From positions 2,816,001 through 2,880,000 of the forward strand of contig CAXXTU010000002.1 in the NCBI GenBank assembly GCA_963662655.2: a stretch of 64,000 nucleotides of DNA. The letters are read 5' to 3'. This stretch comes from Candidatus Cloacimonadales bacterium. Its GTDB lineage: Bacteria; Cloacimonadota; Cloacimonadia; Cloacimonadales; JAIOQZ01. The position numbers and the translations under genes are program-made. Of this stretch, positions 1 to 64,000 are shown piece by piece. The first letter of the stretch is position 1, and each line of letters opens with the position of its first letter. The notes under the pieces were generated by a model. That model was not told where the DNA came from and did no database searches. It saw nothing but the letters and a program-made list of their open reading frames with translations.

Positions 1-369
1 CTCGAAGAGGCGTTTCCGGGTGAAGAACGCGAAGAACAGAAGCGCGATATCGACAATAAGCAGCATCCGCAGGAGCTGGAATGTTCCAACCGGAGTGCCC
101 TTGGCAAGAACGGTCATCGAGTTGTATAGCTCTTCGCTACCGTAGATGACTTTCTCTTCCCCTTGTTCTTCGATGAATTTGTCGCGCTGGAAGTCTTCGG
201 TGATCCTGTCGGAAAGTACGAATTCGTGCGGTGTGTTTCGGAAAACGAACTTGCCGTTCTCGTCAAAACCGATTTGGATTTGTTTGTTGAGAAAACCCGA
301 GAGGGCAAGAAGAATGATTTCAATGACTGCGAAAATGATGATTAATCGGAGAATTCCGCCTTTCTTCAT
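1..369 (-). CDS. atpB: F0F1 ATP synthase subunit a, 5' part (runs off window edge)
   Basis: Own translation from ATG at 369: MKKGGILRLIIIFAVIEIILLALSG...MLLIVDIALLFFAFFTRKRLFE; hydrophobic helices, directly follows atpZ/atpI-like genes. Confidence 0.7.
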   Translation of the reverse strand, partial: MKKGGILRLIIIFAVIEIILLALSGFLNKQIQIGFDENGKFVFRNTPHEFVLSDRITEDFQRDKFIEEQGEEKVIYGSEELYNSMTVLAKGTPVGTFQLLRMLLIVDIALLFFAFFTRKRLFE

Positions 370-370
370 T

Positions 371-754
371 CTATCCCCTGAAGTATTTATTGTTTTTCAA
401 ACTATGCCAGCCGGCATGGATATAGATCGCAATTTGATACGAGAGCAAACCGATGCCGAATAAAAGTATATCCGGTTTTAGAAATTTTACAACCACTATG
501 GAATATAAAATCAGAACAACATATTTCAAGTAGTAGGTTTGAAGGGCTTTCACCCCTGCTTTACCGGAAGCAACGTCAAGGACCTGTTTTGTATCTCGTA
601 CCAGCAGTAGAAAATAGATGATGCTGGCGATAGAGCCGAGTAAAAAACCCAGCGCCTGTTTGAAAAACAATGGTAAACTCAACGCTGCAAGAACGTCTGT
701 CAAGAAAATAATCGCAAGTATTTGTTTTACTAATTGTCGTGGTTTTTCGAGCAT
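371..754 (-). CDS. atpI: ATP synthase protein I (4-TM AtpI)
   Basis: Start trimmed to MLEKPRQ; four hydrophobic segments with GFLLGS..S motif; position before atpB. Confidence 0.7.
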   Translation of the reverse strand: MLEKPRQLVKQILAIIFLTDVLAALSLPLFFKQALGFLLGSIASIIYFLLLVRDTKQVLDVASGKAGVKALQTYYLKYVVLILYSIVVVKFLKPDILLFGIGLLSYQIAIYIHAGWHSLKNNKYFRG

Positions 755-780
755 TGTGCATTTCCAGTTGAAAAATGAAT

Positions 781-1065
781 TTATTTGTCCTGTTTCAGCT
801 CTTCTTCGAGCTTCTCTTCTTTGGGCCCCATTGCGTTCTTGTAAAGTTTGATGGCCGCGAGCCATCCCATAATCAGCCCGAAGAGTATTCCGAAGGGCGC
901 TACCGCGTTCTTCGCCTCGAAAATCCGGTCGATCAGCAGAAAGAGCAGGAAGCCCACCAGCATGGAAATAAAGATGGTGAAAATCAATTGCGGTATCAGC
1001 GACCATACCTTAGTGTATGCTTTATCGCTCGCACTGGATCGTAGTTTCCGTGTAACCCTGAACAT
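781..1065 (-). CDS. AtpZ/AtpI-family small membrane protein (ATP synthase gene 1)
   Basis: Two TM helices with G..ID..F and G...G pattern, upstream of atpI. Confidence 0.65.
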   Translation of the reverse strand: MFRVTRKLRSSASDKAYTKVWSLIPQLIFTIFISMLVGFLLFLLIDRIFEAKNAVAPFGILFGLIMGWLAAIKLYKNAMGPKEEKLEEELKQDK

Positions 1066-1440
1066 TTACTCAGCCTTTTTTGTATTCTGCTTCTCGGCAG
1101 AATGGCAATCGGTCATGGAGCAGTTCCCGTTTAAAACGGCTCCGGCATGAATTCGCAAAATTCTTGCGATGATGTTTCCGTTCACGCGGGCGCTCCGCTC
1201 GAGCTCGAGCTGATCCTGTACCTGGATGTCGCCGTCTACAGTGCCGGAGACCAGGCATTCCTTCGCTTTGAGCTCGGATTTGGCGACGCCGGACGTACCA
1301 ATCAGAATGAATCCGTCGGAATGGATGGAGCCTTCCACCTCGCCGTCGACGCGGATTCCGCCTTTGATATCGAGAGTACCTTTTACCACGCTCCCCTTAC
1401 CGATCATGGTCGAGAGCTCGATCTTGCGATTCTTTTCCAT
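1066..1440 (-). CDS. Bactofilin (polymer-forming cytoskeletal protein, CcmA family)
   Basis: TMIGKGSVVKGTL...IRVDGEVEG...GAVLNGNCSM beta-helix signature. Confidence 0.9.
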   Translation of the reverse strand: MEKNRKIELSTMIGKGSVVKGTLDIKGGIRVDGEVEGSIHSDGFILIGTSGVAKSELKAKECLVSGTVDGDIQVQDQLELERSARVNGNIIARILRIHAGAVLNGNCSMTDCHSAEKQNTKKAE

Positions 1441-2146
1441 ACGATTGTCCCTTTATTTCTTTTTTTTCGATCATTGTCAACGGGTCGATATTTTCTCCCT
1501 TATACAGAATTTCATAGTGAAGATGCGGATCGGTGCTATTGCCCGTGTTTCCTACGTAGGCGATGGTCTCGCCTTTTTCCACGAATGTTCGCGATGGAAA
1601 GAACGTGCGATTCAAGTGCGCGTACATCGTAATGTAGTCGTTCAGGTGATCGATGATCAGTACGTTGCCGAAATACTGGTCTTCGTAAACCGATTTGATC
1701 ACCCCCGCGCCAGTCGCCACGACCTCCGTCCCCATCGCCGCGGCGAAATCGACCGCACGGTGATCTTTACCGAATTTGCGGGAAATAACATATTCACCAC
1801 GGATCGGATTCATGTCCGGAACCATGCGCTTCTTCATCTCCAGTTGATGAAGTTCGCTGCGCAATTCCTGCGTGGTGATCTCGGGTTTCAGCGGAGCTTC
1901 GCCTTTGTCTTTGAAATAGTCGTCGAGGAGCTTGTTCAGGCTTTCCTGTCGTGGGATTTCCGGCATGTTGGGGTGTCTTCGAGCCATTTCGTTCATACGA
2001 ACTTGAAGCGAATCGTTACGGCGCTCCAGTTGCTCGCTCTTGAACTCCGACTTACGTATTCGCCCTTTCAGGCTCGCGACTTCCGACGCCAGAAATATCA
2101 TGATCGCGATGGAAAATATCAACAGCCCGATGAGATAGCGTTTCAT
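1397..2146 (-). CDS. M23 family metallopeptidase with N-terminal TM and coiled coil
   Basis: HRAVD, YAHL, GNTGNSTDPHLHYE motifs. Confidence 0.9.
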   Translation of the reverse strand: MKRYLIGLLIFSIAIMIFLASEVASLKGRIRKSEFKSEQLERRNDSLQVRMNEMARRHPNMPEIPRQESLNKLLDDYFKDKGEAPLKPEITTQELRSELHQLEMKKRMVPDMNPIRGEYVISRKFGKDHRAVDFAAAMGTEVVATGAGVIKSVYEDQYFGNVLIIDHLNDYITMYAHLNRTFFPSRTFVEKGETIAYVGNTGNSTDPHLHYEILYKGENIDPLTMIEKKEIKGQSYGKESQDRALDHDR

Positions 2147-2156
2147 AACGGACGCG

Positions 2157-3017
2157 CTACTCGTCCTGGAACTTTCGTAGCCGTTCCAGCAGCGCGATTC
2201 TCTCCTCCTCGCTGGAGTAGTGGAAAACGACCTTTCCTTTTTTGGGATTCCCTTTGATACTTACTTTGACTTGAAAACGTTCCTTCAGTTGCTTTTGAAC
2301 CTGCCGGATCAGATCGGGGAAGAATCCCTTTTTCTCATCCGGTTCTTTCGTCTTTTTTCCTTCGACGATCAGCTTCGCTTCCCGTTCCGTTTGCCGTACC
2401 GACCAGCCCTTTGCGGACGCTTCCTGCGCGAAATCGGTTTGCCGCTCCGGTTCGAGCTGGAGAACGGCCCTTGCGTGACCGGCGGAAAGAGTGCCGTCCA
2501 GAAGCATCTTCTGCACATCCTCGTTCAGCTTAAGAAGGCGGAGCGAGTTCGATATCGTCACCCTGTCCTTTCCGATAATCTCGGATATCTGGGCATGTGT
2601 CAAGCTAAATTCATCGTGCAGAACATGATACGCTTGAGCCTCCTCGATGGGGTTGAGGTCCTCGCGCTGGATGTTCTCGATGATGGCGAATTGAAGCTGT
2701 TCCTTCTTGGTTACGCTGCGGATGATGACGGGGACTTCGTCGAACCCCGCCAGCTTTGACGCTTGCAGTCTGCGCTCCCCGGCGATCAGCTCGTAGTGGG
2801 TTTGGTCCCTCTTGGTAACGATAATCGGCTGTATCATGCCGTTCTCCTTGAGGGATTGCGCGAGGTCTTCCAGTTTGTCCTGCGCGAATGTCTTGCGCGG
2901 CTGGTAGGCGTTCGGGAATATATGCTCCACACGGACGGTGGTAATGCCGGTGCTTCGGTCCGTTGCTTCGGGACCGTCGTTGATCAATGACTCGATTCCT
3001 CTTCCTAATCTGCTCAT
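2157..3017 (-). CDS. parB: Chromosome partitioning protein ParB/Spo0J
   Basis: LGRGIESLI N-terminal peptide, GERRLQA box, ENIQREDLNPIEEA; start at MSRLG. Confidence 0.95.
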   Translation of the reverse strand: MSRLGRGIESLINDGPEATDRSTGITTVRVEHIFPNAYQPRKTFAQDKLEDLAQSLKENGMIQPIIVTKRDQTHYELIAGERRLQASKLAGFDEVPVIIRSVTKKEQLQFAIIENIQREDLNPIEEAQAYHVLHDEFSLTHAQISEIIGKDRVTISNSLRLLKLNEDVQKMLLDGTLSAGHARAVLQLEPERQTDFAQEASAKGWSVRQTEREAKLIVEGKKTKEPDEKKGFFPDLIRQVQKQLKERFQVKVSIKGNPKKGKVVFHYSSEEERIALLERLRKFQDE

Positions 3018-3772
3018 CTTTCTATCACTTCGGCTGCCAGCGAGAAATAATCTCCTGCGCCTTTGCATTTTATATCGTAATGGAATATGGATTGCCCGAA
3101 GCTGGGCGCCTCGCTCAGCTTGACATTCCTGTGAATGACCGTTTTGAAAACCTTGTCGCCAAAGTAACGCCGCACCTCTTTCGCTACCTGGTTGGAAAGG
3201 TTGAGACGGCGATCGTACATCGTGAGAAGCACGCCCAGGATGCGCAGATTCGGGTTCAGGTTCTTCTGAATGAGCCTGATGGTATTCAGGAGCTGGCTAA
3301 CCCCCTCGAGGGCGTAGTATTCGCACTGAATGGGGATGAGCACGTCGGTGCAGGCGGTCAGCGCGTTGACGGTCAGAAGCCCCAGAGATGGCGGGCAATC
3401 GATTACGATATATTCATAATTGTCCTGCACGGGCTCCAGCGCGCTCTTGAGGCGTTGCTCGCGCGCAAACTCTTTCACCAGTTCTATTTCCGCGCCCACG
3501 AGATCGATGTTCGTCGGGGCGATACTCAGCTTGTCAATGTACGTTGGCCGGATGATCTCGGCCATTGCCTTCTTTTGAATGAGAACGTCGTAGATATGGT
3601 TTTTCAATTCCTTGGTATCGAGCCCGATGCCGCTGGTCGCGTTCCCCTGCGGATCGAAATCGACCATGAGTGTATTCTTTTCGTGAATTCCGAGCGCAGC
3701 GGAGAGGTTGACCGCCGAGGTGGTTTTTCCCACGCCGCCTTTTTGATTAACGACCGTAATAATTTTCTTCAT
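3014..3772 (-). CDS. parA: Chromosome partitioning ATPase ParA/Soj
   Basis: NQKGGVGKTT deviant Walker A, DPQGNATSG, DCPPSLG. Confidence 0.95.
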   Translation of the reverse strand: MKKIITVVNQKGGVGKTTSAVNLSAALGIHEKNTLMVDFDPQGNATSGIGLDTKELKNHIYDVLIQKKAMAEIIRPTYIDKLSIAPTNIDLVGAEIELVKEFAREQRLKSALEPVQDNYEYIVIDCPPSLGLLTVNALTACTDVLIPIQCEYYALEGVSQLLNTIRLIQKNLNPNLRILGVLLTMYDRRLNLSNQVAKEVRRYFGDKVFKTVIHRNVKLSEAPSFGQSIFHYDIKCKGAGDYFSLAAEVIER

Positions 3773-3827
3773 GCAGTACTCTATATTCTATAAGCAAGTT
3801 TATCGTTATTCATTGAGCATGAGAGCA

Positions 3828-4478
3828 TTAGCGCTTCCATACTCCGATTCTTCTATCGCCTAACGCAGGATGTGAAACATCCAGAAATTCGATTCCAGCA
3901 AACGGCTTCAAATCGTCAATCTCTTTCGCTTTGTAAAACAGCAATCTTCCGCCGCGTTTCACAAGTTTTTTCAGCGTGGATGCAAAGCGAGGCTCGATCT
4001 TGACCGATCGGCAAACGATGGTGTCGTACCGTCCAGAGAACCTCCGCATGTCCAGCTCTTCCAGGCGCGAACTGATTGTTCGGGCATTGGTCAGTCCGAG
4101 ATTTTCGATGATCTCTCCCACGGCGTCGCACTTCTTCTTCCGGGAGTCAAGCAGCTCCATCCGGCAGGTGGGATAGAGTATTCTCAGCGGAATGCCGGGA
4201 AGTCCGCCGCCCGTCCCGAAGTCGAGGATCCGCTCGTTGTGGAAATCGAAGAACCGGGCGGGTGTGATGGAATCGAGGTAGTGCTTCGTCCAGTAATCGT
4301 CCAGGGACGTTGCACGTGAAACAAGATTGATCCGTGCGTTTGTTTCCACAAGTAGCTCATGATAGCGATCGAAGAGCGGCAATACGCTTTTGAGATCGAA
4401 TTTCCCCATATCTGCCATAAAATCAACGAATTGCACTCTCTGATTCAATCTGTTCACCTGCCTGAAATCTTTTTTCAA
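3828..4478 (-). CDS. rsmG: 16S rRNA m7G527 methyltransferase RsmG (start may be 4418)
   Basis: HYLDS, LDFGTGGGLPGIP SAM motif, upstream of parAB. Confidence 0.92.
   Translation of the reverse strand: MKKDFRQVNRLNQRVQFVDFMADMGKFDLKSVLPLFDRYHELLVETNARINLVSRATSLDDYWTKHYLDSITPARFFDFHNERILDFGTGGGLPGIPLRILYPTCRMELLDSRKKKCDAVGEIIENLGLTNARTISSRLEELDMRRFSGRYDTIVCRSVKIEPRFASTLKKLVKRGGRLLFYKAKEIDDLKPFAGIEFLDVSHPALGDRRIGVWKR
4308..4323. promoter_or_regulatory. parS centromere-like site inside rsmG
   Basis: CGTTGCACGTGAAACA vs consensus TGTTNCACGTGAAACA, about 0.5 kb from parAB. Confidence 0.75.
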
Positions 4479-4564
4479 AGATTGATGATGGCGAAAAAAC
4501 GGTCAAATGAAATGTGCAAACGGTAGAAAAACGCTATAAAATTAAGGCACGTTAATATGGTGGC

Positions 4565-5779
4565 TTATATCCTCCACTGGAGTTGCATGTTCGCACCGCC
4601 AAAACCGTCGATGGAGGGCTCGTGGCTCACGCTCAGCTTCAGGAAGGCGTTGTTGACGAACTCCCAGGACCACCCGAGGAAAAGCTTTTGCTCCCATTTC
4701 GGATCAGAGCCAAAGAAGAATTTTTTTGCTTCGTGAATTCTCCTCTGACTACCCAGACAACCGCCTTCCCATGTGCCCAGTGGTGTTTTCCATACACCAA
4801 TCAACTGATAGAGCATCTCAACCCGGTACAGTATGTCGGTATTGAAGAAACCGTTTTCGGGGCAACGTTCCCGGTATTTCAAAAGGACATAACGGAATCC
4901 CGGCTTCAATCTTGTTTTTTCCGTAAGTGTAAGATCCCAATGGAATCCGCACTGATAGAGGTAGATGCTGCGGCGAACGGAATAATCCGTATCGAGACGG
5001 GTGTCGTGATCGTAGTATTCATCGAAACGCATATCGAAGCTGTATAGGCTCCCGCCTTTGGAGTTGCGCGTGATGCGAATCAGGGCATAGCGCTCGTAAT
5101 GCTCGAGTTGGGTTGTATCGAGCGAATCCCCGGCGGAAAAAGTTCTTCTGTAGCCGTTTGTCCAGTATCCTTCGCTGTAGAAGCGCACGTCTCCATTCCA
5201 CGGGTGCATGGCCCAGCGAACGCCGAAAGGTTCGCGCTTGGTTTCCCCTTTCGCCTCGTTCTTCTCGTCGTAAACGAAGTCCTCGTAAACAAGTGTTGTC
5301 CGGAAATACCTCGTGCGGGTTGAGTCCGCGATCATGAATCCGGCTACGGCATCCACGTCCTCTTTGTCGTATTCGGGATTCGCGCCCACGAATACGGAGA
5401 ACCAGGGAAAGACCCTCGCTTCCATCTCCATGGACATGATTTCCTTATCCTCGGGCCAATGCTGGAAACTCTGACGATCGTATCGTCCACGGAAGGTGAA
5501 GTAGTCGTTGAGATCATGATTCATCTGAGCCTGGACATCGGTATTGAGGCGATTGAGAGAGACGCTTCCGATGTTCATGCGGAATTGCGTGTCTGCGTAC
5601 TGGTGCAGCTCCCAGTCCGTGACCTGCTTCACATCGTACAGGTAGGTGGCAAAAGGATGCAGAAACAATCTTGGCGAGAAGATTTCCTGCTCAAACTCCC
5701 ATTCCTCCGCGCCGAGCATCGCGATCTGCAGGAAGAGAAGGCAGAAAAGAGCGCTGTATTTGAATGTGTTTGATCTCAT
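4565..5779 (-). CDS. Exported hypothetical protein, probable outer-membrane beta-barrel
   Basis: Signal peptide MRSNTFKYSALFCLLFLQIAMLGA; aromatic alternating strands; C-terminal MQLQWRI. Confidence 0.55.
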   Translation of the reverse strand: MRSNTFKYSALFCLLFLQIAMLGAEEWEFEQEIFSPRLFLHPFATYLYDVKQVTDWELHQYADTQFRMNIGSVSLNRLNTDVQAQMNHDLNDYFTFRGRYDRQSFQHWPEDKEIMSMEMEARVFPWFSVFVGANPEYDKEDVDAVAGFMIADSTRTRYFRTTLVYEDFVYDEKNEAKGETKREPFGVRWAMHPWNGDVRFYSEGYWTNGYRRTFSAGDSLDTTQLEHYERYALIRITRNSKGGSLYSFDMRFDEYYDHDTRLDTDYSVRRSIYLYQCGFHWDLTLTEKTRLKPGFRYVLLKYRERCPENGFFNTDILYRVEMLYQLIGVWKTPLGTWEGGCLGSQRRIHEAKKFFFGSDPKWEQKLFLGWSWEFVNNAFLKLSVSHEPSIDGFGGANMQLQWRI

Positions 5780-5994
5780 AACGCCACCTGTCTTCAATAT
5801 TAGTAGAAATTTATGAGAGTTTGCGATGGCTGTCAATAGAATTCTGAGCGACAAAGTTCGGTTCTTAGGCTTTATGTTGTTGAGATGCAACGTGAAATAT
5901 CCTGCTGAAATCCTTTTTCCTTGACGGGAAATTCGCTCATAACATTTTTTATGGTACGAGATGAAAAATGTTTTCAAAATCTCAGGAAGGTGTC

Positions 5995-6669
5995 ATGATT
6001 TATTCAAAACTGCTTTCAAACCATAGCGTAATCGTTCATGGATTCGGCACGGTCAAGGATTCACTGGTGGATGTCCAGAACTCCATCAAGTCGCTGGACG
6101 ACGAAATCAAGCCGGCGTTGATATCGGCCGAACAGGTTCACGACGCACGCGTCGCTGTGGTTCACAACAATATGTACACGGGGAATGCGCCCATCCGTAA
6201 CACCGATGGCATGATCTCCCGCGATCCCTTCGCCGTGATGGTGGTTCGCTCGGCAGACTGCGTTCCGGTATTGATGTACGATCCCGTCAAGCATGTGTGC
6301 GGCGCGCTGCATGCCGGACGCCGCAGCATCGTGAAGGGTATCGTCGAAAACGCGGTGAACATGTTCAAGGGGCGTTTCAGCAGCCAGGCGGAAAACCTGA
6401 TCGTCGTGCTGGGACCATCGATCTGCAAGAAACATTACATGGTCGACGAAAAAACCCAGAGCATCTTTGTTACCGTAACCGGCCTGAAGCAGGATAAAGG
6501 TGTGATCGACCTCTCTGGCGCGATCAAGACGAAACTGCTTGCGCTGGGACTTTCCGAAGAGAATATTGAAGTAATCGATATTTGCACCTTCGAGAACGAT
6601 GAATTTTATTCTTACCGCAAGAAAAAAGGCGAGCAGCGCCAATACTCTTTTATCGGGCTGAAGAAATGA
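5995..6669 (+). CDS. pgeF: YfiH/PgeF (laccase-domain, purine nucleoside phosphorylase-like) protein
   Basis: QVH, DG, SADCVPVL, HAG, GPSIC, YSYR motifs. Confidence 0.9.
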   Translation: MIYSKLLSNHSVIVHGFGTVKDSLVDVQNSIKSLDDEIKPALISAEQVHDARVAVVHNNMYTGNAPIRNTDGMISRDPFAVMVVRSADCVPVLMYDPVKHVCGALHAGRRSIVKGIVENAVNMFKGRFSSQAENLIVVLGPSICKKHYMVDEKTQSIFVTVTGLKQDKGVIDLSGAIKTKLLALGLSEENIEVIDICTFENDEFYSYRKKKGEQRQYSFIGLKK

Positions 6670-7982
6670 GCGAAATGATTTCCGATCCGCAAGGACTCAT
6701 AACCATCCAGATCAGGGAAGACGGAGCCTGGATGACCATGCTGAACGGCAGCCAGCTTGTCAGCGAGGAAACCATTATCAACATGCTCGACGAGGCGGGG
6801 ATCATCGAAGGATACGATCGCGCAAGAGTTTACATGAACGAGAAGGGCGCTGAGCGCAACTTCGGTGAGCCTTTCCCGGTTGCGCTCAACCAGATGCCTT
6901 CGGAACCACAGGTGGAATTCTCGCTCCTCTTCAATCTGGAAAACTGCATCGATCCCGAGCATTTCAATCTGAGCGAGCTGGAAGGGTTGCAAACCGCGGA
7001 CATCGGAACCCCGCTGGCGCATCTGTTTGTCACGCGCTCCGGACGCCCGGGGCAGAGCATCTTCGGCGAGCCGATTCTACCGACCATGGATGACGAGGAT
7101 ATCCTCGAATCGAAGATCGGCGAGAACGTGGAATACAACGCCGACCAGAGCCATATCCAAGCCACTGCTCCCGGATATCCGTACGTCGATGATGACGGCA
7201 GGGTATGCGTGAAGAGCGATTTCATCGTTGAGGGCGATATCGATCTGAACCAGGAGAATTTCTATCTGCACGGCAATCTGATCGTGTTCGGCAATATCCA
7301 GGACAAGATCAACATCGAACTCTCCGGCGATCTCCAGGCAAACGGGGATGTTATCGATTCCTCGATCCGTGCGAAGGGGAACATCAAAATCAACGGCGAT
7401 ATCCTCAACTGCCAGAAAATAGGCGTTGTCTCCGAGGGAAGCATCGAGTTCGACACGGCGGAAAACGCCTTCCTCATGGCGAAGGACAGGATCAAATTCA
7501 AGGAGCACGCCAATTTCTGCAAGCTGATCAGCGAAAAAGGAATCAAGGGCGATCCCGAGACGAGCTCGATCGTCGGCGGGATGGTTCACAGCGGAAGCGA
7601 CGTGGAAGTGGCCGTGCTGGGCAGTACCGGCGCGATCGGAACCGATGTGGAGATCACCATCAGCCCGTTCATCAAGGAGAGGATGCTTCAGCTCACCAAG
7701 AAGATGACGGCGCTCAAGATGGACGAGCTCGAGAACGCAGAAGAGATTCTGAGGGTGACCGGAGAGCTTGAGGATCTGGAGAACAAACTGGAAGAGGAGA
7801 TCAATCAGACCCTCCTCTCCGAAGAAACAAAACCGAAACATATCGTTGCATATAAAAAGGTGTTTCCCGGAACGTACGTTCGCATCTTGAAGAAGTCACG
7901 CACCATCACCGAGGAGTACGACAAGATATCCTTCTCGCTGGTCGATGGAGAGCTGATCATGGAGTCGTACGTTGTTGACTGA
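6666..7982 (+). CDS. FapA/DUF342 family protein
   Basis: G.PG..IFGEPI, IGENVE, beta-solenoid G.I repeats, coiled coil, VFPGT.V.I C-terminus. Confidence 0.75.
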   Translation: MSEMISDPQGLITIQIREDGAWMTMLNGSQLVSEETIINMLDEAGIIEGYDRARVYMNEKGAERNFGEPFPVALNQMPSEPQVEFSLLFNLENCIDPEHFNLSELEGLQTADIGTPLAHLFVTRSGRPGQSIFGEPILPTMDDEDILESKIGENVEYNADQSHIQATAPGYPYVDDDGRVCVKSDFIVEGDIDLNQENFYLHGNLIVFGNIQDKINIELSGDLQANGDVIDSSIRAKGNIKINGDILNCQKIGVVSEGSIEFDTAENAFLMAKDRIKFKEHANFCKLISEKGIKGDPETSSIVGGMVHSGSDVEVAVLGSTGAIGTDVEITISPFIKERMLQLTKKMTALKMDELENAEEILRVTGELEDLENKLEEEINQTLLSEETKPKHIVAYKKVFPGTYVRILKKSRTITEEYDKISFSLVDGELIMESYVVD

Positions 7983-8020
7983 TAAGTTTTGCTGTTTACG
8001 ATAAACGTAAGATTGGAGCG

Positions 8021-8257
8021 ATGATGATAATTGCCGTGCTTGCAATACTGATTGTGATTGGGATTCTTTCCTACAAAACCTACCGCGCCGAGAAAGAACA
8101 CAACGTGTTCTACTACTACACCGGTGTAGCCGCGTTGATATTCGTGATTGGTGGAAAGTTTTCCCAGGGAACGGCCGGGACACACATCATTCTGGCTGTG
8201 GCATTTCTTTTCGCGCACATGCTGGGCGTGTTTTTCAGGACCTGGAACGAGTGGTAA
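8021..8257 (+). CDS. Small three-TM membrane protein
   Basis: GGAG RBS, hydrophobic 78-aa ORF. Confidence 0.6.
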   Translation: MMIIAVLAILIVIGILSYKTYRAEKEHNVFYYYTGVAALIFVIGGKFSQGTAGTHIILAVAFLFAHMLGVFFRTWNEW

Positions 8258-8343
8258 TATTCATTGCCTTCTATCCAACGACAGGTTTACCTCATTTGAA
8301 AATAAATCGCATCACAATACGATAAAATCAGAAGGAGGAATCT

Positions 8344-9867
8344 ATGGCGATTGTCCTGAACGGTACAGGTTTAACAGTTGAAAAGCTTGTCCAGATAGCA
8401 CGTCACAACGAGAAAGTGGAGCTTCACCCTGACGCGGTGGCTCGCATCAACACCTGTCGCGAGATGCTGGAGAAGAAAATCCGTCAGCATGAAATCATGT
8501 ACGGGGTCAACACCGGAATCGGCGAGTTTTCCGAGGTTGTTCTCAGCGACGAACAGATCAAAGACTTTCAAAAGTATCTGATTTACAATCACGCTGCCGG
8601 TATCGGCGATCCAGCCCCCATCGAGTACGTTCGCGGTGCGATGACAAGCCGCGCCAACATCCTTTCCAAGGGTCACTCCGGTTGCCGACTTCAGATTGTG
8701 GAAACCCTCGTCGCGATGCTCAACGAAGGCGTCACCCCCTACGTGTGCCAGAAGGGTTCCGTAGGCGCGTGTGGCGATCTTGCGCCGATGTCGCAGATTG
8801 CTCTTATGATGATGGGCGAAGGCCACGCCTACTACAAAGGCGAGCTCCTGCCGGGAAGAGAAGCGCTCGACCGCGCCGGAATCCCGGTACCGGGACTCGA
8901 GGCGCGCGACGGACTGGCAACCATCAACGGTTCCAATCTCCTTACGGCCATGAGCGCGATCATGCTTTACGATACCGATCGCTGGCTGCGTCAGGCGGAA
9001 ATTGCCTGCGCGATGAGCCTTGAAGCGCTGATGGCAAACATGAAGCCCTATCACCCGCTTCTCCACGAAATCCGCGGATTCGACGGCGCGCAGCGCGCCG
9101 CAAGGGCGATCCGCACCGTTCTCGAGGGCGGAGACGTCTTCGAGGGCAACCTCAAGATGAAGGTTCAGGACGCCTATTCCATGCGTTCGGCTCCGCAGGT
9201 TATCGGCGCGGCGCATGACCAGGTTCGCTGGGCGAAATCGCAGGTGGAAATCGAACTGAACAACGTCGGCGATAACCCCATCTTCTTCCCAGAACACAAC
9301 ATCCAGCTCTCCGGCGCGAACTTCCAGGGATCGCCGGTTGCCGTTCCCATGGACATGGTGGGGGCGGTCGTGACGATGGTCTCCGTGATGTCCGAGCGAC
9401 GCATGAATCGCCTCAACCACCCGGCGCTGAACATCGGCCTGCCGGCATTCCTCACCAAGGGTGCGGGTATGATGTCCGGCTTGATGCTGAGTCAGTACAC
9501 TGCCGATATGCAAATCGTGGAGCAGAGAATCCTCTCCATGCCGGCCTCGATCCAGTCGATCCCCGCCGCGGCGGACCAGGAAGACTTCGTTTCGATGGGC
9601 ATGAACACCGCGATCAAGAATTTCCAGATCATGGACAACGCGTACGGCATTCTCGGAATCGAATACATGGCGGCGGCGCAGGCCCTCGATTTCAGAGACT
9701 ACAAGCTCGGTAAGGGCACGGGAAAAGCAAAGGAGATCATCCGCAAGTACGTCGATTTCCTCGACGTGGATCGTCCGCTCTATCCCGATCACACCAAGAT
9801 GAAGGAACTGGTTAAATCCTGCGAGATTCTCGAAGCTGTCGAAGCCGAAGTGGGTCCGCTGGTATAA
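8344..9867 (+). CDS. hutH: Aromatic amino acid ammonia-lyase (HAL/PAL family, histidine ammonia-lyase-like)
   Basis: YGVNTGIG, GSVGACGDLAP (MIO triad), QDAYSMRSAPQV, QEDFVSMG; substrate not certain. Confidence 0.8.
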   Translation: MAIVLNGTGLTVEKLVQIARHNEKVELHPDAVARINTCREMLEKKIRQHEIMYGVNTGIGEFSEVVLSDEQIKDFQKYLIYNHAAGIGDPAPIEYVRGAMTSRANILSKGHSGCRLQIVETLVAMLNEGVTPYVCQKGSVGACGDLAPMSQIALMMMGEGHAYYKGELLPGREALDRAGIPVPGLEARDGLATINGSNLLTAMSAIMLYDTDRWLRQAEIACAMSLEALMANMKPYHPLLHEIRGFDGAQRAARAIRTVLEGGDVFEGNLKMKVQDAYSMRSAPQVIGAAHDQVRWAKSQVEIELNNVGDNPIFFPEHNIQLSGANFQGSPVAVPMDMVGAVVTMVSVMSERRMNRLNHPALNIGLPAFLTKGAGMMSGLMLSQYTADMQIVEQRILSMPASIQSIPAAADQEDFVSMGMNTAIKNFQIMDNAYGILGIEYMAAAQALDFRDYKLGKGTGKAKEIIRKYVDFLDVDRPLYPDHTKMKELVKSCEILEAVEAEVGPLV

Positions 9868-9884
9868 ATAATTGATAGCTATCT

Positions 9885-9911
9885 CGGGGGGATTTATTCC
9901 CCCGGCATTTT
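9885..9911 (+). terminator. Probable intrinsic terminator
   Basis: CGGGGGGA-loop-TCCCCCG hairpin followed by TTTT after the lyase stop. Confidence 0.5.
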
Positions 9912-9958
9912 AATGAAATGAATCTCAGGATTAGTTGAGAGGCATATAATCGTAACGA

Positions 9959-10041
9959 CCCTTCGATACGCCGGTAGGATGTCGGCACTCAGGGTGACCG
10001 GATTTGTCGCGTTGAGTGATTTTCAGATGAAATTGTATCGA
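9959..10041. repeat. REP-like branched palindrome (GTCAyCCTGAG...GTmTCGAAGG family)
   Basis: CCTTCGATAC-[hairpin]-ACTCAGGGTGAC ... GTCGCGTTGAGT-[hairpin]-GTATCGA; related to 16638-16694. Confidence 0.5.
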
Positions 10042-10071
10042 TAAAAGCTGAAGAGAAAATCTCAGGTAAGA

Positions 10072-12303
10072 ATGAAACGAAGAATATTGTATTTTACTCC
10101 GCTCCTCGCGCTCGTGCTGCTTGCAGGCTGCACGTTCGCTTATTTCAATGTGTTTTACAACGCGGAACAGTATTTCAAGGACGCGCAGGAAGCCCCGCTA
10201 CGCGATAATGGAAAACCGAACGCAAACGCGGTGCAGAACTATAACAAAGCAATCAAGAAGTGCGGAATTATCCTCACCGATTACAAGGACAGCCGGTGGG
10301 CGGACGACGCATTGTACATGCTGGCCCGGTGTATGTATTACAAGGGAAATAGCTACACCCAGGCGCAGGAAAAATTCACCGATTTAATAAACTTCTACCC
10401 CGAAAGTCCCTTCGTGGGGGATTCCTGGCTGTATATCGCCAAATGCTATTACGAAATCAACAAGAAGGACGACGCCTACAAGGTGCTGAAGGATTTCATC
10501 GCCAATTCGGAGTTCGAGGACTATCATCCGCAGGCGTTGCTGCTCATTTCCGATTTCTACGTTCAACAAAAGCAGTTCTTGCTTTCCGAACGCTACCTGC
10601 AGCAGCTTCTCGACGAATACAAGGATTCCGATCAATACGAAGAAGCCTTCCTGCTGCTTGGCAAGATGCATAAGGAGCAAAGAGAATTCGAGAAGTCGAA
10701 CGAGGTCTTTCAGCAGCTTCTCGATTCCCGCGTCGATCGACGCCTCAAGCTCGACGCCCGTTACCTGATGGGCGAGAACTACATCGACCTCCACGAGTAC
10801 GAAAAAGCCTTGAAGATCGCCAATAAATTGATGAAAGACGAGTACCTCGGAGAGAACATCCCCAAAGCCCAGCTTCTGCAAGCCCGTGCGTATGTCGGAC
10901 TCAACCGGCAGGACGAGGCGATCGACCTGTTCGACCGCATCATCAAGGACAATAACCATACGCTGGTCGCGGCGGCGGCTTCATACCACATGGGCGATAT
11001 GTATTTCAAGAGAGATATGGATTTCGAGAAGGCTGTCGAGGCTTACAAGCAAGTAGGGAAGCACAGCAAGAATTCGGAATTCTACAAGGAAGCCGACACC
11101 CGCGAGGACATCGCTTCTCAGATCAAGGGTTTCTACGATACGGAACGAAAAGTCGAGATGGTGCAGAGATTCAAGGATGAGCTTCGGCTGGCCGAGTACT
11201 ACCTTCTCATTCTCGAAAAACCGGATTCGTCTCTGGCTGTTTACGACAGACTGGCCATGCAGGAACATCTTATCCAGCACGATATGGATTCGCTGATCGT
11301 CCAAATCGATTCCCTGACGGTGCTGAACGATTCTCTCATGATTGCTCGAATCGATTCGCTTCAGGATTCCAAAGGCGCGATCGAAACCTCACTCGATCAA
11401 CTGCATAAGGAGTTCATTCCCTTCAGTAAATTCGTGAGTATCTGGATATACCTGAACAAGAAGAACGATCCGGAAGCGGCGCGGCAAATTGCCTCCGCGC
11501 TGGAAGAGAAATTTCCCGATAACAAATACACGTACGCCGCCGGAAAGCTCATCGCGGGTGAACCGGTGGAGATTACCACTTACAGCGAGATCAAGGCGAA
11601 GGAGGAGTTCGATTCAGCCATTACGCTCATGAACTCCGAGCCGCAGATTACTATCAACCGCATGAAGGAAATCGCCGAGCGATACCACAACGATGTCAGC
11701 CGACAGGCGGAGTTTACTGCGGGTTATATCTACTATTTCATTCTGGATGACGCCACATCGGCAAGGCCGTGGTTCGAGCGTGTTCTGGAACAACAGGACG
11801 ACTACTCGGATTTCATCGGTACGATCTACCGCGACAGCGTATTCATCAGAACCGAACGACTCCCCTATCTTGTCGAGCTGGAAGAACTGGAGAAGCAGAA
11901 GTTACTGGCGCAGCAGGATAGCCTTCTTGTAACGGATTCGACGGACGTGGTCGCGCAGGAACCGGACAGAATGGATCCGCCGGGACTGCCGCACGGATTC
12001 CATGAAGACGATGTGGACAGCGCGCCAAGAGCCCTCATGCAGGAGATGCCCATGTACCCGCCGGGTATGATGGATAAGGAAGAGGCCCAGAGCGGAGCCG
12101 TCGTTCTGGACATCCTCGTCACCCCCGACGGCACGGTGGAAGACATCCGCGTGAAAAGCTCCTTCATGCCCGGACCGAACGAGTTCGACGAATCGGCGAT
12201 TCGCGCCGCCCGGAATTGGGTCTTCACGCCAGCGAGAAAGAATGGGGAAGCGGTTCCTTACCGCATGATCGTATCCGTTCCTTTCGATAAACCCGGAGAA
12301 TAA
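10072..12303 (+). CDS. TPR-repeat lipoprotein with C-terminal TonB-C domain
   Basis: Lipobox LLAGC, multiple TPRs (WADDALY...), C-terminal YP...G.VVL...DG.V...FDESAIRAARNWVFTPA. Confidence 0.75.
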   Translation: MKRRILYFTPLLALVLLAGCTFAYFNVFYNAEQYFKDAQEAPLRDNGKPNANAVQNYNKAIKKCGIILTDYKDSRWADDALYMLARCMYYKGNSYTQAQEKFTDLINFYPESPFVGDSWLYIAKCYYEINKKDDAYKVLKDFIANSEFEDYHPQALLLISDFYVQQKQFLLSERYLQQLLDEYKDSDQYEEAFLLLGKMHKEQREFEKSNEVFQQLLDSRVDRRLKLDARYLMGENYIDLHEYEKALKIANKLMKDEYLGENIPKAQLLQARAYVGLNRQDEAIDLFDRIIKDNNHTLVAAAASYHMGDMYFKRDMDFEKAVEAYKQVGKHSKNSEFYKEADTREDIASQIKGFYDTERKVEMVQRFKDELRLAEYYLLILEKPDSSLAVYDRLAMQEHLIQHDMDSLIVQIDSLTVLNDSLMIARIDSLQDSKGAIETSLDQLHKEFIPFSKFVSIWIYLNKKNDPEAARQIASALEEKFPDNKYTYAAGKLIAGEPVEITTYSEIKAKEEFDSAITLMNSEPQITINRMKEIAERYHNDVSRQAEFTAGYIYYFILDDATSARPWFERVLEQQDDYSDFIGTIYRDSVFIRTERLPYLVELEELEKQKLLAQQDSLLVTDSTDVVAQEPDRMDPPGLPHGFHEDDVDSAPRALMQEMPMYPPGMMDKEEAQSGAVVLDILVTPDGTVEDIRVKSSFMPGPNEFDESAIRAARNWVFTPARKNGEAVPYRMIVSVPFDKPGE

Positions 12304-12309
12304 TCCCAC

Positions 12310-12954
12310 ATGGCATCCGGTGATACGCCCTTGCAGCGGCTCAAGCCGTTTCCGGCGTTGGTCGCCTATACGCTGATATTCTTTCTGACCGCATTTTCGA
12401 GCATGAAGGCGTTCTATTTCATCGGGGCGTTTTCTCTGTTCTACAGTTTGCTGGATTTCCAGGTGTTACTTCTCTGGATACGCTTCGTGGCACGCATATC
12501 CGTCTTCTTCATCGTGTATATCCTTTCGGGATTCTTCTTCTATATTCCGTTTCCCGAGCAACTGCATTTCATCCTGAGAATTGTCCTCTTCCTCCTGATT
12601 TCCACGATGATCGTGCGCTCGGTTACGCTCGATGGGCTCTATCGCTCCGTGTCGTTTATCCAGTCTCGGAAATTGCGAGACTTCTCATTCTACCTGTTCT
12701 GCACGCTCATGTTCATTCCCGTGCTTTTTCAGGAATACGACGCGCTGCGCAAAGAACCCGGGAAGAGGTCGTTGAAGTTGTACGTCGAACGCCTGGAAAA
12801 GACCTTCCACGGTGCGATGGATCACGGCGAAAGGATCGCTTCGGAGGCCACCAGGGCGCTCGATGGCGGTGAGGGGAAAAGCGCATCGCTCATCGCCATG
12901 CTAACGCTTTTTTTCTACACAATGTCGGTGATCGTCATCTTTTTCCTTGCGTGA
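12310..12954 (+). CDS. ECF transporter T-component (CbiQ/EcfT)-like membrane protein
   Basis: Multi-TM protein with TLMFIPVLFQEY segment typical of EcfT; divergent. Confidence 0.5.
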   Translation: MASGDTPLQRLKPFPALVAYTLIFFLTAFSSMKAFYFIGAFSLFYSLLDFQVLLLWIRFVARISVFFIVYILSGFFFYIPFPEQLHFILRIVLFLLISTMIVRSVTLDGLYRSVSFIQSRKLRDFSFYLFCTLMFIPVLFQEYDALRKEPGKRSLKLYVERLEKTFHGAMDHGERIASEATRALDGGEGKSASLIAMLTLFFYTMSVIVIFFLA

Positions 12955-14926
12955 AATGGAGCCGTTCTCTAAACATTCGCGGAAAAGGAGATCGCGAAAT
13001 TTGAAACTACGAATCCGGTTACTCGTTACCGTCTGGCTGATATGCGTCGCTTCCCTGGGCGCGGAGGTGCGCGCCGTCTGGGCGCCTGTGTGGGATATCG
13101 ACACACCGGAAAAGATCGACGAGCTGGTTCGCGATGCCTACACCTACAATTTCAATCAGATCATCGCGGAAGTCAGATACCGCGGTGACGCGCTCTATAT
13201 CCCCAATCGCGACAACAACGATTTCCCCAATCCGGAGCCAATCTGCTACCTTGTCGAGGCATCCGGATTCGACCCTCTGCAATATCTGATCGATCAGGCC
13301 GGAAAGCACAACATCGAAGTCCACGCCTGGTTCACCGTTTTTGTGGTGACGCCGCACGACGAGGCCAACATGCGCCCGGGGAATGTCTATTACAAGCACC
13401 CTGAGTGGATTACCGTGAACAACCACGGCAAAAAGATGCGCATGAACGAACATGAGGGGGCGTTTCTCGATCCGGGTATCCCCGAGGTGCAGGACTATCT
13501 GGCAAGCGTGATCCTTGATGTCGCGTCCAATTACGAGGTCGACGGCATACACCTCGATTACATTCGCTACCCCGAGTTCCAGCTGGGTTACAACCCCCTG
13601 GCGATCAAGCAGTACGAGGCGCAGACGCCGGTTCCCACCGAATCCACCTGGCTTGCATGGCGACAGTTGCAAACCGAGCGTTTGATGGCGCGTATCTATG
13701 CCGAAGTGAAGGCGATCGATCCCTCCATCGCGGTTACGGCATCGGTCAAACCGGATATCCGTTCCGCTCGCAGCGAGTATGGCCAGAACTGGATTGACTG
13801 GATTCTCAAGGACTATGTCGATTATGTGTATCTGATGGCCTACACTACTTCGGACACTGAGCTCCAGTCCCAACTGGGCAACCTGAGCATGTACGGTCTC
13901 GAGAATCGCATCGTATGCGGCTTAAGAGCGTGGATGAACAAGGGTTCCTACTCGGTTCAGCGCATCTTCTCCAAGATATCGATGGTTCGGGATGGGGGAT
14001 ATGCCGGTGTGGGACTCTTCTACTATACCGGACTGAAGGAGAACGGCTATCTGAAGGAATTGAAGAAGAATCGCTTCCAGAAGAAGGTCGCTCCGCCATC
14101 AACGACGCCCGAAAGCGGTATGATTTACGGATATGTCCGCAGCGCGGACGGCGCGCCCCAATACAACGCTTCCATGCTGCTTCGTCCCACGGGCAGTTTT
14201 ATACAAACGGACGCCAACGGCTTCTTCCTGTTTACCGATTTGAACAACGGCGAGTACAGCCTGAAAGCGGATAAGGACGGCATAACCCAGAGCCAGCCCA
14301 ACCTGGTTATCGATGACAATAATATTGTGCGCATGGTGCGCTTTTCCTTCCTCGACGGTTTCGGACAGGAAGAGCCGGAAGACGATATCCCGCTCCAGGC
14401 GTACGGCAACCGCGAGGAGATTGTGCTGCACTGGCTGATGGATCGCTGGAGCCCGGTCTCGATCTACCGGAAGAAGATTCCCCGAGGCGGGTGGTCGGGC
14501 ATGGAGCTCTTTGAGCTCATCCACATCATCGTCGATTCGACCGATTACTGGGTGGATCGCGATGTATCCGGCGAGAACCAGTACTACTACCGCATCATGA
14601 CCGCCGACGATCGGCAGAGCGATATCAGCCTCTCCGAGCTCTCATCCGCAAAACAACCGGTGGAAGTGTACATCTATCCCGATAATGGTGAGGTGCGGTT
14701 CGATTTCGATCTGGAGCGCTCCGATCAATTGAGCTGGAAGCTTCTGGACGCGCAGGGAAAGCTGCTGGTGAAGAACGAATCCTACTACGAGGTGGGAAGA
14801 ACCACGGAATACTGGAACGGCGTCACGGAAGAAGGCATTCACATCCCCGACGGCGTATACACGTTCCGGTGTTTCTCGAAGCGATCGTTAACGGAAACCG
14901 AGCAGGCGATTGTTCTGGTAAAGTAA
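12947..14926 (+). CDS. GHL10/DUF187 (YddW/DigH-like) glycoside hydrolase with carboxypeptidase-regulatory-like and FlgD-like C-terminal domains
   Basis: EVRAVW, VRYRGDALY, FDPL, IEVHAW, LDPG.PEV, DGIHLDYIRYP; true start may be TTG at 13001. Confidence 0.85.
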   Translation: MREMEPFSKHSRKRRSRNLKLRIRLLVTVWLICVASLGAEVRAVWAPVWDIDTPEKIDELVRDAYTYNFNQIIAEVRYRGDALYIPNRDNNDFPNPEPICYLVEASGFDPLQYLIDQAGKHNIEVHAWFTVFVVTPHDEANMRPGNVYYKHPEWITVNNHGKKMRMNEHEGAFLDPGIPEVQDYLASVILDVASNYEVDGIHLDYIRYPEFQLGYNPLAIKQYEAQTPVPTESTWLAWRQLQTERLMARIYAEVKAIDPSIAVTASVKPDIRSARSEYGQNWIDWILKDYVDYVYLMAYTTSDTELQSQLGNLSMYGLENRIVCGLRAWMNKGSYSVQRIFSKISMVRDGGYAGVGLFYYTGLKENGYLKELKKNRFQKKVAPPSTTPESGMIYGYVRSADGAPQYNASMLLRPTGSFIQTDANGFFLFTDLNNGEYSLKADKDGITQSQPNLVIDDNNIVRMVRFSFLDGFGQEEPEDDIPLQAYGNREEIVLHWLMDRWSPVSIYRKKIPRGGWSGMELFELIHIIVDSTDYWVDRDVSGENQYYYRIMTADDRQSDISLSELSSAKQPVEVYIYPDNGEVRFDFDLERSDQLSWKLLDAQGKLLVKNESYYEVGRTTEYWNGVTEEGIHIPDGVYTFRCFSKRSLTETEQAIVLVK

Positions 14927-14962
14927 ACCCCCAACTTTATGTAAAGATGGGGGGGAGAATTT

Positions 14963-15154
14963 TCATTTTTTTAAAATGAAAATTCCATTTTGCTTTTTCT
15001 TCTCTGTGTATAGATGAGATTCATCTATTTCACATACGATCTTAGCAAGTTCCTACAAAGCTTCTTCATATACTTTGTATTCAGAACTCACTATTGAAAG
15101 TATGATACAGACTAAGTAAAAGGAAATAAGAATAATTTTTAAAAACTATTTCAT
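14963..15154 (-). pseudogene. Decayed AT-rich small exported-protein gene with two in-frame TAG codons
   Basis: GGGGAAGGA RBS, then MK*FLKIILISFYLVCIILSIVSSEYKVYEEAL*ELAKIV... Confidence 0.4.
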
Positions 15155-15177
15155 TTTCCTTCCCCTTTGTATTTTAT

Positions 15178-16524
15178 GGCACTGTTGCAAACTTAGTGGG
15201 TAAGTCGAAAAAAAGATTGAGAGGAATCACCCGATCTCGTACAATCTCCTAATCACCACAACAAGGAGATAGAGATGAATGATCCTCTCAGAAAACAAGT
15301 CTGTAAAACGTTGTTGGCTTTGCAAGGTTATTCTGCCGACCAGATAATCGAAGGTACGTATCAAACTTATCCATGCATTGAAGTCCATGTTCGAAAGGAA
15401 GATGAGCCACGTTGTCCTACATGCGGTATTGTGGGAACAGTTTATGATCATCGAGTCCGCAAAATTCTTCATGCATCCATATCCTGTCGTCCCGTAGTAC
15501 TTGTGCTGACGCTTCGCCGGATCAACTGCGCTCAGTGTGGAGTGAAAACTGAACAACAGGATATTGCCGAGGGTCTCAATCGACACTCTAAAGACTTCGG
15601 CAATAAGGTTCTCCAGTTCACGCTTCGTTCAGACAATGCTTCTGTAGCACGGATATTCGGTGTGGATCGGAGTACGATTTATCGAATCGACAAAATTGAG
15701 TTATCCAAGTTGGAAAAGGGTTATAGAGGACGAGTTCCGAATGTCGATCAGATTGCAATTGACGAGATTGGTTATAAGCGAAGGCATAAGTATGCAACGG
15801 TTATCACAAACCATGAGGACGGGCGTGTGATCGACCTGACAATGGGCAAATCGAAAGAAAGTGCGAAGGAGTTGTTTCGAAAATACGAACGACGACTCCG
15901 CTGGATTGATACCGTAACAATGGATTTCAGTGGTTCATATATCGGCGCTGTTTCCGAGTGTTGGAGTGCCGATATGATCGTATTTGATCGTTTCCATTTC
16001 AGCCGCCTGGTCAACAGAAAAGTGGAAGAAGTACGACGAGAACTTCAGAGAGATTTTGAATCTGACAAGTTGCGTCAGAGCAAGAAACACGACCGGTGGT
16101 TGGTTTTGACCAGAAAACACAATCACAAAGAAAACCATCAAGCCCGACTCAAGAAACTGGAGACGCTAAATCATCCCCTTTACGAAGCCTATTTGCTCAA
16201 AGAAGATTTACTATCGATTTTCGAAGACGATATTACGCAAGAAGAAGCGAAGCCGATGATTGAAGAGTGGTGCAGAGTTATTCAGAAAACCGTCTTCGAG
16301 CCACTGAAGGCACTTGCAAGAACGATTATGAAGAGATTGCATATTGTGTTGAACTGGTTCAAGCATAGAATCACGAATGCCAAGGCAGAAGCGGTTAACA
16401 ACGTCATTCGAACCATTATAAAGAGAGCGTATGGATACAAGGACTTCTCATACTTCAGATTGAAGGTTCTGCAATGTTGCGGATATCTGAATACCCATTC
16501 ACCCACTTAATATGCAACAGTGCC
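15178..16524 (+). mobile_element. ISL3-family insertion sequence, complete
   Basis: 24-bp TIRs GGCACTGTTGCAAACTTAGTGGGT / revcomp GGCACTGTTGCATATTAAGTGGGT (21/24); 8-bp TSD TATTTTAT at 15170-15177 and 16525-16532. Confidence 0.95.
15275..16510 (+). CDS. ISL3-family transposase
   Basis: CPTCG zinc ribbon, IAIDE, VTMD, FDRFH, TNAKAEAVN, KRAYGY. Confidence 0.95.
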   Translation: MNDPLRKQVCKTLLALQGYSADQIIEGTYQTYPCIEVHVRKEDEPRCPTCGIVGTVYDHRVRKILHASISCRPVVLVLTLRRINCAQCGVKTEQQDIAEGLNRHSKDFGNKVLQFTLRSDNASVARIFGVDRSTIYRIDKIELSKLEKGYRGRVPNVDQIAIDEIGYKRRHKYATVITNHEDGRVIDLTMGKSKESAKELFRKYERRLRWIDTVTMDFSGSYIGAVSECWSADMIVFDRFHFSRLVNRKVEEVRRELQRDFESDKLRQSKKHDRWLVLTRKHNHKENHQARLKKLETLNHPLYEAYLLKEDLLSIFEDDITQEEAKPMIEEWCRVIQKTVFEPLKALARTIMKRLHIVLNWFKHRITNAKAEAVNNVIRTIIKRAYGYKDFSYFRLKVLQCCGYLNTHSPT

Positions 16525-16637
16525 TATTTTATTTACCCTTTCCAGGATATAACTATGTTATAAATATGATTTGAAAAATGTTAGATTATAAAAAATAAAT
16601 TACCTAGAAGTTTTGGCTCTGTTGCACCTTCCTTCAT

Positions 16638-16694
16638 GTCATCCTGAGCGGAGTCGAAGGATGGGTTCAGTATTGAATGATCTTTCGACTCCGC
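16638..16694. repeat. REP-like inverted repeat
   Basis: GTCATCCTGAGCGGAGTCGAAGGAT ... ATCTTTCGACTCCGC. Confidence 0.55.
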
Positions 16695-16741
16695 AAAGTG
16701 ATTGCGTATGGGGCCTATCGTGTTGATATATAATGAGTTAA

Positions 16742-17800
16742 TTACGAATTCTTCGGATTCTTCAATCCCGTGCGGAGCTTGTTGTTCACCTCTCGTTTCA
16801 CCCGTGCAGCGAGACGCCCATCATAGGTCTCAAGGAAAGTCTTCACCGCTTCGCGATCGTATTTGACCATCTTGCGCAGAACCCACGAGAGCGCTTTCAC
16901 GATCATGTCTTCGTGATCGTCCACCATCATCTCCGAGAACCGGAGCATGCGCTCCACATCCCCCATGAGGTAAATCGTGCTCACCAGCGCGGTGCTTCGC
17001 CACCAGACGCTATCCGATTCCGCCCATCGCAGGGGCATGGAGTCCGGAACATTCCCGTTCTTCCAGGCGGGTCCGACGATGTACATCGAATAGGTGTCGG
17101 TGGTGTCCCAGCTATTGATGCCATTCCCAAGGTGTTCCACCTGCTTTGCATTCAGCGCGTTCAACGCCTTCTTGTGATTGTGAAGCATCTCGTACGCTAC
17201 GTATCGTTGCCCATACTCGGAGAGCAGGATTTCGGCAAGTAAATACATCTTCTCCACGGGCGCTTTCTTCCAGATATTCGAGTAGTAACGCCGGATATTG
17301 CGAATACTTGCCGTATAACCGTCGCTCATCAGCTCAAGGTGGCGCTGTATTGTCGCTGCCTGAAGCTCGGGGTCGAAAACCTGTTGCCACTTGCCGGCGG
17401 TAATCTTATCGAACTGCTCTTCAGAATACTCCAAGAAATGATACATGACGATTCTATCGTTCTCGACCTGGGTGTGGAGCATCCTGGCAATTTGGAAATC
17501 CTCGATATCGGGTAGATTGTAATACGATCCGGTGGCGCGGTAGATAAGCAACGCCTGATTGTCTTGTACGTAAATTTCTGAAATGAGCATAACAACATTC
17601 GGCCATTTCTCCAGGTAGTAACCCCAGTTTCTGACGAGTGTCTCTTTACCCGGGTGCTCGTCCGTATTGTTGTCAACAAAGACGCATTGGTCGGAAAGCA
17701 GATTCGCAATGGAATTGATATCATGCGCATTGATCGCATGAACGTACCTGAGTGCTGTTCGCAAAGATTTTGTAGAAAGCATGACCAAATCCTGACGCAT
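16742..17800 (-). CDS. SnoaL/NTF2-like domain fused to AlkD-like DNA alkylation repair (HEAT) domain
   Basis: N-term YVHAINAHDINSIANLLSDQCVF; C-term INSWDTTD, WAESDSVWWR, MIVKALSWVLR; start may be 17782. Confidence 0.75.
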   Translation of the reverse strand: MRQDLVMLSTKSLRTALRYVHAINAHDINSIANLLSDQCVFVDNNTDEHPGKETLVRNWGYYLEKWPNVVMLISEIYVQDNQALLIYRATGSYYNLPDIEDFQIARMLHTQVENDRIVMYHFLEYSEEQFDKITAGKWQQVFDPELQAATIQRHLELMSDGYTASIRNIRRYYSNIWKKAPVEKMYLLAEILLSEYGQRYVAYEMLHNHKKALNALNAKQVEHLGNGINSWDTTDTYSMYIVGPAWKNGNVPDSMPLRWAESDSVWWRSTALVSTIYLMGDVERMLRFSEMMVDDHEDMIVKALSWVLRKMVKYDREAVKTFLETYDGRLAARVKREVNNKLRTGLKNPKNS

Positions 17801-17901
17801 TTTTGACGGAATTATAAAAACTTGATCCGAATGGTCAAGATAAATTTTGACCCGATGTGATAATGATAAACTCGCGGAACTGATTGTAATTCAGGAAGAT
17901 A

Positions 17902-20900
17902 CTATTTTTTGGTCCCGAGCGCTTCTTTCACCTGAATGGCGAGGGTGTGAATGGAGAAAGGTTTCTGCAGGAAGTTCGTTTCCTCGTCGAGGATTCCCTG
18001 TTGCGCGATGACGTTCGCCGTGTAGCCGGAGATATAAAGATATTTGAGATCGGGAAAGCGTTTCATGAGCTGTAAAGCCAGATCCCGTCCGTTCATTTCG
18101 GGCATGACGACATCTGTAATCAGCAGGTCGATCGTCCCGGGGTAGTTCTCGATGATCTGCATCGCTTCGATGGGATCCTGTGCCGTGAGAACATCGTATC
18201 CGAGTCGTTCGAGCATGGTTTTTCCCATTTTCAGGATGGCTGGTTCGTCGTCGACAAGCAGAACTTTCTCCGAGTTACCCGCTGGAGGAGCGCTGACGGG
18301 TACCTGCTCCGATACACCGGCAATGCCGTGATGAGCGGTCAGAAAGATATGAAAAGTAGTTCCCTTGCCGGGTTCGCTATAGACCCTTACATGCCCGTGA
18401 TTCTGCATGATGATTCCGTAAACGGTGGCAAGCCCGAGTCCTGTGCCTTCCCCAACATCCTTGGTCGTGAAGAACGGCTCGAAGATTTTCGCTTGAACGG
18501 TCTTGCTCATCCCCCTTCCGGTATCGCTGATGGAGAGGCGCACATATTCCCCCGCCTGGCATCCGCTGAACTGTTTGCAATACACTTCATCGAGTACCAG
18601 ATTGTCCGTCTCGATGGTGATGGTTCCGAATCCGTCGATTGCATCGCGAGCGTTAACGCATAAGTTTGCCAGGATTTGATCCAATTGCGCCGGATCGATT
18701 CGAACAGGGAAGATGTCCTTGCCGGGAATCCACTTCAGATCCATCCCTTCCCCGATCAACCTGCGCAGCATCCGTAGCATTCCTTCAACGGTGTGGTTCA
18801 GATCGAGAACCCTTGGTGCGGCCGTTTGCTTACGGGCGAAAGCGAGCAACTGCCGGGTAAGGTCCGCCGAATGCTCCGCAGCGTGCTGAATCTCCTTGAT
18901 GCTGTCGATCATGTCGGTATTCAGGCCTTCTTCGTCGAGCATCATCTCCGCATGCCCCAGTATCACAAGGAGCATGTTGTTGAAATCATGCGCGATACCG
19001 CCGGCGAGCCTGCCGATGCTCTCCATTTTTTGTGCCTGCATGAACTGGTTTTCGAGCTCGAGCTCGCGTGTTATATCACGCTTCACGGCCACAAAATTCG
19101 TGATGGCCCCTTGCTGATTTCTAACAGGTGAGATGTTTGCTTCTTCGGTGTAAAGGGAGCCATCCTTCTTCTTGTTAACAAAGCGTCCTTTCCAGGTTTC
19201 CCCTCTGAGGATGGTCTGCCATAGATTCCTGTAGAATTCTTGGCTCTGCTTGCCGCTGTTCAGGACTTTCGGGCTTCTTCCGATGGCTTCTTCGCGAGAG
19301 TACCCCGTAATCTTCTCAAAGGCCGGATTGACATATTCGATCACCCCCTGCTGGTTCGTGATGACAACCGTTTCCCCCGCCTGCTCGATTGCCGCAATCA
19401 GTCGCTCGCGCTCCGCTTGAGTCTGCTTCTCCTGCGTTACGTCACGGGCGATCCCGATGAACCTTATTGCCTTGCCATCCGTATCGTAAATCCAGTTACC
19501 CTTGGATGCATGCCACCTGTACGTACCGTCGGATCTAACAATGCGATACTCCACGCTCCGCGTCTTGTCTTCAGCGCTGCGAATATCGTGAAGGAATTGG
19601 TAGCAAGCTGGCATGTCGTCGGGATGAATAATCGATTCAATGGGCTTGCCGACAGCTTTTTCCGCGGAAATACCGACGAAATTTATCCAGTTGGGAGACA
19701 TGTAAGTAAAAACTCCTTCCGGATCAAGTGCGTAAACGATGTCGTTGGCGTTTTCCACAAATGACCGGAAGCGCTCTTCGCTCTTGCGCAGCTCTTCTTC
19801 CGCCAGGGTTTGTTCGGTGATATCCGTTGTGAGGATAACGACTCTTTCAACCTCGCCCTTCTCGTTTTTTATGCCTGAAAAATGCTGGCTCACATATTTC
19901 CGTCTTTTCGTTTTGGATCGTTTTCCTGTGGTGTGGATCACGGGGACATCGTAGGTGCCGCCCTCCGTGAAAACGCGTTTGACTTGAAGCTGGTGTTCTC
20001 CGAGATACTCGTCCCGCTCGTTGAAAAGTAGCTTCTCGCGAGGTGCGAGGTCCCTTGCCAAACGGTCGGGAGAAATCTCCCAAATATCGACCCACGCCTG
20101 GTTGTACAATAGCAACTGGCCATCGGCGGCGCGAACCGAAATCCCGACGGGCGAATTCTCGAGAACAGTATGTGCGAGGCTTTCGCTGTGGCGCAAGGCT
20201 TGTTCGGTTTCTTTCAGGGCGGTTATATCGTAATTCACGCCTGCCATTCTGTAGGGCTTGCCCGTTTCATCGGTGAGAACGATTGCCTTACCCGCAAGGT
20301 GATGAATCGATCCGTCAGGGTGCAGGATGCGGAACTCCAGGTCGAGCTCCTTTTCTCCACTCAAAGCCATTCCAACCTGCTTGTTTGCCCATGCAAGATC
20401 GTCCGGATGAACATATTGCTCCCAGGAGTCATAGTTACTGGCGAAATCCTCTCTCGTGATGCCGTAAAGCTTGAACATGCGATCATCCCAAATGAGATGA
20501 TTGTTGGCGAGATTCAAGTCCCAAACGCCAATCGTGGCGGCTTCGGCGGCAAGCTCGAATCGATCGTTAAGGCGGGAAATGGTTTCAGCGGCCTGTTTTT
20601 CGTCCGTTACATCCCGGATGATTGCGCCGATCCCCGATTTCTCATGCCCCAATCGTATGGGAAACTTTGTGGTCTCGAAAATTCGATAGCCGACATGCTC
20701 GATGGAAATGACTGGTTTACCGGAGAGAAGCGCTCTCTGGTCGGATTCAAGGCATTGCCGGGCTCCCTCCTCGCCCATGATATCGAAGTCTGTTTTCCCG
20801 ATGATCTGTTCTCGCTTCATTCCGAAGAATTCCAGTGTTGCCTCATTCACTACGAGATATTTCAGCTCGTTGTCCTTGATAAAAATCAGGTCTTTATGGG

Positions 20901-22191
20901 TATTGATGAATGATTGATACCGTTCTTCGCTCTCTTGCAACGCCAATTCGGTACGCTTGCGCTCGGTAATGTCCTCAAAAACGGTTACAAACTGATCCGG
21001 GGCAGGGCTGTAGGCGGTTACTGAGAAGTATTCGCCAAGCTCGCGTGAATAATTCTCGAACTGGATGGTCTTACCATTCCTGGCGACTTTTCCATAGGCA
21101 TCTATCAAGTAGGACTCTGTATCCGGCATTACTTCCAATACGGTTTTACCGACTACTTCGTCCGCTTTGAGGTGTGTCATTCTTTCAAATGCGGGGTTCA
21201 CGGCAAGGAAGCGGTAGTCAACCGGCTTGCCATTCTCATCGTATATCATCTCATGAAGAGCGAAGCCGTTCAACATTTGATTGAACAGGGCCGTGTATCT
21301 CTCTTCAGCTTTATGCCTTTCGGTGGTGTCTGTCGTAAAGCCCATGAAGCGATTGTTCGAGAGTCGCACGGCGGCAATTCTCCACCAGCGATGTTCTCCA
21401 TTCTTGTGAACAAACTTGAGCTCCCCATCCGCAAAGCCCGTTGTCTGCACACTTTGAAAATGTTCCAGCGCTTGGACTGCGTTATCTTCGGGAATGAGCT
21501 TGATGAGATTCATGCCAGTAAGTTCTAGCTCCGTATAACCTGTGATTTTGCATGCCGCTTTGTTTACCTGAATATAATTTCCCTTTTCATCAGATATAAA
21601 CACGCCGTGCGGAGCATGATCGAAATAGCTCCTGAGCTTCTCTTCGCTTTCCCGGAGCGCGGCTTCACTCTCTTGACGGCTCGTAATATCGCGAACGAAT
21701 CCAAGAAAATACTCGGGTTTTCCTTGATCGTCAAAGACTCCGTAACTCTGGACTTCAATTGGAAAAATGGAGCCATCTTTGCGTATGTATTCTTTCTCGT
21801 AGATTCCCGAGTATCCATCCTTGAAAAGCTTCTTTTCTCTGATCTCCTCATTCTCCCACGCTTTCCACTTCTCGGGTGTAAATGTATCGATATCGCCAAT
21901 CCGCAGAATTTCGGTCAGGGTATAGCCAAGCATGTCGCAGTACGCCCGATTGGCGTCGAGCACGATTCCGGACGGGTCCACAACGACAACGCCGTCGCGG
22001 GTTTCCATGAAAAAAGCATTGAGGTATGAAATCCGGTTCGCAACTTTATCTTTGGAAAAATGCAGATCCATGTGCTGGATTCGGTTTTCCAGATCCAGCA
22101 GACGCTGCTCGAGTTCTTCGCGAGATAATTTTGAAATACTCTCGGGAGTTAGTGTCTGATGCCCCTTATCTTTCTTCCTGATTTTCATCAA
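17902..22191 (-). CDS. Cytoplasmic multi-PAS hybrid sensor histidine kinase with receiver domain
   Basis: Several PAS/PAC repeats, LAGGIAHDFNN H-box, NARDA, GTGLGL, LLVDDE, TDVVMP. Confidence 0.95.
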   Translation of the reverse strand: MMKIRKKDKGHQTLTPESISKLSREELEQRLLDLENRIQHMDLHFSKDKVANRISYLNAFFMETRDGVVVVDPSGIVLDANRAYCDMLGYTLTEILRIGDIDTFTPEKWKAWENEEIREKKLFKDGYSGIYEKEYIRKDGSIFPIEVQSYGVFDDQGKPEYFLGFVRDITSRQESEAALRESEEKLRSYFDHAPHGVFISDEKGNYIQVNKAACKITGYTELELTGMNLIKLIPEDNAVQALEHFQSVQTTGFADGELKFVHKNGEHRWWRIAAVRLSNNRFMGFTTDTTERHKAEERYTALFNQMLNGFALHEMIYDENGKPVDYRFLAVNPAFERMTHLKADEVVGKTVLEVMPDTESYLIDAYGKVARNGKTIQFENYSRELGEYFSVTAYSPAPDQFVTVFEDITERKRTELALQESEERYQSFINTHKDLIFIKDNELKYLVVNEATLEFFGMKREQIIGKTDFDIMGEEGARQCLESDQRALLSGKPVISIEHVGYRIFETTKFPIRLGHEKSGIGAIIRDVTDEKQAAETISRLNDRFELAAEAATIGVWDLNLANNHLIWDDRMFKLYGITREDFASNYDSWEQYVHPDDLAWANKQVGMALSGEKELDLEFRILHPDGSIHHLAGKAIVLTDETGKPYRMAGVNYDITALKETEQALRHSESLAHTVLENSPVGISVRAADGQLLLYNQAWVDIWEISPDRLARDLAPREKLLFNERDEYLGEHQLQVKRVFTEGGTYDVPVIHTTGKRSKTKRRKYVSQHFSGIKNEKGEVERVVILTTDITEQTLAEEELRKSEERFRSFVENANDIVYALDPEGVFTYMSPNWINFVGISAEKAVGKPIESIIHPDDMPACYQFLHDIRSAEDKTRSVEYRIVRSDGTYRWHASKGNWIYDTDGKAIRFIGIARDVTQEKQTQAERERLIAAIEQAGETVVITNQQGVIEYVNPAFEKITGYSREEAIGRSPKVLNSGKQSQEFYRNLWQTILRGETWKGRFVNKKKDGSLYTEEANISPVRNQQGAITNFVAVKRDITRELELENQFMQAQKMESIGRLAGGIAHDFNNMLLVILGHAEMMLDEEGLNTDMIDSIKEIQHAAEHSADLTRQLLAFARKQTAAPRVLDLNHTVEGMLRMLRRLIGEGMDLKWIPGKDIFPVRIDPAQLDQILANLCVNARDAIDGFGTITIETDNLVLDEVYCKQFSGCQAGEYVRLSISDTGRGMSKTVQAKIFEPFFTTKDVGEGTGLGLATVYGIIMQNHGHVRVYSEPGKGTTFHIFLTAHHGIAGVSEQVPVSAPPAGNSEKVLLVDDEPAILKMGKTMLERLGYDVLTAQDPIEAMQIIENYPGTIDLLITDVVMPEMNGRDLALQLMKRFPDLKYLYISGYTANVIAQQGILDEETNFLQKPFSIHTLAIQVKEALGTKK

Positions 22192-22449
22192 TAAGCGTCC
22201 TCAAAGCTTTTTGTATTATATATATGATACTCGTGATCGAATCTTTATGTCAATAAAATCGTTAACGATGCGGTATTTATAATATTATTTCATAATATCA
22301 TGTCTTGACGAAAATTCCATTCATAATAAAATTCCATTGACGCAGGATGTTATGGCTTATATGAGTTGATCGTTATATTTTTGTTTCGGATAAAGGTGAG
22401 CCGCTTCGGTTTGTCGGATGTCTGAAAATGCATATACGGAATTGGATGA

Positions 22450-24559
<2,110 letters not shown>

Positions 24560-24573
24560 AAAAGGACAAATCT

Positions 24574-25257
24574 ATGGCTGATCGCATAAAGAAAATAACG
24601 CGCAATTATCTCATGCACCCCGAGGGATCCGTTCTTATCGAAACCGGAGACACCAAGGTGATCTGCACTGCGACGGTAGTCGAAGGCGTTCCACCCTTTC
24701 TACGCAATAGCGGAAAGGGATGGGTTACCGCCGAATACGGGATGCTTCCGCGAAGTACTAATACAAGGAATACCCGTCCGGGTCCAACCCGAAACATGAA
24801 TGGCAGGGCTTCCGAGATCCAGCGACTGATCGGCCGCTCACTGCGTGCCGTGGTGGATTTCGAGAAGATGCCCGATTATACCATCCAGATCGATTGCGAC
24901 GTGATTCAGGCCGACGGCGGCACCCGTACGGCATCGATTACAGGTGCATGTGTTGCGATGCGTGATGCATTCCAATGGATGCTCGATAAAGGATTGATCG
25001 TCGAGAATCCCATGCAGGAAATGGTCGCCGCAATCAGCGTTGGCGTAGTCAACGGCGAGAATGTAGTCGATCTATGCTATGACGAGGATTCCAACGCGGA
25101 TGTGGACATGAATGTGGTTATGACCGAATCGGGAAGATTCATCGAGATTCAGGCTACCGGCGAGAAGGATACATTTTCGATCGAACAACATATCCAGCTT
25201 CTCGAACTTGCCGATGAAGGGATTCGCGAACTCATTGTGCTACAGAGAGAGGCGTAA
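24574..25257 (+). CDS. rph: Ribonuclease PH
   Basis: [39 protein letters not shown]. Confidence 0.97.
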
Positions 25258-25377
25258 ACAGGTTCGTTCGATCTGACGCGCAGGCGTAGTGTTATGCCCC
25301 TTTTCATTACGTTCGATAGCCTGAAGGGGCATTATATCTACGCTGGAGCGGCACGATCGGGCGAAGATGTCACGCCG
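25251..25377 (-). repeat. Long structured hairpin element, copy A (opposite orientation to B-D)
   Basis: Revcomp reads CGGCGTGACATCTTCGCCCGATC...GATATA...AACAC...GATCGAACGAACCTGTTTACGCC. Confidence 0.85.
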
Positions 25378-25390
25378 GAAGGGGTAATAA

Positions 25391-26284
25391 TCAATGCAAT
25401 CTGCTTCTCTTGATCAGGTAATTCAGTAAATTCTGCTCGAAGGGCGTGTCGGTTGATATGGGATTGTACTCCACGTGATATTCGTGGCATTTCTGCTTGA
25501 GGTAATCGGTAACGCGATTGAATTCCTGTAGATAATCTTTGCGAATCTGCCAGGGGAATACGGTGATCTTTTCTCCGGTTTCCGAATCCACAAACTGCGT
25601 TTCCTTCTTGAAATCGAATTCCATCTCCTGCCTGTCGAGAATATGGAAGAGAATCACTTCGTGTTTCTGATGCTTGAAATGGCGCAATCCTTGAAGAATT
25701 CTGTCGGGATCATCCATAAAATCCGAGATGATGATGATGAGTCCCCGCTTCTTTATGCGTTCGGCGAGGCTGTGCAGAATCTCTACCGTATTGGTTCCAT
25801 TATCGGGACTGGTATCGATCAATTCTTTGAAAAGGATATCGAGGTAGCTTCGCATGGCTCGTGGTGGAACCATGCGATCGATTTTATCGGAGAAGGTCAG
25901 CAGTCCAACGGCGTCTTGTTGGGTTATCATCAGGTAAGCCAGGGCAGATGCAAGCGTACGCGCGTAATCGAGTTTGCTTGTTTTCCCGGAAGAATACCCC
26001 ATAGATTTGCTGCGATCCAGAATGATCCATGATTTAAGATTGGTTTCTTCCTCGTAACGCTTAATGTAATACCGCTCGGTCTTCGCGAATACCTTCCAGT
26101 CGATGTTGCGAATTGTGTCTCCGGGATTGTATTGGCGATGATCGGAGAACTCCACACTGAATCCATGGTAGGGCGACTTGTGCAACCCGATCATAAATCC
26201 TTCCACGATCTGCCTTGCACGGATGTTGAATCGATCAAGCCGGGCGATGATTTCGTCGGGAATAGGACGTGTTTGCTGTGCCAT
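25391..26284 (-). CDS. DUF58 (vWA-like, MoxR-associated) protein
   Basis: GLHKSPYHGFSVEFSDHRQY.PGD, IDWK, LDRSKSM, IISDF. Confidence 0.92.
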   Translation of the reverse strand: MAQQTRPIPDEIIARLDRFNIRARQIVEGFMIGLHKSPYHGFSVEFSDHRQYNPGDTIRNIDWKVFAKTERYYIKRYEEETNLKSWIILDRSKSMGYSSGKTSKLDYARTLASALAYLMITQQDAVGLLTFSDKIDRMVPPRAMRSYLDILFKELIDTSPDNGTNTVEILHSLAERIKKRGLIIIISDFMDDPDRILQGLRHFKHQKHEVILFHILDRQEMEFDFKKETQFVDSETGEKITVFPWQIRKDYLQEFNRVTDYLKQKCHEYHVEYNPISTDTPFEQNLLNYLIKRSRLH

Positions 26285-26377
26285 AGAATATCCTTCTCAC
26301 TTTCTGAATGGATGCTTGCAGAGGGGGGAGTTTTGTCAAGCAGACAAATCATTCAATATGTTTGATTGATTCGCGAA

Positions 26378-26506
26378 CGGCGTGGCATCTTCGCCCGATC
26401 GGCCCCTCTACGGGGATATACCACACCCTTGATAAATAAGTAAACAGATGAAGCAAGGCTGTGAAACACCCCGTAGAGGGGAGGATCGAACGAATCTGCT
26501 CGCGCC
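26378..26506 (+). repeat. Long structured hairpin element, copy B
   Basis: CGGCGTGGCATCTTCGCCCGATC...GGGGATATAC...GAAACACCCC...GATCGAACGAATCTGCTCGCGCC. Confidence 0.9.
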
Positions 26507-26582
26507 TCTGCAGCAATGTGGGGAAAAAACATAAATCGCTGGACAGGTGCATCATCGTAATCGATCCTTCGTTGGAGGAACA

Positions 26583-27470
26583 ATGGTGAGAATCGTTTTA
26601 ATCGCGTGTATCATTTTTGTGCAGACAACGCAGCTGATATGTTTCACGGGAAACAGCGCTGGAGAGCAGCGGAAATACGATCGTTGGAGGGAGCGGATGG
26701 GAATGGAGCCTGATAGCACGATAGATGGCGAGGTCGAGATCATCGAAGGGTTCGAAATCCCACAATTGGACCGGACTCGCACGCTGAGAATTTTTTTACC
26801 GGAAGAGTATCGCGATTCCGAAGAGCGTTATCCGGTGATTTACATGCACGATGGCCAGAATCTTTTCGACGACCGGACGTCATTCGTTGGTGAGTGGCAC
26901 GTAGATGAGGCGATCAATCGTTTTATCCGGCAGGACGACTGGGGTGGAGCAATCGTTGTCGGTATCGATAACGACGGGAAGCGAAGGCTGGATGAGTATT
27001 CTCCCTGGGTGAATCCGAAGCGTGGAGGCGGTGAAGGCGAGGCATACGTCGAGTTCCTCGTGAAAACGCTCAAACCGTGGATCGACAACAAGTATAGAAC
27101 GTTGCCCGATCGCGACAATACAGCGATTGCGGGAAGCTCCATGGGAGGATTGATCTCCCTGTACGCCGGACTGAAGTATCCGGAAGTCTATTCGAAGCTG
27201 GGGGTATTCTCGCCGGCCTTCTGGTTTGCGAAACGAGAACTGATAGATCTGATCAATCGAGCACGGATCGAGGATGATGTCCGAATCTATATGGATGCGG
27301 GAACGCTCGAGAGCCCATCCTATGTGCCGGATGCCAGGGAGATCGCAACGCTTCTCAGAAACAGGGGCGTAAAGAATCTCCTGCTTGTTGTCGATGATGG
27401 CGCTCGCCACAACGAGACAGCATGGTCGAGAAGATTCCCCGAGGCGATTCGGTGGTTGATGGTAGATTGA
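26583..27470 (+). CDS. Exported alpha/beta-hydrolase (putative esterase)
   Basis: YPVIYMHDGQNLF, GSSMGG nucleophile elbow, HNE; GGAGG RBS. Confidence 0.9.
   Translation: MVRIVLIACIIFVQTTQLICFTGNSAGEQRKYDRWRERMGMEPDSTIDGEVEIIEGFEIPQLDRTRTLRIFLPEEYRDSEERYPVIYMHDGQNLFDDRTSFVGEWHVDEAINRFIRQDDWGGAIVVGIDNDGKRRLDEYSPWVNPKRGGGEGEAYVEFLVKTLKPWIDNKYRTLPDRDNTAIAGSSMGGLISLYAGLKYPEVYSKLGVFSPAFWFAKRELIDLINRARIEDDVRIYMDAGTLESPSYVPDAREIATLLRNRGVKNLLLVVDDGARHNETAWSRRFPEAIRWLMVD
26640..26655. promoter_or_regulatory. parS-like site
   Basis: TGTTTCACGGGAAACA, one mismatch to TGTTTCACGTGAAACA. Confidence 0.55.
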
Positions 27471-27637
27471 GAGACAGAAGATTTATTAGGGATACTTACT
27501 GCAAAAAGCATTGTCAGAGAGCAATTAATCAACTGATTCAATAATTTGAATGATAATATTGTTGCTGTAAAATTTTTAGCTTGACTAAGTGAAATAAATA
27601 GTTCTTTGTGTGGCGTATGGTCTATAGGGGGAGGTGT

Positions 27638-30286
27638 ATGCCTTTTATAGCAATGATCAGAGAGGTTCGAATATTTCTGAATGATCCCATAATTGCAGTT
27701 ATTATTGTTCCGTTTGTTGCTGCGATGAGTGTGATGCTTTATAATTATTTCAGGAGCAATCGAAACAGGAAACAACTAATCTACTCCGTTCTCAGTGATG
27801 GAAAGCACGGGAAATTAGAGTCCTATCAACAAACTTCTACAAACCTCCTCAATGCAAGATACGGAATTGTGCCTTTTGAGGGTGCACATGCCCATTTACA
27901 TAGAAAAGAATATAATATGCTTGAGGATTGGATGAAGTCAAGTGCTAAAGTATCTCTATTTGTATTATATGGGCCTGGAGGGATGGGTAAAACTAGATTA
28001 TTGATTAAAATGGTTGAGTACGCGAAATCAATTGGTTGGATTGCTGGATTTCTTCAAGACAAAGATCAATCTGAGATTATTGAGGGTTTCAAACAGCTAA
28101 GCAGAAAAACATTTATTGTTGTAGATTATGCAGCGAGTCATCCATATTTGGGGACACTGTTGGTGAAATTGCTGATGGATCATTATAATGGCAAGTTTCC
28201 ATTAAGAATTATGTTGTTAGAACGAAGAGCCGGATATTGGGTGGAAAGTCTGAAAAAGAAAATCAGTAATATGGACGTGGAGTTATATGGGGTGGAGAGA
28301 ATATCGGAAACTCTGCCAGACAATCATACACGAACAGAGCTGTTTGCTGAAGCACTAAATGCATTTCAAGTCTTTCGCAAGAAAGAGATATCTATGCTCC
28401 ATGCGCCTAAACTATACGATAAAATCTTTAGCAGGGTTCTTTACATCCATATGGCAGCTCTTGCCTCTCTCGATAATCATGAGGCAGAATCTGGTAAATT
28501 CTGGTCAAATGAGAAACTGATTACTGAAATTCTTAAACATGAAAGATCCGCTTGGTTGCATTACAATAAACGAGAGGGTGAGATAAATGAGGATAAGCTT
28601 GAACGTTTTGTGAGGCGTTGCGACAGGGTAATGACCATTGCAACACTAAGAAATGGTGTACTTCTTGATGATGTGAGTGAGAAATTTGGTCTGAATAAAT
28701 CGGAATATGAAGATGTCTTTGATTATTTGGGAAAAATTTACCCTTCCTTGAAAAGCTCGAAGCAACAAATAGAAATATCTCCTTTAGAGCCGGATGTCTT
28801 GGGAGAGTGGTTGGTATATGAATGCTTAGAGAAGGATCCAAAGTTACTTGAACTATCTATGCAAGGAGCAGGGAGGAAACACATAAATCATGCTATAAGA
28901 ATATTGTGCCATTTGATTGAGCTTGAAAAGCAAAAGCCTGTTGTTTGGTTAAAAGAATTCCTGGATCAAAATGTTGAAGAAAGATTTATGGAGGCATTTT
29001 ATGTGCTGCTAAATATTGGAAACTCGTTTATATGCCAGCAAGTAGCCGATACGATGTCAAAACTGATTAATGATCGGTTCACTGAAGATCAGCTGGAAGA
29101 GATGAAAGAAAAAATATCTTCCGAGCATTCATCGTGGTTTCTTTTTAAGAGCGCTATTCTTGAACAAATGGTTTCCTTGTATCCGAGTGCATCCGAGAAT
29201 AAAGTAGTACTGATAAGGCGCGCAAGTATCCTTATGCAGTTGGGTTATTTATATAGCAAGGCAGCACGGTTCAAGGAGGCTATTGGTGTATGGGTTGAAT
29301 GTGACGGCCTGCATAATTTTCTGATGAATGATGATGATGAGTACTTCTCATCGGAACATTTGACTGTATTGAATAATTTAAGTGTAGCGTACTCGAAAAT
29401 AGGAAATGATGAGAAATCACTTACTACGATTATTGATTATGTGATTTTATGCCGTAAGCAATGTAAGACCAAATCTAAGATGTTTAAACTGGATCTTGCT
29501 TTGGGATTGCAAAACCTCTGTAGTGATTATATAGGTCTAATGATATTCGATGCCGCACTGGAAGCAATCGATGAAGCAATTAGTATTAGAGAAGAATTTT
29601 ACTCAAGTGTCAATGGTTTGCATATTTCAGGCTCTGATGGACTTGATGAATTCCGGATTATTAGTGAGAGCCATGGGGATTTCCAAGAACAAATGGAATG
29701 TGTAGGCTATATGATCACCAATTTTGGAAGAGAATACATGGACAAAAATGCACAATTATTGGCTTTGGGCTATAGCTCAAAAAGGGATATTCTGGATAAA
29801 ATGTCACGCAAAGAAGAAGCTCTTGAAGTAGCAAAAAAATCTGTAGAGATTATGAAGAAACTTGTTGCGAAAGATGCTGATACCTATATGGACAGGTATG
29901 CTTCCTGCTTGAATGGTTTGGCTTTGTCATATCTCTCCTTAAAAGACTATAGCAGTGCCATTATTGCCTCATTAGAAGCACTTGGATTCATTAAAAAGGT
30001 ATTTCATATACGCAAAACGGTATATGTTGATAAATATGTCAATATATTGAAGACGCTTGGGATATGTTATTTACAAGCTAATCAAATTGCTGAGTGTGTA
30101 GAATTGATTGAAAAATCAATTAACGAACTCATACCCTTTATTGGAATGAATCCGCAAAATAATGGTCGCTTATTGCGAGAACTTACTGAATTTTATGAAG
30201 GTATTTTGGTTCAATGTGACATAGAGCCAGCCAGTAGGGGGGTTTACAATCAGGCAGTTTTAATCTTAGGCCAATCCAATCTATAA
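27638..30286 (+). CDS. AT-rich P-loop NTPase (STAND-like) with N-terminal TM helix and C-terminal TPRs
   Basis: GPGGMGKTRL Walker A, FIVVDYA Walker B, LEPDVLGE, TPR-like LNNLSVAYS/LNGLALSY; GGAGGT RBS. Confidence 0.75.
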   Translation: MPFIAMIREVRIFLNDPIIAVIIVPFVAAMSVMLYNYFRSNRNRKQLIYSVLSDGKHGKLESYQQTSTNLLNARYGIVPFEGAHAHLHRKEYNMLEDWMKSSAKVSLFVLYGPGGMGKTRLLIKMVEYAKSIGWIAGFLQDKDQSEIIEGFKQLSRKTFIVVDYAASHPYLGTLLVKLLMDHYNGKFPLRIMLLERRAGYWVESLKKKISNMDVELYGVERISETLPDNHTRTELFAEALNAFQVFRKKEISMLHAPKLYDKIFSRVLYIHMAALASLDNHEAESGKFWSNEKLITEILKHERSAWLHYNKREGEINEDKLERFVRRCDRVMTIATLRNGVLLDDVSEKFGLNKSEYEDVFDYLGKIYPSLKSSKQQIEISPLEPDVLGEWLVYECLEKDPKLLELSMQGAGRKHINHAIRILCHLIELEKQKPVVWLKEFLDQNVEERFMEAFYVLLNIGNSFICQQVADTMSKLINDRFTEDQLEEMKEKISSEHSSWFLFKSAILEQMVSLYPSASENKVVLIRRASILMQLGYLYSKAARFKEAIGVWVECDGLHNFLMNDDDEYFSSEHLTVLNNLSVAYSKIGNDEKSLTTIIDYVILCRKQCKTKSKMFKLDLALGLQNLCSDYIGLMIFDAALEAIDEAISIREEFYSSVNGLHISGSDGLDEFRIISESHGDFQEQMECVGYMITNFGREYMDKNAQLLALGYSSKRDILDKMSRKEEALEVAKKSVEIMKKLVAKDADTYMDRYASCLNGLALSYLSLKDYSSAIIASLEALGFIKKVFHIRKTVYVDKYVNILKTLGICYLQANQIAECVELIEKSINELIPFIGMNPQNNGRLLRELTEFYEGILVQCDIEPASRGVYNQAVLILGQSNL

Positions 30287-30319
30287 AAATCTATTCAATA
30301 AAGTAAAAGTCATTTGTGG

Positions 30320-30442
30320 CACAAGGCCATCTGGAACGGCGACGACGAAGGCGGCAAGCGAGTCTCTTCGGGTGTGTATTTGTACCGGCTGGAAACAACT
30401 GGCGACGAAAAGGTACGAAAAATGCTTATGTTAAAAAAATAA
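30320..30442 (+). pseudogene. 3' remnant of a FlgD/T9SS-type CTD gene
   Basis: HKAIWNGDDEGGKRVSSGVYLYRLE...VRKMLMLKK* with no 5' part. Confidence 0.8.
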
Positions 30443-30479
30443 ACGAGTAAAACCTGAAAATCAACCCGAGGAGGTATTC

Positions 30480-32360
30480 ATGCGAGTCTTGATAGCTACA
30501 TTCGTAATTCTGATCATTGTAAGTACCCTTTTTGCGGACGGTATTCAGCCGGAAGGGTCCGGAACGCAGGTTGATCCGTACCGGATTGATTCTCTGGACA
30601 ACCTCCTCTGGCTCGGAACGAGAGAGGCTGCTATCACTGGATACTACATCCAAACGACCGATATAAACGCAGCACCGACACGTGACTGGTTTGATGGCAC
30701 CGGATTTCTCCCGATCGGCGAATCCGCGTCTAACCCGTTCTCAGGCAACTTCGATGGTCAGGGATATGTCATCGATAGCTTGTATATCAATAATGACGGT
30801 TGGGATGGATATGCTATGTTCCGGTTTATCACGGAAGCCACCATCCGGAATGTCAATCTCACAAACGTCGATTGCAGTGGGGAAGATTGCCTGGCGGGGC
30901 TTACCGTTGTAGCTACCAACTCCTTCATCAACAATTGTCATGTGGACGGCAACTTCTCCGGGCGCTTTAGCATCTCGACCCTGGTAAGCAATGCCAGCTC
31001 ATGCCAGATCGTCAACTGCAGCGCGGCGGGTACGATTACGGGCACCCAGAGCGCTGCTGGCGGGTTGATATCCGAGGCGTCCGATATTGAAATGAGCGAT
31101 TGCTCATTTAACGGTACGGTGAACGGTTACCAGTATGCCGGCGGACTCATTGGCTTCATCTACAGCAGCACGGCCACGGTTGAGAACTGCACGGTGGATG
31201 GGTTTGTCACTGGGGTATCGTATGTTGGCGGTATTGTGGGTAGCAGCAATTCCGATATAACGGATTGCGTGGTTCATGCGGATGTGGAAGGTGTGATGTA
31301 CACCGGCGGTATTTTGGGCTATTCATGGGGCGTCGATGTATCAGGGTGCGCAACAACGGGCAATGTTAAAGGCGAGACCAGAACAGGGGGTATCATCGGT
31401 TGCGCGAACTTCGGGAGCGAAACGATCGATTGCAGGTTTCTCGGAACGGTGTATGGAACTTTCTATGTCGGCGGAATCAACGGTGAGTCTGTAGAATCGG
31501 ACATCAACGATTCCTATATCAATGCGACCGTGACAAGCTCCGGGAATCTAACCGGTGGAATGGTGGGGTACCAGACAACGGCCAGCTCCGTGAATGGGTG
31601 TTTCGCGAAAGGCGTCGTATCGAGTGAAGGTAATTCCGTCGGCGGTATTGTCGGCTGGAACAACGGCGGTTCGACGATAACGAATTGCTACAATTTCGCG
31701 CAGATATCGGGCAACGAGCGAGTCGGAGGTATTACCGGAAGGAACATCGTTAATGCGGAGGTGCATAACTGCTACAGCAAGGGGCTCATCGAGGGTGTCG
31801 ATGAAACAGGCGGGTTAGTAGGCTTCAGCAGCTCGATTGTTGAAAACTCCTTCTGGGATACGGAAACCTCCGGCCAGGAACAAAGCTCCGGCGGAACGGG
31901 ACTTTCCACGGAAGATATGTTGTCGATTGCGACGTACCTGGATGCCGGGTGGGATTTTATTGGCGAGACGGATAACGGTATTGAAGACATCTGGACGTTG
32001 AATGTCAATATCAACGAAGGGTATCCCTATCTGACCTGGCAGAACTACCTGACGGCGCCAGAAGATGAGGTCGCTCCACCCGTTCAGGAGATTCTCCTTT
32101 CCAACTATCCCAACCCGTTCAATCCAACTACGACGATCTCGTTCTCGATCCCGAAGGACGACAAGGTTGAGTTGAAAGTGTATAACATCAGAGGACAGCT
32201 CGTAAAGACGTTGGTAAACGACAACCTTGAAGCAGGGAAACATGAGGTTATCTGGAACGGTAAGGATACGCAAAATCGAAGCGTGGGTTCCGGTGTGTAT
32301 CTCTATCGACTGGAAGCCGGTGGTAAATCAATAGTACGGAAAATGCTTATGTTAAAATAA
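30480..32360 (+). CDS. Secreted GLUG-repeat beta-solenoid protein with FlgD/T9SS-type CTD
   Basis: Signal peptide, GSGT..DPY.I, repeated VGG.VG, NSFWD.ETSGQ, NYPNPFNPTTTI...KMLMLK. Confidence 0.88.
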   Translation: MRVLIATFVILIIVSTLFADGIQPEGSGTQVDPYRIDSLDNLLWLGTREAAITGYYIQTTDINAAPTRDWFDGTGFLPIGESASNPFSGNFDGQGYVIDSLYINNDGWDGYAMFRFITEATIRNVNLTNVDCSGEDCLAGLTVVATNSFINNCHVDGNFSGRFSISTLVSNASSCQIVNCSAAGTITGTQSAAGGLISEASDIEMSDCSFNGTVNGYQYAGGLIGFIYSSTATVENCTVDGFVTGVSYVGGIVGSSNSDITDCVVHADVEGVMYTGGILGYSWGVDVSGCATTGNVKGETRTGGIIGCANFGSETIDCRFLGTVYGTFYVGGINGESVESDINDSYINATVTSSGNLTGGMVGYQTTASSVNGCFAKGVVSSEGNSVGGIVGWNNGGSTITNCYNFAQISGNERVGGITGRNIVNAEVHNCYSKGLIEGVDETGGLVGFSSSIVENSFWDTETSGQEQSSGGTGLSTEDMLSIATYLDAGWDFIGETDNGIEDIWTLNVNINEGYPYLTWQNYLTAPEDEVAPPVQEILLSNYPNPFNPTTTISFSIPKDDKVELKVYNIRGQLVKTLVNDNLEAGKHEVIWNGKDTQNRSVGSGVYLYRLEAGGKSIVRKMLMLK

Positions 32361-32401
32361 ATAATCGAGTAAAATCTGAAAATCAACCCGAGGAGGTATT
32401 C

Positions 32402-34303
32402 ATGCGAGTCTTGATAATCACATTTATTATCATTCTGATTATGACAAACACCCTTTTTGCGGACGGTATTCAGCCGGAAGGATCCGGAACGCAGGTCGAT
32501 CCCTATCAATTCGCAACGTTGGACAACCTGTTATGGCTGAGCACTTACAATGATTCCGACTCGATGTATTGCATTCAGATAGCCGACATCAATGCGGCGG
32601 AAACCCGAACCTGGAATGACGGCTTGGGATTTCTACCCATAGGATGCTACATAACGAATACCTTCACTGGGCACTACGATGGGCAGGATCACATCATCGA
32701 CAGCCTCTATATCAATCGCCCGGAGCAGTACTGGATTGGCCTGTTCGGCCAGATACAGGATGGATCGGTAAGAAATGTGTATCTAATTAACTGTGAATGT
32801 ACCGGATCGGGTACGGTAGGGGGAGTTGCAGGTTCTGTATGGTCGAGCGTTGTTGACAACTGCCATTTCTCGGGCTCTGTCACCGGTTACAGCGACACGG
32901 GCGGATTACTGGGTGAAGTTCATTATACGACGGTAACCGGATGTTCCTTCGAGGGCTTCGTCACTGGCCTGGAGATGGAAGGAGAAGACACGGTCAGGAC
33001 GGGAGGATTGATCGCCAGCACGCAGCACACAAGCGTTTCGGATTGTCATGCGAATTGCGAGGTTCGCGGCGAGATTATGGTTGGTGGGCTCATCGCGCAG
33101 GTCATCAGCAGCAGTACATTTACCGATTGCTCTGTCACCGGCTCGGTAACCGGTGTGGAGTACGTCGGTGGCGCTTGCGGTTTTTGTTATCACGATTGGA
33201 GCAATATCCATGTCAATGCCGATGTGCAGGGAGAGACCTGGGTCGGTGGGTTTGCCGGGCTGGCTTTTGGAGTAGAGTTTGAGAACTGCGCGGCTCAGGG
33301 AGATGTAACGGGTGAAATCCGCGTTGGCGGTCTTGTTGGATACCTCTGTAACTGGAGCGAAATCAGGCGATGCAGCTACAGCGGGGAAATCAAGAGCGTT
33401 GATTACACGGGTGGAATCGTGGGGGAATGTCTCGAGAGCAGCATTATGGATACATCCGCCGACGTGGAGATATACAGCGAGCAGAACCTCACGGGTGGAA
33501 TCGTAGGATACGGCACTTATTCCACCATGATTCTGGGCTGCTTCACGCGCGGCAGTATTCTCAGCGACGGCAACTCCGTGGGAGGGATTATTGGCTGGAG
33601 CTACCGGTATTGCTCTGTGGAGAATTGTTACAACTTCGCCAGTGTTACCGGAAACGAGCGTGTCGGAGGAATCGCCGGGCGCAACCTGCATGAGTCGTAT
33701 GTGAAGAATTGCTACAGCATTGGCGAGGTAGCCGGTAACGACGAAGTCGGCGGCTTGATTGGCGTGTGTGCCGATGATCTGGTGGAAAACTCGTTCTGGA
33801 ACACCGAGACCTCCGGGCAATCGGAAAGCGATGGCGGAACGGGCCTGACAACCTCGGAGATGCAATCGAGCGCTGTGTACACCGATGCAGGCTGGGACTT
33901 CGTGGGCGAGACGGAGAATGGTGAGGAAGACATCTGGCAGTGGGACGGCGTAAACAACGACGCCTATCCCTATCTCGCATGGGAAGGATACGCCGACACA
34001 TCTGATGATGAGGTGATCCCCGAGATAGCCTCTCTCGCACTCTCAAATCACCCCAATCCCTTCAATCCCACCACGACGATCTCTTTCTCGATCCCGACGG
34101 ACGACAAAGTCGTCTTGAAGGTCTATAACATCAAAGGGCAGCTCGTGAAAACACTTGTAAATGATCACCTCGAAGCCGGAACGCATAAGGCTGTCTGGAA
34201 TGGCGATAACCAATCCGGCAAGAACGTGTCGTCGGGCATCTACCTGTACCGGCTGGAGTCCTGCGGAAAATCCAAAGCGCAGAAAATGCTGTTGCTGAAA
34301 TAG
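32402..34303 (+). CDS. Secreted GLUG-repeat protein with CTD, tandem paralogue
   Basis: Same architecture and near-identical upstream region and N-terminus as 30480..32360. Confidence 0.88.
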   Translation: MRVLIITFIIILIMTNTLFADGIQPEGSGTQVDPYQFATLDNLLWLSTYNDSDSMYCIQIADINAAETRTWNDGLGFLPIGCYITNTFTGHYDGQDHIIDSLYINRPEQYWIGLFGQIQDGSVRNVYLINCECTGSGTVGGVAGSVWSSVVDNCHFSGSVTGYSDTGGLLGEVHYTTVTGCSFEGFVTGLEMEGEDTVRTGGLIASTQHTSVSDCHANCEVRGEIMVGGLIAQVISSSTFTDCSVTGSVTGVEYVGGACGFCYHDWSNIHVNADVQGETWVGGFAGLAFGVEFENCAAQGDVTGEIRVGGLVGYLCNWSEIRRCSYSGEIKSVDYTGGIVGECLESSIMDTSADVEIYSEQNLTGGIVGYGTYSTMILGCFTRGSILSDGNSVGGIIGWSYRYCSVENCYNFASVTGNERVGGIAGRNLHESYVKNCYSIGEVAGNDEVGGLIGVCADDLVENSFWNTETSGQSESDGGTGLTTSEMQSSAVYTDAGWDFVGETENGEEDIWQWDGVNNDAYPYLAWEGYADTSDDEVIPEIASLALSNHPNPFNPTTTISFSIPTDDKVVLKVYNIKGQLVKTLVNDHLEAGTHKAVWNGDNQSGKNVSSGIYLYRLESCGKSKAQKMLLLK

Positions 34304-34306
34304 AGA

Positions 34307-34440
34307 AACTCACCCTAAATCCCTCTCTTCGAATGAAGAGAGGGACTTGGCAATGGTAAGATGTTTGACGATAAACTGTTAACGACGTGAAAACCTTCCT
34401 TAAGCCCCCTCTTGATTCCAAGAGGGGGTTTGGGGGAGTT
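34307..34440. repeat. REPIN-like inverted pair of short palindromes
   Basis: AACTCACCCTAAATCCCTCTCTTC-GAAT-GAAGAGAGGGACTT and, inverted, AACTCCCCCAAACCCCCTCTTG-GAAT-CAAGAGGGGGCTT. Confidence 0.7.
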
Positions 34441-34451
34441 TGGAGGCCCCA

Positions 34452-36550
34452 ATGAAACGCACACTGCTACTCTTCCTGCTCTCAATCACACTCCTGCACG
34501 CGCTTCACATCTACGAGGATACCGTTTGGGATCGCAGAAGCAATCCGTATATCTTCGAAGAAAACGTCTATATCCATTCAAACGCAACCCTTACAATTCT
34601 TCCTGGATGCGATATTCAAATGAGGGCCAGGCCGGCACAAAACTATCAAGAATTCAGGGTTGATAGCAGCGGAGAGGCGGAAGTGAAGATATTCTATATC
34701 ACCGGTAAGATCGTAGCGATCGGTACCGAAGAAGAACCGATAACGTTCACACGATACCCCGATACAGAAGGTTATGCATGGGGCGGTATTTATGTCGACG
34801 ACATCGCAGATACTCCCGTGTTTCAATATTGTGAAATCTTCAGTGCATACATGAACAGGTTTTATGACGGTACGAAAACGATGGGGGGCATTTGCGTACG
34901 CGGATGTGATTTCAGGATCAAATACTGTACGTTCACAAACTGTTATGTTGGCGTCACGTATCAGAACTTGCCCAATGATGCAATGATCTATGGCAACACA
35001 TTTACTGCGAATGAAGAGGCACAATTTTCAACGTCATCAACCTATTATGCGATTATGGGCACCAGTTACCCAGGATATGATTTATATCCTCAAATTATTT
35101 CCGCAAGAAACCGTTTCATTAACATTGATATAACATATACCAGTTCGTATAACGGAGGAGGAGGGGGGGGGGGGATATACTATGGGTCTATAACTATCAT
35201 TTTCATTCTTCGGAATCCGATGATAATTTAGAAGTTGAAGATAACAACGAGAGAAATCTGTCGATGATGTGTGTATATGGCGAGACAGGCATAAATGCTG
35301 GTATAAATGGAGGTGGAGGAGAAATCGATAACATGAGCTATTTCCGGAAAAACTACGTATTAAGGCAACGAGATGGAAACGCTGGTGGCATATCAAGCAA
35401 TGATTATCATGTCATTTCTGACAATATCTTTGTCGGAAACTTAGCTATTGGTGATCGCAATGCCGATTCGACGATCGTGTGCAACAATGTGGTGTACACA
35501 TCGTCCAGCGACACATTTTATCAACCAGAAAATCCCAATGTTATATACAATAATCTGTTCACCGGCTATTCGTTTTTGTATCCAACTTTTGCCGACTGCA
35601 CTATGTTTAATAACACATATAACACCAATTATACATCCTGTTTCGGAACCGAGTCCTACGATTACTTAGTGTACAATAATATTCTATGCGCCACAGCAGA
35701 AACAATGGCGTGGGGCGGTCCAGAGACGATCCTGAGCTATAATTTCATGAACCATCCATTCCCTGATTTCGTCACCGACGGCGGCGGCAACATCATCGGG
35801 GATGATCCGATGTTCGCGGATACGCTGAACGGCGACTACAGCCTGGCGGAGGGCAGTCCGTGCATCGATGCCGGTATGCCGGACGGGAATTATCCCCCCA
35901 CGGACATCCTGGGCAACGTACGCGTGTGGGACGGCGACGGCGACGGAACAGCCACTATCGATATCGGTGCATTCGAGTACGGAGCGCCCTTCTGGGGCGG
36001 CATCGAGGGCTATGTGTACGAAGAGGACGGCGTAACACCGCTGGATATAGCGAAGATATCCGTCGATGGCGTGCAGTTCCCCGAGTGGAGCGACAGCACC
36101 GGCTGGTTCCGCATCCTGACTGGTCCAGGAACCTTCACCCTCAACATTGAGCGTATGTACTACGAAGACCAGCAGGTCAGTGGCATCGTGGTCGAACAAG
36201 GTTCACCGACCTACCGCGACATCGCCATGCAAAGCCTTGACGCGCACGACTACGACAACCTCATCCAGCAATACACCATCACCATGGCGCAGAATTTCCC
36301 CAACCCCTTCAATCCTACCACGACGATCTCGTTCTCGATCCCGAAGGACGACAAGGTTGAGTTGAAAGTGTATAACATCAGGGGACAGCTTGTAAAGACG
36401 TTGGTAAACGATCACCTCGAAGCCGGATCGCACAAGGCTGTCTGGAATGGAGACAACCAGCAGGGAAGCCCGGTCGGGAGCGGGATCTATTTCTATCGTC
36501 TCGTTACGCCCGAGAAAAGCATCGTGAGGAAAATGGCGCTTGTGAAGTAA
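34452..36550 (+). pseudogene. Secreted right-handed beta-helix protein with carboxypeptidase-regulatory-like domain and CTD, split by a frameshift at G12 (ORFs 34452..35231 and 35264..36550)
   Basis: Signal peptide only in the first ORF; the second frame is open back to the G-tract (DILWVYNY...); SPCIDAG, DIGAFE, NFPNPFNP CTD. Confidence 0.85.
35163..35174 (+). repeat. Poly-G (G12) simple sequence repeat
   Basis: GGAGGAGGA followed by 12 G at the frameshift point. Confidence 0.9.
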
Positions 36551-36557
36551 CGACGCA

Positions 36558-36687
36558 CGGCGTGGCATCTTCGCCCGTTCCGCTCCTCAAAGGGGATATA
36601 CCACAGCCTTGGTATTCGAGGGGAGCTAATGCAACAAGGCTGTGAAACACCCCATTGAGGAGCGGATCGAACGAACCTGCTCACGCC
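36558..36687 (+). repeat. Long structured hairpin element, copy C
   Basis: CGGCGTGGCATCTTCGCCCG...GGGGATATAC...GAAACACCCC...GATCGAACGAACCTGCTCACGCC. Confidence 0.9.
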
Positions 36688-36817
36688 TCATTCTCATGGG
36701 ATTTGATCGTTAAATTGCGCAAAAGCGTCGTCTCGACGTTTGCGGGAGCGATTCCAGCCGAAAATAAATTGACACATCAACTTGACCATCGATAAATGTC
36801 AGCGGAGTAATTTGTAT

Positions 36818-37378
36818 ATGAACGTAATCACGCAAAAAACAGGCTGGATCGAGATCATTTGCGGCGGAATGTTCAGCGGGAAATCGGAAGAGCTGATCCG
36901 CCGGGCCCGTCGAACCCAGTACGCACAACAGAAGATACAGGTATTCAAGCCCTCGATAGACAATCGATATTCGGACGAGTATGTCGTTTCCCACAGCCAG
37001 ATGAAGCTGCCCTCGATTCTGGTGGCCGATACGAAGGAGATTCGTGCGAAGATCGAAGAGGACACGCAGGTGATTGCCATCGACGAAGTCCAGTTCTTCG
37101 ACGAGGATGTCATCGAGCTGGTGGGTGAGCTTGCCGATGGGGGAAAGAGGGTCATACTCGCGGGTCTGGACATGGACTACATGGGCAAGCCGTTTGGCCC
37201 GATGCCGCACCTGCTCGCCATCGCGGATTATATCACCAAGCTTCAGGCAATATGCGTCAAGTGCGGAAACCCCGCCGGAAGGACGCAGCGCCTGAGTCAC
37301 GACAAAGAACAAATTGTGGTGGGAGCCGACAACATCTATGAAGCTCGCTGCCGCAACTGCCATGAGATTATAGACTGA
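36818..37378 (+). CDS. tdk: Thymidine kinase
   Basis: [31 protein letters not shown] and CRNC zinc site. Confidence 0.97.
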
Positions 37379-37638
37379 TGTTGTTTTTTATTGATCGTTT
37401 GCTTTGGCTGTATGAGATGGTGATCATTATCCGGGCGCTGATCTCGTGGTTCTCACCACATCCGGCCAATCGTTTGTACAGGTTTCTGATCGATATAACG
37501 GATCCGGTGATGCGGCCCGTTCGCGATACATTGTTACGTCTGATGCCGAACATGGGAATCGATTTTTCACCGCTGGTGGTCATTCTGATCATCGAGTTCG
37601 TGAGAAAACTCTTGTTTGGCGGGATAGGTCTTTTTTAA
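37378..37638 (+). CDS. yggT: YggT family membrane protein
   Basis: IIRALISWF.P, TDPVMRP, IDFSPLV. Confidence 0.92.
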   Translation: MLFFIDRLLWLYEMVIIIRALISWFSPHPANRLYRFLIDITDPVMRPVRDTLLRLMPNMGIDFSPLVVILIIEFVRKLLFGGIGLF

Positions 37639-37659
37639 AACAAAGCCTTGGGAGGTAGT

Positions 37660-38304
37660 ATGGAAAAACTGGAATTGACTCCTGTCGACATTCGTCACAA
37701 GGAGTTCCCTACCGGTCTTGCCGGGTATAAAAAGGAAGAAGTACGGGAATTTTTAGAAATCGTATCCACCCAGATGGAAGACCTGATATCGCAGGCAGCC
37801 AGAGTGGAAAAGAAAGTTCCAGATTTTCGAGAAGAACCGCGTCCAGCTACAATCCAGCCTCCTGCGCCGAAACCGCAGCCGATTATTGAAGAAAAGCCCA
37901 AAGCCACCGAAGACCTGATCAGTCGTACGCTCATCATCGCCGAGCAGACCAAGACGGAGATTATCGCTACCGCCAAGAAGGACGCCGAGCGCATCCTGCG
38001 TAACGCCGAACTCGAAGCGAAAAAGACCATCGAAGAAGCCCATCGCTACCTGGAAGTCCTCGACCGCAAGTACAAGGAAATCAAGCTGGAGAAGAAAGAA
38101 TTCCTCTCGCAATACAAGGCGGAGCTTGAAGACATCCTGGATAAGATCACCAAGAGCACGGTTCTGAACAAAGAGATGGAAGACGAAATGGATCAGCATT
38201 TCGAACGGGCTAAAAAAGTACGCTACAATCCCGGAGATGAAATCAAGAATGAAAAAGCAATTGAACGAAACAATACAATACCTGAAAACGAGAGTCCGAA
38301 GTAA
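37660..38304 (+). CDS. divIVA: DivIVA domain protein
   Basis: LTPVDIRHKEF...GYKKEEVREFL plus coiled coil. Confidence 0.88.
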   Translation: MEKLELTPVDIRHKEFPTGLAGYKKEEVREFLEIVSTQMEDLISQAARVEKKVPDFREEPRPATIQPPAPKPQPIIEEKPKATEDLISRTLIIAEQTKTEIIATAKKDAERILRNAELEAKKTIEEAHRYLEVLDRKYKEIKLEKKEFLSQYKAELEDILDKITKSTVLNKEMEDEMDQHFERAKKVRYNPGDEIKNEKAIERNNTIPENESPK

Positions 38305-39076
38305 GCCGGTTCTGGCGGTAATTCTCGGAACGGGCTTGAACGATCTCGCCGATTCCGGCATTCAGATCGCCGAGTTCCCGTATGGAAACATACCGGGATT
38401 CGCACGGTCAACCGCCCCGTCCCACAAAGGCAGGATGGTCTTCGCCAGCATTGAAGGCAACGACGTCCTGTTCCTGCAAGGCCGCCTCCACTTTTACGAA
38501 GGCTACCCGATGACGCAAATCACCTATCCGATCCGCGTTCTCAAAGAGATGGGCATCGAGAATCTGGTGATCACCAACGCATCGGGAAGCCTCAACGAAG
38601 CGATGGGCCCCGGCTCGATCGTCATCCTGAACGACCATATCAATCTGATGGGGACCAATCCGTTGATCGGTTCGCCCGAGCAGATCCCCGGCGAGCGTTT
38701 TCCAAGCCTGCACGAACCCTACAGTCGTGAGCTGATTGCTTGCGCGAAACGAGTGGCCGAAAAGAACGACATCAAGATTCACGAGGGTGTCTACGCCGCC
38801 GTGAGCGGCCCCAGCCTCGAGACGAGAGCCGAATGCGTGATGCTTTCACGCCTGGGCGCCGACCTGGTGGGAATGTCCACCGTGCCGGAAGTGATCGTGG
38901 GCGTTCAATGCGGAATCAGGATTTTAGGTGTATCGATTGTAACCAATTACAGCAATATGTTCCATTCACAATCACACTCGCAGGAAGAAATTCGTAAACA
39001 CGCGGCCCTTGCTGCTGATAATCTGAAAACGTTGATAAAGGGGATCATTCCCGAATTGAATAGAAGAGGGTCGTAG
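38249..39076 (+). CDS. punA: Purine-nucleoside phosphorylase (trimeric type)
   Basis: ILGTGL, QGRLHFYEGY, GPSLETRAE, VGMSTVPEV. Confidence 0.93.
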   Translation: MKKQLNETIQYLKTRVRSKPVLAVILGTGLNDLADSGIQIAEFPYGNIPGFARSTAPSHKGRMVFASIEGNDVLFLQGRLHFYEGYPMTQITYPIRVLKEMGIENLVITNASGSLNEAMGPGSIVILNDHINLMGTNPLIGSPEQIPGERFPSLHEPYSRELIACAKRVAEKNDIKIHEGVYAAVSGPSLETRAECVMLSRLGADLVGMSTVPEVIVGVQCGIRILGVSIVTNYSNMFHSQSHSQEEIRKHAALAADNLKTLIKGIIPELNRRGS

Positions 39077-39472
39077 ATGGCATCGAAAAGCTTGAGTAAT
39101 GAACTGCTGAAACAATATGAAAAGGAATTGCTTCTTGAAAAAGAAGAGACGATTCGCATCATTAACGAGATAAATGATAAACAGAAAAAGGGGATGAAAA
39201 ACGGTTCGGGCGATTCCTCGTCCTTCGCGTATCATCAGGCGGACCAGGGAACAGACACCGGCCAGTACGAAAAAGAAACGTACCTGCTGGAACAGGAACA
39301 CGAGAAGCTGAAAAAGATCAACCAGGCGCTCAAGCGAATCTACGAACGCACCTACGGCATATGCGAGATTTGCGGCTGCGAGATTCCTGCGGCAAGAATG
39401 AAAATCATTCCCTGGGCCAAGACCTGCATCGAGTGTAAATCGAAAGAAGAGAAGAGAAAAAACGGTAGATGA
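39077..39472 (+). CDS. dksA: TraR/DksA C4-zinc-finger protein
   Basis: HQADQGTD, YGICEICG, PWAKTCIEC. Confidence 0.85.
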   Translation: MASKSLSNELLKQYEKELLLEKEETIRIINEINDKQKKGMKNGSGDSSSFAYHQADQGTDTGQYEKETYLLEQEHEKLKKINQALKRIYERTYGICEICGCEIPAARMKIIPWAKTCIECKSKEEKRKNGR

Positions 39473-39966
39473 AAACTCGATACTTTTTTCTGATCACCGC
39501 GGTGGTCATCTTCTGGGATCAACTTAGCAAGATCATTGTGCGCTCAACGATGGAGGTCGGCGAGATTGTGCCGGTTCTCGGCAACTACTTCAGAATCTGG
39601 CACGTCACCAACACCGGGGCTGCATTCAGCATGTCCACAGGCTCGGTATCGCTCGATCGCTGGATACTCACCGCGGTCGGAGTTATCGCGTCGGGCCTGA
39701 TCGTGTATCTCCTGATCAAGCAGGAAGACGCGGTACCCAAGACGTGTCTCGCACTGATCCTCGGCGGCGCTCTCGGGAATTTGATCGACCGCGTAATTTA
39801 CGGCAGGGTCACGGATTTTCTGGACAGCGATTTTCCCGATTTCATAATGGAGCGGTGGCCCGTGTTCAATGTCGCCGATAGCTCGATCGTTATTGCGATA
39901 ACAATATATGTGATATATATACTGTTTTTAGAAAAAAGGATTGTTACCCGTTCAGGGGAGGAGTAA
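39469..39966 (+). CDS. lspA: Lipoprotein signal peptidase II
   Basis: DQLSK, NTGAAFS, GGALGNLIDR, VTDF, FNVADS. Confidence 0.97.
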   Translation: MKTRYFFLITAVVIFWDQLSKIIVRSTMEVGEIVPVLGNYFRIWHVTNTGAAFSMSTGSVSLDRWILTAVGVIASGLIVYLLIKQEDAVPKTCLALILGGALGNLIDRVIYGRVTDFLDSDFPDFIMERWPVFNVADSSIVIAITIYVIYILFLEKRIVTRSGEE

Positions 39967-41903
39967 TGAAGAAAATCTTTCTATTCATCGCGATTGCCTT
40001 GCCTTTGATGATGCTCGCGCAGGACATCACGCCAATCGCCCAGATTCAGGAAAACATTAACCAATACAATGGCCATGAAGTCACCATAGAAGGTGTTGTA
40101 ACCATCGGTGCGGGACTTCTGTACGATACCCGCTTGCAGTGTTACCTTCAGGACGAGTCCGGTAAAGGTATCCAGGCTTTCGATTACGATATCACCAATG
40201 CCTACGAGCAGGCCTTCGTGCGCGGTAATCGCCTGCAAATCACCGGTACCATCGAAGAGTACAACGGCGTTACCGAAATCACCGACTTCGATTTCGAAAT
40301 CATGTCCACCGGAAACCTCATTCCCATGACAGACCTCACGGTCTCCGAGATGGGTAATTATCAAACCTGGGAAGGTTCCATGACATGGTTCTCCGGCGTT
40401 GTGACCGATTCGTACAGCGCGGGTGGCGGCTTGAACGTGACGCTCGAGAACACCTCCGGGGAAGAAATGCTCTATCGCCTCTGGGATTCATGTGACGTGG
40501 ATCCGGATATCGCGGTTGGCGATCAGCTTGTCGCAAAAGGTGTGATCAGCTCCTACAACGGATCGCCACAGCTTCTTCCGGCCTACCTGGAAGATTTCAC
40601 GCCGTTCTCATCTGTCATTCAGCCCAATCTTATCTTCTCGGAAGACGACATCACTGTGAAGGTTCGTGTGGAGTGGCCGGAAAACATCGCAACCATGGAG
40701 TTGCAATACGCTCTCCAGAGCGACATGGTATACCACACGCTGATTCTCGCGCCGATCGATGGCGTCGACCGGGGATACCAGGGAACGGTGCCTCCACTGA
40801 ATACGCTTACAGACGCATCCGACAATTATGTTTTCCGTTACGTTGGCAAGGACAGCGCTGGCTCGACACTCGTTACCGGCGATCCGATAGCGGTCGTAGT
40901 CTATACGGGCGTGCCGTTCATCGAAGGTGTGGAATTTTACTCGCAGTTTACCGAGACCTACAATTTCATCCAGTATCCCTTCAACGATGAAAGAATAACC
41001 ATCGTTGCGGAAGTGGTGGACGATCTGGGCGAAATCTCCGAAGTGGCCGTTCATTACGGTCTGAAGAGCCAGGCTTCCATGGATTCCGTGCTTATCCTCG
41101 AACCGGATGACGGCAACCTCTTCGAGGGCGATCTTCCCGCTATGACGGACATCACGGAGCTGGACGACGACTTCGTTTTCCAGGTCTGGGTTACGGACGA
41201 CGCGGATAACGTGATTCACTCGGAAGAGATCGAGATCGTGGTTGCTCCGCGAGCGCCAGTCGTATACGATATGGAATTCCTCAACGTCCCCCAGCCGGGT
41301 GAAGACCTGGAATTCGGCGTGAACATCTGGGATACGGACGGCGATCTTACCGAGCAGTTCATCCAGTATCAGCTCGATTACTCCTCGGACGGACATACCG
41401 CTCCGCTGGTTCGCGATACCACTTATTCCGATACCACGCGCTACATCGGCGTGATCCCGGGAAAATCCTCGGGAACGACCGTTTTTGCTCATGTTGTCGC
41501 TTACGATAACGACGGCTACTCGACATACAACATTCCCGGCTACGAAGAGATGGAAGTGGAGTACACCTATCCGGTGTTTTCGCACAAGGCGATCCTCAAG
41601 GTTCCGCCGCATCCGTTCAATCCTTACGCCGGTGAAACCCTTCCCATCGATTTCTATTCCAAACAGGGCGACAAGGTTCTGCTGAGAATCTACAGCTCCT
41701 CCGGAAAGCTGGTTCACACGGCCAAGAACTTCATCATCGACGACGAAAACGGCATCAACCGTTTCGAGTGGGACGGAAAGAACCGCTCCCGCAGTGTTCT
41801 TCCGTTGGGAATGTATATCTGTCACCTTGAAGTAACCGAAACCGACACCGGTAACAAGAAAACCGCGAAAGCGCCCATTGTAATCGGCGCACCGCTTAAA
41901 TAG
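39966..41903 (+). CDS. Secreted acidic protein with OB-fold-like N-terminal domains, Ig-like repeats and FlgD-like CTD
   Basis: Signal peptide, TPIAQIQ...VTIEGVVT, PHPFNP...WDGKN...GMYI. Confidence 0.7.
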   Translation: MKKIFLFIAIALPLMMLAQDITPIAQIQENINQYNGHEVTIEGVVTIGAGLLYDTRLQCYLQDESGKGIQAFDYDITNAYEQAFVRGNRLQITGTIEEYNGVTEITDFDFEIMSTGNLIPMTDLTVSEMGNYQTWEGSMTWFSGVVTDSYSAGGGLNVTLENTSGEEMLYRLWDSCDVDPDIAVGDQLVAKGVISSYNGSPQLLPAYLEDFTPFSSVIQPNLIFSEDDITVKVRVEWPENIATMELQYALQSDMVYHTLILAPIDGVDRGYQGTVPPLNTLTDASDNYVFRYVGKDSAGSTLVTGDPIAVVVYTGVPFIEGVEFYSQFTETYNFIQYPFNDERITIVAEVVDDLGEISEVAVHYGLKSQASMDSVLILEPDDGNLFEGDLPAMTDITELDDDFVFQVWVTDDADNVIHSEEIEIVVAPRAPVVYDMEFLNVPQPGEDLEFGVNIWDTDGDLTEQFIQYQLDYSSDGHTAPLVRDTTYSDTTRYIGVIPGKSSGTTVFAHVVAYDNDGYSTYNIPGYEEMEVEYTYPVFSHKAILKVPPHPFNPYAGETLPIDFYSKQGDKVLLRIYSSSGKLVHTAKNFIIDDENGINRFEWDGKNRSRSVLPLGMYICHLEVTETDTGNKKTAKAPIVIGAPLK

Positions 41904-41912
41904 GGGTTCGAT

Positions 41913-42785
41913 ATGAAGATCAAAAACGTCATTGGAATCATCATTTTAGCCATATCGATCATGCCGGCTCTTCACGGTATTTTCGACGAGTACGAACCCT
42001 CGGCAAGAGCTCGCGCCATGGGTGGAACCTACACCGCGCTCTCGGACGATGCGGACGGTATTTTCTACAATCCGGCCGGTTTGATGCTGGGAAGCAACCA
42101 GGTAAAAGCTGGTTATACCAAGGTTTTCGGTAACGATTTCCAGGTTCTCACGGTTGTCGATGCGTCTTGGGATCTGCCCAAGAGCTATGGCCGTATCGCA
42201 TTTGGATACACCGGAATGGATGTGGATTATCAGGACGTCAACATGATGTCCGAAAAGACCTTCATGCTGGGCCACTCCTTTACGCTGATGAAGGACGTCC
42301 ACTCTCAATTGCATGTGGGTTATACCGCCAACGCATACCACATCTCCATGGACGGTTTCAGCAACCGGACCACCTATGGTATCAACCTGGGCGCCACCGC
42401 CGTACTGCACACCAGAACACGCCTGGCGTTCGCCATCACGAACATCAACAACCCGCGTGTTGGTAAGGACGACGATTACGAGCTTCCGCAGGAGATGACC
42501 ATCGGTATCGCGTATGTTCCCTATACCGGCGTTATCACGACGCTCGATGTGAAAAAGACATTCAACGCGCCTTCCGATACCGGCGAGAGCACCACGGAAA
42601 TCCATGCGGGTGTCGAGGCAACGTTGTTCGAGATTATTTCTCTCAGAATGGGTGTGCAGGACGACCCGACCATGTACAGCGCAGGTGTGGGCATCAACGT
42701 TCACGGCGCAATGGTGGAATACGCATATCAGGTGCATAGCGTCCTCGACGACACACATCATTTCGGTATCGGCTTCAACTTCTAA
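41913..42785 (+). CDS. PorV/PorQ-like outer-membrane beta-barrel (T9SS shuttle family)
   Basis: SARARAMGG...A..DDA..IFYNPAGL plug motif; ends GIGFNF. Confidence 0.8.
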   Translation: MKIKNVIGIIILAISIMPALHGIFDEYEPSARARAMGGTYTALSDDADGIFYNPAGLMLGSNQVKAGYTKVFGNDFQVLTVVDASWDLPKSYGRIAFGYTGMDVDYQDVNMMSEKTFMLGHSFTLMKDVHSQLHVGYTANAYHISMDGFSNRTTYGINLGATAVLHTRTRLAFAITNINNPRVGKDDDYELPQEMTIGIAYVPYTGVITTLDVKKTFNAPSDTGESTTEIHAGVEATLFEIISLRMGVQDDPTMYSAGVGINVHGAMVEYAYQVHSVLDDTHHFGIGFNF

Positions 42786-42800
42786 AGGAGAGGGCAGCCT

Positions 42801-43106
42801 ATGAAAAAGAAAGACAAGAAAGGCACTGTGATCCCTGCTGCAAATAGCTGGGTGACGCAAATTGTCGCAATGGTTTTCGATCTCATCAAGCATGTGATCA
42901 AAGATTTCGAGATGAACCGCAATATCAAGAAGGCGACCGATGTGGCCGAGCAGTTTTCCACGGTGGAACACCTGATTCTCAAGGTGGAAACGAAGATCAG
43001 CGACAACCGGAAGGCAATCGAGGATTTGAAGAACCGTCTCCTGTGGAGCAATATCATCATCATTGCGCTACTGGTCACGGTCGTGATACAGGTTATTGCG
43101 AAGTAA
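42801..43106 (+). CDS. Hypothetical coiled-coil protein with C-terminal TM
   Basis: RBS, 101 aa, hydrophobic tail. Confidence 0.65.
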   Translation: MKKKDKKGTVIPAANSWVTQIVAMVFDLIKHVIKDFEMNRNIKKATDVAEQFSTVEHLILKVETKISDNRKAIEDLKNRLLWSNIIIIALLVTVVIQVIAK

Positions 43107-43131
43107 TTCGAACAACAATAGACTTTTACAT

Positions 43132-43165
43132 GGCGGTTCCACCACGGCGGAACCGCTTATTTTTT
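43132..43165 (+). terminator. Intrinsic terminator
   Basis: GCGGTTCC-loop-GGAACCGC followed by TTATTTTTT. Confidence 0.7.
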
Positions 43166-43181
43166 CCCAGAGGAACGAACG

Positions 43182-45881
43182 ATGAATCAGAAATTAATCC
43201 TTATCGATGGAACCGCCATCATCTACCGAACCTATTACGCCTTTATCAACCGGCCGCTCATCAACAGCAAGGGACTCAACACAAGCGCGATTTTCGGCAC
43301 TGTGAACACCTTCCTGAAGCTTCTGGATACGTTCGACACGGACAATGTCGTGATTTCTTTCGATCTCAAAGAGAAGACATTCCGTCACAAGCTGGACGAG
43401 AACTACAAGGCGAATCGCCCGGAGATGCCAGACGACCTGGTGAGCCAGATCCAACCCATTCGGGAATTTTTCGATATCATCGGGATCAAGACCTGCACGA
43501 AGGCGGGTTTCGAGGCTGACGACGTGCTGGCGACGCTCACCGAGAAGTGCCACGGCGATTACGATATTGTGCTGGTTACAGGGGATAAGGATTACGCCCA
43601 GTTGGTGGACGAAAACATCGTGATGTACGATCCATTCAAGGGAGAGACGTTGCGCCGTGAGGAGATTGAAGAGAAATACGGCGTTACGCCCGAGCAATTC
43701 GTGGATTTCCTGGCGCTTGTCGGCGATACAGCCGACAACATTCCAGGCGTGAAGGGTATCGGGAAGAAGGGCGCAGCCAAGCTGCTGGAAGATTATGGAA
43801 CGCTGGAAAATCTCTACGACCATCTGGATGATATCTCCTCGAAAAGTACGAAGAAGAAGCTGGAAGAGGACAGGGACAACGCGTTCCTTTCGCAGACCCT
43901 TGCACGCATGGTACGCGACATCGAGATGGATTTGAACGAGAAGGAATTCCGGTTCGATCGCGGTAATATCGACAAGGCCATCCCCTTTTTCCAGGAGTAC
44001 GAGCTCAAGTCCATCCTGAAAAAGGTGGCGGGACAGCAGGAGCTTGATTTGTTCGCGGAGGATGAAGAAGCATCGGAGACAAGCGGCGTTCACTTCGAGT
44101 CGATCCTGATCGACACGGAGGAAAAGCTGGAGAAAATGATTTCCGGGATACCATCCAAAGGCGTTGTCGCGATCGATACGGAGACAACCTCCACGGATCC
44201 GATGATGGCCGAGTTGGTGGGGGTATCGCTGTGCTGGGAAGAGGAGAAGGCGTACTATCTACCGTTCTCGCACAACATGTCGGATAACCTCGACTGGAAG
44301 AAATCTCAACCGAGGCTGAAAAAGGCGCTTTTCGGCTGCAAACTTGTGGGTCACAATATCAAATACGATCAGCATGTTTTGCGTCGTGCAGGGTGGTTTT
44401 TGGAGAATGTTTACTTCGATACGATGGTCGCGGCGTATGTTATTGCCTCCGGGGAAATGCGTTATTCGCTGGATACCTGCTCCAGGAGGGAACTCGATTT
44501 CGAGATGATACCGATCAGCGATTTGATCGGCAGCGGGAAGAACCAGACGACCTTCGACATGACGGATACGCACGATGCTTGCAGGTATGCCGCCGAGGAC
44601 GCCAATATCACGTTCAGGCTGTATCATGTATATAGTAAGCGTTTGGATGACATGGATATGGGAAGGCTCTTCTACGATATCGAGATGCCGCTGATCGACG
44701 TGCTCTCGAAGATGGAGGAGAACGGCGTTTTCATCGATGTGGAGATTCTCGACGAGATATCCCGAAAGACCCAGAAGCGTGTCGCGGAGCTGCAGAAGGA
44801 TATTTACGATGCGTGCGGCAAACCGTTCAATATCAACTCGACGAAACAGCTTGCGGAAGTGCTTTTCGGCGATCTTGGCATCAAGCCTGTGAAGAAGACG
44901 AAGACGGGACTTTCAACCGACAACAGTGTGCTCGAAGCGCTGGCGCAGGAGCATGAGATTGCCCGTCTCCTGATGGAATATCGTATGCTCACGAAGCTGG
45001 AAAATACCTACACAACAGCGCTCCCCAAGATGATCAATCCGCACACGGGAAGGATTCATTCGAGCTTCAATCAGACAGTCGCATCCACAGGACGGCTTTC
45101 AAGCAGCAATCCGAATTTGCAGAATATTCCCAGCAGGACAGACCTTGGGCGCGAGATACGCAAGGCGTTTGTTCCCGAGAAGAAAGATTACGTAATCCTC
45201 GCGGGTGATTATTCTCAGATCGAGTTAAGGCTTGCGGCGATCATGTCATGCGACGAGAATCTGATCAACGCGTTCCGCAACAAAGAGGATATCCATCGCC
45301 AAACGGCGGCGATTATCTTCGAGAAGGATCCGGCCGATGTAACGCAGGATGATCGCAAGAAGGCCAAGGTGATCAACTTCGGTATTCTTTACGGTATGGG
45401 CGCAACCAGGCTTTCGGGTGAACTGAATATCTCCCGGAGTGAGGCACAGGAGTTCATCGAGAACTATTTCGCCAAGTTTCCAACGATCAAGGCGTTCATC
45501 GACAATCAGATCCAGACTGCGCGAGACAGGGGATACTCCGAGACGATGCTGGGCAGACGGCTGGAGTTGCAGGGGTTGCGGAGCTCGAATCAACGTTTCC
45601 GCAGCGAAGCGGAGCGCGTGGCGATCAATATGCCGATTCAGGGAAGCGCTGCCGATATCATCAAACTCGCCATGATCGAGATCAATCGAAAACTGCCCGA
45701 GTTCAAGATGATCATTCAGGTACACGACGAACTGGTATTTGAGGTTGAGCGCAGTCAGGTGGAGGAAGCGACGAAGAGGATCAAAGATATCATGGAAAAT
45801 GCGCTGCCAGACAAGTACAAGGGGATTGTTCCGCTCGATGTTGAATTCAGCTATGGGGAGAACTGGCTGGAGGCGCATTAA
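43182..45881 (+). CDS. polA: DNA polymerase I
   Basis: LIDG, FEADD, DTETT 3'-5' exo, TGRLSSSNPNLQNIP, DYSQIELR, QVHDEL. Confidence 0.98.
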   Translation: MNQKLILIDGTAIIYRTYYAFINRPLINSKGLNTSAIFGTVNTFLKLLDTFDTDNVVISFDLKEKTFRHKLDENYKANRPEMPDDLVSQIQPIREFFDIIGIKTCTKAGFEADDVLATLTEKCHGDYDIVLVTGDKDYAQLVDENIVMYDPFKGETLRREEIEEKYGVTPEQFVDFLALVGDTADNIPGVKGIGKKGAAKLLEDYGTLENLYDHLDDISSKSTKKKLEEDRDNAFLSQTLARMVRDIEMDLNEKEFRFDRGNIDKAIPFFQEYELKSILKKVAGQQELDLFAEDEEASETSGVHFESILIDTEEKLEKMISGIPSKGVVAIDTETTSTDPMMAELVGVSLCWEEEKAYYLPFSHNMSDNLDWKKSQPRLKKALFGCKLVGHNIKYDQHVLRRAGWFLENVYFDTMVAAYVIASGEMRYSLDTCSRRELDFEMIPISDLIGSGKNQTTFDMTDTHDACRYAAEDANITFRLYHVYSKRLDDMDMGRLFYDIEMPLIDVLSKMEENGVFIDVEILDEISRKTQKRVAELQKDIYDACGKPFNINSTKQLAEVLFGDLGIKPVKKTKTGLSTDNSVLEALAQEHEIARLLMEYRMLTKLENTYTTALPKMINPHTGRIHSSFNQTVASTGRLSSSNPNLQNIPSRTDLGREIRKAFVPEKKDYVILAGDYSQIELRLAAIMSCDENLINAFRNKEDIHRQTAAIIFEKDPADVTQDDRKKAKVINFGILYGMGATRLSGELNISRSEAQEFIENYFAKFPTIKAFIDNQIQTARDRGYSETMLGRRLELQGLRSSNQRFRSEAERVAINMPIQGSAADIIKLAMIEINRKLPEFKMIIQVHDELVFEVERSQVEEATKRIKDIMENALPDKYKGIVPLDVEFSYGENWLEAH

Positions 45882-45902
45882 AGATTTCAGGTTATTGCTT
45901 AC

Positions 45903-46031
45903 CGGCGTGGCATCTTTGCCCGATCACCCTTTTCAACGGGGATATACCGCGCCTTGGAGACTACCGGACACGCGATAAAAAGGCGCGAAACACCCCGTTG
46001 AAAAGGGAGATCGAACAAATCTGCTCACGCC
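45903..46031 (+). repeat. Long structured hairpin element, copy D
   Basis: CGGCGTGGCATCTTTGCCCGATC...GGGGATATAC...GAAACACCCC...GATCGAACAAATCTGCTCACGCC. Confidence 0.9.
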
Positions 46032-46032
46032 T

Positions 46033-46565
46033 CTGGGTACCCCGTTGGGTTACCTTCTTTACGTCAACCTTCAGGGAAATTTGGAAAACAACGGTGTGTT
46101 TTCGATCAACCAGTTGCATTTCACCGGTGGAAACACGCAGTACATTGCCATGACGCAGTAAGTCACATCGACCTATATCTACAACGATAAATCTACGGGA
46201 GAAATTATTGCGCAATCCGATCTCTCTAACCAGAATAGCTCGTTCGATTTCAACAACCACAGAATGTATATGGACGCATACGACATCAGCATCCAGGGCG
46301 CAATGTACCTGAAGGAGATCGATCAGCTTCTTGACTTCAACAGCCTGACAATGACATCGTCGGGATACATTAAAACAGCAATATCTCGGAGGGTTCGCTG
46401 TATGGTGAGATAACCTTCTCCAACGGCGTCAATCTATATGACGATCTACACAACTACTGCACTATCCGAAATCAATCTGGAGACACCTACGCGGTTGATT
46501 TTCACTGTTTTTTTGTCAATTCAGGCACCGTCCAGAACAATCCGGTCGTTTACTTCACTGACTGA
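46033..46565 (+). pseudogene. Internal fragment of a decayed large secreted protein
   Basis: LLYVNLQGNLENNGVFSINQLHFTGGNTQYIAMTQ*VTSTY... then frameshift to ...LYGEITFSNGV...VNSGTVQNNP; no start or signal peptide. Confidence 0.55.
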
Positions 46566-46583
46566 GGATGGATCAGAATATAG

Positions 46584-46613
46584 TTGACAACCATCGTGTT
46601 TCAGAGGTATAAT
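46584..46613 (+). promoter_or_regulatory. Sigma70-type promoter of the kinase gene
   Basis: TTGACA-18 nt-TATAAT. Confidence 0.65.
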
Positions 46614-46781
46614 ATAGTAGTTTGAGAATACGTTACAACGGTTTCGTGAGTGGCGGAGCGTACTGAGAATCATTGTCATTCCCGTGAGATTGAATACTCA
46701 CGTAAGTTTCTTCGATAGATGAATCCCGCTGGTTGTCGCTTAGGATAGTAAGTGATTTATCACGAGGAAGGAACTATTTAA

Positions 46782-49700
46782 ATGGAAATATACAAAAGCG
46801 GTAAGTCAAAATGGAGACATCTGGTTTATCTACTTGGATTTGTTTTTGTTTTCCTGAGCATAACCCGGCTTGTTGCTGATACCGCTTCCAAAGTGGCTTT
46901 GACTATTGAAGAGAGAAGCTGGCTCGATCAGAATCCTGAGAAATTGATCCTCTGGTTCAACACGGATTTCCCTCCGATAGAGTTCGTTGACGAAACGGGG
47001 CATTTTTTGGGAATGGGAGCCGATGTTATCGCCTTGGTTGAACAGCAACTGGGCATAAGATTCATAAAACAGGCTTCCAGCAATTGGAATGAGCATCTTG
47101 CAGCGCTGAAAAGCGGTGAATGCGCGGTCGCCCCGGCGATCGTCGCGACGCCAGAACGGGAGAAATACGCTCAGTTTACCGCCCCATACGCGTCATCTTC
47201 ACTCGTCATCATTGCTGCAAATTCTGTAAACCACGAACTCAAGCTATCCCGTCTTGGAGGCCTTCGCATTGCGGTAGTATCTGGATTCGCATCGGAAGGA
47301 TACCTGCAAGAACATGCACAACAAGATTTCGACCTAATCCCCATGCCCGACGTGGCCCACGCTCTCAGGGCAACGTCATTTGGTCAGGTGGACGCCTATG
47401 TTGAAAACATGGCTGTGGCTGCCTATTTCATACAAAAAGAAGGCATCCCGAATTTGCGAGTTGCTGGTGAAACCCCCTATCGCTTTGCCTGGAGAATTGG
47501 AATTAGTCGCCAATATCCACTCCTGGCGAGCGCAATTGTAAAAGCAGTATCAGCGATTCCCGCCGAGAAGCTTGAGAACGCTCGCGGGAAATGGATCGCA
47601 TTCAACGGTCAACGCAGGCTGTCTCCTGAAACCGCACGATTGCTGATCCTGATCTTGATTTTTGTCGTTCTACTTGTGTTGGGTTTGCTGGTTATCAGTT
47701 TCATTCTCAAGAAACAACTCAAGGAGAAGATTGCGGGTCTGGAAGATGCCCGGAATAAAATTCTGGAGCAGACAGAGTTCATCCGCTTTGCCACTGAAAC
47801 CACACAAGCCGGATTCTGGGATGTTCAGTTGAAGGAAGGCGTGATCTTCTTCAGCAAGCAATGGTTCAATATGCTGGGGTATGACCAGGAAGGAGAGTTG
47901 CTCAAGCTTGAGAGTATCAGAGAGTTCGTTCATCCGGACGATCTCTCGAAAGTTACGAATCGCTTTGGAGAAAACGCAGTAACAGACAATCTAGGATTCT
48001 CAGAAGTTGAAATTCGTTTGAAAAAGGCTGACGGAAGCTGGTGTTGGATTTTATCAAAGGAGAAACCAGTCACCGTTGACGAGAACGGAGAAGCCTCTCG
48101 CATCATTGGGTTGGATATAAACATTCAAAAGTTAAAAGAAGCTCAGGAGGAAGTGAGACAAAGCGAGATGAAGTTCCGAACGATCTTTGATAGCGCTCCA
48201 TACGCGATCGTGATCAATGATTTCGAGACGGGATTGGTCGTGGAAGCAAATCAGGTGTTCATTTCAACCAATCACATCGAATCACTCGATGAGTTGCACC
48301 GGTTGCCAAGCAGGGGCTTGTCATCCATGGGTAAGACTGAAGCAGAAAGAGTAATGAAACAGTTGAGCGAGACCGGAAGAATCGATAGTTATGAGACAGA
48401 GACAATCCACAAGGATGGATCGCATCGCCAAATTGTTTTCTCCTCCTCGCTAATCGAATATGCTGGCAGAAAGCAAATAATCTCCATTATTCTTGACATC
48501 ACCGAACAGAAAAAAGCGGAAGATGAGCTGAGACTCAGTGAGGAGCGCTTCAAGGAGCTCTTTATCAGCGCGCCAATACCACTGGTCTTGCTGACAACCG
48601 ACGGCAAAATTGTCTCCCTGAATAATGCCATGATCCATACCTTCGGCTATCTGCTGGAAGACATACCGGATTTGGATCACTGGTGGTCGCATGCTTATCC
48701 TGATCCGGAATATCGAAATCAGGTAAGAACAGCCTGGGAGGGTCATGTTCGAAAGGCTATGGCGGATAATACTCCAGTAAAACCACAAGAATACCGTGTC
48801 GTTAGCAAGAATGGAAGAAGACTGCGGGTTCGTTTCAACACAAGCATTATGGGTGATCTGGTCATTATAAGCCTTTATGAGATAACGGACATCAGAGAAA
48901 AAGAGGCTGCGCTTCAGGAAACGATGGAAAGGCTGCGTGCCACGCTCAATGCCACCAGCGACGGCATCCTTGTTGTTGATACCGATATGAAAATTGTTCA
49001 GTCCAATCAGCAGTTCTATCAAATGTGGCACGTTCCTCCGGAATTGCAGGCAACGGACGACGATATGGCAATACGGCAATATGTGAAAGACCAGTTGGTC
49101 GATCCCTGGGACTTCTTCAATAAAACGGTTGAGTTATACGCCAGCCGAAGTCACGAGATGTTTGAGATTCTGTTCAAAGACGGTCGTGTCTTCGAGTGCA
49201 ACTCCGCGCAGATGTTTGTCGCTGGAGAAGTTACGGGACGTGTCTGGGACTTTCGGGACATCACCGAAAGGAAGAAGGCGGAAGATGCTATCAATTTCGA
49301 GCGGAAGAAACTGAAATCCATATTCAGCGCTATGAACGACGTGATTTTGATATGCGATGTACAGGGGAATCTAATCGAGATCGTTAAAACCAAAGCGGAC
49401 CTGATCCAAAAATCATTCGGGGATGTACATGGCAAAAACCCGTGGGATATCTTCCCGCATGACAAAGCCAGCGAATTGATGCGTGCCATGGAGAACTCCA
49501 TAACTTTGAACATTCCGGTCTCGCTTGATTTTTCTGTTCGTATCGGAGACCAGGCTTTCTGGTTTGCCGCCACAGTCTCTCCCATGCCTCCCGATCGAGT
49601 CGTCTGGGTAGCGCGTGATATAACCAGCCGAAGGCTGGCGGTTGAGCAGTTGGAACAATCCGAGGAAAGGTTCTCGAAAATCTTCGCCATGGCACCCAAT

Positions 49701-51179
49701 CTCGTGGCCATCACACGAATGGAAGATGGGAAATTCATCGACATCAACGATGGCTTCGAGGAAATTACCGGCTGGCGCAAAGACGAGGTTGTCGGATTGA
49801 CGTCAACCGACATCCATTTCTGGGTAGAGCCATCGGATCGTTCGGTGTTTGTCGAAGTGCTGAAATCCGGGCGCCATCTTATCAATCAGGAAGTGACGTT
49901 TCGTCGTAAGGACGGCGCTTTGCGCATGGGACTTTATTCCGCTCTATCGATCAACCTGGCGGAAGAGATGTCTCTACTGTCTGTGATTCAGGACATTACG
50001 GAAATCAAGAAAAACGAAGAAGAGCGGTTGAGGCTCCAGCAGCAACTCTCGCAAGCACAGAAGCTCGAGGCTATCGGAATCCTGGCGGGTGGCGTTGCTC
50101 ACGATTTCAATAATATCCTGGGCGCAATCATTGGGTACGCAGAGTTGGCTTTGGCTGAGATCGAAGATACGAATCCATTGAAGGAGACGTTGAATATCAT
50201 TCTCGACGCTGCTCAGCGTTCCGCCAGTTTGACCCGTCAATTGCTTGCGTTTGCCAGGAAGGAAGTTGTCGAGCCCATTGTCATCGATATCAATAAGGCT
50301 ATCGAAGATATTCTCAAGATGCTGCAACGCCTTATCGGAGAAAACATCGAATTGCGATGGGTGCCAGGCAGGGAATCGCTGAAGGTTATTTTAGATCCTT
50401 CACAACTTGATCAGATTTTGGCTAATCTCTGTGTCAATGCCCGTGATGCGATCGGTGACATTGGGACGATTATCATCGAAACCGAGCTCAAGATCATCGA
50501 TGAGGGGGCGTGCACGTTTCACCCCGAATGCATCCCGGGTGAATATGTTCAGCTTACGGTTAGCGATAATGGAGCAGGCATGGATGCCGATACGTTGGAT
50601 CATGTTTTCGAACCGTTTTTCACCACAAAAGGATTGGGGAGAGGTACGGGACTGGGGCTCTCTACGGTGTACGGGATCATTCGGCAAAACAAGGGATTTG
50701 TAAAAGTATACAGTGAGCCAGGGAAAGGAACCGCTTTCAATGTGTTTTTGCCGCGTGAGGCTGGAGACGCCAAACAGAAACGCAGTGGAAGCAGCAAAAT
50801 CGAAATGAGTCGGGGGGAGACGATTCTGCTTGTCGAGGATGATGAAATCCTGCTGAAGATGACCCAGCTTATGCTGCAAAGGCTTCAATACAATGTTCTT
50901 GTTGCAGCCAATCCCAGCATGGCGCTTCGCATTGTAGCGGAATACTCTGGTGAAATACACATGTTTCTAACGGATGTTGTAATGCCCGAGATGACCGGAA
51001 GGGAGTTAGCCGAAAAACTTCAGGAAATCCGGCCCGGTATCCAGCACCTTTTCATGTCGGGCTATACGGCTGATGTCATTGCTCACCAAGGCGTTCTCAA
51101 CGATGGTGTGAACTTCATACATAAACCGTTTTCGCTTCAACGTCTCTCAGATAAAATCAAATCGATTCTGGAGAGATAA
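46782..51179 (+). CDS. Membrane hybrid sensor kinase: periplasmic SBP_bac_3 domain, multiple PAS, HisKA, HATPase, receiver
   Basis: LTIEERSWL, DFPPIEF, GQVDAY, TM, LAGGVAHDFNN, GTGLGL, TDVVMP. Confidence 0.95.
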   Translation: MEIYKSGKSKWRHLVYLLGFVFVFLSITRLVADTASKVALTIEERSWLDQNPEKLILWFNTDFPPIEFVDETGHFLGMGADVIALVEQQLGIRFIKQASSNWNEHLAALKSGECAVAPAIVATPEREKYAQFTAPYASSSLVIIAANSVNHELKLSRLGGLRIAVVSGFASEGYLQEHAQQDFDLIPMPDVAHALRATSFGQVDAYVENMAVAAYFIQKEGIPNLRVAGETPYRFAWRIGISRQYPLLASAIVKAVSAIPAEKLENARGKWIAFNGQRRLSPETARLLILILIFVVLLVLGLLVISFILKKQLKEKIAGLEDARNKILEQTEFIRFATETTQAGFWDVQLKEGVIFFSKQWFNMLGYDQEGELLKLESIREFVHPDDLSKVTNRFGENAVTDNLGFSEVEIRLKKADGSWCWILSKEKPVTVDENGEASRIIGLDINIQKLKEAQEEVRQSEMKFRTIFDSAPYAIVINDFETGLVVEANQVFISTNHIESLDELHRLPSRGLSSMGKTEAERVMKQLSETGRIDSYETETIHKDGSHRQIVFSSSLIEYAGRKQIISIILDITEQKKAEDELRLSEERFKELFISAPIPLVLLTTDGKIVSLNNAMIHTFGYLLEDIPDLDHWWSHAYPDPEYRNQVRTAWEGHVRKAMADNTPVKPQEYRVVSKNGRRLRVRFNTSIMGDLVIISLYEITDIREKEAALQETMERLRATLNATSDGILVVDTDMKIVQSNQQFYQMWHVPPELQATDDDMAIRQYVKDQLVDPWDFFNKTVELYASRSHEMFEILFKDGRVFECNSAQMFVAGEVTGRVWDFRDITERKKAEDAINFERKKLKSIFSAMNDVILICDVQGNLIEIVKTKADLIQKSFGDVHGKNPWDIFPHDKASELMRAMENSITLNIPVSLDFSVRIGDQAFWFAATVSPMPPDRVVWVARDITSRRLAVEQLEQSEERFSKIFAMAPNLVAITRMEDGKFIDINDGFEEITGWRKDEVVGLTSTDIHFWVEPSDRSVFVEVLKSGRHLINQEVTFRRKDGALRMGLYSALSINLAEEMSLLSVIQDITEIKKNEEERLRLQQQLSQAQKLEAIGILAGGVAHDFNNILGAIIGYAELALAEIEDTNPLKETLNIILDAAQRSASLTRQLLAFARKEVVEPIVIDINKAIEDILKMLQRLIGENIELRWVPGRESLKVILDPSQLDQILANLCVNARDAIGDIGTIIIETELKIIDEGACTFHPECIPGEYVQLTVSDNGAGMDADTLDHVFEPFFTTKGLGRGTGLGLSTVYGIIRQNKGFVKVYSEPGKGTAFNVFLPREAGDAKQKRSGSSKIEMSRGETILLVEDDEILLKMTQLMLQRLQYNVLVAANPSMALRIVAEYSGEIHMFLTDVVMPEMTGRELAEKLQEIRPGIQHLFMSGYTADVIAHQGVLNDGVNFIHKPFSLQRLSDKIKSILER

Positions 51180-51195
51180 TACATAAGGAATATAC

Positions 51196-51291
51196 ATGGC
51201 ACGTGTTTTGATCGGCGATGATTCTCGCTTCATGATCAGGCCATTTTGGAATTCTAAAAATACCATCCAGATGTTGTTACGCTTGATATAA
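51196..51291 (+). pseudogene. Truncated CheY-like response regulator remnant
   Basis: AAGGA RBS then MARVLIGDDSRFM (receiver beta1/acidic pocket), then loses frame. Confidence 0.5.
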
Positions 51292-51302
51292 ATACGCCGC
51301 GT

Positions 51303-51518
51303 CTCGACGGTAAGGATGCCGCGGTAAGGCTGGAGATTTTCAACATCCGAGGTCAGCTCGTGAAAACGCTGATGGACGAGCCAATGCACAGAGGCGAACA
51401 CAGCGTCCTCTGGCAAGGTGACGACGATACCGGAAAGCCTGTTTCCAGCGGTGTTTACCTGTACAGGATGGCAGCAGGAGATATGGACAGGACTCAGAAG
51501 ATGGTATTGATGAAATGA
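51303..51518 (+). pseudogene. Orphan FlgD/T9SS-type CTD remnant
   Basis: VRLEIFNIRGQLVKTL...HSVLWQGDDDTGKPVSSGVYLYRM...QKMVLMK*. Confidence 0.8.
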
Positions 51519-51658
51519 CGAAAAATCGTCACGATCAATTTGTTTCGTTAAACACAAGTAATAGCTTGACAGCCTTTTGTTTGTATTTAATATGGTGTTG
51601 GATGAAAAAGATATAAATTCAATCCCAACGCTTTTCGGAAGACCCACGAGGAGGCAAT

Positions 51659-52732
51659 ATGAAATGGTTGAATATTTTACTGATTTTTGTAAGTATTCTT
51701 CTTGTTATCCTCAATGTATCGATTGGCTGTAGTAAATCATCTCCACCTCCTGAAAAACTAAGCTCGACAGCGAGCGCCGAAGAACCTGTCGAATATCCGG
51801 ATGAAAGTCAGGCTGGGGAAATTGAGGATATTGGTGAATATCTTGAAAATAGTGCCTCGCCCGAGGATGAAAATAGCATTAGCTCGAGCCTGGAAATGAA
51901 TGCGGTTGAACAAAGCCAAGCTTTCGAGGATTATTCGATGGATCGTCAGGCTGCACCTGGTGTTATGCAATCAATTCCAGAACCTGAGCTACGCTCATCG
52001 CCATTTCCGGATATTGCCAGAGACGTAATCGATGACGATAACAGACAGCAGAGAGAGCAGCTTGAGAGAACCGAGAATGCGACACATAATGAAGACCGTG
52101 AGCCCCACAACTGGTATGATGCATTCTGCGCTAACTACGATGTCAGCCTGATTGCGGAAAAAACCATGATTGTCGAGGAGGAATACGTCGTGAAGTGCGA
52201 AATTGCACCAGAGGGAAAGGGCTCCCAGGAAGAACCGTCTCAGGGACAGGTATATGGCACGACGCAAATACCTGCGAGCTGGTCAAATATAAAAGCGGAA
52301 TTGATGGCTCCCGGATTCAAATTCCATGACGAGGGCCAAAAGATTCAATGCGTCAATGTGAGGGATGTAGCTCAGACGCTTTGCTGGACCATTTCTCCGC
52401 AATACGAGGGACGAAAAAAACTTACCGTGCAAATTACGCAATACTCGAACAATGAAGCGATGTTCCCAAACTCGAACGTGACCGATTCGCTCTCGGTGCT
52501 TGTTGAGACCAAGCCTGAACCAGCGGTGTGGCAAGAAATTGTTACGATGCTCAGAAAACATTTTCTAACATTCGCCGGTGTGGCGATAGCGGTGTTTTTC
52601 GGTACCCTGGGCTTCGTATGCAGGAAGCTCCTGTTCAGGTGTGCGATCTGGTTGCTACACAAGTGCGGAATAAAAAAGGTATCCGAATCGGACATCGCAA
52701 ACAGCATTGATCAGAACGATAATGATGAGTGA
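51659..52732 (+). CDS. Hypothetical membrane/lipoprotein with acidic linker, Ig-like domain and C-terminal TM
   Basis: GAGG RBS, hydrophobic N-terminus ending SIGC, W.ISP...G...L.V segment, TM near end. Confidence 0.6.
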   Translation: MKWLNILLIFVSILLVILNVSIGCSKSSPPPEKLSSTASAEEPVEYPDESQAGEIEDIGEYLENSASPEDENSISSSLEMNAVEQSQAFEDYSMDRQAAPGVMQSIPEPELRSSPFPDIARDVIDDDNRQQREQLERTENATHNEDREPHNWYDAFCANYDVSLIAEKTMIVEEEYVVKCEIAPEGKGSQEEPSQGQVYGTTQIPASWSNIKAELMAPGFKFHDEGQKIQCVNVRDVAQTLCWTISPQYEGRKKLTVQITQYSNNEAMFPNSNVTDSLSVLVETKPEPAVWQEIVTMLRKHFLTFAGVAIAVFFGTLGFVCRKLLFRCAIWLLHKCGIKKVSESDIANSIDQNDNDE

Positions 52733-53339
52733 AGAATTGGGAGACATGGGAATCCAGAAAGAAGCTGTCAGACTACAGTACGTATTCACAACCTCACGCC
52801 TTCGAGTGCGTCTGGCGGTGCCGGATAGCCGGGATTTAGATTTCTTGTGCAACCTCTGGAACGATCCGCGCGTGATGCGTTTCGTCGGATTCCCACAGGG
52901 ACTTGACATCACTTCCGGGCAGCTCGAGGAGCAACTTACCGTCGATCGCGAGGATCCATTTGATCGAGTCCTGATGGTTGAGATGAAAGGAACCGGTGAG
53001 GTAATCGGGCAGTGCAAGCTGGGATCGAGCAATCAGGAAGGCGTTGCGCATACGGATGTAAAGCTGAAGCCCGAATTCCAGGGGAGAGGCTACGGCACGG
53101 AGATCAAGCAGGCCCTTCTGGATTACCAGTTTACGCATACCGATTGCGTCGCCGTGGAGGGATCGCCAAACAAAATGAACGCTGCCTCCATCAGGATGCA
53201 GGAGAAAGTGGGCGGTGTTGTCGTGAAGGAGGGTGTCTTCAAGGCCCCGGAGGAATGCGCCGTTCCCAGGTGCGATGTACCGTATTTTCTGTACCATGTT
53301 ACACGGGAAGCATGGTTGTCAGTAATTTGTAACAAGTAA
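52722..53339 (+). CDS. GNAT (RimJ/RimL-type) N-acetyltransferase; start may be 52746
   Basis: TSRLRVR, WNDPRVMRF, PEFQGRGYGTE, NAASIRMQEKVG. Confidence 0.85.
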   Translation: MMSEELGDMGIQKEAVRLQYVFTTSRLRVRLAVPDSRDLDFLCNLWNDPRVMRFVGFPQGLDITSGQLEEQLTVDREDPFDRVLMVEMKGTGEVIGQCKLGSSNQEGVAHTDVKLKPEFQGRGYGTEIKQALLDYQFTHTDCVAVEGSPNKMNAASIRMQEKVGGVVVKEGVFKAPEECAVPRCDVPYFLYHVTREAWLSVICNK

Positions 53340-53446
53340 TTCACTACACCATTCAATACAGTATAATTAGCGCCATTAAAGAATTAAATTGAAAAAAAAG
53401 TCTATGTGAGACAAAGTTAATTTATCAATATTTAGGGGAGGCGTTA

Positions 53447-54892
53447 ATGCGGATATCAATCATTTCAATCATCGTACTGGCTTGTGTACAGTTGTCGGCG
53501 TCAAGCAGTCTGCCGACACTTATTCAACGTTTCGAGCGCGGAGACTGGGGTTACCAGGAGATTGAGGTAAATCTCGGTAGCATGTATGAACAAGCAAACA
53601 ACAATTACAATTATCCAGAACCCAACACCAACTATCCCAGCAATAATGGTTTCGTAAGTGATGAAAGCATTAGAGAGACTACTGATTACGGGTATAACGC
53701 CTCCTTCGGCTACAATCGAGTGAGAGAAAGCGAAAAGACCTGCTATGATTTCTCCATCAAACCAAGGTTCATGTGGACACGCTCTAACTGGGAATACCGT
53801 AATTACACCGATGAAAATGGAAATACCGCTTTGGATCATGAAAATTACGAGCGCATGGATGAGCTTGGCGCGGACATTGAGTTCGATTCCCAGCAATACA
53901 TAGCCGATGACTTTTTCCTTTCAGCGGATACTGAATTGTCCGGCTACAGTTCAAACTACAAGAGTCAAGATGATTCAGGAGACATCAACGAGATTTCGGG
54001 TGGGTATATGGATATAGATATGAGACTTGGAGTAGGATATGGGCGAGTTCACGATGTGACAAATCTGGTCCGCGCAAAGCGCATGGCCGGCCTTCTTTCG
54101 AATCGTCACGGCATCGAATTGAGCGATGAACAGATTCTGCTCCTTGCGCAGTATCTCGATAGCCAGACAGCCTATACGTCCGTGTTCGACTGGTTTGACA
54201 ACGCATCCGATTCGAGCTTCTGGCGCGATGCGATGTCTGCGCTTGGCTTGCAGCTCACATACGATCAGTTTCTCGACATGACCCGTGAAGCACGAGAGGG
54301 TACCCTTTTGCGGCGAAGACAGGGCTACTCTTATGAGTTCGGGATTTTGCTTGGGCATGAGCAATCTGAACGCGAGAAAAAGTTTTCTGATTCCTATTCC
54401 CGGGATAAGGAAAACTTTGAATCCGAAATGATCAGACGCGGATTCTACGGTGAAATCGGCTACTGGATTAACACTTCGGTGCGTGACCAGATCAGCTTCT
54501 CATTTCCTGTTAGTCTGACTCTTTCGAACTACGAATCTACGCGGGAATCTGATGATAATCCCAAATACGATTATGACTTCGATTTCATACTGCTTTCAAT
54601 CACTCCGGGCATTGCGTACCTGATTCAAGTGACCGACCGGATCGGTTGCGAACTCCAGGCGAATGCGCAGTTCCATGTCTTTGACCGGGATGTCAAGTAC
54701 AGCTACCTGAGTTATGATTTCGGGGCAGAACTGACAAGCTATCTCAGCGAATCCACAAGACTTGTTTTCAACGCGGGTTACGAGCGCACAAACTACTACG
54801 ATCACGAAGCGATTGAAAACGGCGGAAGAGTCCATGATCGCTGGCTGATGAACCTGCAAGTTCAGTGGCGACCGTTCTCCTCGATGTTTTAA
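53447..54892 (+). CDS. Exported hypothetical protein, probable outer-membrane beta-barrel
   Basis: Signal peptide, G.GYGRV.DVT motif, Tyr/Phe-rich strands, terminal F. Confidence 0.6.
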   Translation: MRISIISIIVLACVQLSASSSLPTLIQRFERGDWGYQEIEVNLGSMYEQANNNYNYPEPNTNYPSNNGFVSDESIRETTDYGYNASFGYNRVRESEKTCYDFSIKPRFMWTRSNWEYRNYTDENGNTALDHENYERMDELGADIEFDSQQYIADDFFLSADTELSGYSSNYKSQDDSGDINEISGGYMDIDMRLGVGYGRVHDVTNLVRAKRMAGLLSNRHGIELSDEQILLLAQYLDSQTAYTSVFDWFDNASDSSFWRDAMSALGLQLTYDQFLDMTREAREGTLLRRRQGYSYEFGILLGHEQSEREKKFSDSYSRDKENFESEMIRRGFYGEIGYWINTSVRDQISFSFPVSLTLSNYESTRESDDNPKYDYDFDFILLSITPGIAYLIQVTDRIGCELQANAQFHVFDRDVKYSYLSYDFGAELTSYLSESTRLVFNAGYERTNYYDHEAIENGGRVHDRWLMNLQVQWRPFSSMF

Positions 54893-54913
54893 AAGAAGGA
54901 ATCTCTCAAGGAT

Positions 54914-54952
54914 TGCGCCTTTCCAGGTGGGGTGGAGAGGCGCAGTATTTTT
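54914..54952 (+). terminator. Probable intrinsic terminator
   Basis: TGCGCCTTTCCA-loop-TGGAGAGGCGCA then GTATTTTT. Confidence 0.55.
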
Positions 54953-54956
54953 CGCG

Positions 54957-55005
54957 CCACGTTGCACGGGAAGCATGGTTGTCCGGAACTCGTAACAAGC
55001 AATTC
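54957..55005 (+). repeat. Direct repeat of the GNAT 3' end (53294..53342)
   Basis: 42/49 identical by manual alignment. Confidence 0.8.
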
Positions 55006-55119
55006 TGAAAACCTTATCGTTTCATTCCACGGAACTTTACGAAAATATTAATTGCCACATTATCGACTTTTCTGAAATTTTACCCAATAATGTGCGTTAT
55101 ATACTCTGAAGGGGGTTTA

Positions 55120-58100
55120 ATGTCTCCAAAAACATATTGGATAATGCTATTTCTGCTGCTCTCTACCCTTGCCTGGGGAATGCCGCCTCACCCCGGAAAG
55201 CAGGATACCTCCGCGTATCCGGAGGTGAAGATCATGCGCAGGGGCGCGACGGTCAGCAAGACGCGAGTGGACGCAATCCCGCAAACCGTTTTGGCGATCA
55301 TGGTGGAATTTGCAGACGTGAAGTTCGACGAAGTCGCGGACGAGCCGGATAATCTGGCGCACGATTCAACGTTTGTCGATGCCGGAATGCGACATTTGCA
55401 GGAGTTCTGGCAGGACGCCTCTCATGGAAATTACATCTTCGATTACGACGTGTACGATCGCGTTGTTCTCTCGAAGAACATGACTTACTACGGCGACGAC
55501 GACTATCGCGAGCGGATCGTGGAAATGGTAGAGGAAACGGTCGACCTGATCGATCCGGTTATCGATTTCAATAACTACGACGCCTACATCATCTTCCATG
55601 CGGGAGCGGGACAGGAATCCGATCTTCACGATTCGAATCCCGGAACGATCTGGAGTACGTTCGTGAATTACTGGGACATGAAGGAAGTGTACGATCCGGA
55701 CGACGAGAACCCGGACTTCATGGGGATTCCAACGCAAGACGGCCCCTATATGACCGAAGTCTCCATCGTGCCTGAGAGTCAGCGCCACTCCGATTTTACA
55801 CCGGATGATCCCATCCTGGGGCTGCTGGGCGTGCTCGCCCACGAGTTCGGGCATCAATTGGGGCTACCGACGCTGTACGACAACTATTCGAGCAACGGAA
55901 GATCCTCCGGTATCGGTAATTTCGGCGTAATGGGTACCGGCGCCTGGAACGCGCTTGGATACGTACCGCCAATGCCTTGCGCCTGGAGCAGAGCGTATCT
56001 GGGCTGGGAGAATGTAATCGAGATCAATGAGAATTTCCAGAACGCCGAGATCGATTACGTCCTCTCCGACGACGCGACCACCACGAAGGTTTATAAAGTC
56101 CCGATTACCGATAAAGAGTACTTCCTGCTGGAAAACAGGCAGCAAAACCCCGATGGAAGCACATCGCAAGCAACCGGCGAACCCAGCTTCACTTTCGCGC
56201 TCCTCGATGAGGGACAGGAATACTATCCCGAGGGACACGACAACGCGGGTGATCCGCGGTTCAACTGGGTTAAAAACTCCTACCTGGGTTGCGAGTGGGA
56301 CTTCTATCTTCCCGGATACGGCGGACCGGAGGTTCCCGTTCAGGACGGAAACGATGTCGAAGACAGGATCATCGACGGCTCGGGAATTCTCATCTGGCAC
56401 ATCGACGAATATGTCATCGATGAATGTTTCACGCCGGATTTCGAGTACAACTGCATCAACGCCACGGCGAAGCACAAGGGCGTCGACCTCGAGGAAGCCG
56501 ACGGCGTTCAGCACATGGATTCCTATTACCCGGACGTCTGTCGCAGCGGTTCTCCTCGAGACGCCTATCGTGAAGGGAACAACAGCTATTTCGGTATGAG
56601 TGTCAATCCCGACAACGGAATGCAGTGGCTTCCGACGGCGGAAAGCTATTACGGGGGAACGCCCGTGGAAATCACCGATATCGGCCCGTCTGGCCTGGTG
56701 ATGGAATTCTCGGCAGTATTCGAGTGGAATCTCGATGCCGGATACGCCGGAACAAATCCTTTCCCCGCGCTCGTGGACGACTTCGACGAGGACGGCGTAC
56801 AGGAAATCTTCTACCCGATGCCCAATGGCGAACTGCACTTCTGGCGTGGCGACGAACCGCTCGTCGAAGGCGGTTTCCCCGAGAACATATTCCTCCAGGG
56901 CTCCATCGAGCAAATGTACGCTTACGACGAAGAGACAGACACCTTCCTGATTCCATGCAAGCAGGAAACGGGGTTCGCTTTCTCCTATATTTTCACGCCG
57001 AGAGACTCGACGTTTTTCAAACTCGAAACGTTCATGAATAAGTCATGGGCATGTCCTCCTGTCATTTTGCCCACTTCGGTGAACGGGTACAAGGCCCTGC
57101 TGCCTCTGCACAACGACACCGCATCCGAGATTGCGGTTCTGGACGAGAACTGGAATGTAGCCGTGACATGGCAGGAAGACGATTCGTTACGTACAAACCT
57201 GATCTACAATCAACACGATGAAGCGATTTATTCGTTCTATTGCTCCGGCGTGAACCAGTGGGTATTGCGAAAGCGTCCCTTGAACGACCCATTCAACCCA
57301 ACGGATAAAATTATCGGCGGTCTTTCAGATGTGGAAGCGCTGCCGTATATTTTGAGCGCCGATATCGATTACGATAACGCCGGAGACGAGATTATTCTCC
57401 TGAGTTCGGATCATCGCTTGTTTCTTCTTGACGAAAATGGGAATATCCTGCCAGATTTCCCATTGGCTTTGCCGGATGCGGCTTATGGCTGTCCATCCGT
57501 TTCAGACGTCGATGCCAACGGTACGCTGGACATCGTGATCGGATCCGAAAACTTCATCGTGATCGCGGGTTACAACGGAGAAATCCTCAACGCCCCGATC
57601 AAAGCGATCGAGCTGGCGGACACGCTGGGTGTTGCCGGTGGAGCGCTGGCGTTGAACCTCGATTCGGATAGCGGCCTCGAGATTCTCAGCACGGCTTCGT
57701 TGAATCGATTCTGTATCTGGAACGATCACTACTCGCTGGACGAGTATTCGAGATACAGCTCTCTGAGCAGGAATTATCCGGTTCCGGTTTCGAATGGAGA
57801 TGGCGGTATCAATGTCTATGTCCCTTCGGATTACGGTAAGATTTTCCGCTACGAGATTCCCGAAGCGGACGATAGCGTGCTGGACGCGATCTACTGGGAC
57901 AGCCCTTACGGTAACGCCTGCCGCACGGCAAGCTGGATTGGTCCGGAAGTTACCGCGCCTCCCGTTTCGAAGGGTGTTTTTGTGAGCGGAGAGGTGTACG
58001 TGTTTCCCAATCCGATCAGCGAGGTTTATCGCGACGATCTGACGTTCAACGTGAAAGTGAAGAAGGACGTCGAGGTCAAGGTTGGCGTCTATGATATCGC

Positions 58101-58260
58101 CGGTAACCTCGTGTGGGAACACAAGGCGGTATGCGATGCCAATATGCCGAACCGCGATAAATTCCGTATGGACACATCCAGGTTTTCGTCGGGATTGTAC
58201 TTCATCATGATGAGGGCGGGTGGCGAAACCAAGAAGCTGAAATTTGGAATAGAAAGATGA
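55120..58260 (+). CDS. Secreted M6 (immune inhibitor A-like) metalloprotease with FG-GAP-like repeats and CTD
   Basis: Signal peptide MPPHP, FHAGAGQE, AHEFGHQLGLP.LY, MGTG.W, EYFLLENRQ, VFPNP...SSGLY. Confidence 0.9.
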   Translation: MSPKTYWIMLFLLLSTLAWGMPPHPGKQDTSAYPEVKIMRRGATVSKTRVDAIPQTVLAIMVEFADVKFDEVADEPDNLAHDSTFVDAGMRHLQEFWQDASHGNYIFDYDVYDRVVLSKNMTYYGDDDYRERIVEMVEETVDLIDPVIDFNNYDAYIIFHAGAGQESDLHDSNPGTIWSTFVNYWDMKEVYDPDDENPDFMGIPTQDGPYMTEVSIVPESQRHSDFTPDDPILGLLGVLAHEFGHQLGLPTLYDNYSSNGRSSGIGNFGVMGTGAWNALGYVPPMPCAWSRAYLGWENVIEINENFQNAEIDYVLSDDATTTKVYKVPITDKEYFLLENRQQNPDGSTSQATGEPSFTFALLDEGQEYYPEGHDNAGDPRFNWVKNSYLGCEWDFYLPGYGGPEVPVQDGNDVEDRIIDGSGILIWHIDEYVIDECFTPDFEYNCINATAKHKGVDLEEADGVQHMDSYYPDVCRSGSPRDAYREGNNSYFGMSVNPDNGMQWLPTAESYYGGTPVEITDIGPSGLVMEFSAVFEWNLDAGYAGTNPFPALVDDFDEDGVQEIFYPMPNGELHFWRGDEPLVEGGFPENIFLQGSIEQMYAYDEETDTFLIPCKQETGFAFSYIFTPRDSTFFKLETFMNKSWACPPVILPTSVNGYKALLPLHNDTASEIAVLDENWNVAVTWQEDDSLRTNLIYNQHDEAIYSFYCSGVNQWVLRKRPLNDPFNPTDKIIGGLSDVEALPYILSADIDYDNAGDEIILLSSDHRLFLLDENGNILPDFPLALPDAAYGCPSVSDVDANGTLDIVIGSENFIVIAGYNGEILNAPIKAIELADTLGVAGGALALNLDSDSGLEILSTASLNRFCIWNDHYSLDEYSRYSSLSRNYPVPVSNGDGGINVYVPSDYGKIFRYEIPEADDSVLDAIYWDSPYGNACRTASWIGPEVTAPPVSKGVFVSGEVYVFPNPISEVYRDDLTFNVKVKKDVEVKVGVYDIAGNLVWEHKAVCDANMPNRDKFRMDTSRFSSGLYFIMMRAGGETKKLKFGIER

Positions 58261-58295
58261 CAGACGTGAAAAAGGATTATACCATGGGAGGTTCC

Positions 58296-59204
58296 ATGAG
58301 GAAATATATTTTACTGGGAATCGTGCTGATTGCGCTGGTTTCCCTCTATGCTCAGAAGGTCGATGGAAAATCGAGTGAATACGGTTTTCAGATGTTGAAG
58401 ATTCCCACCAGTGTCGCCGTTGCTGGAACCGGCGGAACCGGCGCGTTCTACGCCGAAGACGCCTTTGCGGTGAAAGCGCATCCCACCGCCGGTGTCGTGA
58501 ACCGGACTGAAAGCGTCTCGTTGAATTCCACCCAATGGCTGTTCGATACGCAACTGGTGAACCTGGGAATCAGCCACTCTTCCGGGAAATCTTCACTCGG
58601 GCTCATGATGCGTTACCTCGACTACGGCGATTTCGAGAATCGCGACGATCAGGCCACGCTGACCGGCGAGTACCACCCGATGGACCTGGATATCATGGTC
58701 AACTACGGGTATCGCGTCCATCCCGACCATTTCGTTGGCGTAAATATCAGCTTGCTGTATGAAAAAATCAATACGGCCTCCTGCTACGGCGTCTCGGGCG
58801 ACCTCGGTTATACATGGCTCACACCGTTCAAGGGACTTAAAGCCTACGCCACGATCAAAAACATTGGAACGACTTCCGAGATGTCTTCCGAGAAGATCGA
58901 AATCCCGATGGGCTACGAACTCGGTTTCGCCAAGGATTTCAGTCTGCCGAGCGTAACCTTGCAGGGCGATATGCGCATGATCAAGTACGAAGACGACGAC
59001 AACATGAAGATGAACCTTGGCGTTGCGGCGATCATGATGGACATCATCCGGCTGCGCGCCGGGTACAAAATCAACTATGACATTGAAGATGTTTCCGCCG
59101 GTATCGGCATCCACTGGAAGAGCTTGGGAGTCGATTATACCTGGATTCCGATCAAGGAAGAGATCGGCGACGTCCACATGATAGGATTGACATACGATTT
59201 TTAG
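58296..59204 (+). CDS. PorV-like outer-membrane beta-barrel (T9SS shuttle family)
   Basis: GGAGG RBS, GFQMLKIPTS..AG.GG, HP.A, YLDYG, LRAGY, ends GLTYDF; start could be 58257. Confidence 0.8.
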   Translation: MRKYILLGIVLIALVSLYAQKVDGKSSEYGFQMLKIPTSVAVAGTGGTGAFYAEDAFAVKAHPTAGVVNRTESVSLNSTQWLFDTQLVNLGISHSSGKSSLGLMMRYLDYGDFENRDDQATLTGEYHPMDLDIMVNYGYRVHPDHFVGVNISLLYEKINTASCYGVSGDLGYTWLTPFKGLKAYATIKNIGTTSEMSSEKIEIPMGYELGFAKDFSLPSVTLQGDMRMIKYEDDDNMKMNLGVAAIMMDIIRLRAGYKINYDIEDVSAGIGIHWKSLGVDYTWIPIKEEIGDVHMIGLTYDF

Positions 59205-59233
59205 AAAATAACAGGCATTTATAAGGAGATTTC

Positions 59234-62200
59234 GTGGCAAAACGAATCGTTATCGCCATGCTGCTGCTATCAGCAGTTTTTGCGTATTCATTGGAGTATT
59301 CACCGAACGAGATGATTATTCGAACCTCCCGGCCGATGCAGTTACAGCGCGGCTCGTTTAACCTCGGTACGTTCGATTCATTTCTGCAGGAAAAAGAAGT
59401 TAGAGAAGTGAAGCCGATTCTGCAGAAGGAATCGGTTCAGTACTTTGTCGCCTCTTTTGATGAAGATTTGAACTGGGACGAGATTCGATCGAGCAATCAA
59501 CGGTTCGATGGCGTCGATTACATCCAGCCAAACTACCTGAATAGCTTCTATGTTACACCGAACGATCCCTATTTTGCCAACCAGCAACTTGGCCAGGTTT
59601 TTGTGCCTGAGGCATGGGAAACCGTTACCGGAAACGACCAGATCATCGTTGCGGTTATCGATTCGGGACTTCATTTCGAGCATCCGGATCTCCAGAACAA
59701 CGTCTTTATCAATCCCGGAGAAATCCCCGATAACGGAATCGACGACGACGGAAACGGATATATCGACGACTGGCATGGCTGGGATTTCGTGGATGCCCCC
59801 GAACTCTCGGACATCGCGATCGGCGATTACACCACGCAGGATAACGACCCGAGCGACGAAAACAAGCATGGAACGCACGTCAGCGGTATCATCTGTGCGG
59901 ACACCAACAATCACATCGGTGTCGCCGGTATAATGAACAATTGCCAGCTCCTGGTGATTCGCGCGGGTTTCCGTACCACGGAGGGCTACGGTTATCTCCA
60001 GGATGACGATAGCGCTGCCGCGATTGTTTACGCTGCGGACATGGGCGCGGATGTCATCAACCTGAGCTGGGGCGATACGAACTACTCGGATATTATCGCC
60101 GACGCCTGCCAGTACGCGTACGACCACGGAGCGATCATCGTCGCTTCCGCCGGTAACGATCCCGTGGCGGGTTTGAGCTATCCTGCAAAGCTTTCGACCA
60201 CCATCTCTGTTGGCGCTGTCGATGAGAACAACAATCAAGCCGGGTTCAGTAGTTTCGGCCCCAATCTCGATCTCGTAGCCCCCGGGCAGGAGATACTCAG
60301 TACCTATTTCGACGATGAAGGGAACGGAACCTACGACGAGCAGTCGGGTACTTCGATGGCGGCGCCGTTTGTAACCGGCGCGGTTGGTTTGTTGCTGTCG
60401 CACAACCCGAATCTCAACTTCCACGAAGTAAAGGCGAAGCTGGCGCAGAGCGCCGATGACGATAAAATTACTCCGGGGTACGATCACGATTTCGGAAACG
60501 GCATCTTGAATGTTGAAAGGCTTGTAGAAGAAGCTACGCTGCCTTTCATCGAGATCACGTATCCTGAAGAAAGCATGGGCCTGAACGAAAGCTTCGACAT
60601 CGTCGGCACGGTGACGTCGCCCAATTTCTTCCGATATTCCGTGATGTATTCCAGCGAAGTCTTGCCCGGCGATATGGACTGGTTCGACGTGGTCACACAC
60701 TCGAACACACCCGCATTTTACTACGATGAAGTGGAAGACGGCGTAATCGCGAGTTTCAACGTGCAAGACCTCTTCCCCGACGATACATACCTCATTCGAG
60801 TCGAGATTCTCACGACAGACGGCAAGCGTTACAGCTATCGTCGTACCGTGAATATCGACCAGACCGCGCCGGCGCTGAACGCGGACAATTTCTCCGTTTT
60901 CCGGCGTTACGAAGCGGAAATCCCGGTTAGCTTCATCAAAGCCGTTTACGATGAACCGGTTATCCTTCAGGCGGTGTGTACCTCTGCCGGAGGAACCGAG
61001 TACTCCGTTTTCAGCAACTACAGCGACACGCTGCAAGTCATTCGCATCCCGGAATCCATGCCGGAAGGTATTTACGATGTTCAGATGACGGCAACCAATG
61101 TTACCGGGCTGACAGGTGTTTCCGATATCTTCGAAGACGCGCTGCAGATAGAATTTTCGTCAGTCAACATCCACAACTACCAGCAGAATTACTCGGGGAT
61201 GGGCTTGGTATCCATACCCGTCCGGGGTTCCAGTAAACAAGAGTTTGTGGGCATGACAATGGGTTCGAGCTATGGCCCCGTTCAGTTTTACATGATTGAG
61301 AACAATCAAGTTATTGCGCAATCCGGCTCGATGTTCAACGACCAATTCTGGCCGCTTTCCACCGGTAATACCGATGCGGACCGCATGGAAGTTCTGGGTT
61401 TGCGCTTGGAAACGGTAACGCTCTACGAACAAGCTCCGGAAGCCAACCCCGAGGATTACGCTTTCGTAGCCCTGTGGAACAACCCCAGCGCTTCGGGCGG
61501 TAAATTCATCGATTACAACAACGACGGCGTCGATGAAATTATCGTTGTCCAGAATATAGCCGCCGGAAGAAATCTGGGTATCTACACACGGAGCGGAAGC
61601 AATTTTACAGAGAGATTTACTCTGACAAACAATACCACGACACTATCGAGAAACGTGTTCGTTCCCACCGTCTTCTGCGAGGATTTCGATGGAGACGGTC
61701 ATAAGGAAATCCTTGCCGCGGACATCGATGGCGACGTGATCATCTACGAGTATGACGGCAGTGGATTTAACCAGACATGGACAACACGGCTGCCGGTTAC
61801 CGAGGTCTATTATCTCGCGGTGGGCGATTTCACGGCCAACCGTCACACGGATTTCTGCGTCGGCGGCTATCAATCCGATGTCTCCGACCCGAACAAGACG
61901 TTCTGGTACTTCGACATCTTCACCGGCGTTGGCGACGATCAATACGAGTCTACCGGTTCGATCATGTTCAGCAAGGTGGAGTCGCAGAACTCGATTACAG
62001 CGGTGGATATCGATGACAACGGGGAAGACGAGCTTGTTTTCTCCCTGTCGCCCAATGTTTATGTCGTCGATTATGTCGACGACGAGTTTGTCCCCATCTG
62101 GTGCGGGTCCTCGGACAGAACCTACAATACGGTGGCGTTTCCCGCAACGGATACCCAGAGCGCGAAATTTGTCTGTAACCGGGAGCTGAACAACATCTAT

Positions 62201-63406
62201 TATTCATCGGTTGTATCTCCGGCAGAGGCATTTTCCGGGCCGGCCACGCCGCAGGGCTTCAGGGTAGCGCCCGTCGACGAGAATACCGCCACGCTCAACT
62301 GGAGCCAGGATGACGCGGACACGTATAGGATATATCGTAATTTCAACGGTGAAATTCAGGTGCTGGATGAAATTGCGGGAACATCCTATATCGATGACCA
62401 TCTGGAACCCGGAAACACGTACAAGTACGCGATATCGGCAATCGATACGGATATGAGTCCGTCGGAATCGCGTCTTACGTTGTGGAAGGAGATCACGGCG
62501 GCCGTTCCTCCGCAGCTCGAGTGGATCCAGATGGTGTCTCCCACGAGTATTCGTCTGAAGTTCGATAAGAAGCTGAATCTCGACGCGATCAACGTGGGGC
62601 ATTACAGCGTGAATCACGGTGTCGGGAATCCCGAATCCGCCATTATGACGGATACCCAGGAAGGCGTTCTGCTGCGGTTCAATTCTGTGTTCGATTACTA
62701 CCCGGATTACGTTCTCACGATCAAGGACCTCACGGGTGAATCGGGTGTCCCGATAACCGAGAACGAGATCGGATTCGTATTCGTGCAGGATGTGGACCCG
62801 CCGAACGTCAAGAACATCCAGATTATTACAAAGAAACAGATCAGGATCGTCTTTACCGAACCGGTGAAGGAAAGCGCAGGTTTGCTGTCCAATTACCATT
62901 TGAAGCTTCCGTCGGTCGATCAATCCAATTCGATCACTGCGGTGAGTCACTCGGACAGTGTCGTGATCGTGGACTTCAAGAAGGAACTGGTGTACACGTC
63001 CCAGGCTTATCAGCTCAAGATGTACAACATCGAGGACCTCTATGGCAATGCGTTGCCGAACGATAGCGATATTCAGGCTTTCAGCTTGACAGGCTTGGAG
63101 CCCTTGAAGAATCTTGAACACATGGTTGTCTATCCTAATCCATTCTACGCAAAGGATTTTCATGAAGTTCGGTTCATCAATCTGCCAAAGAATCAAAGCG
63201 GAACGATCTGGATTTATAACCTCAATGGCGATCTTGTTTTCGAAAAAGCATTGAATTCGTCATCCCTGACATCGCTCTCGAACGATGTCTATTTTGCTTG
63301 GCCCGCAACAAACAACCTGAGGAAGGATGTTGCGTCCGGCGTCTATTTTTACATTATCAAGATGGGCGGTGAGTACAAAAAAGGCACCATCTCGGTTATC
63401 CGATAG
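59234..63406 (+). CDS. Secreted S8 subtilisin-like protease with FG-GAP, FN3/Ig domains and CTD
   Basis: AVIDSG, HGTHVSG, SGTSMAAP triad; DNGIDDDGNGYIDD; VYPNPF...ASGVY. Confidence 0.93.
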   Translation: MAKRIVIAMLLLSAVFAYSLEYSPNEMIIRTSRPMQLQRGSFNLGTFDSFLQEKEVREVKPILQKESVQYFVASFDEDLNWDEIRSSNQRFDGVDYIQPNYLNSFYVTPNDPYFANQQLGQVFVPEAWETVTGNDQIIVAVIDSGLHFEHPDLQNNVFINPGEIPDNGIDDDGNGYIDDWHGWDFVDAPELSDIAIGDYTTQDNDPSDENKHGTHVSGIICADTNNHIGVAGIMNNCQLLVIRAGFRTTEGYGYLQDDDSAAAIVYAADMGADVINLSWGDTNYSDIIADACQYAYDHGAIIVASAGNDPVAGLSYPAKLSTTISVGAVDENNNQAGFSSFGPNLDLVAPGQEILSTYFDDEGNGTYDEQSGTSMAAPFVTGAVGLLLSHNPNLNFHEVKAKLAQSADDDKITPGYDHDFGNGILNVERLVEEATLPFIEITYPEESMGLNESFDIVGTVTSPNFFRYSVMYSSEVLPGDMDWFDVVTHSNTPAFYYDEVEDGVIASFNVQDLFPDDTYLIRVEILTTDGKRYSYRRTVNIDQTAPALNADNFSVFRRYEAEIPVSFIKAVYDEPVILQAVCTSAGGTEYSVFSNYSDTLQVIRIPESMPEGIYDVQMTATNVTGLTGVSDIFEDALQIEFSSVNIHNYQQNYSGMGLVSIPVRGSSKQEFVGMTMGSSYGPVQFYMIENNQVIAQSGSMFNDQFWPLSTGNTDADRMEVLGLRLETVTLYEQAPEANPEDYAFVALWNNPSASGGKFIDYNNDGVDEIIVVQNIAAGRNLGIYTRSGSNFTERFTLTNNTTTLSRNVFVPTVFCEDFDGDGHKEILAADIDGDVIIYEYDGSGFNQTWTTRLPVTEVYYLAVGDFTANRHTDFCVGGYQSDVSDPNKTFWYFDIFTGVGDDQYESTGSIMFSKVESQNSITAVDIDDNGEDELVFSLSPNVYVVDYVDDEFVPIWCGSSDRTYNTVAFPATDTQSAKFVCNRELNNIYYSSVVSPAEAFSGPATPQGFRVAPVDENTATLNWSQDDADTYRIYRNFNGEIQVLDEIAGTSYIDDHLEPGNTYKYAISAIDTDMSPSESRLTLWKEITAAVPPQLEWIQMVSPTSIRLKFDKKLNLDAINVGHYSVNHGVGNPESAIMTDTQEGVLLRFNSVFDYYPDYVLTIKDLTGESGVPITENEIGFVFVQDVDPPNVKNIQIITKKQIRIVFTEPVKESAGLLSNYHLKLPSVDQSNSITAVSHSDSVVIVDFKKELVYTSQAYQLKMYNIEDLYGNALPNDSDIQAFSLTGLEPLKNLEHMVVYPNPFYAKDFHEVRFINLPKNQSGTIWIYNLNGDLVFEKALNSSSLTSLSNDVYFAWPATNNLRKDVASGVYFYIIKMGGEYKKGTISVIR

Positions 63407-63434
63407 CTACACCGCAACTTGGAAAGGAGAATGA

Positions 63435-64000
63435 ATGATCTCGTTGGATTGGAAATACAGACTGAAAGAAGATGCCGAAGACTTCTTTAAACGCAAATTG
63501 CCGCAGGGCGATTACGATATCGAACTGATTTACAACGCCTATCCGGAAAGGATCGATGGGAAAATCCCCAAAGAGGTCGTGACGTTAGTGGCGAAAATCC
63601 TGGCCGGAAAGCTCGCCAGAAAGCCCGAACAGTACATGGAGTTGTACGATTACCTCTGGAGGAAGAAGGGCGAATACGGCAGGATCGCCCTGAGCTATAT
63701 CCTCGCCCGTGCGGTTAGGAAAAACCCCGCCGTGTTCCTTGATTACACTGGAAAGCTGGTGGAGAAGTCACACAATGAGCACGACGTGAATCTTCTGCTC
63801 GACAAGACCCTGTTCCCGCTTCTGAAATCGGAACCCCTGAAGCACGTCGATCTGGCGATCAAGTGGCTGAAATTCGATAACCCGGTTTCGCACAAGGCTG
63901 TCGTGAAGCTCCTCATCAAGCTTTGCAAGGCGGACGAAGAGCTGATCAAGCCGATTTTCAAGCGCCTGGAGAGCCTCTGGCTCTATGCCGATGCGGAAAT
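63435..64000 (+). CDS. Hypothetical helical (HEAT-like) protein, runs off window edge
   Basis: AGGAG RBS, open frame MISLDWKYRLKEDAEDFFKRKLP... to the end. Confidence 0.65.
   Translation, partial: MISLDWKYRLKEDAEDFFKRKLPQGDYDIELIYNAYPERIDGKIPKEVVTLVAKILAGKLARKPEQYMELYDYLWRKKGEYGRIALSYILARAVRKNPAVFLDYTGKLVEKSHNEHDVNLLLDKTLFPLLKSEPLKHVDLAIKWLKFDNPVSHKAVVKLLIKLCKADEELIKPIFKRLESLWLYADAE

Follow-up and report, generated by a model that had tools for sequence, protein, structure and literature searches.

A family of covarying hairpins in one genus of Candidatus Cloacimonadales, probably a mobile element that works as a folded DNA single strand

The 64-kb window, by which we mean the whole stretch of DNA analysed, carries four copies of a long hairpin, all found at the coordinates given in a preliminary description of the sequence. 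The stems quoted there and both single swaps (TTTG/CAAA in copy D, ACA/TGT in copy A) are present as well. Copy A (25251-25377) is reversed, its orientation as first drawn being on the minus strand; it lies between the convergent rph (RNase PH) and DUF58 genes, and one arm of its closing stem overlaps the final codons and the stop of rph. Copy B (26378-26506, plus strand) is located between the divergent DUF58 and esterase genes and has an A-rich 22-nt loop. Copy C (36558-36687, plus strand), with a 23-nt loop, lies 8 nt past the stop of a gene for a secreted FlgD-Ig/T9SS-type protein, and copy D (45903-46031, plus strand) lies 22 nt past the polA stop. Measured against 200 shuffles, the folding of each copy was much better, whichever strand was taken (z -5.5 to -11.2). 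Contigs of two DNA runs span this stretch; a clean empty site was absent from them, and their joints derived from other copies.

The anatomy is best followed along the plus strand of copy D. Its outer module is formed by a 5' arm (45904-45925), comprising the 6-bp closing stem and a conserved 16-mer, and by a 3' arm with the other side of the closing stem (46009-46031). On the strand as first drawn, this module contains TC/TC and CC/AA mismatches and a bulged T; on the opposite strand it reads as a GA/GA tandem, two G·T wobbles, and a bulged A. It is followed by the spacer stem S1 (45926-45937, paired with 45997-46008), whose sequence is free. The two-fold symmetric inner site comprises a first half (45938-45950; 4-bp foot, unpaired ATATA, and start of stem S2) and a second half (45985-45996; end of S2', unpaired AACA, and 4-bp foot), and the tip loop (45956-45979) measures 24 nt.

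To survey the family, we searched this genome (G000) and its relatives with a model, as the preliminary description had suggested. A refined search of G000 gave 140 matches, of which four were discarded by eye as spurious, leaving 136 dispersed, intergenic copies; the reversed genome gave none. A search for arm pairs returned 127 copies, with no matches at E<1 in the reversed genome. Three congeners (G001, G002, and G003) contained 33-63 model matches each, and four other genomes of the same bacterial family contained none. Within the GTDB collection, the exact pattern was confined to three assemblies of Ca. Cloacimonadales. The pattern with a swapped inner site occurred in four genomes among 232 of the phylum, and model matches in 2 of 140 sampled genomes; these four and these two genomes all belong to this genus. 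Metagenome searches gave 0 and then 7 matches and viral contigs 2, among which only one (L239) scored as related, in the outer module only. Judged by these searches, the family appears to be genus-restricted. No Rfam family matched the window at the gathering threshold, and 10 copies produced only sub-threshold matches to miRNA-type hairpins. None of the 20 papers listed by one search of the open-access literature contained a Cloacimonad term.

The fold is maintained while its sequence changes. In an alignment of 44 copies, 94.9% of the cells were paired and 26 of 31 pairs showed two-sided changes, a level reached by 0 of 500 shuffles; slid controls were 26-40% paired. In a set of 111 copies, chosen by anchors that 11 of 122 copies did not fit, we corrected for relatedness with a tree that excluded the 3' stem arms. 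Here, 33 of 36 testable pairs co-changed beyond unpaired column pairs (p<0.05; 19 at p<0.01). The covariation described from four copies thus persists with more copies and after correction for kinship. The terminal pairs were among the most variable positions, and the unpaired ATATA/AACA, spanning 9 columns, required a single parsimony step, in agreement with the earlier remark that unpaired positions are the most conserved. The stems, rather than the tip loop, are the variable part. These patterns support selection acting on the fold of a single strand. Template switching and block replacement, instead of stepwise selection, may account for some of the covariation.

Next to the dominant ATATA/AACA (166 copies), the inner loop classes assigned in 208 of 225 copies were AACA/ATGA (18), ATGA/AACA (8), AAGA/AAGA (3), AACG/AACG (2), and AACA/ATATA (2), so that the symmetric site occurs in both orders. 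In 175 of 208 copies, each arm of S1 was 11-13 nt long, keeping the spacing fixed. The feet are paired and variable: GTGG/CCAC (128/208) and GTAG/CTAC (11/208) together account for about two thirds, and GTGT, GTAT, GGGG, and GTGA were also observed. They did not covary with the flanks in 208 copies, and no guide-target covariation was found. The loops of the four window copies do measure 21-24 nt, but the fixed-length hypervariable loop described earlier was not confirmed: across 121 copies, loops span 3-285 nt, with 19-25 nt in 61. Most loops of 16-32 nt (48/75) fall into two motif subfamilies that are related to each other, CTATCGA (41, including copy A) and CTACCGG (7, including copy D), and elsewhere we found tips of 3-7 nt or inserts of other repeats. 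The 27 unique loops matched their own genome no better than shuffles did, and copy D had no match in phages or plasmids. By these comparisons, the loops do not behave like spacers, as the variable part of CRISPR- or DGR-like systems would match host or phage DNA.

Which strand folds was assessed from wobbles, stability, and tips. At non-fixed stem positions, G·T pairs numbered 188 on the opposite strand and 66 on the strand as first drawn, and 37 of 45 short copies carried a C-GNA-G tip on the opposite strand, although both counts come from related copies, not independent events. C-GNA-G is described as a DNA mini-hairpin motif (PMC13037366). The opposite strand was also more stable in 223 of 225 copies with RNA parameters and in 210 of 225 with DNA parameters. 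The folded strand is therefore probably the opposite of the one first drawn. On the strand as first drawn, the invariant inner loop is rich in A, an observation that could argue for that strand.

Orientation follows replication. In 100 of 136 copies (p 4e-8), the strand as first drawn matches the G-rich sequence of the leading strand, and the bias was present in every gene context (35:15, 29:8, 14:7, and 10:0). A dif-like site at C2:796610 confirmed the position of the terminus. In the congeners, judged by local skew, 29/30, 24/29, and 26/30 examined loci shared it; the loci examined covered 30 of 35, 29 of 41, and 30 of 63 listed matches. A second repeat family in the same genome showed no bias (28:25). 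Copy A is among the 36 copies in the minority orientation, which were not more decayed by score (p 0.49). The CTATCGA subfamily was unbiased (22:19), which counts against a mobile element. Since orientation follows the replichore and not transcription, of the two options offered in the preliminary description, a structured ncRNA or a single-stranded DNA substrate, the latter fits better.

Gene context bears on the RNA option. Copies lay between convergent genes in 52 of 122 cases, compared to 150 of 1037 long gaps genome-wide, and between divergent genes in 10 of 122. For half of the copies, a stop codon lay no more than some 30 nt away (medians 33 and 27 nt), and the copies adjoined housekeeping operons, not cassette arrays. 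This placement could be explained by a domesticated mRNA element, that is, a long 3'-UTR hairpin (a terminator aid, an RNase III site, or a protein-binding RNA) that spread earlier and is now maintained because the host selects for the RNA fold. Tandem GA and G·U pairs are RNA-like, and several species have sites in common with the motifs intact. ERIC and bcr1 are described as acting at the RNA level (PMC3184786). However, in co-directional gaps either strand is transcribed (39 vs 21), the worse-folding one more often, and the replication orientation holds even between convergent or divergent genes. The short tip, moreover, fits a DNA GNA triloop, not a closed UUCG tetraloop, and no Rfam family corresponds. 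We therefore regard an mRNA element as quite unlikely.

Comparison between species revealed gain or loss and exchange in place. At one orthologous site in G003 and G002, 345 nt with the element corresponded to 19 nt. Synteny extended to both sides in 13 orthologous pairs; in 6 of these, whole inner stems or the site order had been replaced while the outer part was unchanged. Neighbours within 10 kb were best matches in 5 of 33 pairs in the same orientation and in 0 of 23 in opposite orientation, against a background of 2.2%. A head-to-head doublet was seen twice, with different flanks. Direct repeats in the flanks of 111 copies did not exceed shuffled pairing, so no target duplication was detected, and neither end had a conserved target tetranucleotide; flank columns were weakly conserved and differed between species. 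A host origin of the closing-stem arm was suggested once, by the E-A codons of rph at the copy A site in the element-free G003 orthologue, and was rejected when 15 and 21 other comparisons gave 1.1 and 1.4 matches of 6, which is chance at low power. Downstream of xerD, a copy lies 9 nt past the stop in G000 and is absent there in the congeners. Numerous copies have stayed at matching sites in different species, and this is compatible with a host function as well. Nearest-neighbour identity in G000 was at most 0.945 (median 0.82); with no recent twins, there is no sign of present activity in this genome.

The preliminary description had proposed looking for an adjoining HUH/RAYT, tyrosine recombinase, RT, or nuclease gene, and no such partner was found in G000 or its relatives. 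G000 has no Y1/RAYT gene, and none of 17 Y1 loci in five relatives had a copy within 1.5 kb. Integron integrase (IntI) was absent from 8 genomes, and no Rep_OBD was found. IS110 occurs within the genus only in G002, with no copies beside it. Among 45 tyrosine-recombinase or DUF559 loci scanned in relatives none adjoined a copy, and only XerC/D were recognised as tyrosine recombinases common to the four genus genomes. The single RT of G000, an AbiP2-like defence RT with an internal stop, has no copy within 1.5 kb, and G001 has no RT. GIY-YIG genes were flanked by other REPs, and among the listed proteins flanking G000 copies, inspected by eye in our own gene calls, no recurring nuclease or recombinase family was conspicuous. 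Of the earlier proposal that a protein reads the fold, selection on the fold is supported by covariation, but the reading protein did not emerge from these searches. The absence of a mobiliser counts against a mobile element.

The congeners carry several RAYTs and DUF559 genes that G000 lacks, and the element occurs there in ordered mosaics with other REPs. The hairpins could thus be the orphaned REP/REPIN family of a RAYT, or another small nuclease, lost by G000, with covariation being mostly a by-product of template switching; a few copies indeed have one arm converted to the perfect complement of the other. GTGG/CCAC or GTAG/CTAC feet also resemble the 'double-foot' REPs described in PMC6006769. 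We found a copy at the matching G000 gene end for 4 of about 8 distinct congener RAYT sites, but about 29% of congener element sites (26/89) map to such gene ends, so that this is no clear excess. No RAYT is flanked by the element, the feet vary freely without covarying with the flanks, and the RAYT-less genome holds most copies with motifs intact, making this origin very unlikely.

In G001, a 313-aa ORF (37% GC, no Pfam match) is enclosed by a pair of almost identical copies in direct orientation; at this place G003 carries a single copy, and G002 has one plus a partial second. Together with the in-place swaps and single-site deletion forms, this recalls an attC-like recombination site of an unknown system, whose folded strand would be the exchange substrate, with inner cassettes swapped and genes between direct copies gained or lost. 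As in attC sites, structure is conserved over sequence, and paired arms, a 4/5-nt unpaired spacer, an extrahelical base, and a variable tip are present; as described for sedentary integrons, it is the leading-strand template that carries the better-folding strand (PMC5371416). Unlike attC, the family has neither an integron integrase nor arrays, and single copies follow housekeeping genes in either gene orientation. The R''/R' boxes of attC have the consensus RYYYAAC and GTTRRRY. Both are absent from the family consensus and columns, and XerC/D arms are absent from the element. The G001 ORF is the single clear case of capture, and another foreign gene beside a copy is bounded by direct repeats of a different REP, indicating that capture is not specific to this element. 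An attC-like site is accordingly improbable. A bolder version, unlikely in our view, is that the hairpins serve as substrates for an undescribed system of single-strand recombination needing neither integron integrase nor RAYT. In such a system, an outer docking duplex and a symmetric site set at a defined distance from it would permit inner-cassette exchange in place and gene uptake between direct copies at the fork.

We consider it reasonably probable that the family is a non-autonomous mobile element, confined to this genus, that works as a folded DNA single strand, most likely the opposite strand. For such an element, the fold would display two sequence-specific modules, the outer duplex (GA/GA tandem, two wobbles, and bulge) and the inner symmetric site around its 4/5-nt unpaired spacer, with a stem of indifferent sequence keeping the two modules at a distance of about 12 bp. 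A protein dimer, encoded elsewhere or now lost, may bind the folded strand exposed at the replication fork, and could cut and rejoin it without target duplication. Copies would survive near gene ends, where they are harmless, and template switching and conversion between copies would preserve arm complementarity while the mismatches required by the protein are retained.

How long palindromic repeats without a known transposase, such as ERIC, bcr1, and CGTC-type REPs, spread and retain their fold is an open question. This family supplies more than 250 aligned natural variants from four genomes and defines a minimal form, a symmetric site, and rules for spacing and strand, which allows a binding protein to be sought with designed substrates. 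It also advises caution in covariation screens, as strong compensatory change here points to DNA and not to an RNA gene.

Among known systems, ERIC/IRU (~127 bp) and bcr1 of the Bacillus cereus group (~155 bp) are described (PMC3184786) as long imperfect palindromes that, like this family, are confined to a lineage, lie between genes, show compensatory changes, and do not keep their positions. By their descriptions, the family is set apart from both by lacking a TA or 5-bp target duplication, by ends that covary instead of being conserved, by a symmetric inner site in both orders, and by a fixed spacer stem. It shares with MITEs a long stem-loop, compensatory changes, and positions differing between relatives, and lacks conserved TIRs in common with a transposase-bearing IS; orphan arms enclosing a gene were not found. 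IS200/IS605 ends and their non-autonomous derivatives are likewise single-stranded, fork-coupled, and free of target duplication as described in PMC6006769; they differ in having a fixed end tetra- or pentanucleotide, two subterminal hairpins instead of one, and TnpA, which G000 lacks. Likenesses to hairpin-ribozyme loop B, the sigma-70 -10 box, the pMV158 nick site, and dif arms were dropped, as each fails in the loop variants. With REPIN/REP-RAYT systems and BIMEs, the family has in common high copy number, extragenic location near 3' gene ends, conserved mismatches, doublets, REP mosaics, and vertical persistence; a hairpin bulge is reported to be required by E. coli TnpA-REP (PMC8266576). 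Unlike REP-RAYT systems, it has no flanked RAYT and no guide-flank covariation, and it forms one continuous hairpin of 110-130 nt with strong replichore polarity; its paired and variable feet perhaps differ from the fixed GT[AG]G foot (GTAG at the hairpin base) that in REPs lies 5' of the hairpin and selects the cut site. On our best reading, the family would combine an ERIC/bcr1/REPIN-like lifestyle with an attC-like anatomy.

The four hairpin copies named in the preliminary description lie in the window where it placed them (copy A, 25251-25377, minus strand; copies B, C and D, 26378-26506, 36558-36687 and 45903-46031, plus strand) and align as it described. Each forms one long hairpin on either strand, and none of 200 shuffles folded as well. 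The window is a 64-kb portion of a 3.8-Mb genome (99% complete), in which a two-arm profile search found 127 paired copies, with none in the reversed genome. An outer-module search gave 140 matches, four of which were removed by eye as spurious, leaving 136 copies. When a covariance model was scored on the best 150 candidates per genome, at least 131 matches were obtained here and at least 63, 40 and 33 in three congeners (G001, G002 and G003 are the congeners; a few matches are opposite-strand doubles), and none among the best 150 candidates from each of the family's four other genomes. Within the GTDB collection, an exact pattern matched only three Candidatus Cloacimonadales assemblies, and the swapped-site pattern was absent from 228 other genomes of the phylum. 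The sole relative seen outside the genus is an outer module (34 bits) on a metagenome contig (L239:767-902), nested within longer inverted repeats and adjoined by a small HTH gene. No corresponding family was found in Rfam and no description in the open literature searched; a preprint (10.64898/2026.09.22.753630) concerns, in its available text, other elements. These are real, undescribed, genus-restricted, non-autonomous hairpin repeats.

In the orientation first described (hereafter the reference strand), the element comprises, from the outside inwards, a closing stem of 6-7 bp and a conserved outer duplex interrupted by TC/TC and CC/AA mismatches and by a bulged T. Next come a spacer stem, an inner site (4 bp, an unpaired 4/5-nt loop, 4 bp), and an inner stem with its tip. 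The covariation claimed for the stems proved strong in every helix, and a tree-aware test gave p<0.05 for 33 of the 36 pairs that could be tested. The spacer stem is unconstrained in sequence, and both its arms measure 11-13 nt in 175 of 208 copies. The inner loop, callable in 208 of 225 copies, is ATATA/AACA in 166; the other classes are AACA/ATGA (18), ATGA/AACA (8), AAGA/AAGA (3), AACG/AACG (2) and AACA/ATATA (2). The two halves can thus stand either way round on one strand, and the inner site is two-fold symmetric, as would be expected if a dimer bound it. The tip is not the fixed-length hypervariable loop originally proposed: it spans 3-285 nt, with 19-25 nt in 61 of 121 copies, and falls mostly into motif subfamilies, and the loop sequences did not match the host genome beyond the shuffled level. 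Long tips are insertions of other repeats, one of which is tandemly arrayed in a congener. The tip insert of 83 nt also exists as a repeat in its own right (C2:1736696-1737092, C1 and C2 being coordinate prefixes in the window's genome; also at locus L283) and forms tandem arrays within and outside the element.

The working strand is likely, rather than certain, to be the opposite of the reference strand, because the counts below take in related copies, which overstates independence, and because the reference strand has an A-rich sequence in the invariant inner loop. At stem positions other than the fixed mismatches, the reference strand carries 188 A.C (G.T on the opposite strand) versus 66 G.T. 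Folding favours the opposite strand in 223 of 225 copies modelled as RNA and in 210 modelled as DNA; on it, the fixed mismatches become a GA/GA tandem plus two wobbles, and C-GNA-G, reported as a very stable DNA mini-hairpin tip (PMC13037366), is the tip of 37 of the 45 short copies.

By our own gene calls, convergent genes flank 52 of 122 copies versus 150 of 1037 long gaps, and divergent genes flank 10 versus 274; copies lie a median of about 30 nt from a stop codon. A domesticated 3'-UTR RNA element would sit in such places, but we consider it unlikely: orientation is tied to replication, not transcription, which points to DNA. In 100 of 136 copies the reference strand coincides with the G-rich sequence of the leading strand, and this polarity is seen in each gene context. 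A dif-like site near the GC-skew switch (C2:796610) confirms the terminus, and local skew agrees with the polarity at 29/30, 24/29 and 26/30 loci examined in the congeners. The CTATCGA-loop subfamily is unbiased (22:19) and may be younger. A second dispersed family, also replichore-unbiased (28:25), occupies about 53-65 loci in the same genome (e.g., C2:22812, C2:184759), none in the window; it consists of a variable AT-rich hairpin, a short GC hairpin with a GNA tip and a conserved C-rich motif, in this order. The polarity could mean that insertion of the reference strand takes place on the lagging-strand template, the pattern reported for IS608 (PMC6006769), or that the better-folding strand is kept off that template, as reported for attC in sedentary integrons (PMC5371416).

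No target duplication was found at element copies, and no two copies within the genome are identical (closest pair, 0.945). Comparing G003 with G002, copies at some orthologous sites are present in one and absent in the other; one site measures 345 nt with the element versus 19 nt, and there the element is accompanied by adjoining REPs of other families. In the congeners examined, the gene ends that match those of copies A and B carry no element. The terminal arm of copy A (window 25248-25257) coincides with the last rph codons, also present in the element-free G003 orthologue; comparisons of other copies, which had low power, did not show such a host origin of the arm to be general. Intergenic regions of G002 and G003 (e.g., loci L285, L262/L283, L295) contain five or six REP-like families, arranged as ordered mosaics that share one orientation and are gained or lost blockwise, and small modules are inserted in other hairpins, including the element's ATATA loop (L219, L220).

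Eighteen copy pairs lie beside orthologous genes, 13 of them syntenic on both sides. In seven of these the copies are close; in six, flanks and outer part are kept while whole stems, tip class or site order are replaced. In a few copies an arm has been converted to a perfect complement. These changes fit inter-copy conversion and template switching (PMC8794818), so that stepwise selection is not the source of all covariation; selection must nevertheless hold the retained mismatches. Of copies no more than 10 kb apart, 5 of 33 same-orientation pairs and 0 of 23 opposite pairs are best matches of each other (background 2.2%); the numbers are small, and a tandem gene duplication may account for one case. 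In five doublets (C2:13790, 90008, 2254773, 2349468, 2468389) the two copies are 25-57 nt apart and always head-to-head; two of the five are a single doublet at different sites, with different flanks.

The window's genome, which has the most copies, contains no Y1 transposase, DUF559, IS110 or integron integrase gene; its one RT is interrupted and of an AbiP2-like defence type (C2:981050-982608). RAYTs and GIY-YIG genes, several in number, are present in the congeners, but the repeats that flank each of them are other ones, and an orphaned RAYT-type REP is accordingly very improbable. A GIY-YIG gene at C2:885122 has an internal stop and lies among its own REP family. Among the flanking proteins scanned, which are a part of the whole, no partner-like recurrent gene family was found.

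In G001, two near-identical direct copies after iorB flank a 313-aa, 37% GC ORF (L294:8883-9824) with no Pfam match and a weak PIN-like lead only; this site has one copy in G003, one plus a partial second in G002, and one followed by other genes in the window's genome. Low-GC foreign genes directly follow a copy at L167:1725-2582 (G001) and L115:1792-2214 (G002). The former matches PDC-S31, a candidate defence family, and direct repeats of another REP lie on either side of it; capture between repeats is therefore not peculiar to the element. An ISL3 element (window 15178-16524) is one of 12 near-identical genome copies, three of which adjoin a hairpin copy. A predicted promoter with perfect sigma-70 consensus (window 46584-46613) precedes a PAS-domain gene after copy D, and Mu-like prophage genes occur in three to five near-identical copies at several places on C1 and C2.

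The fold, its modules and their spacing, the symmetry, the polarity, the gains and losses and the in-place exchange are demonstrated. We favour, as the probable mechanism, a single DNA strand that would fold into the hairpin at the replication fork, be read by a dimeric protein, and be cut and rejoined without duplication. That a new single-strand recombination system uses the element as its substrate is a bolder proposal and unlikely. The element follows unusual rules: its symmetric site occurs in both orders, the spacing is 12 bp, orientation follows replication, and parts are swapped in place. These rules make the mechanism testable. The element resembles ERIC, bcr1 and REPINs in lifestyle, as reported for these (PMC3184786, PMC3116915, PMC3733652, PMC8266576), but has neither the target duplication of ERIC and bcr1 nor the flanked RAYT of REPINs. 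In architecture it is like attC, but R boxes are lacking and IntI is absent, and an attC-like exchange site is correspondingly unlikely.
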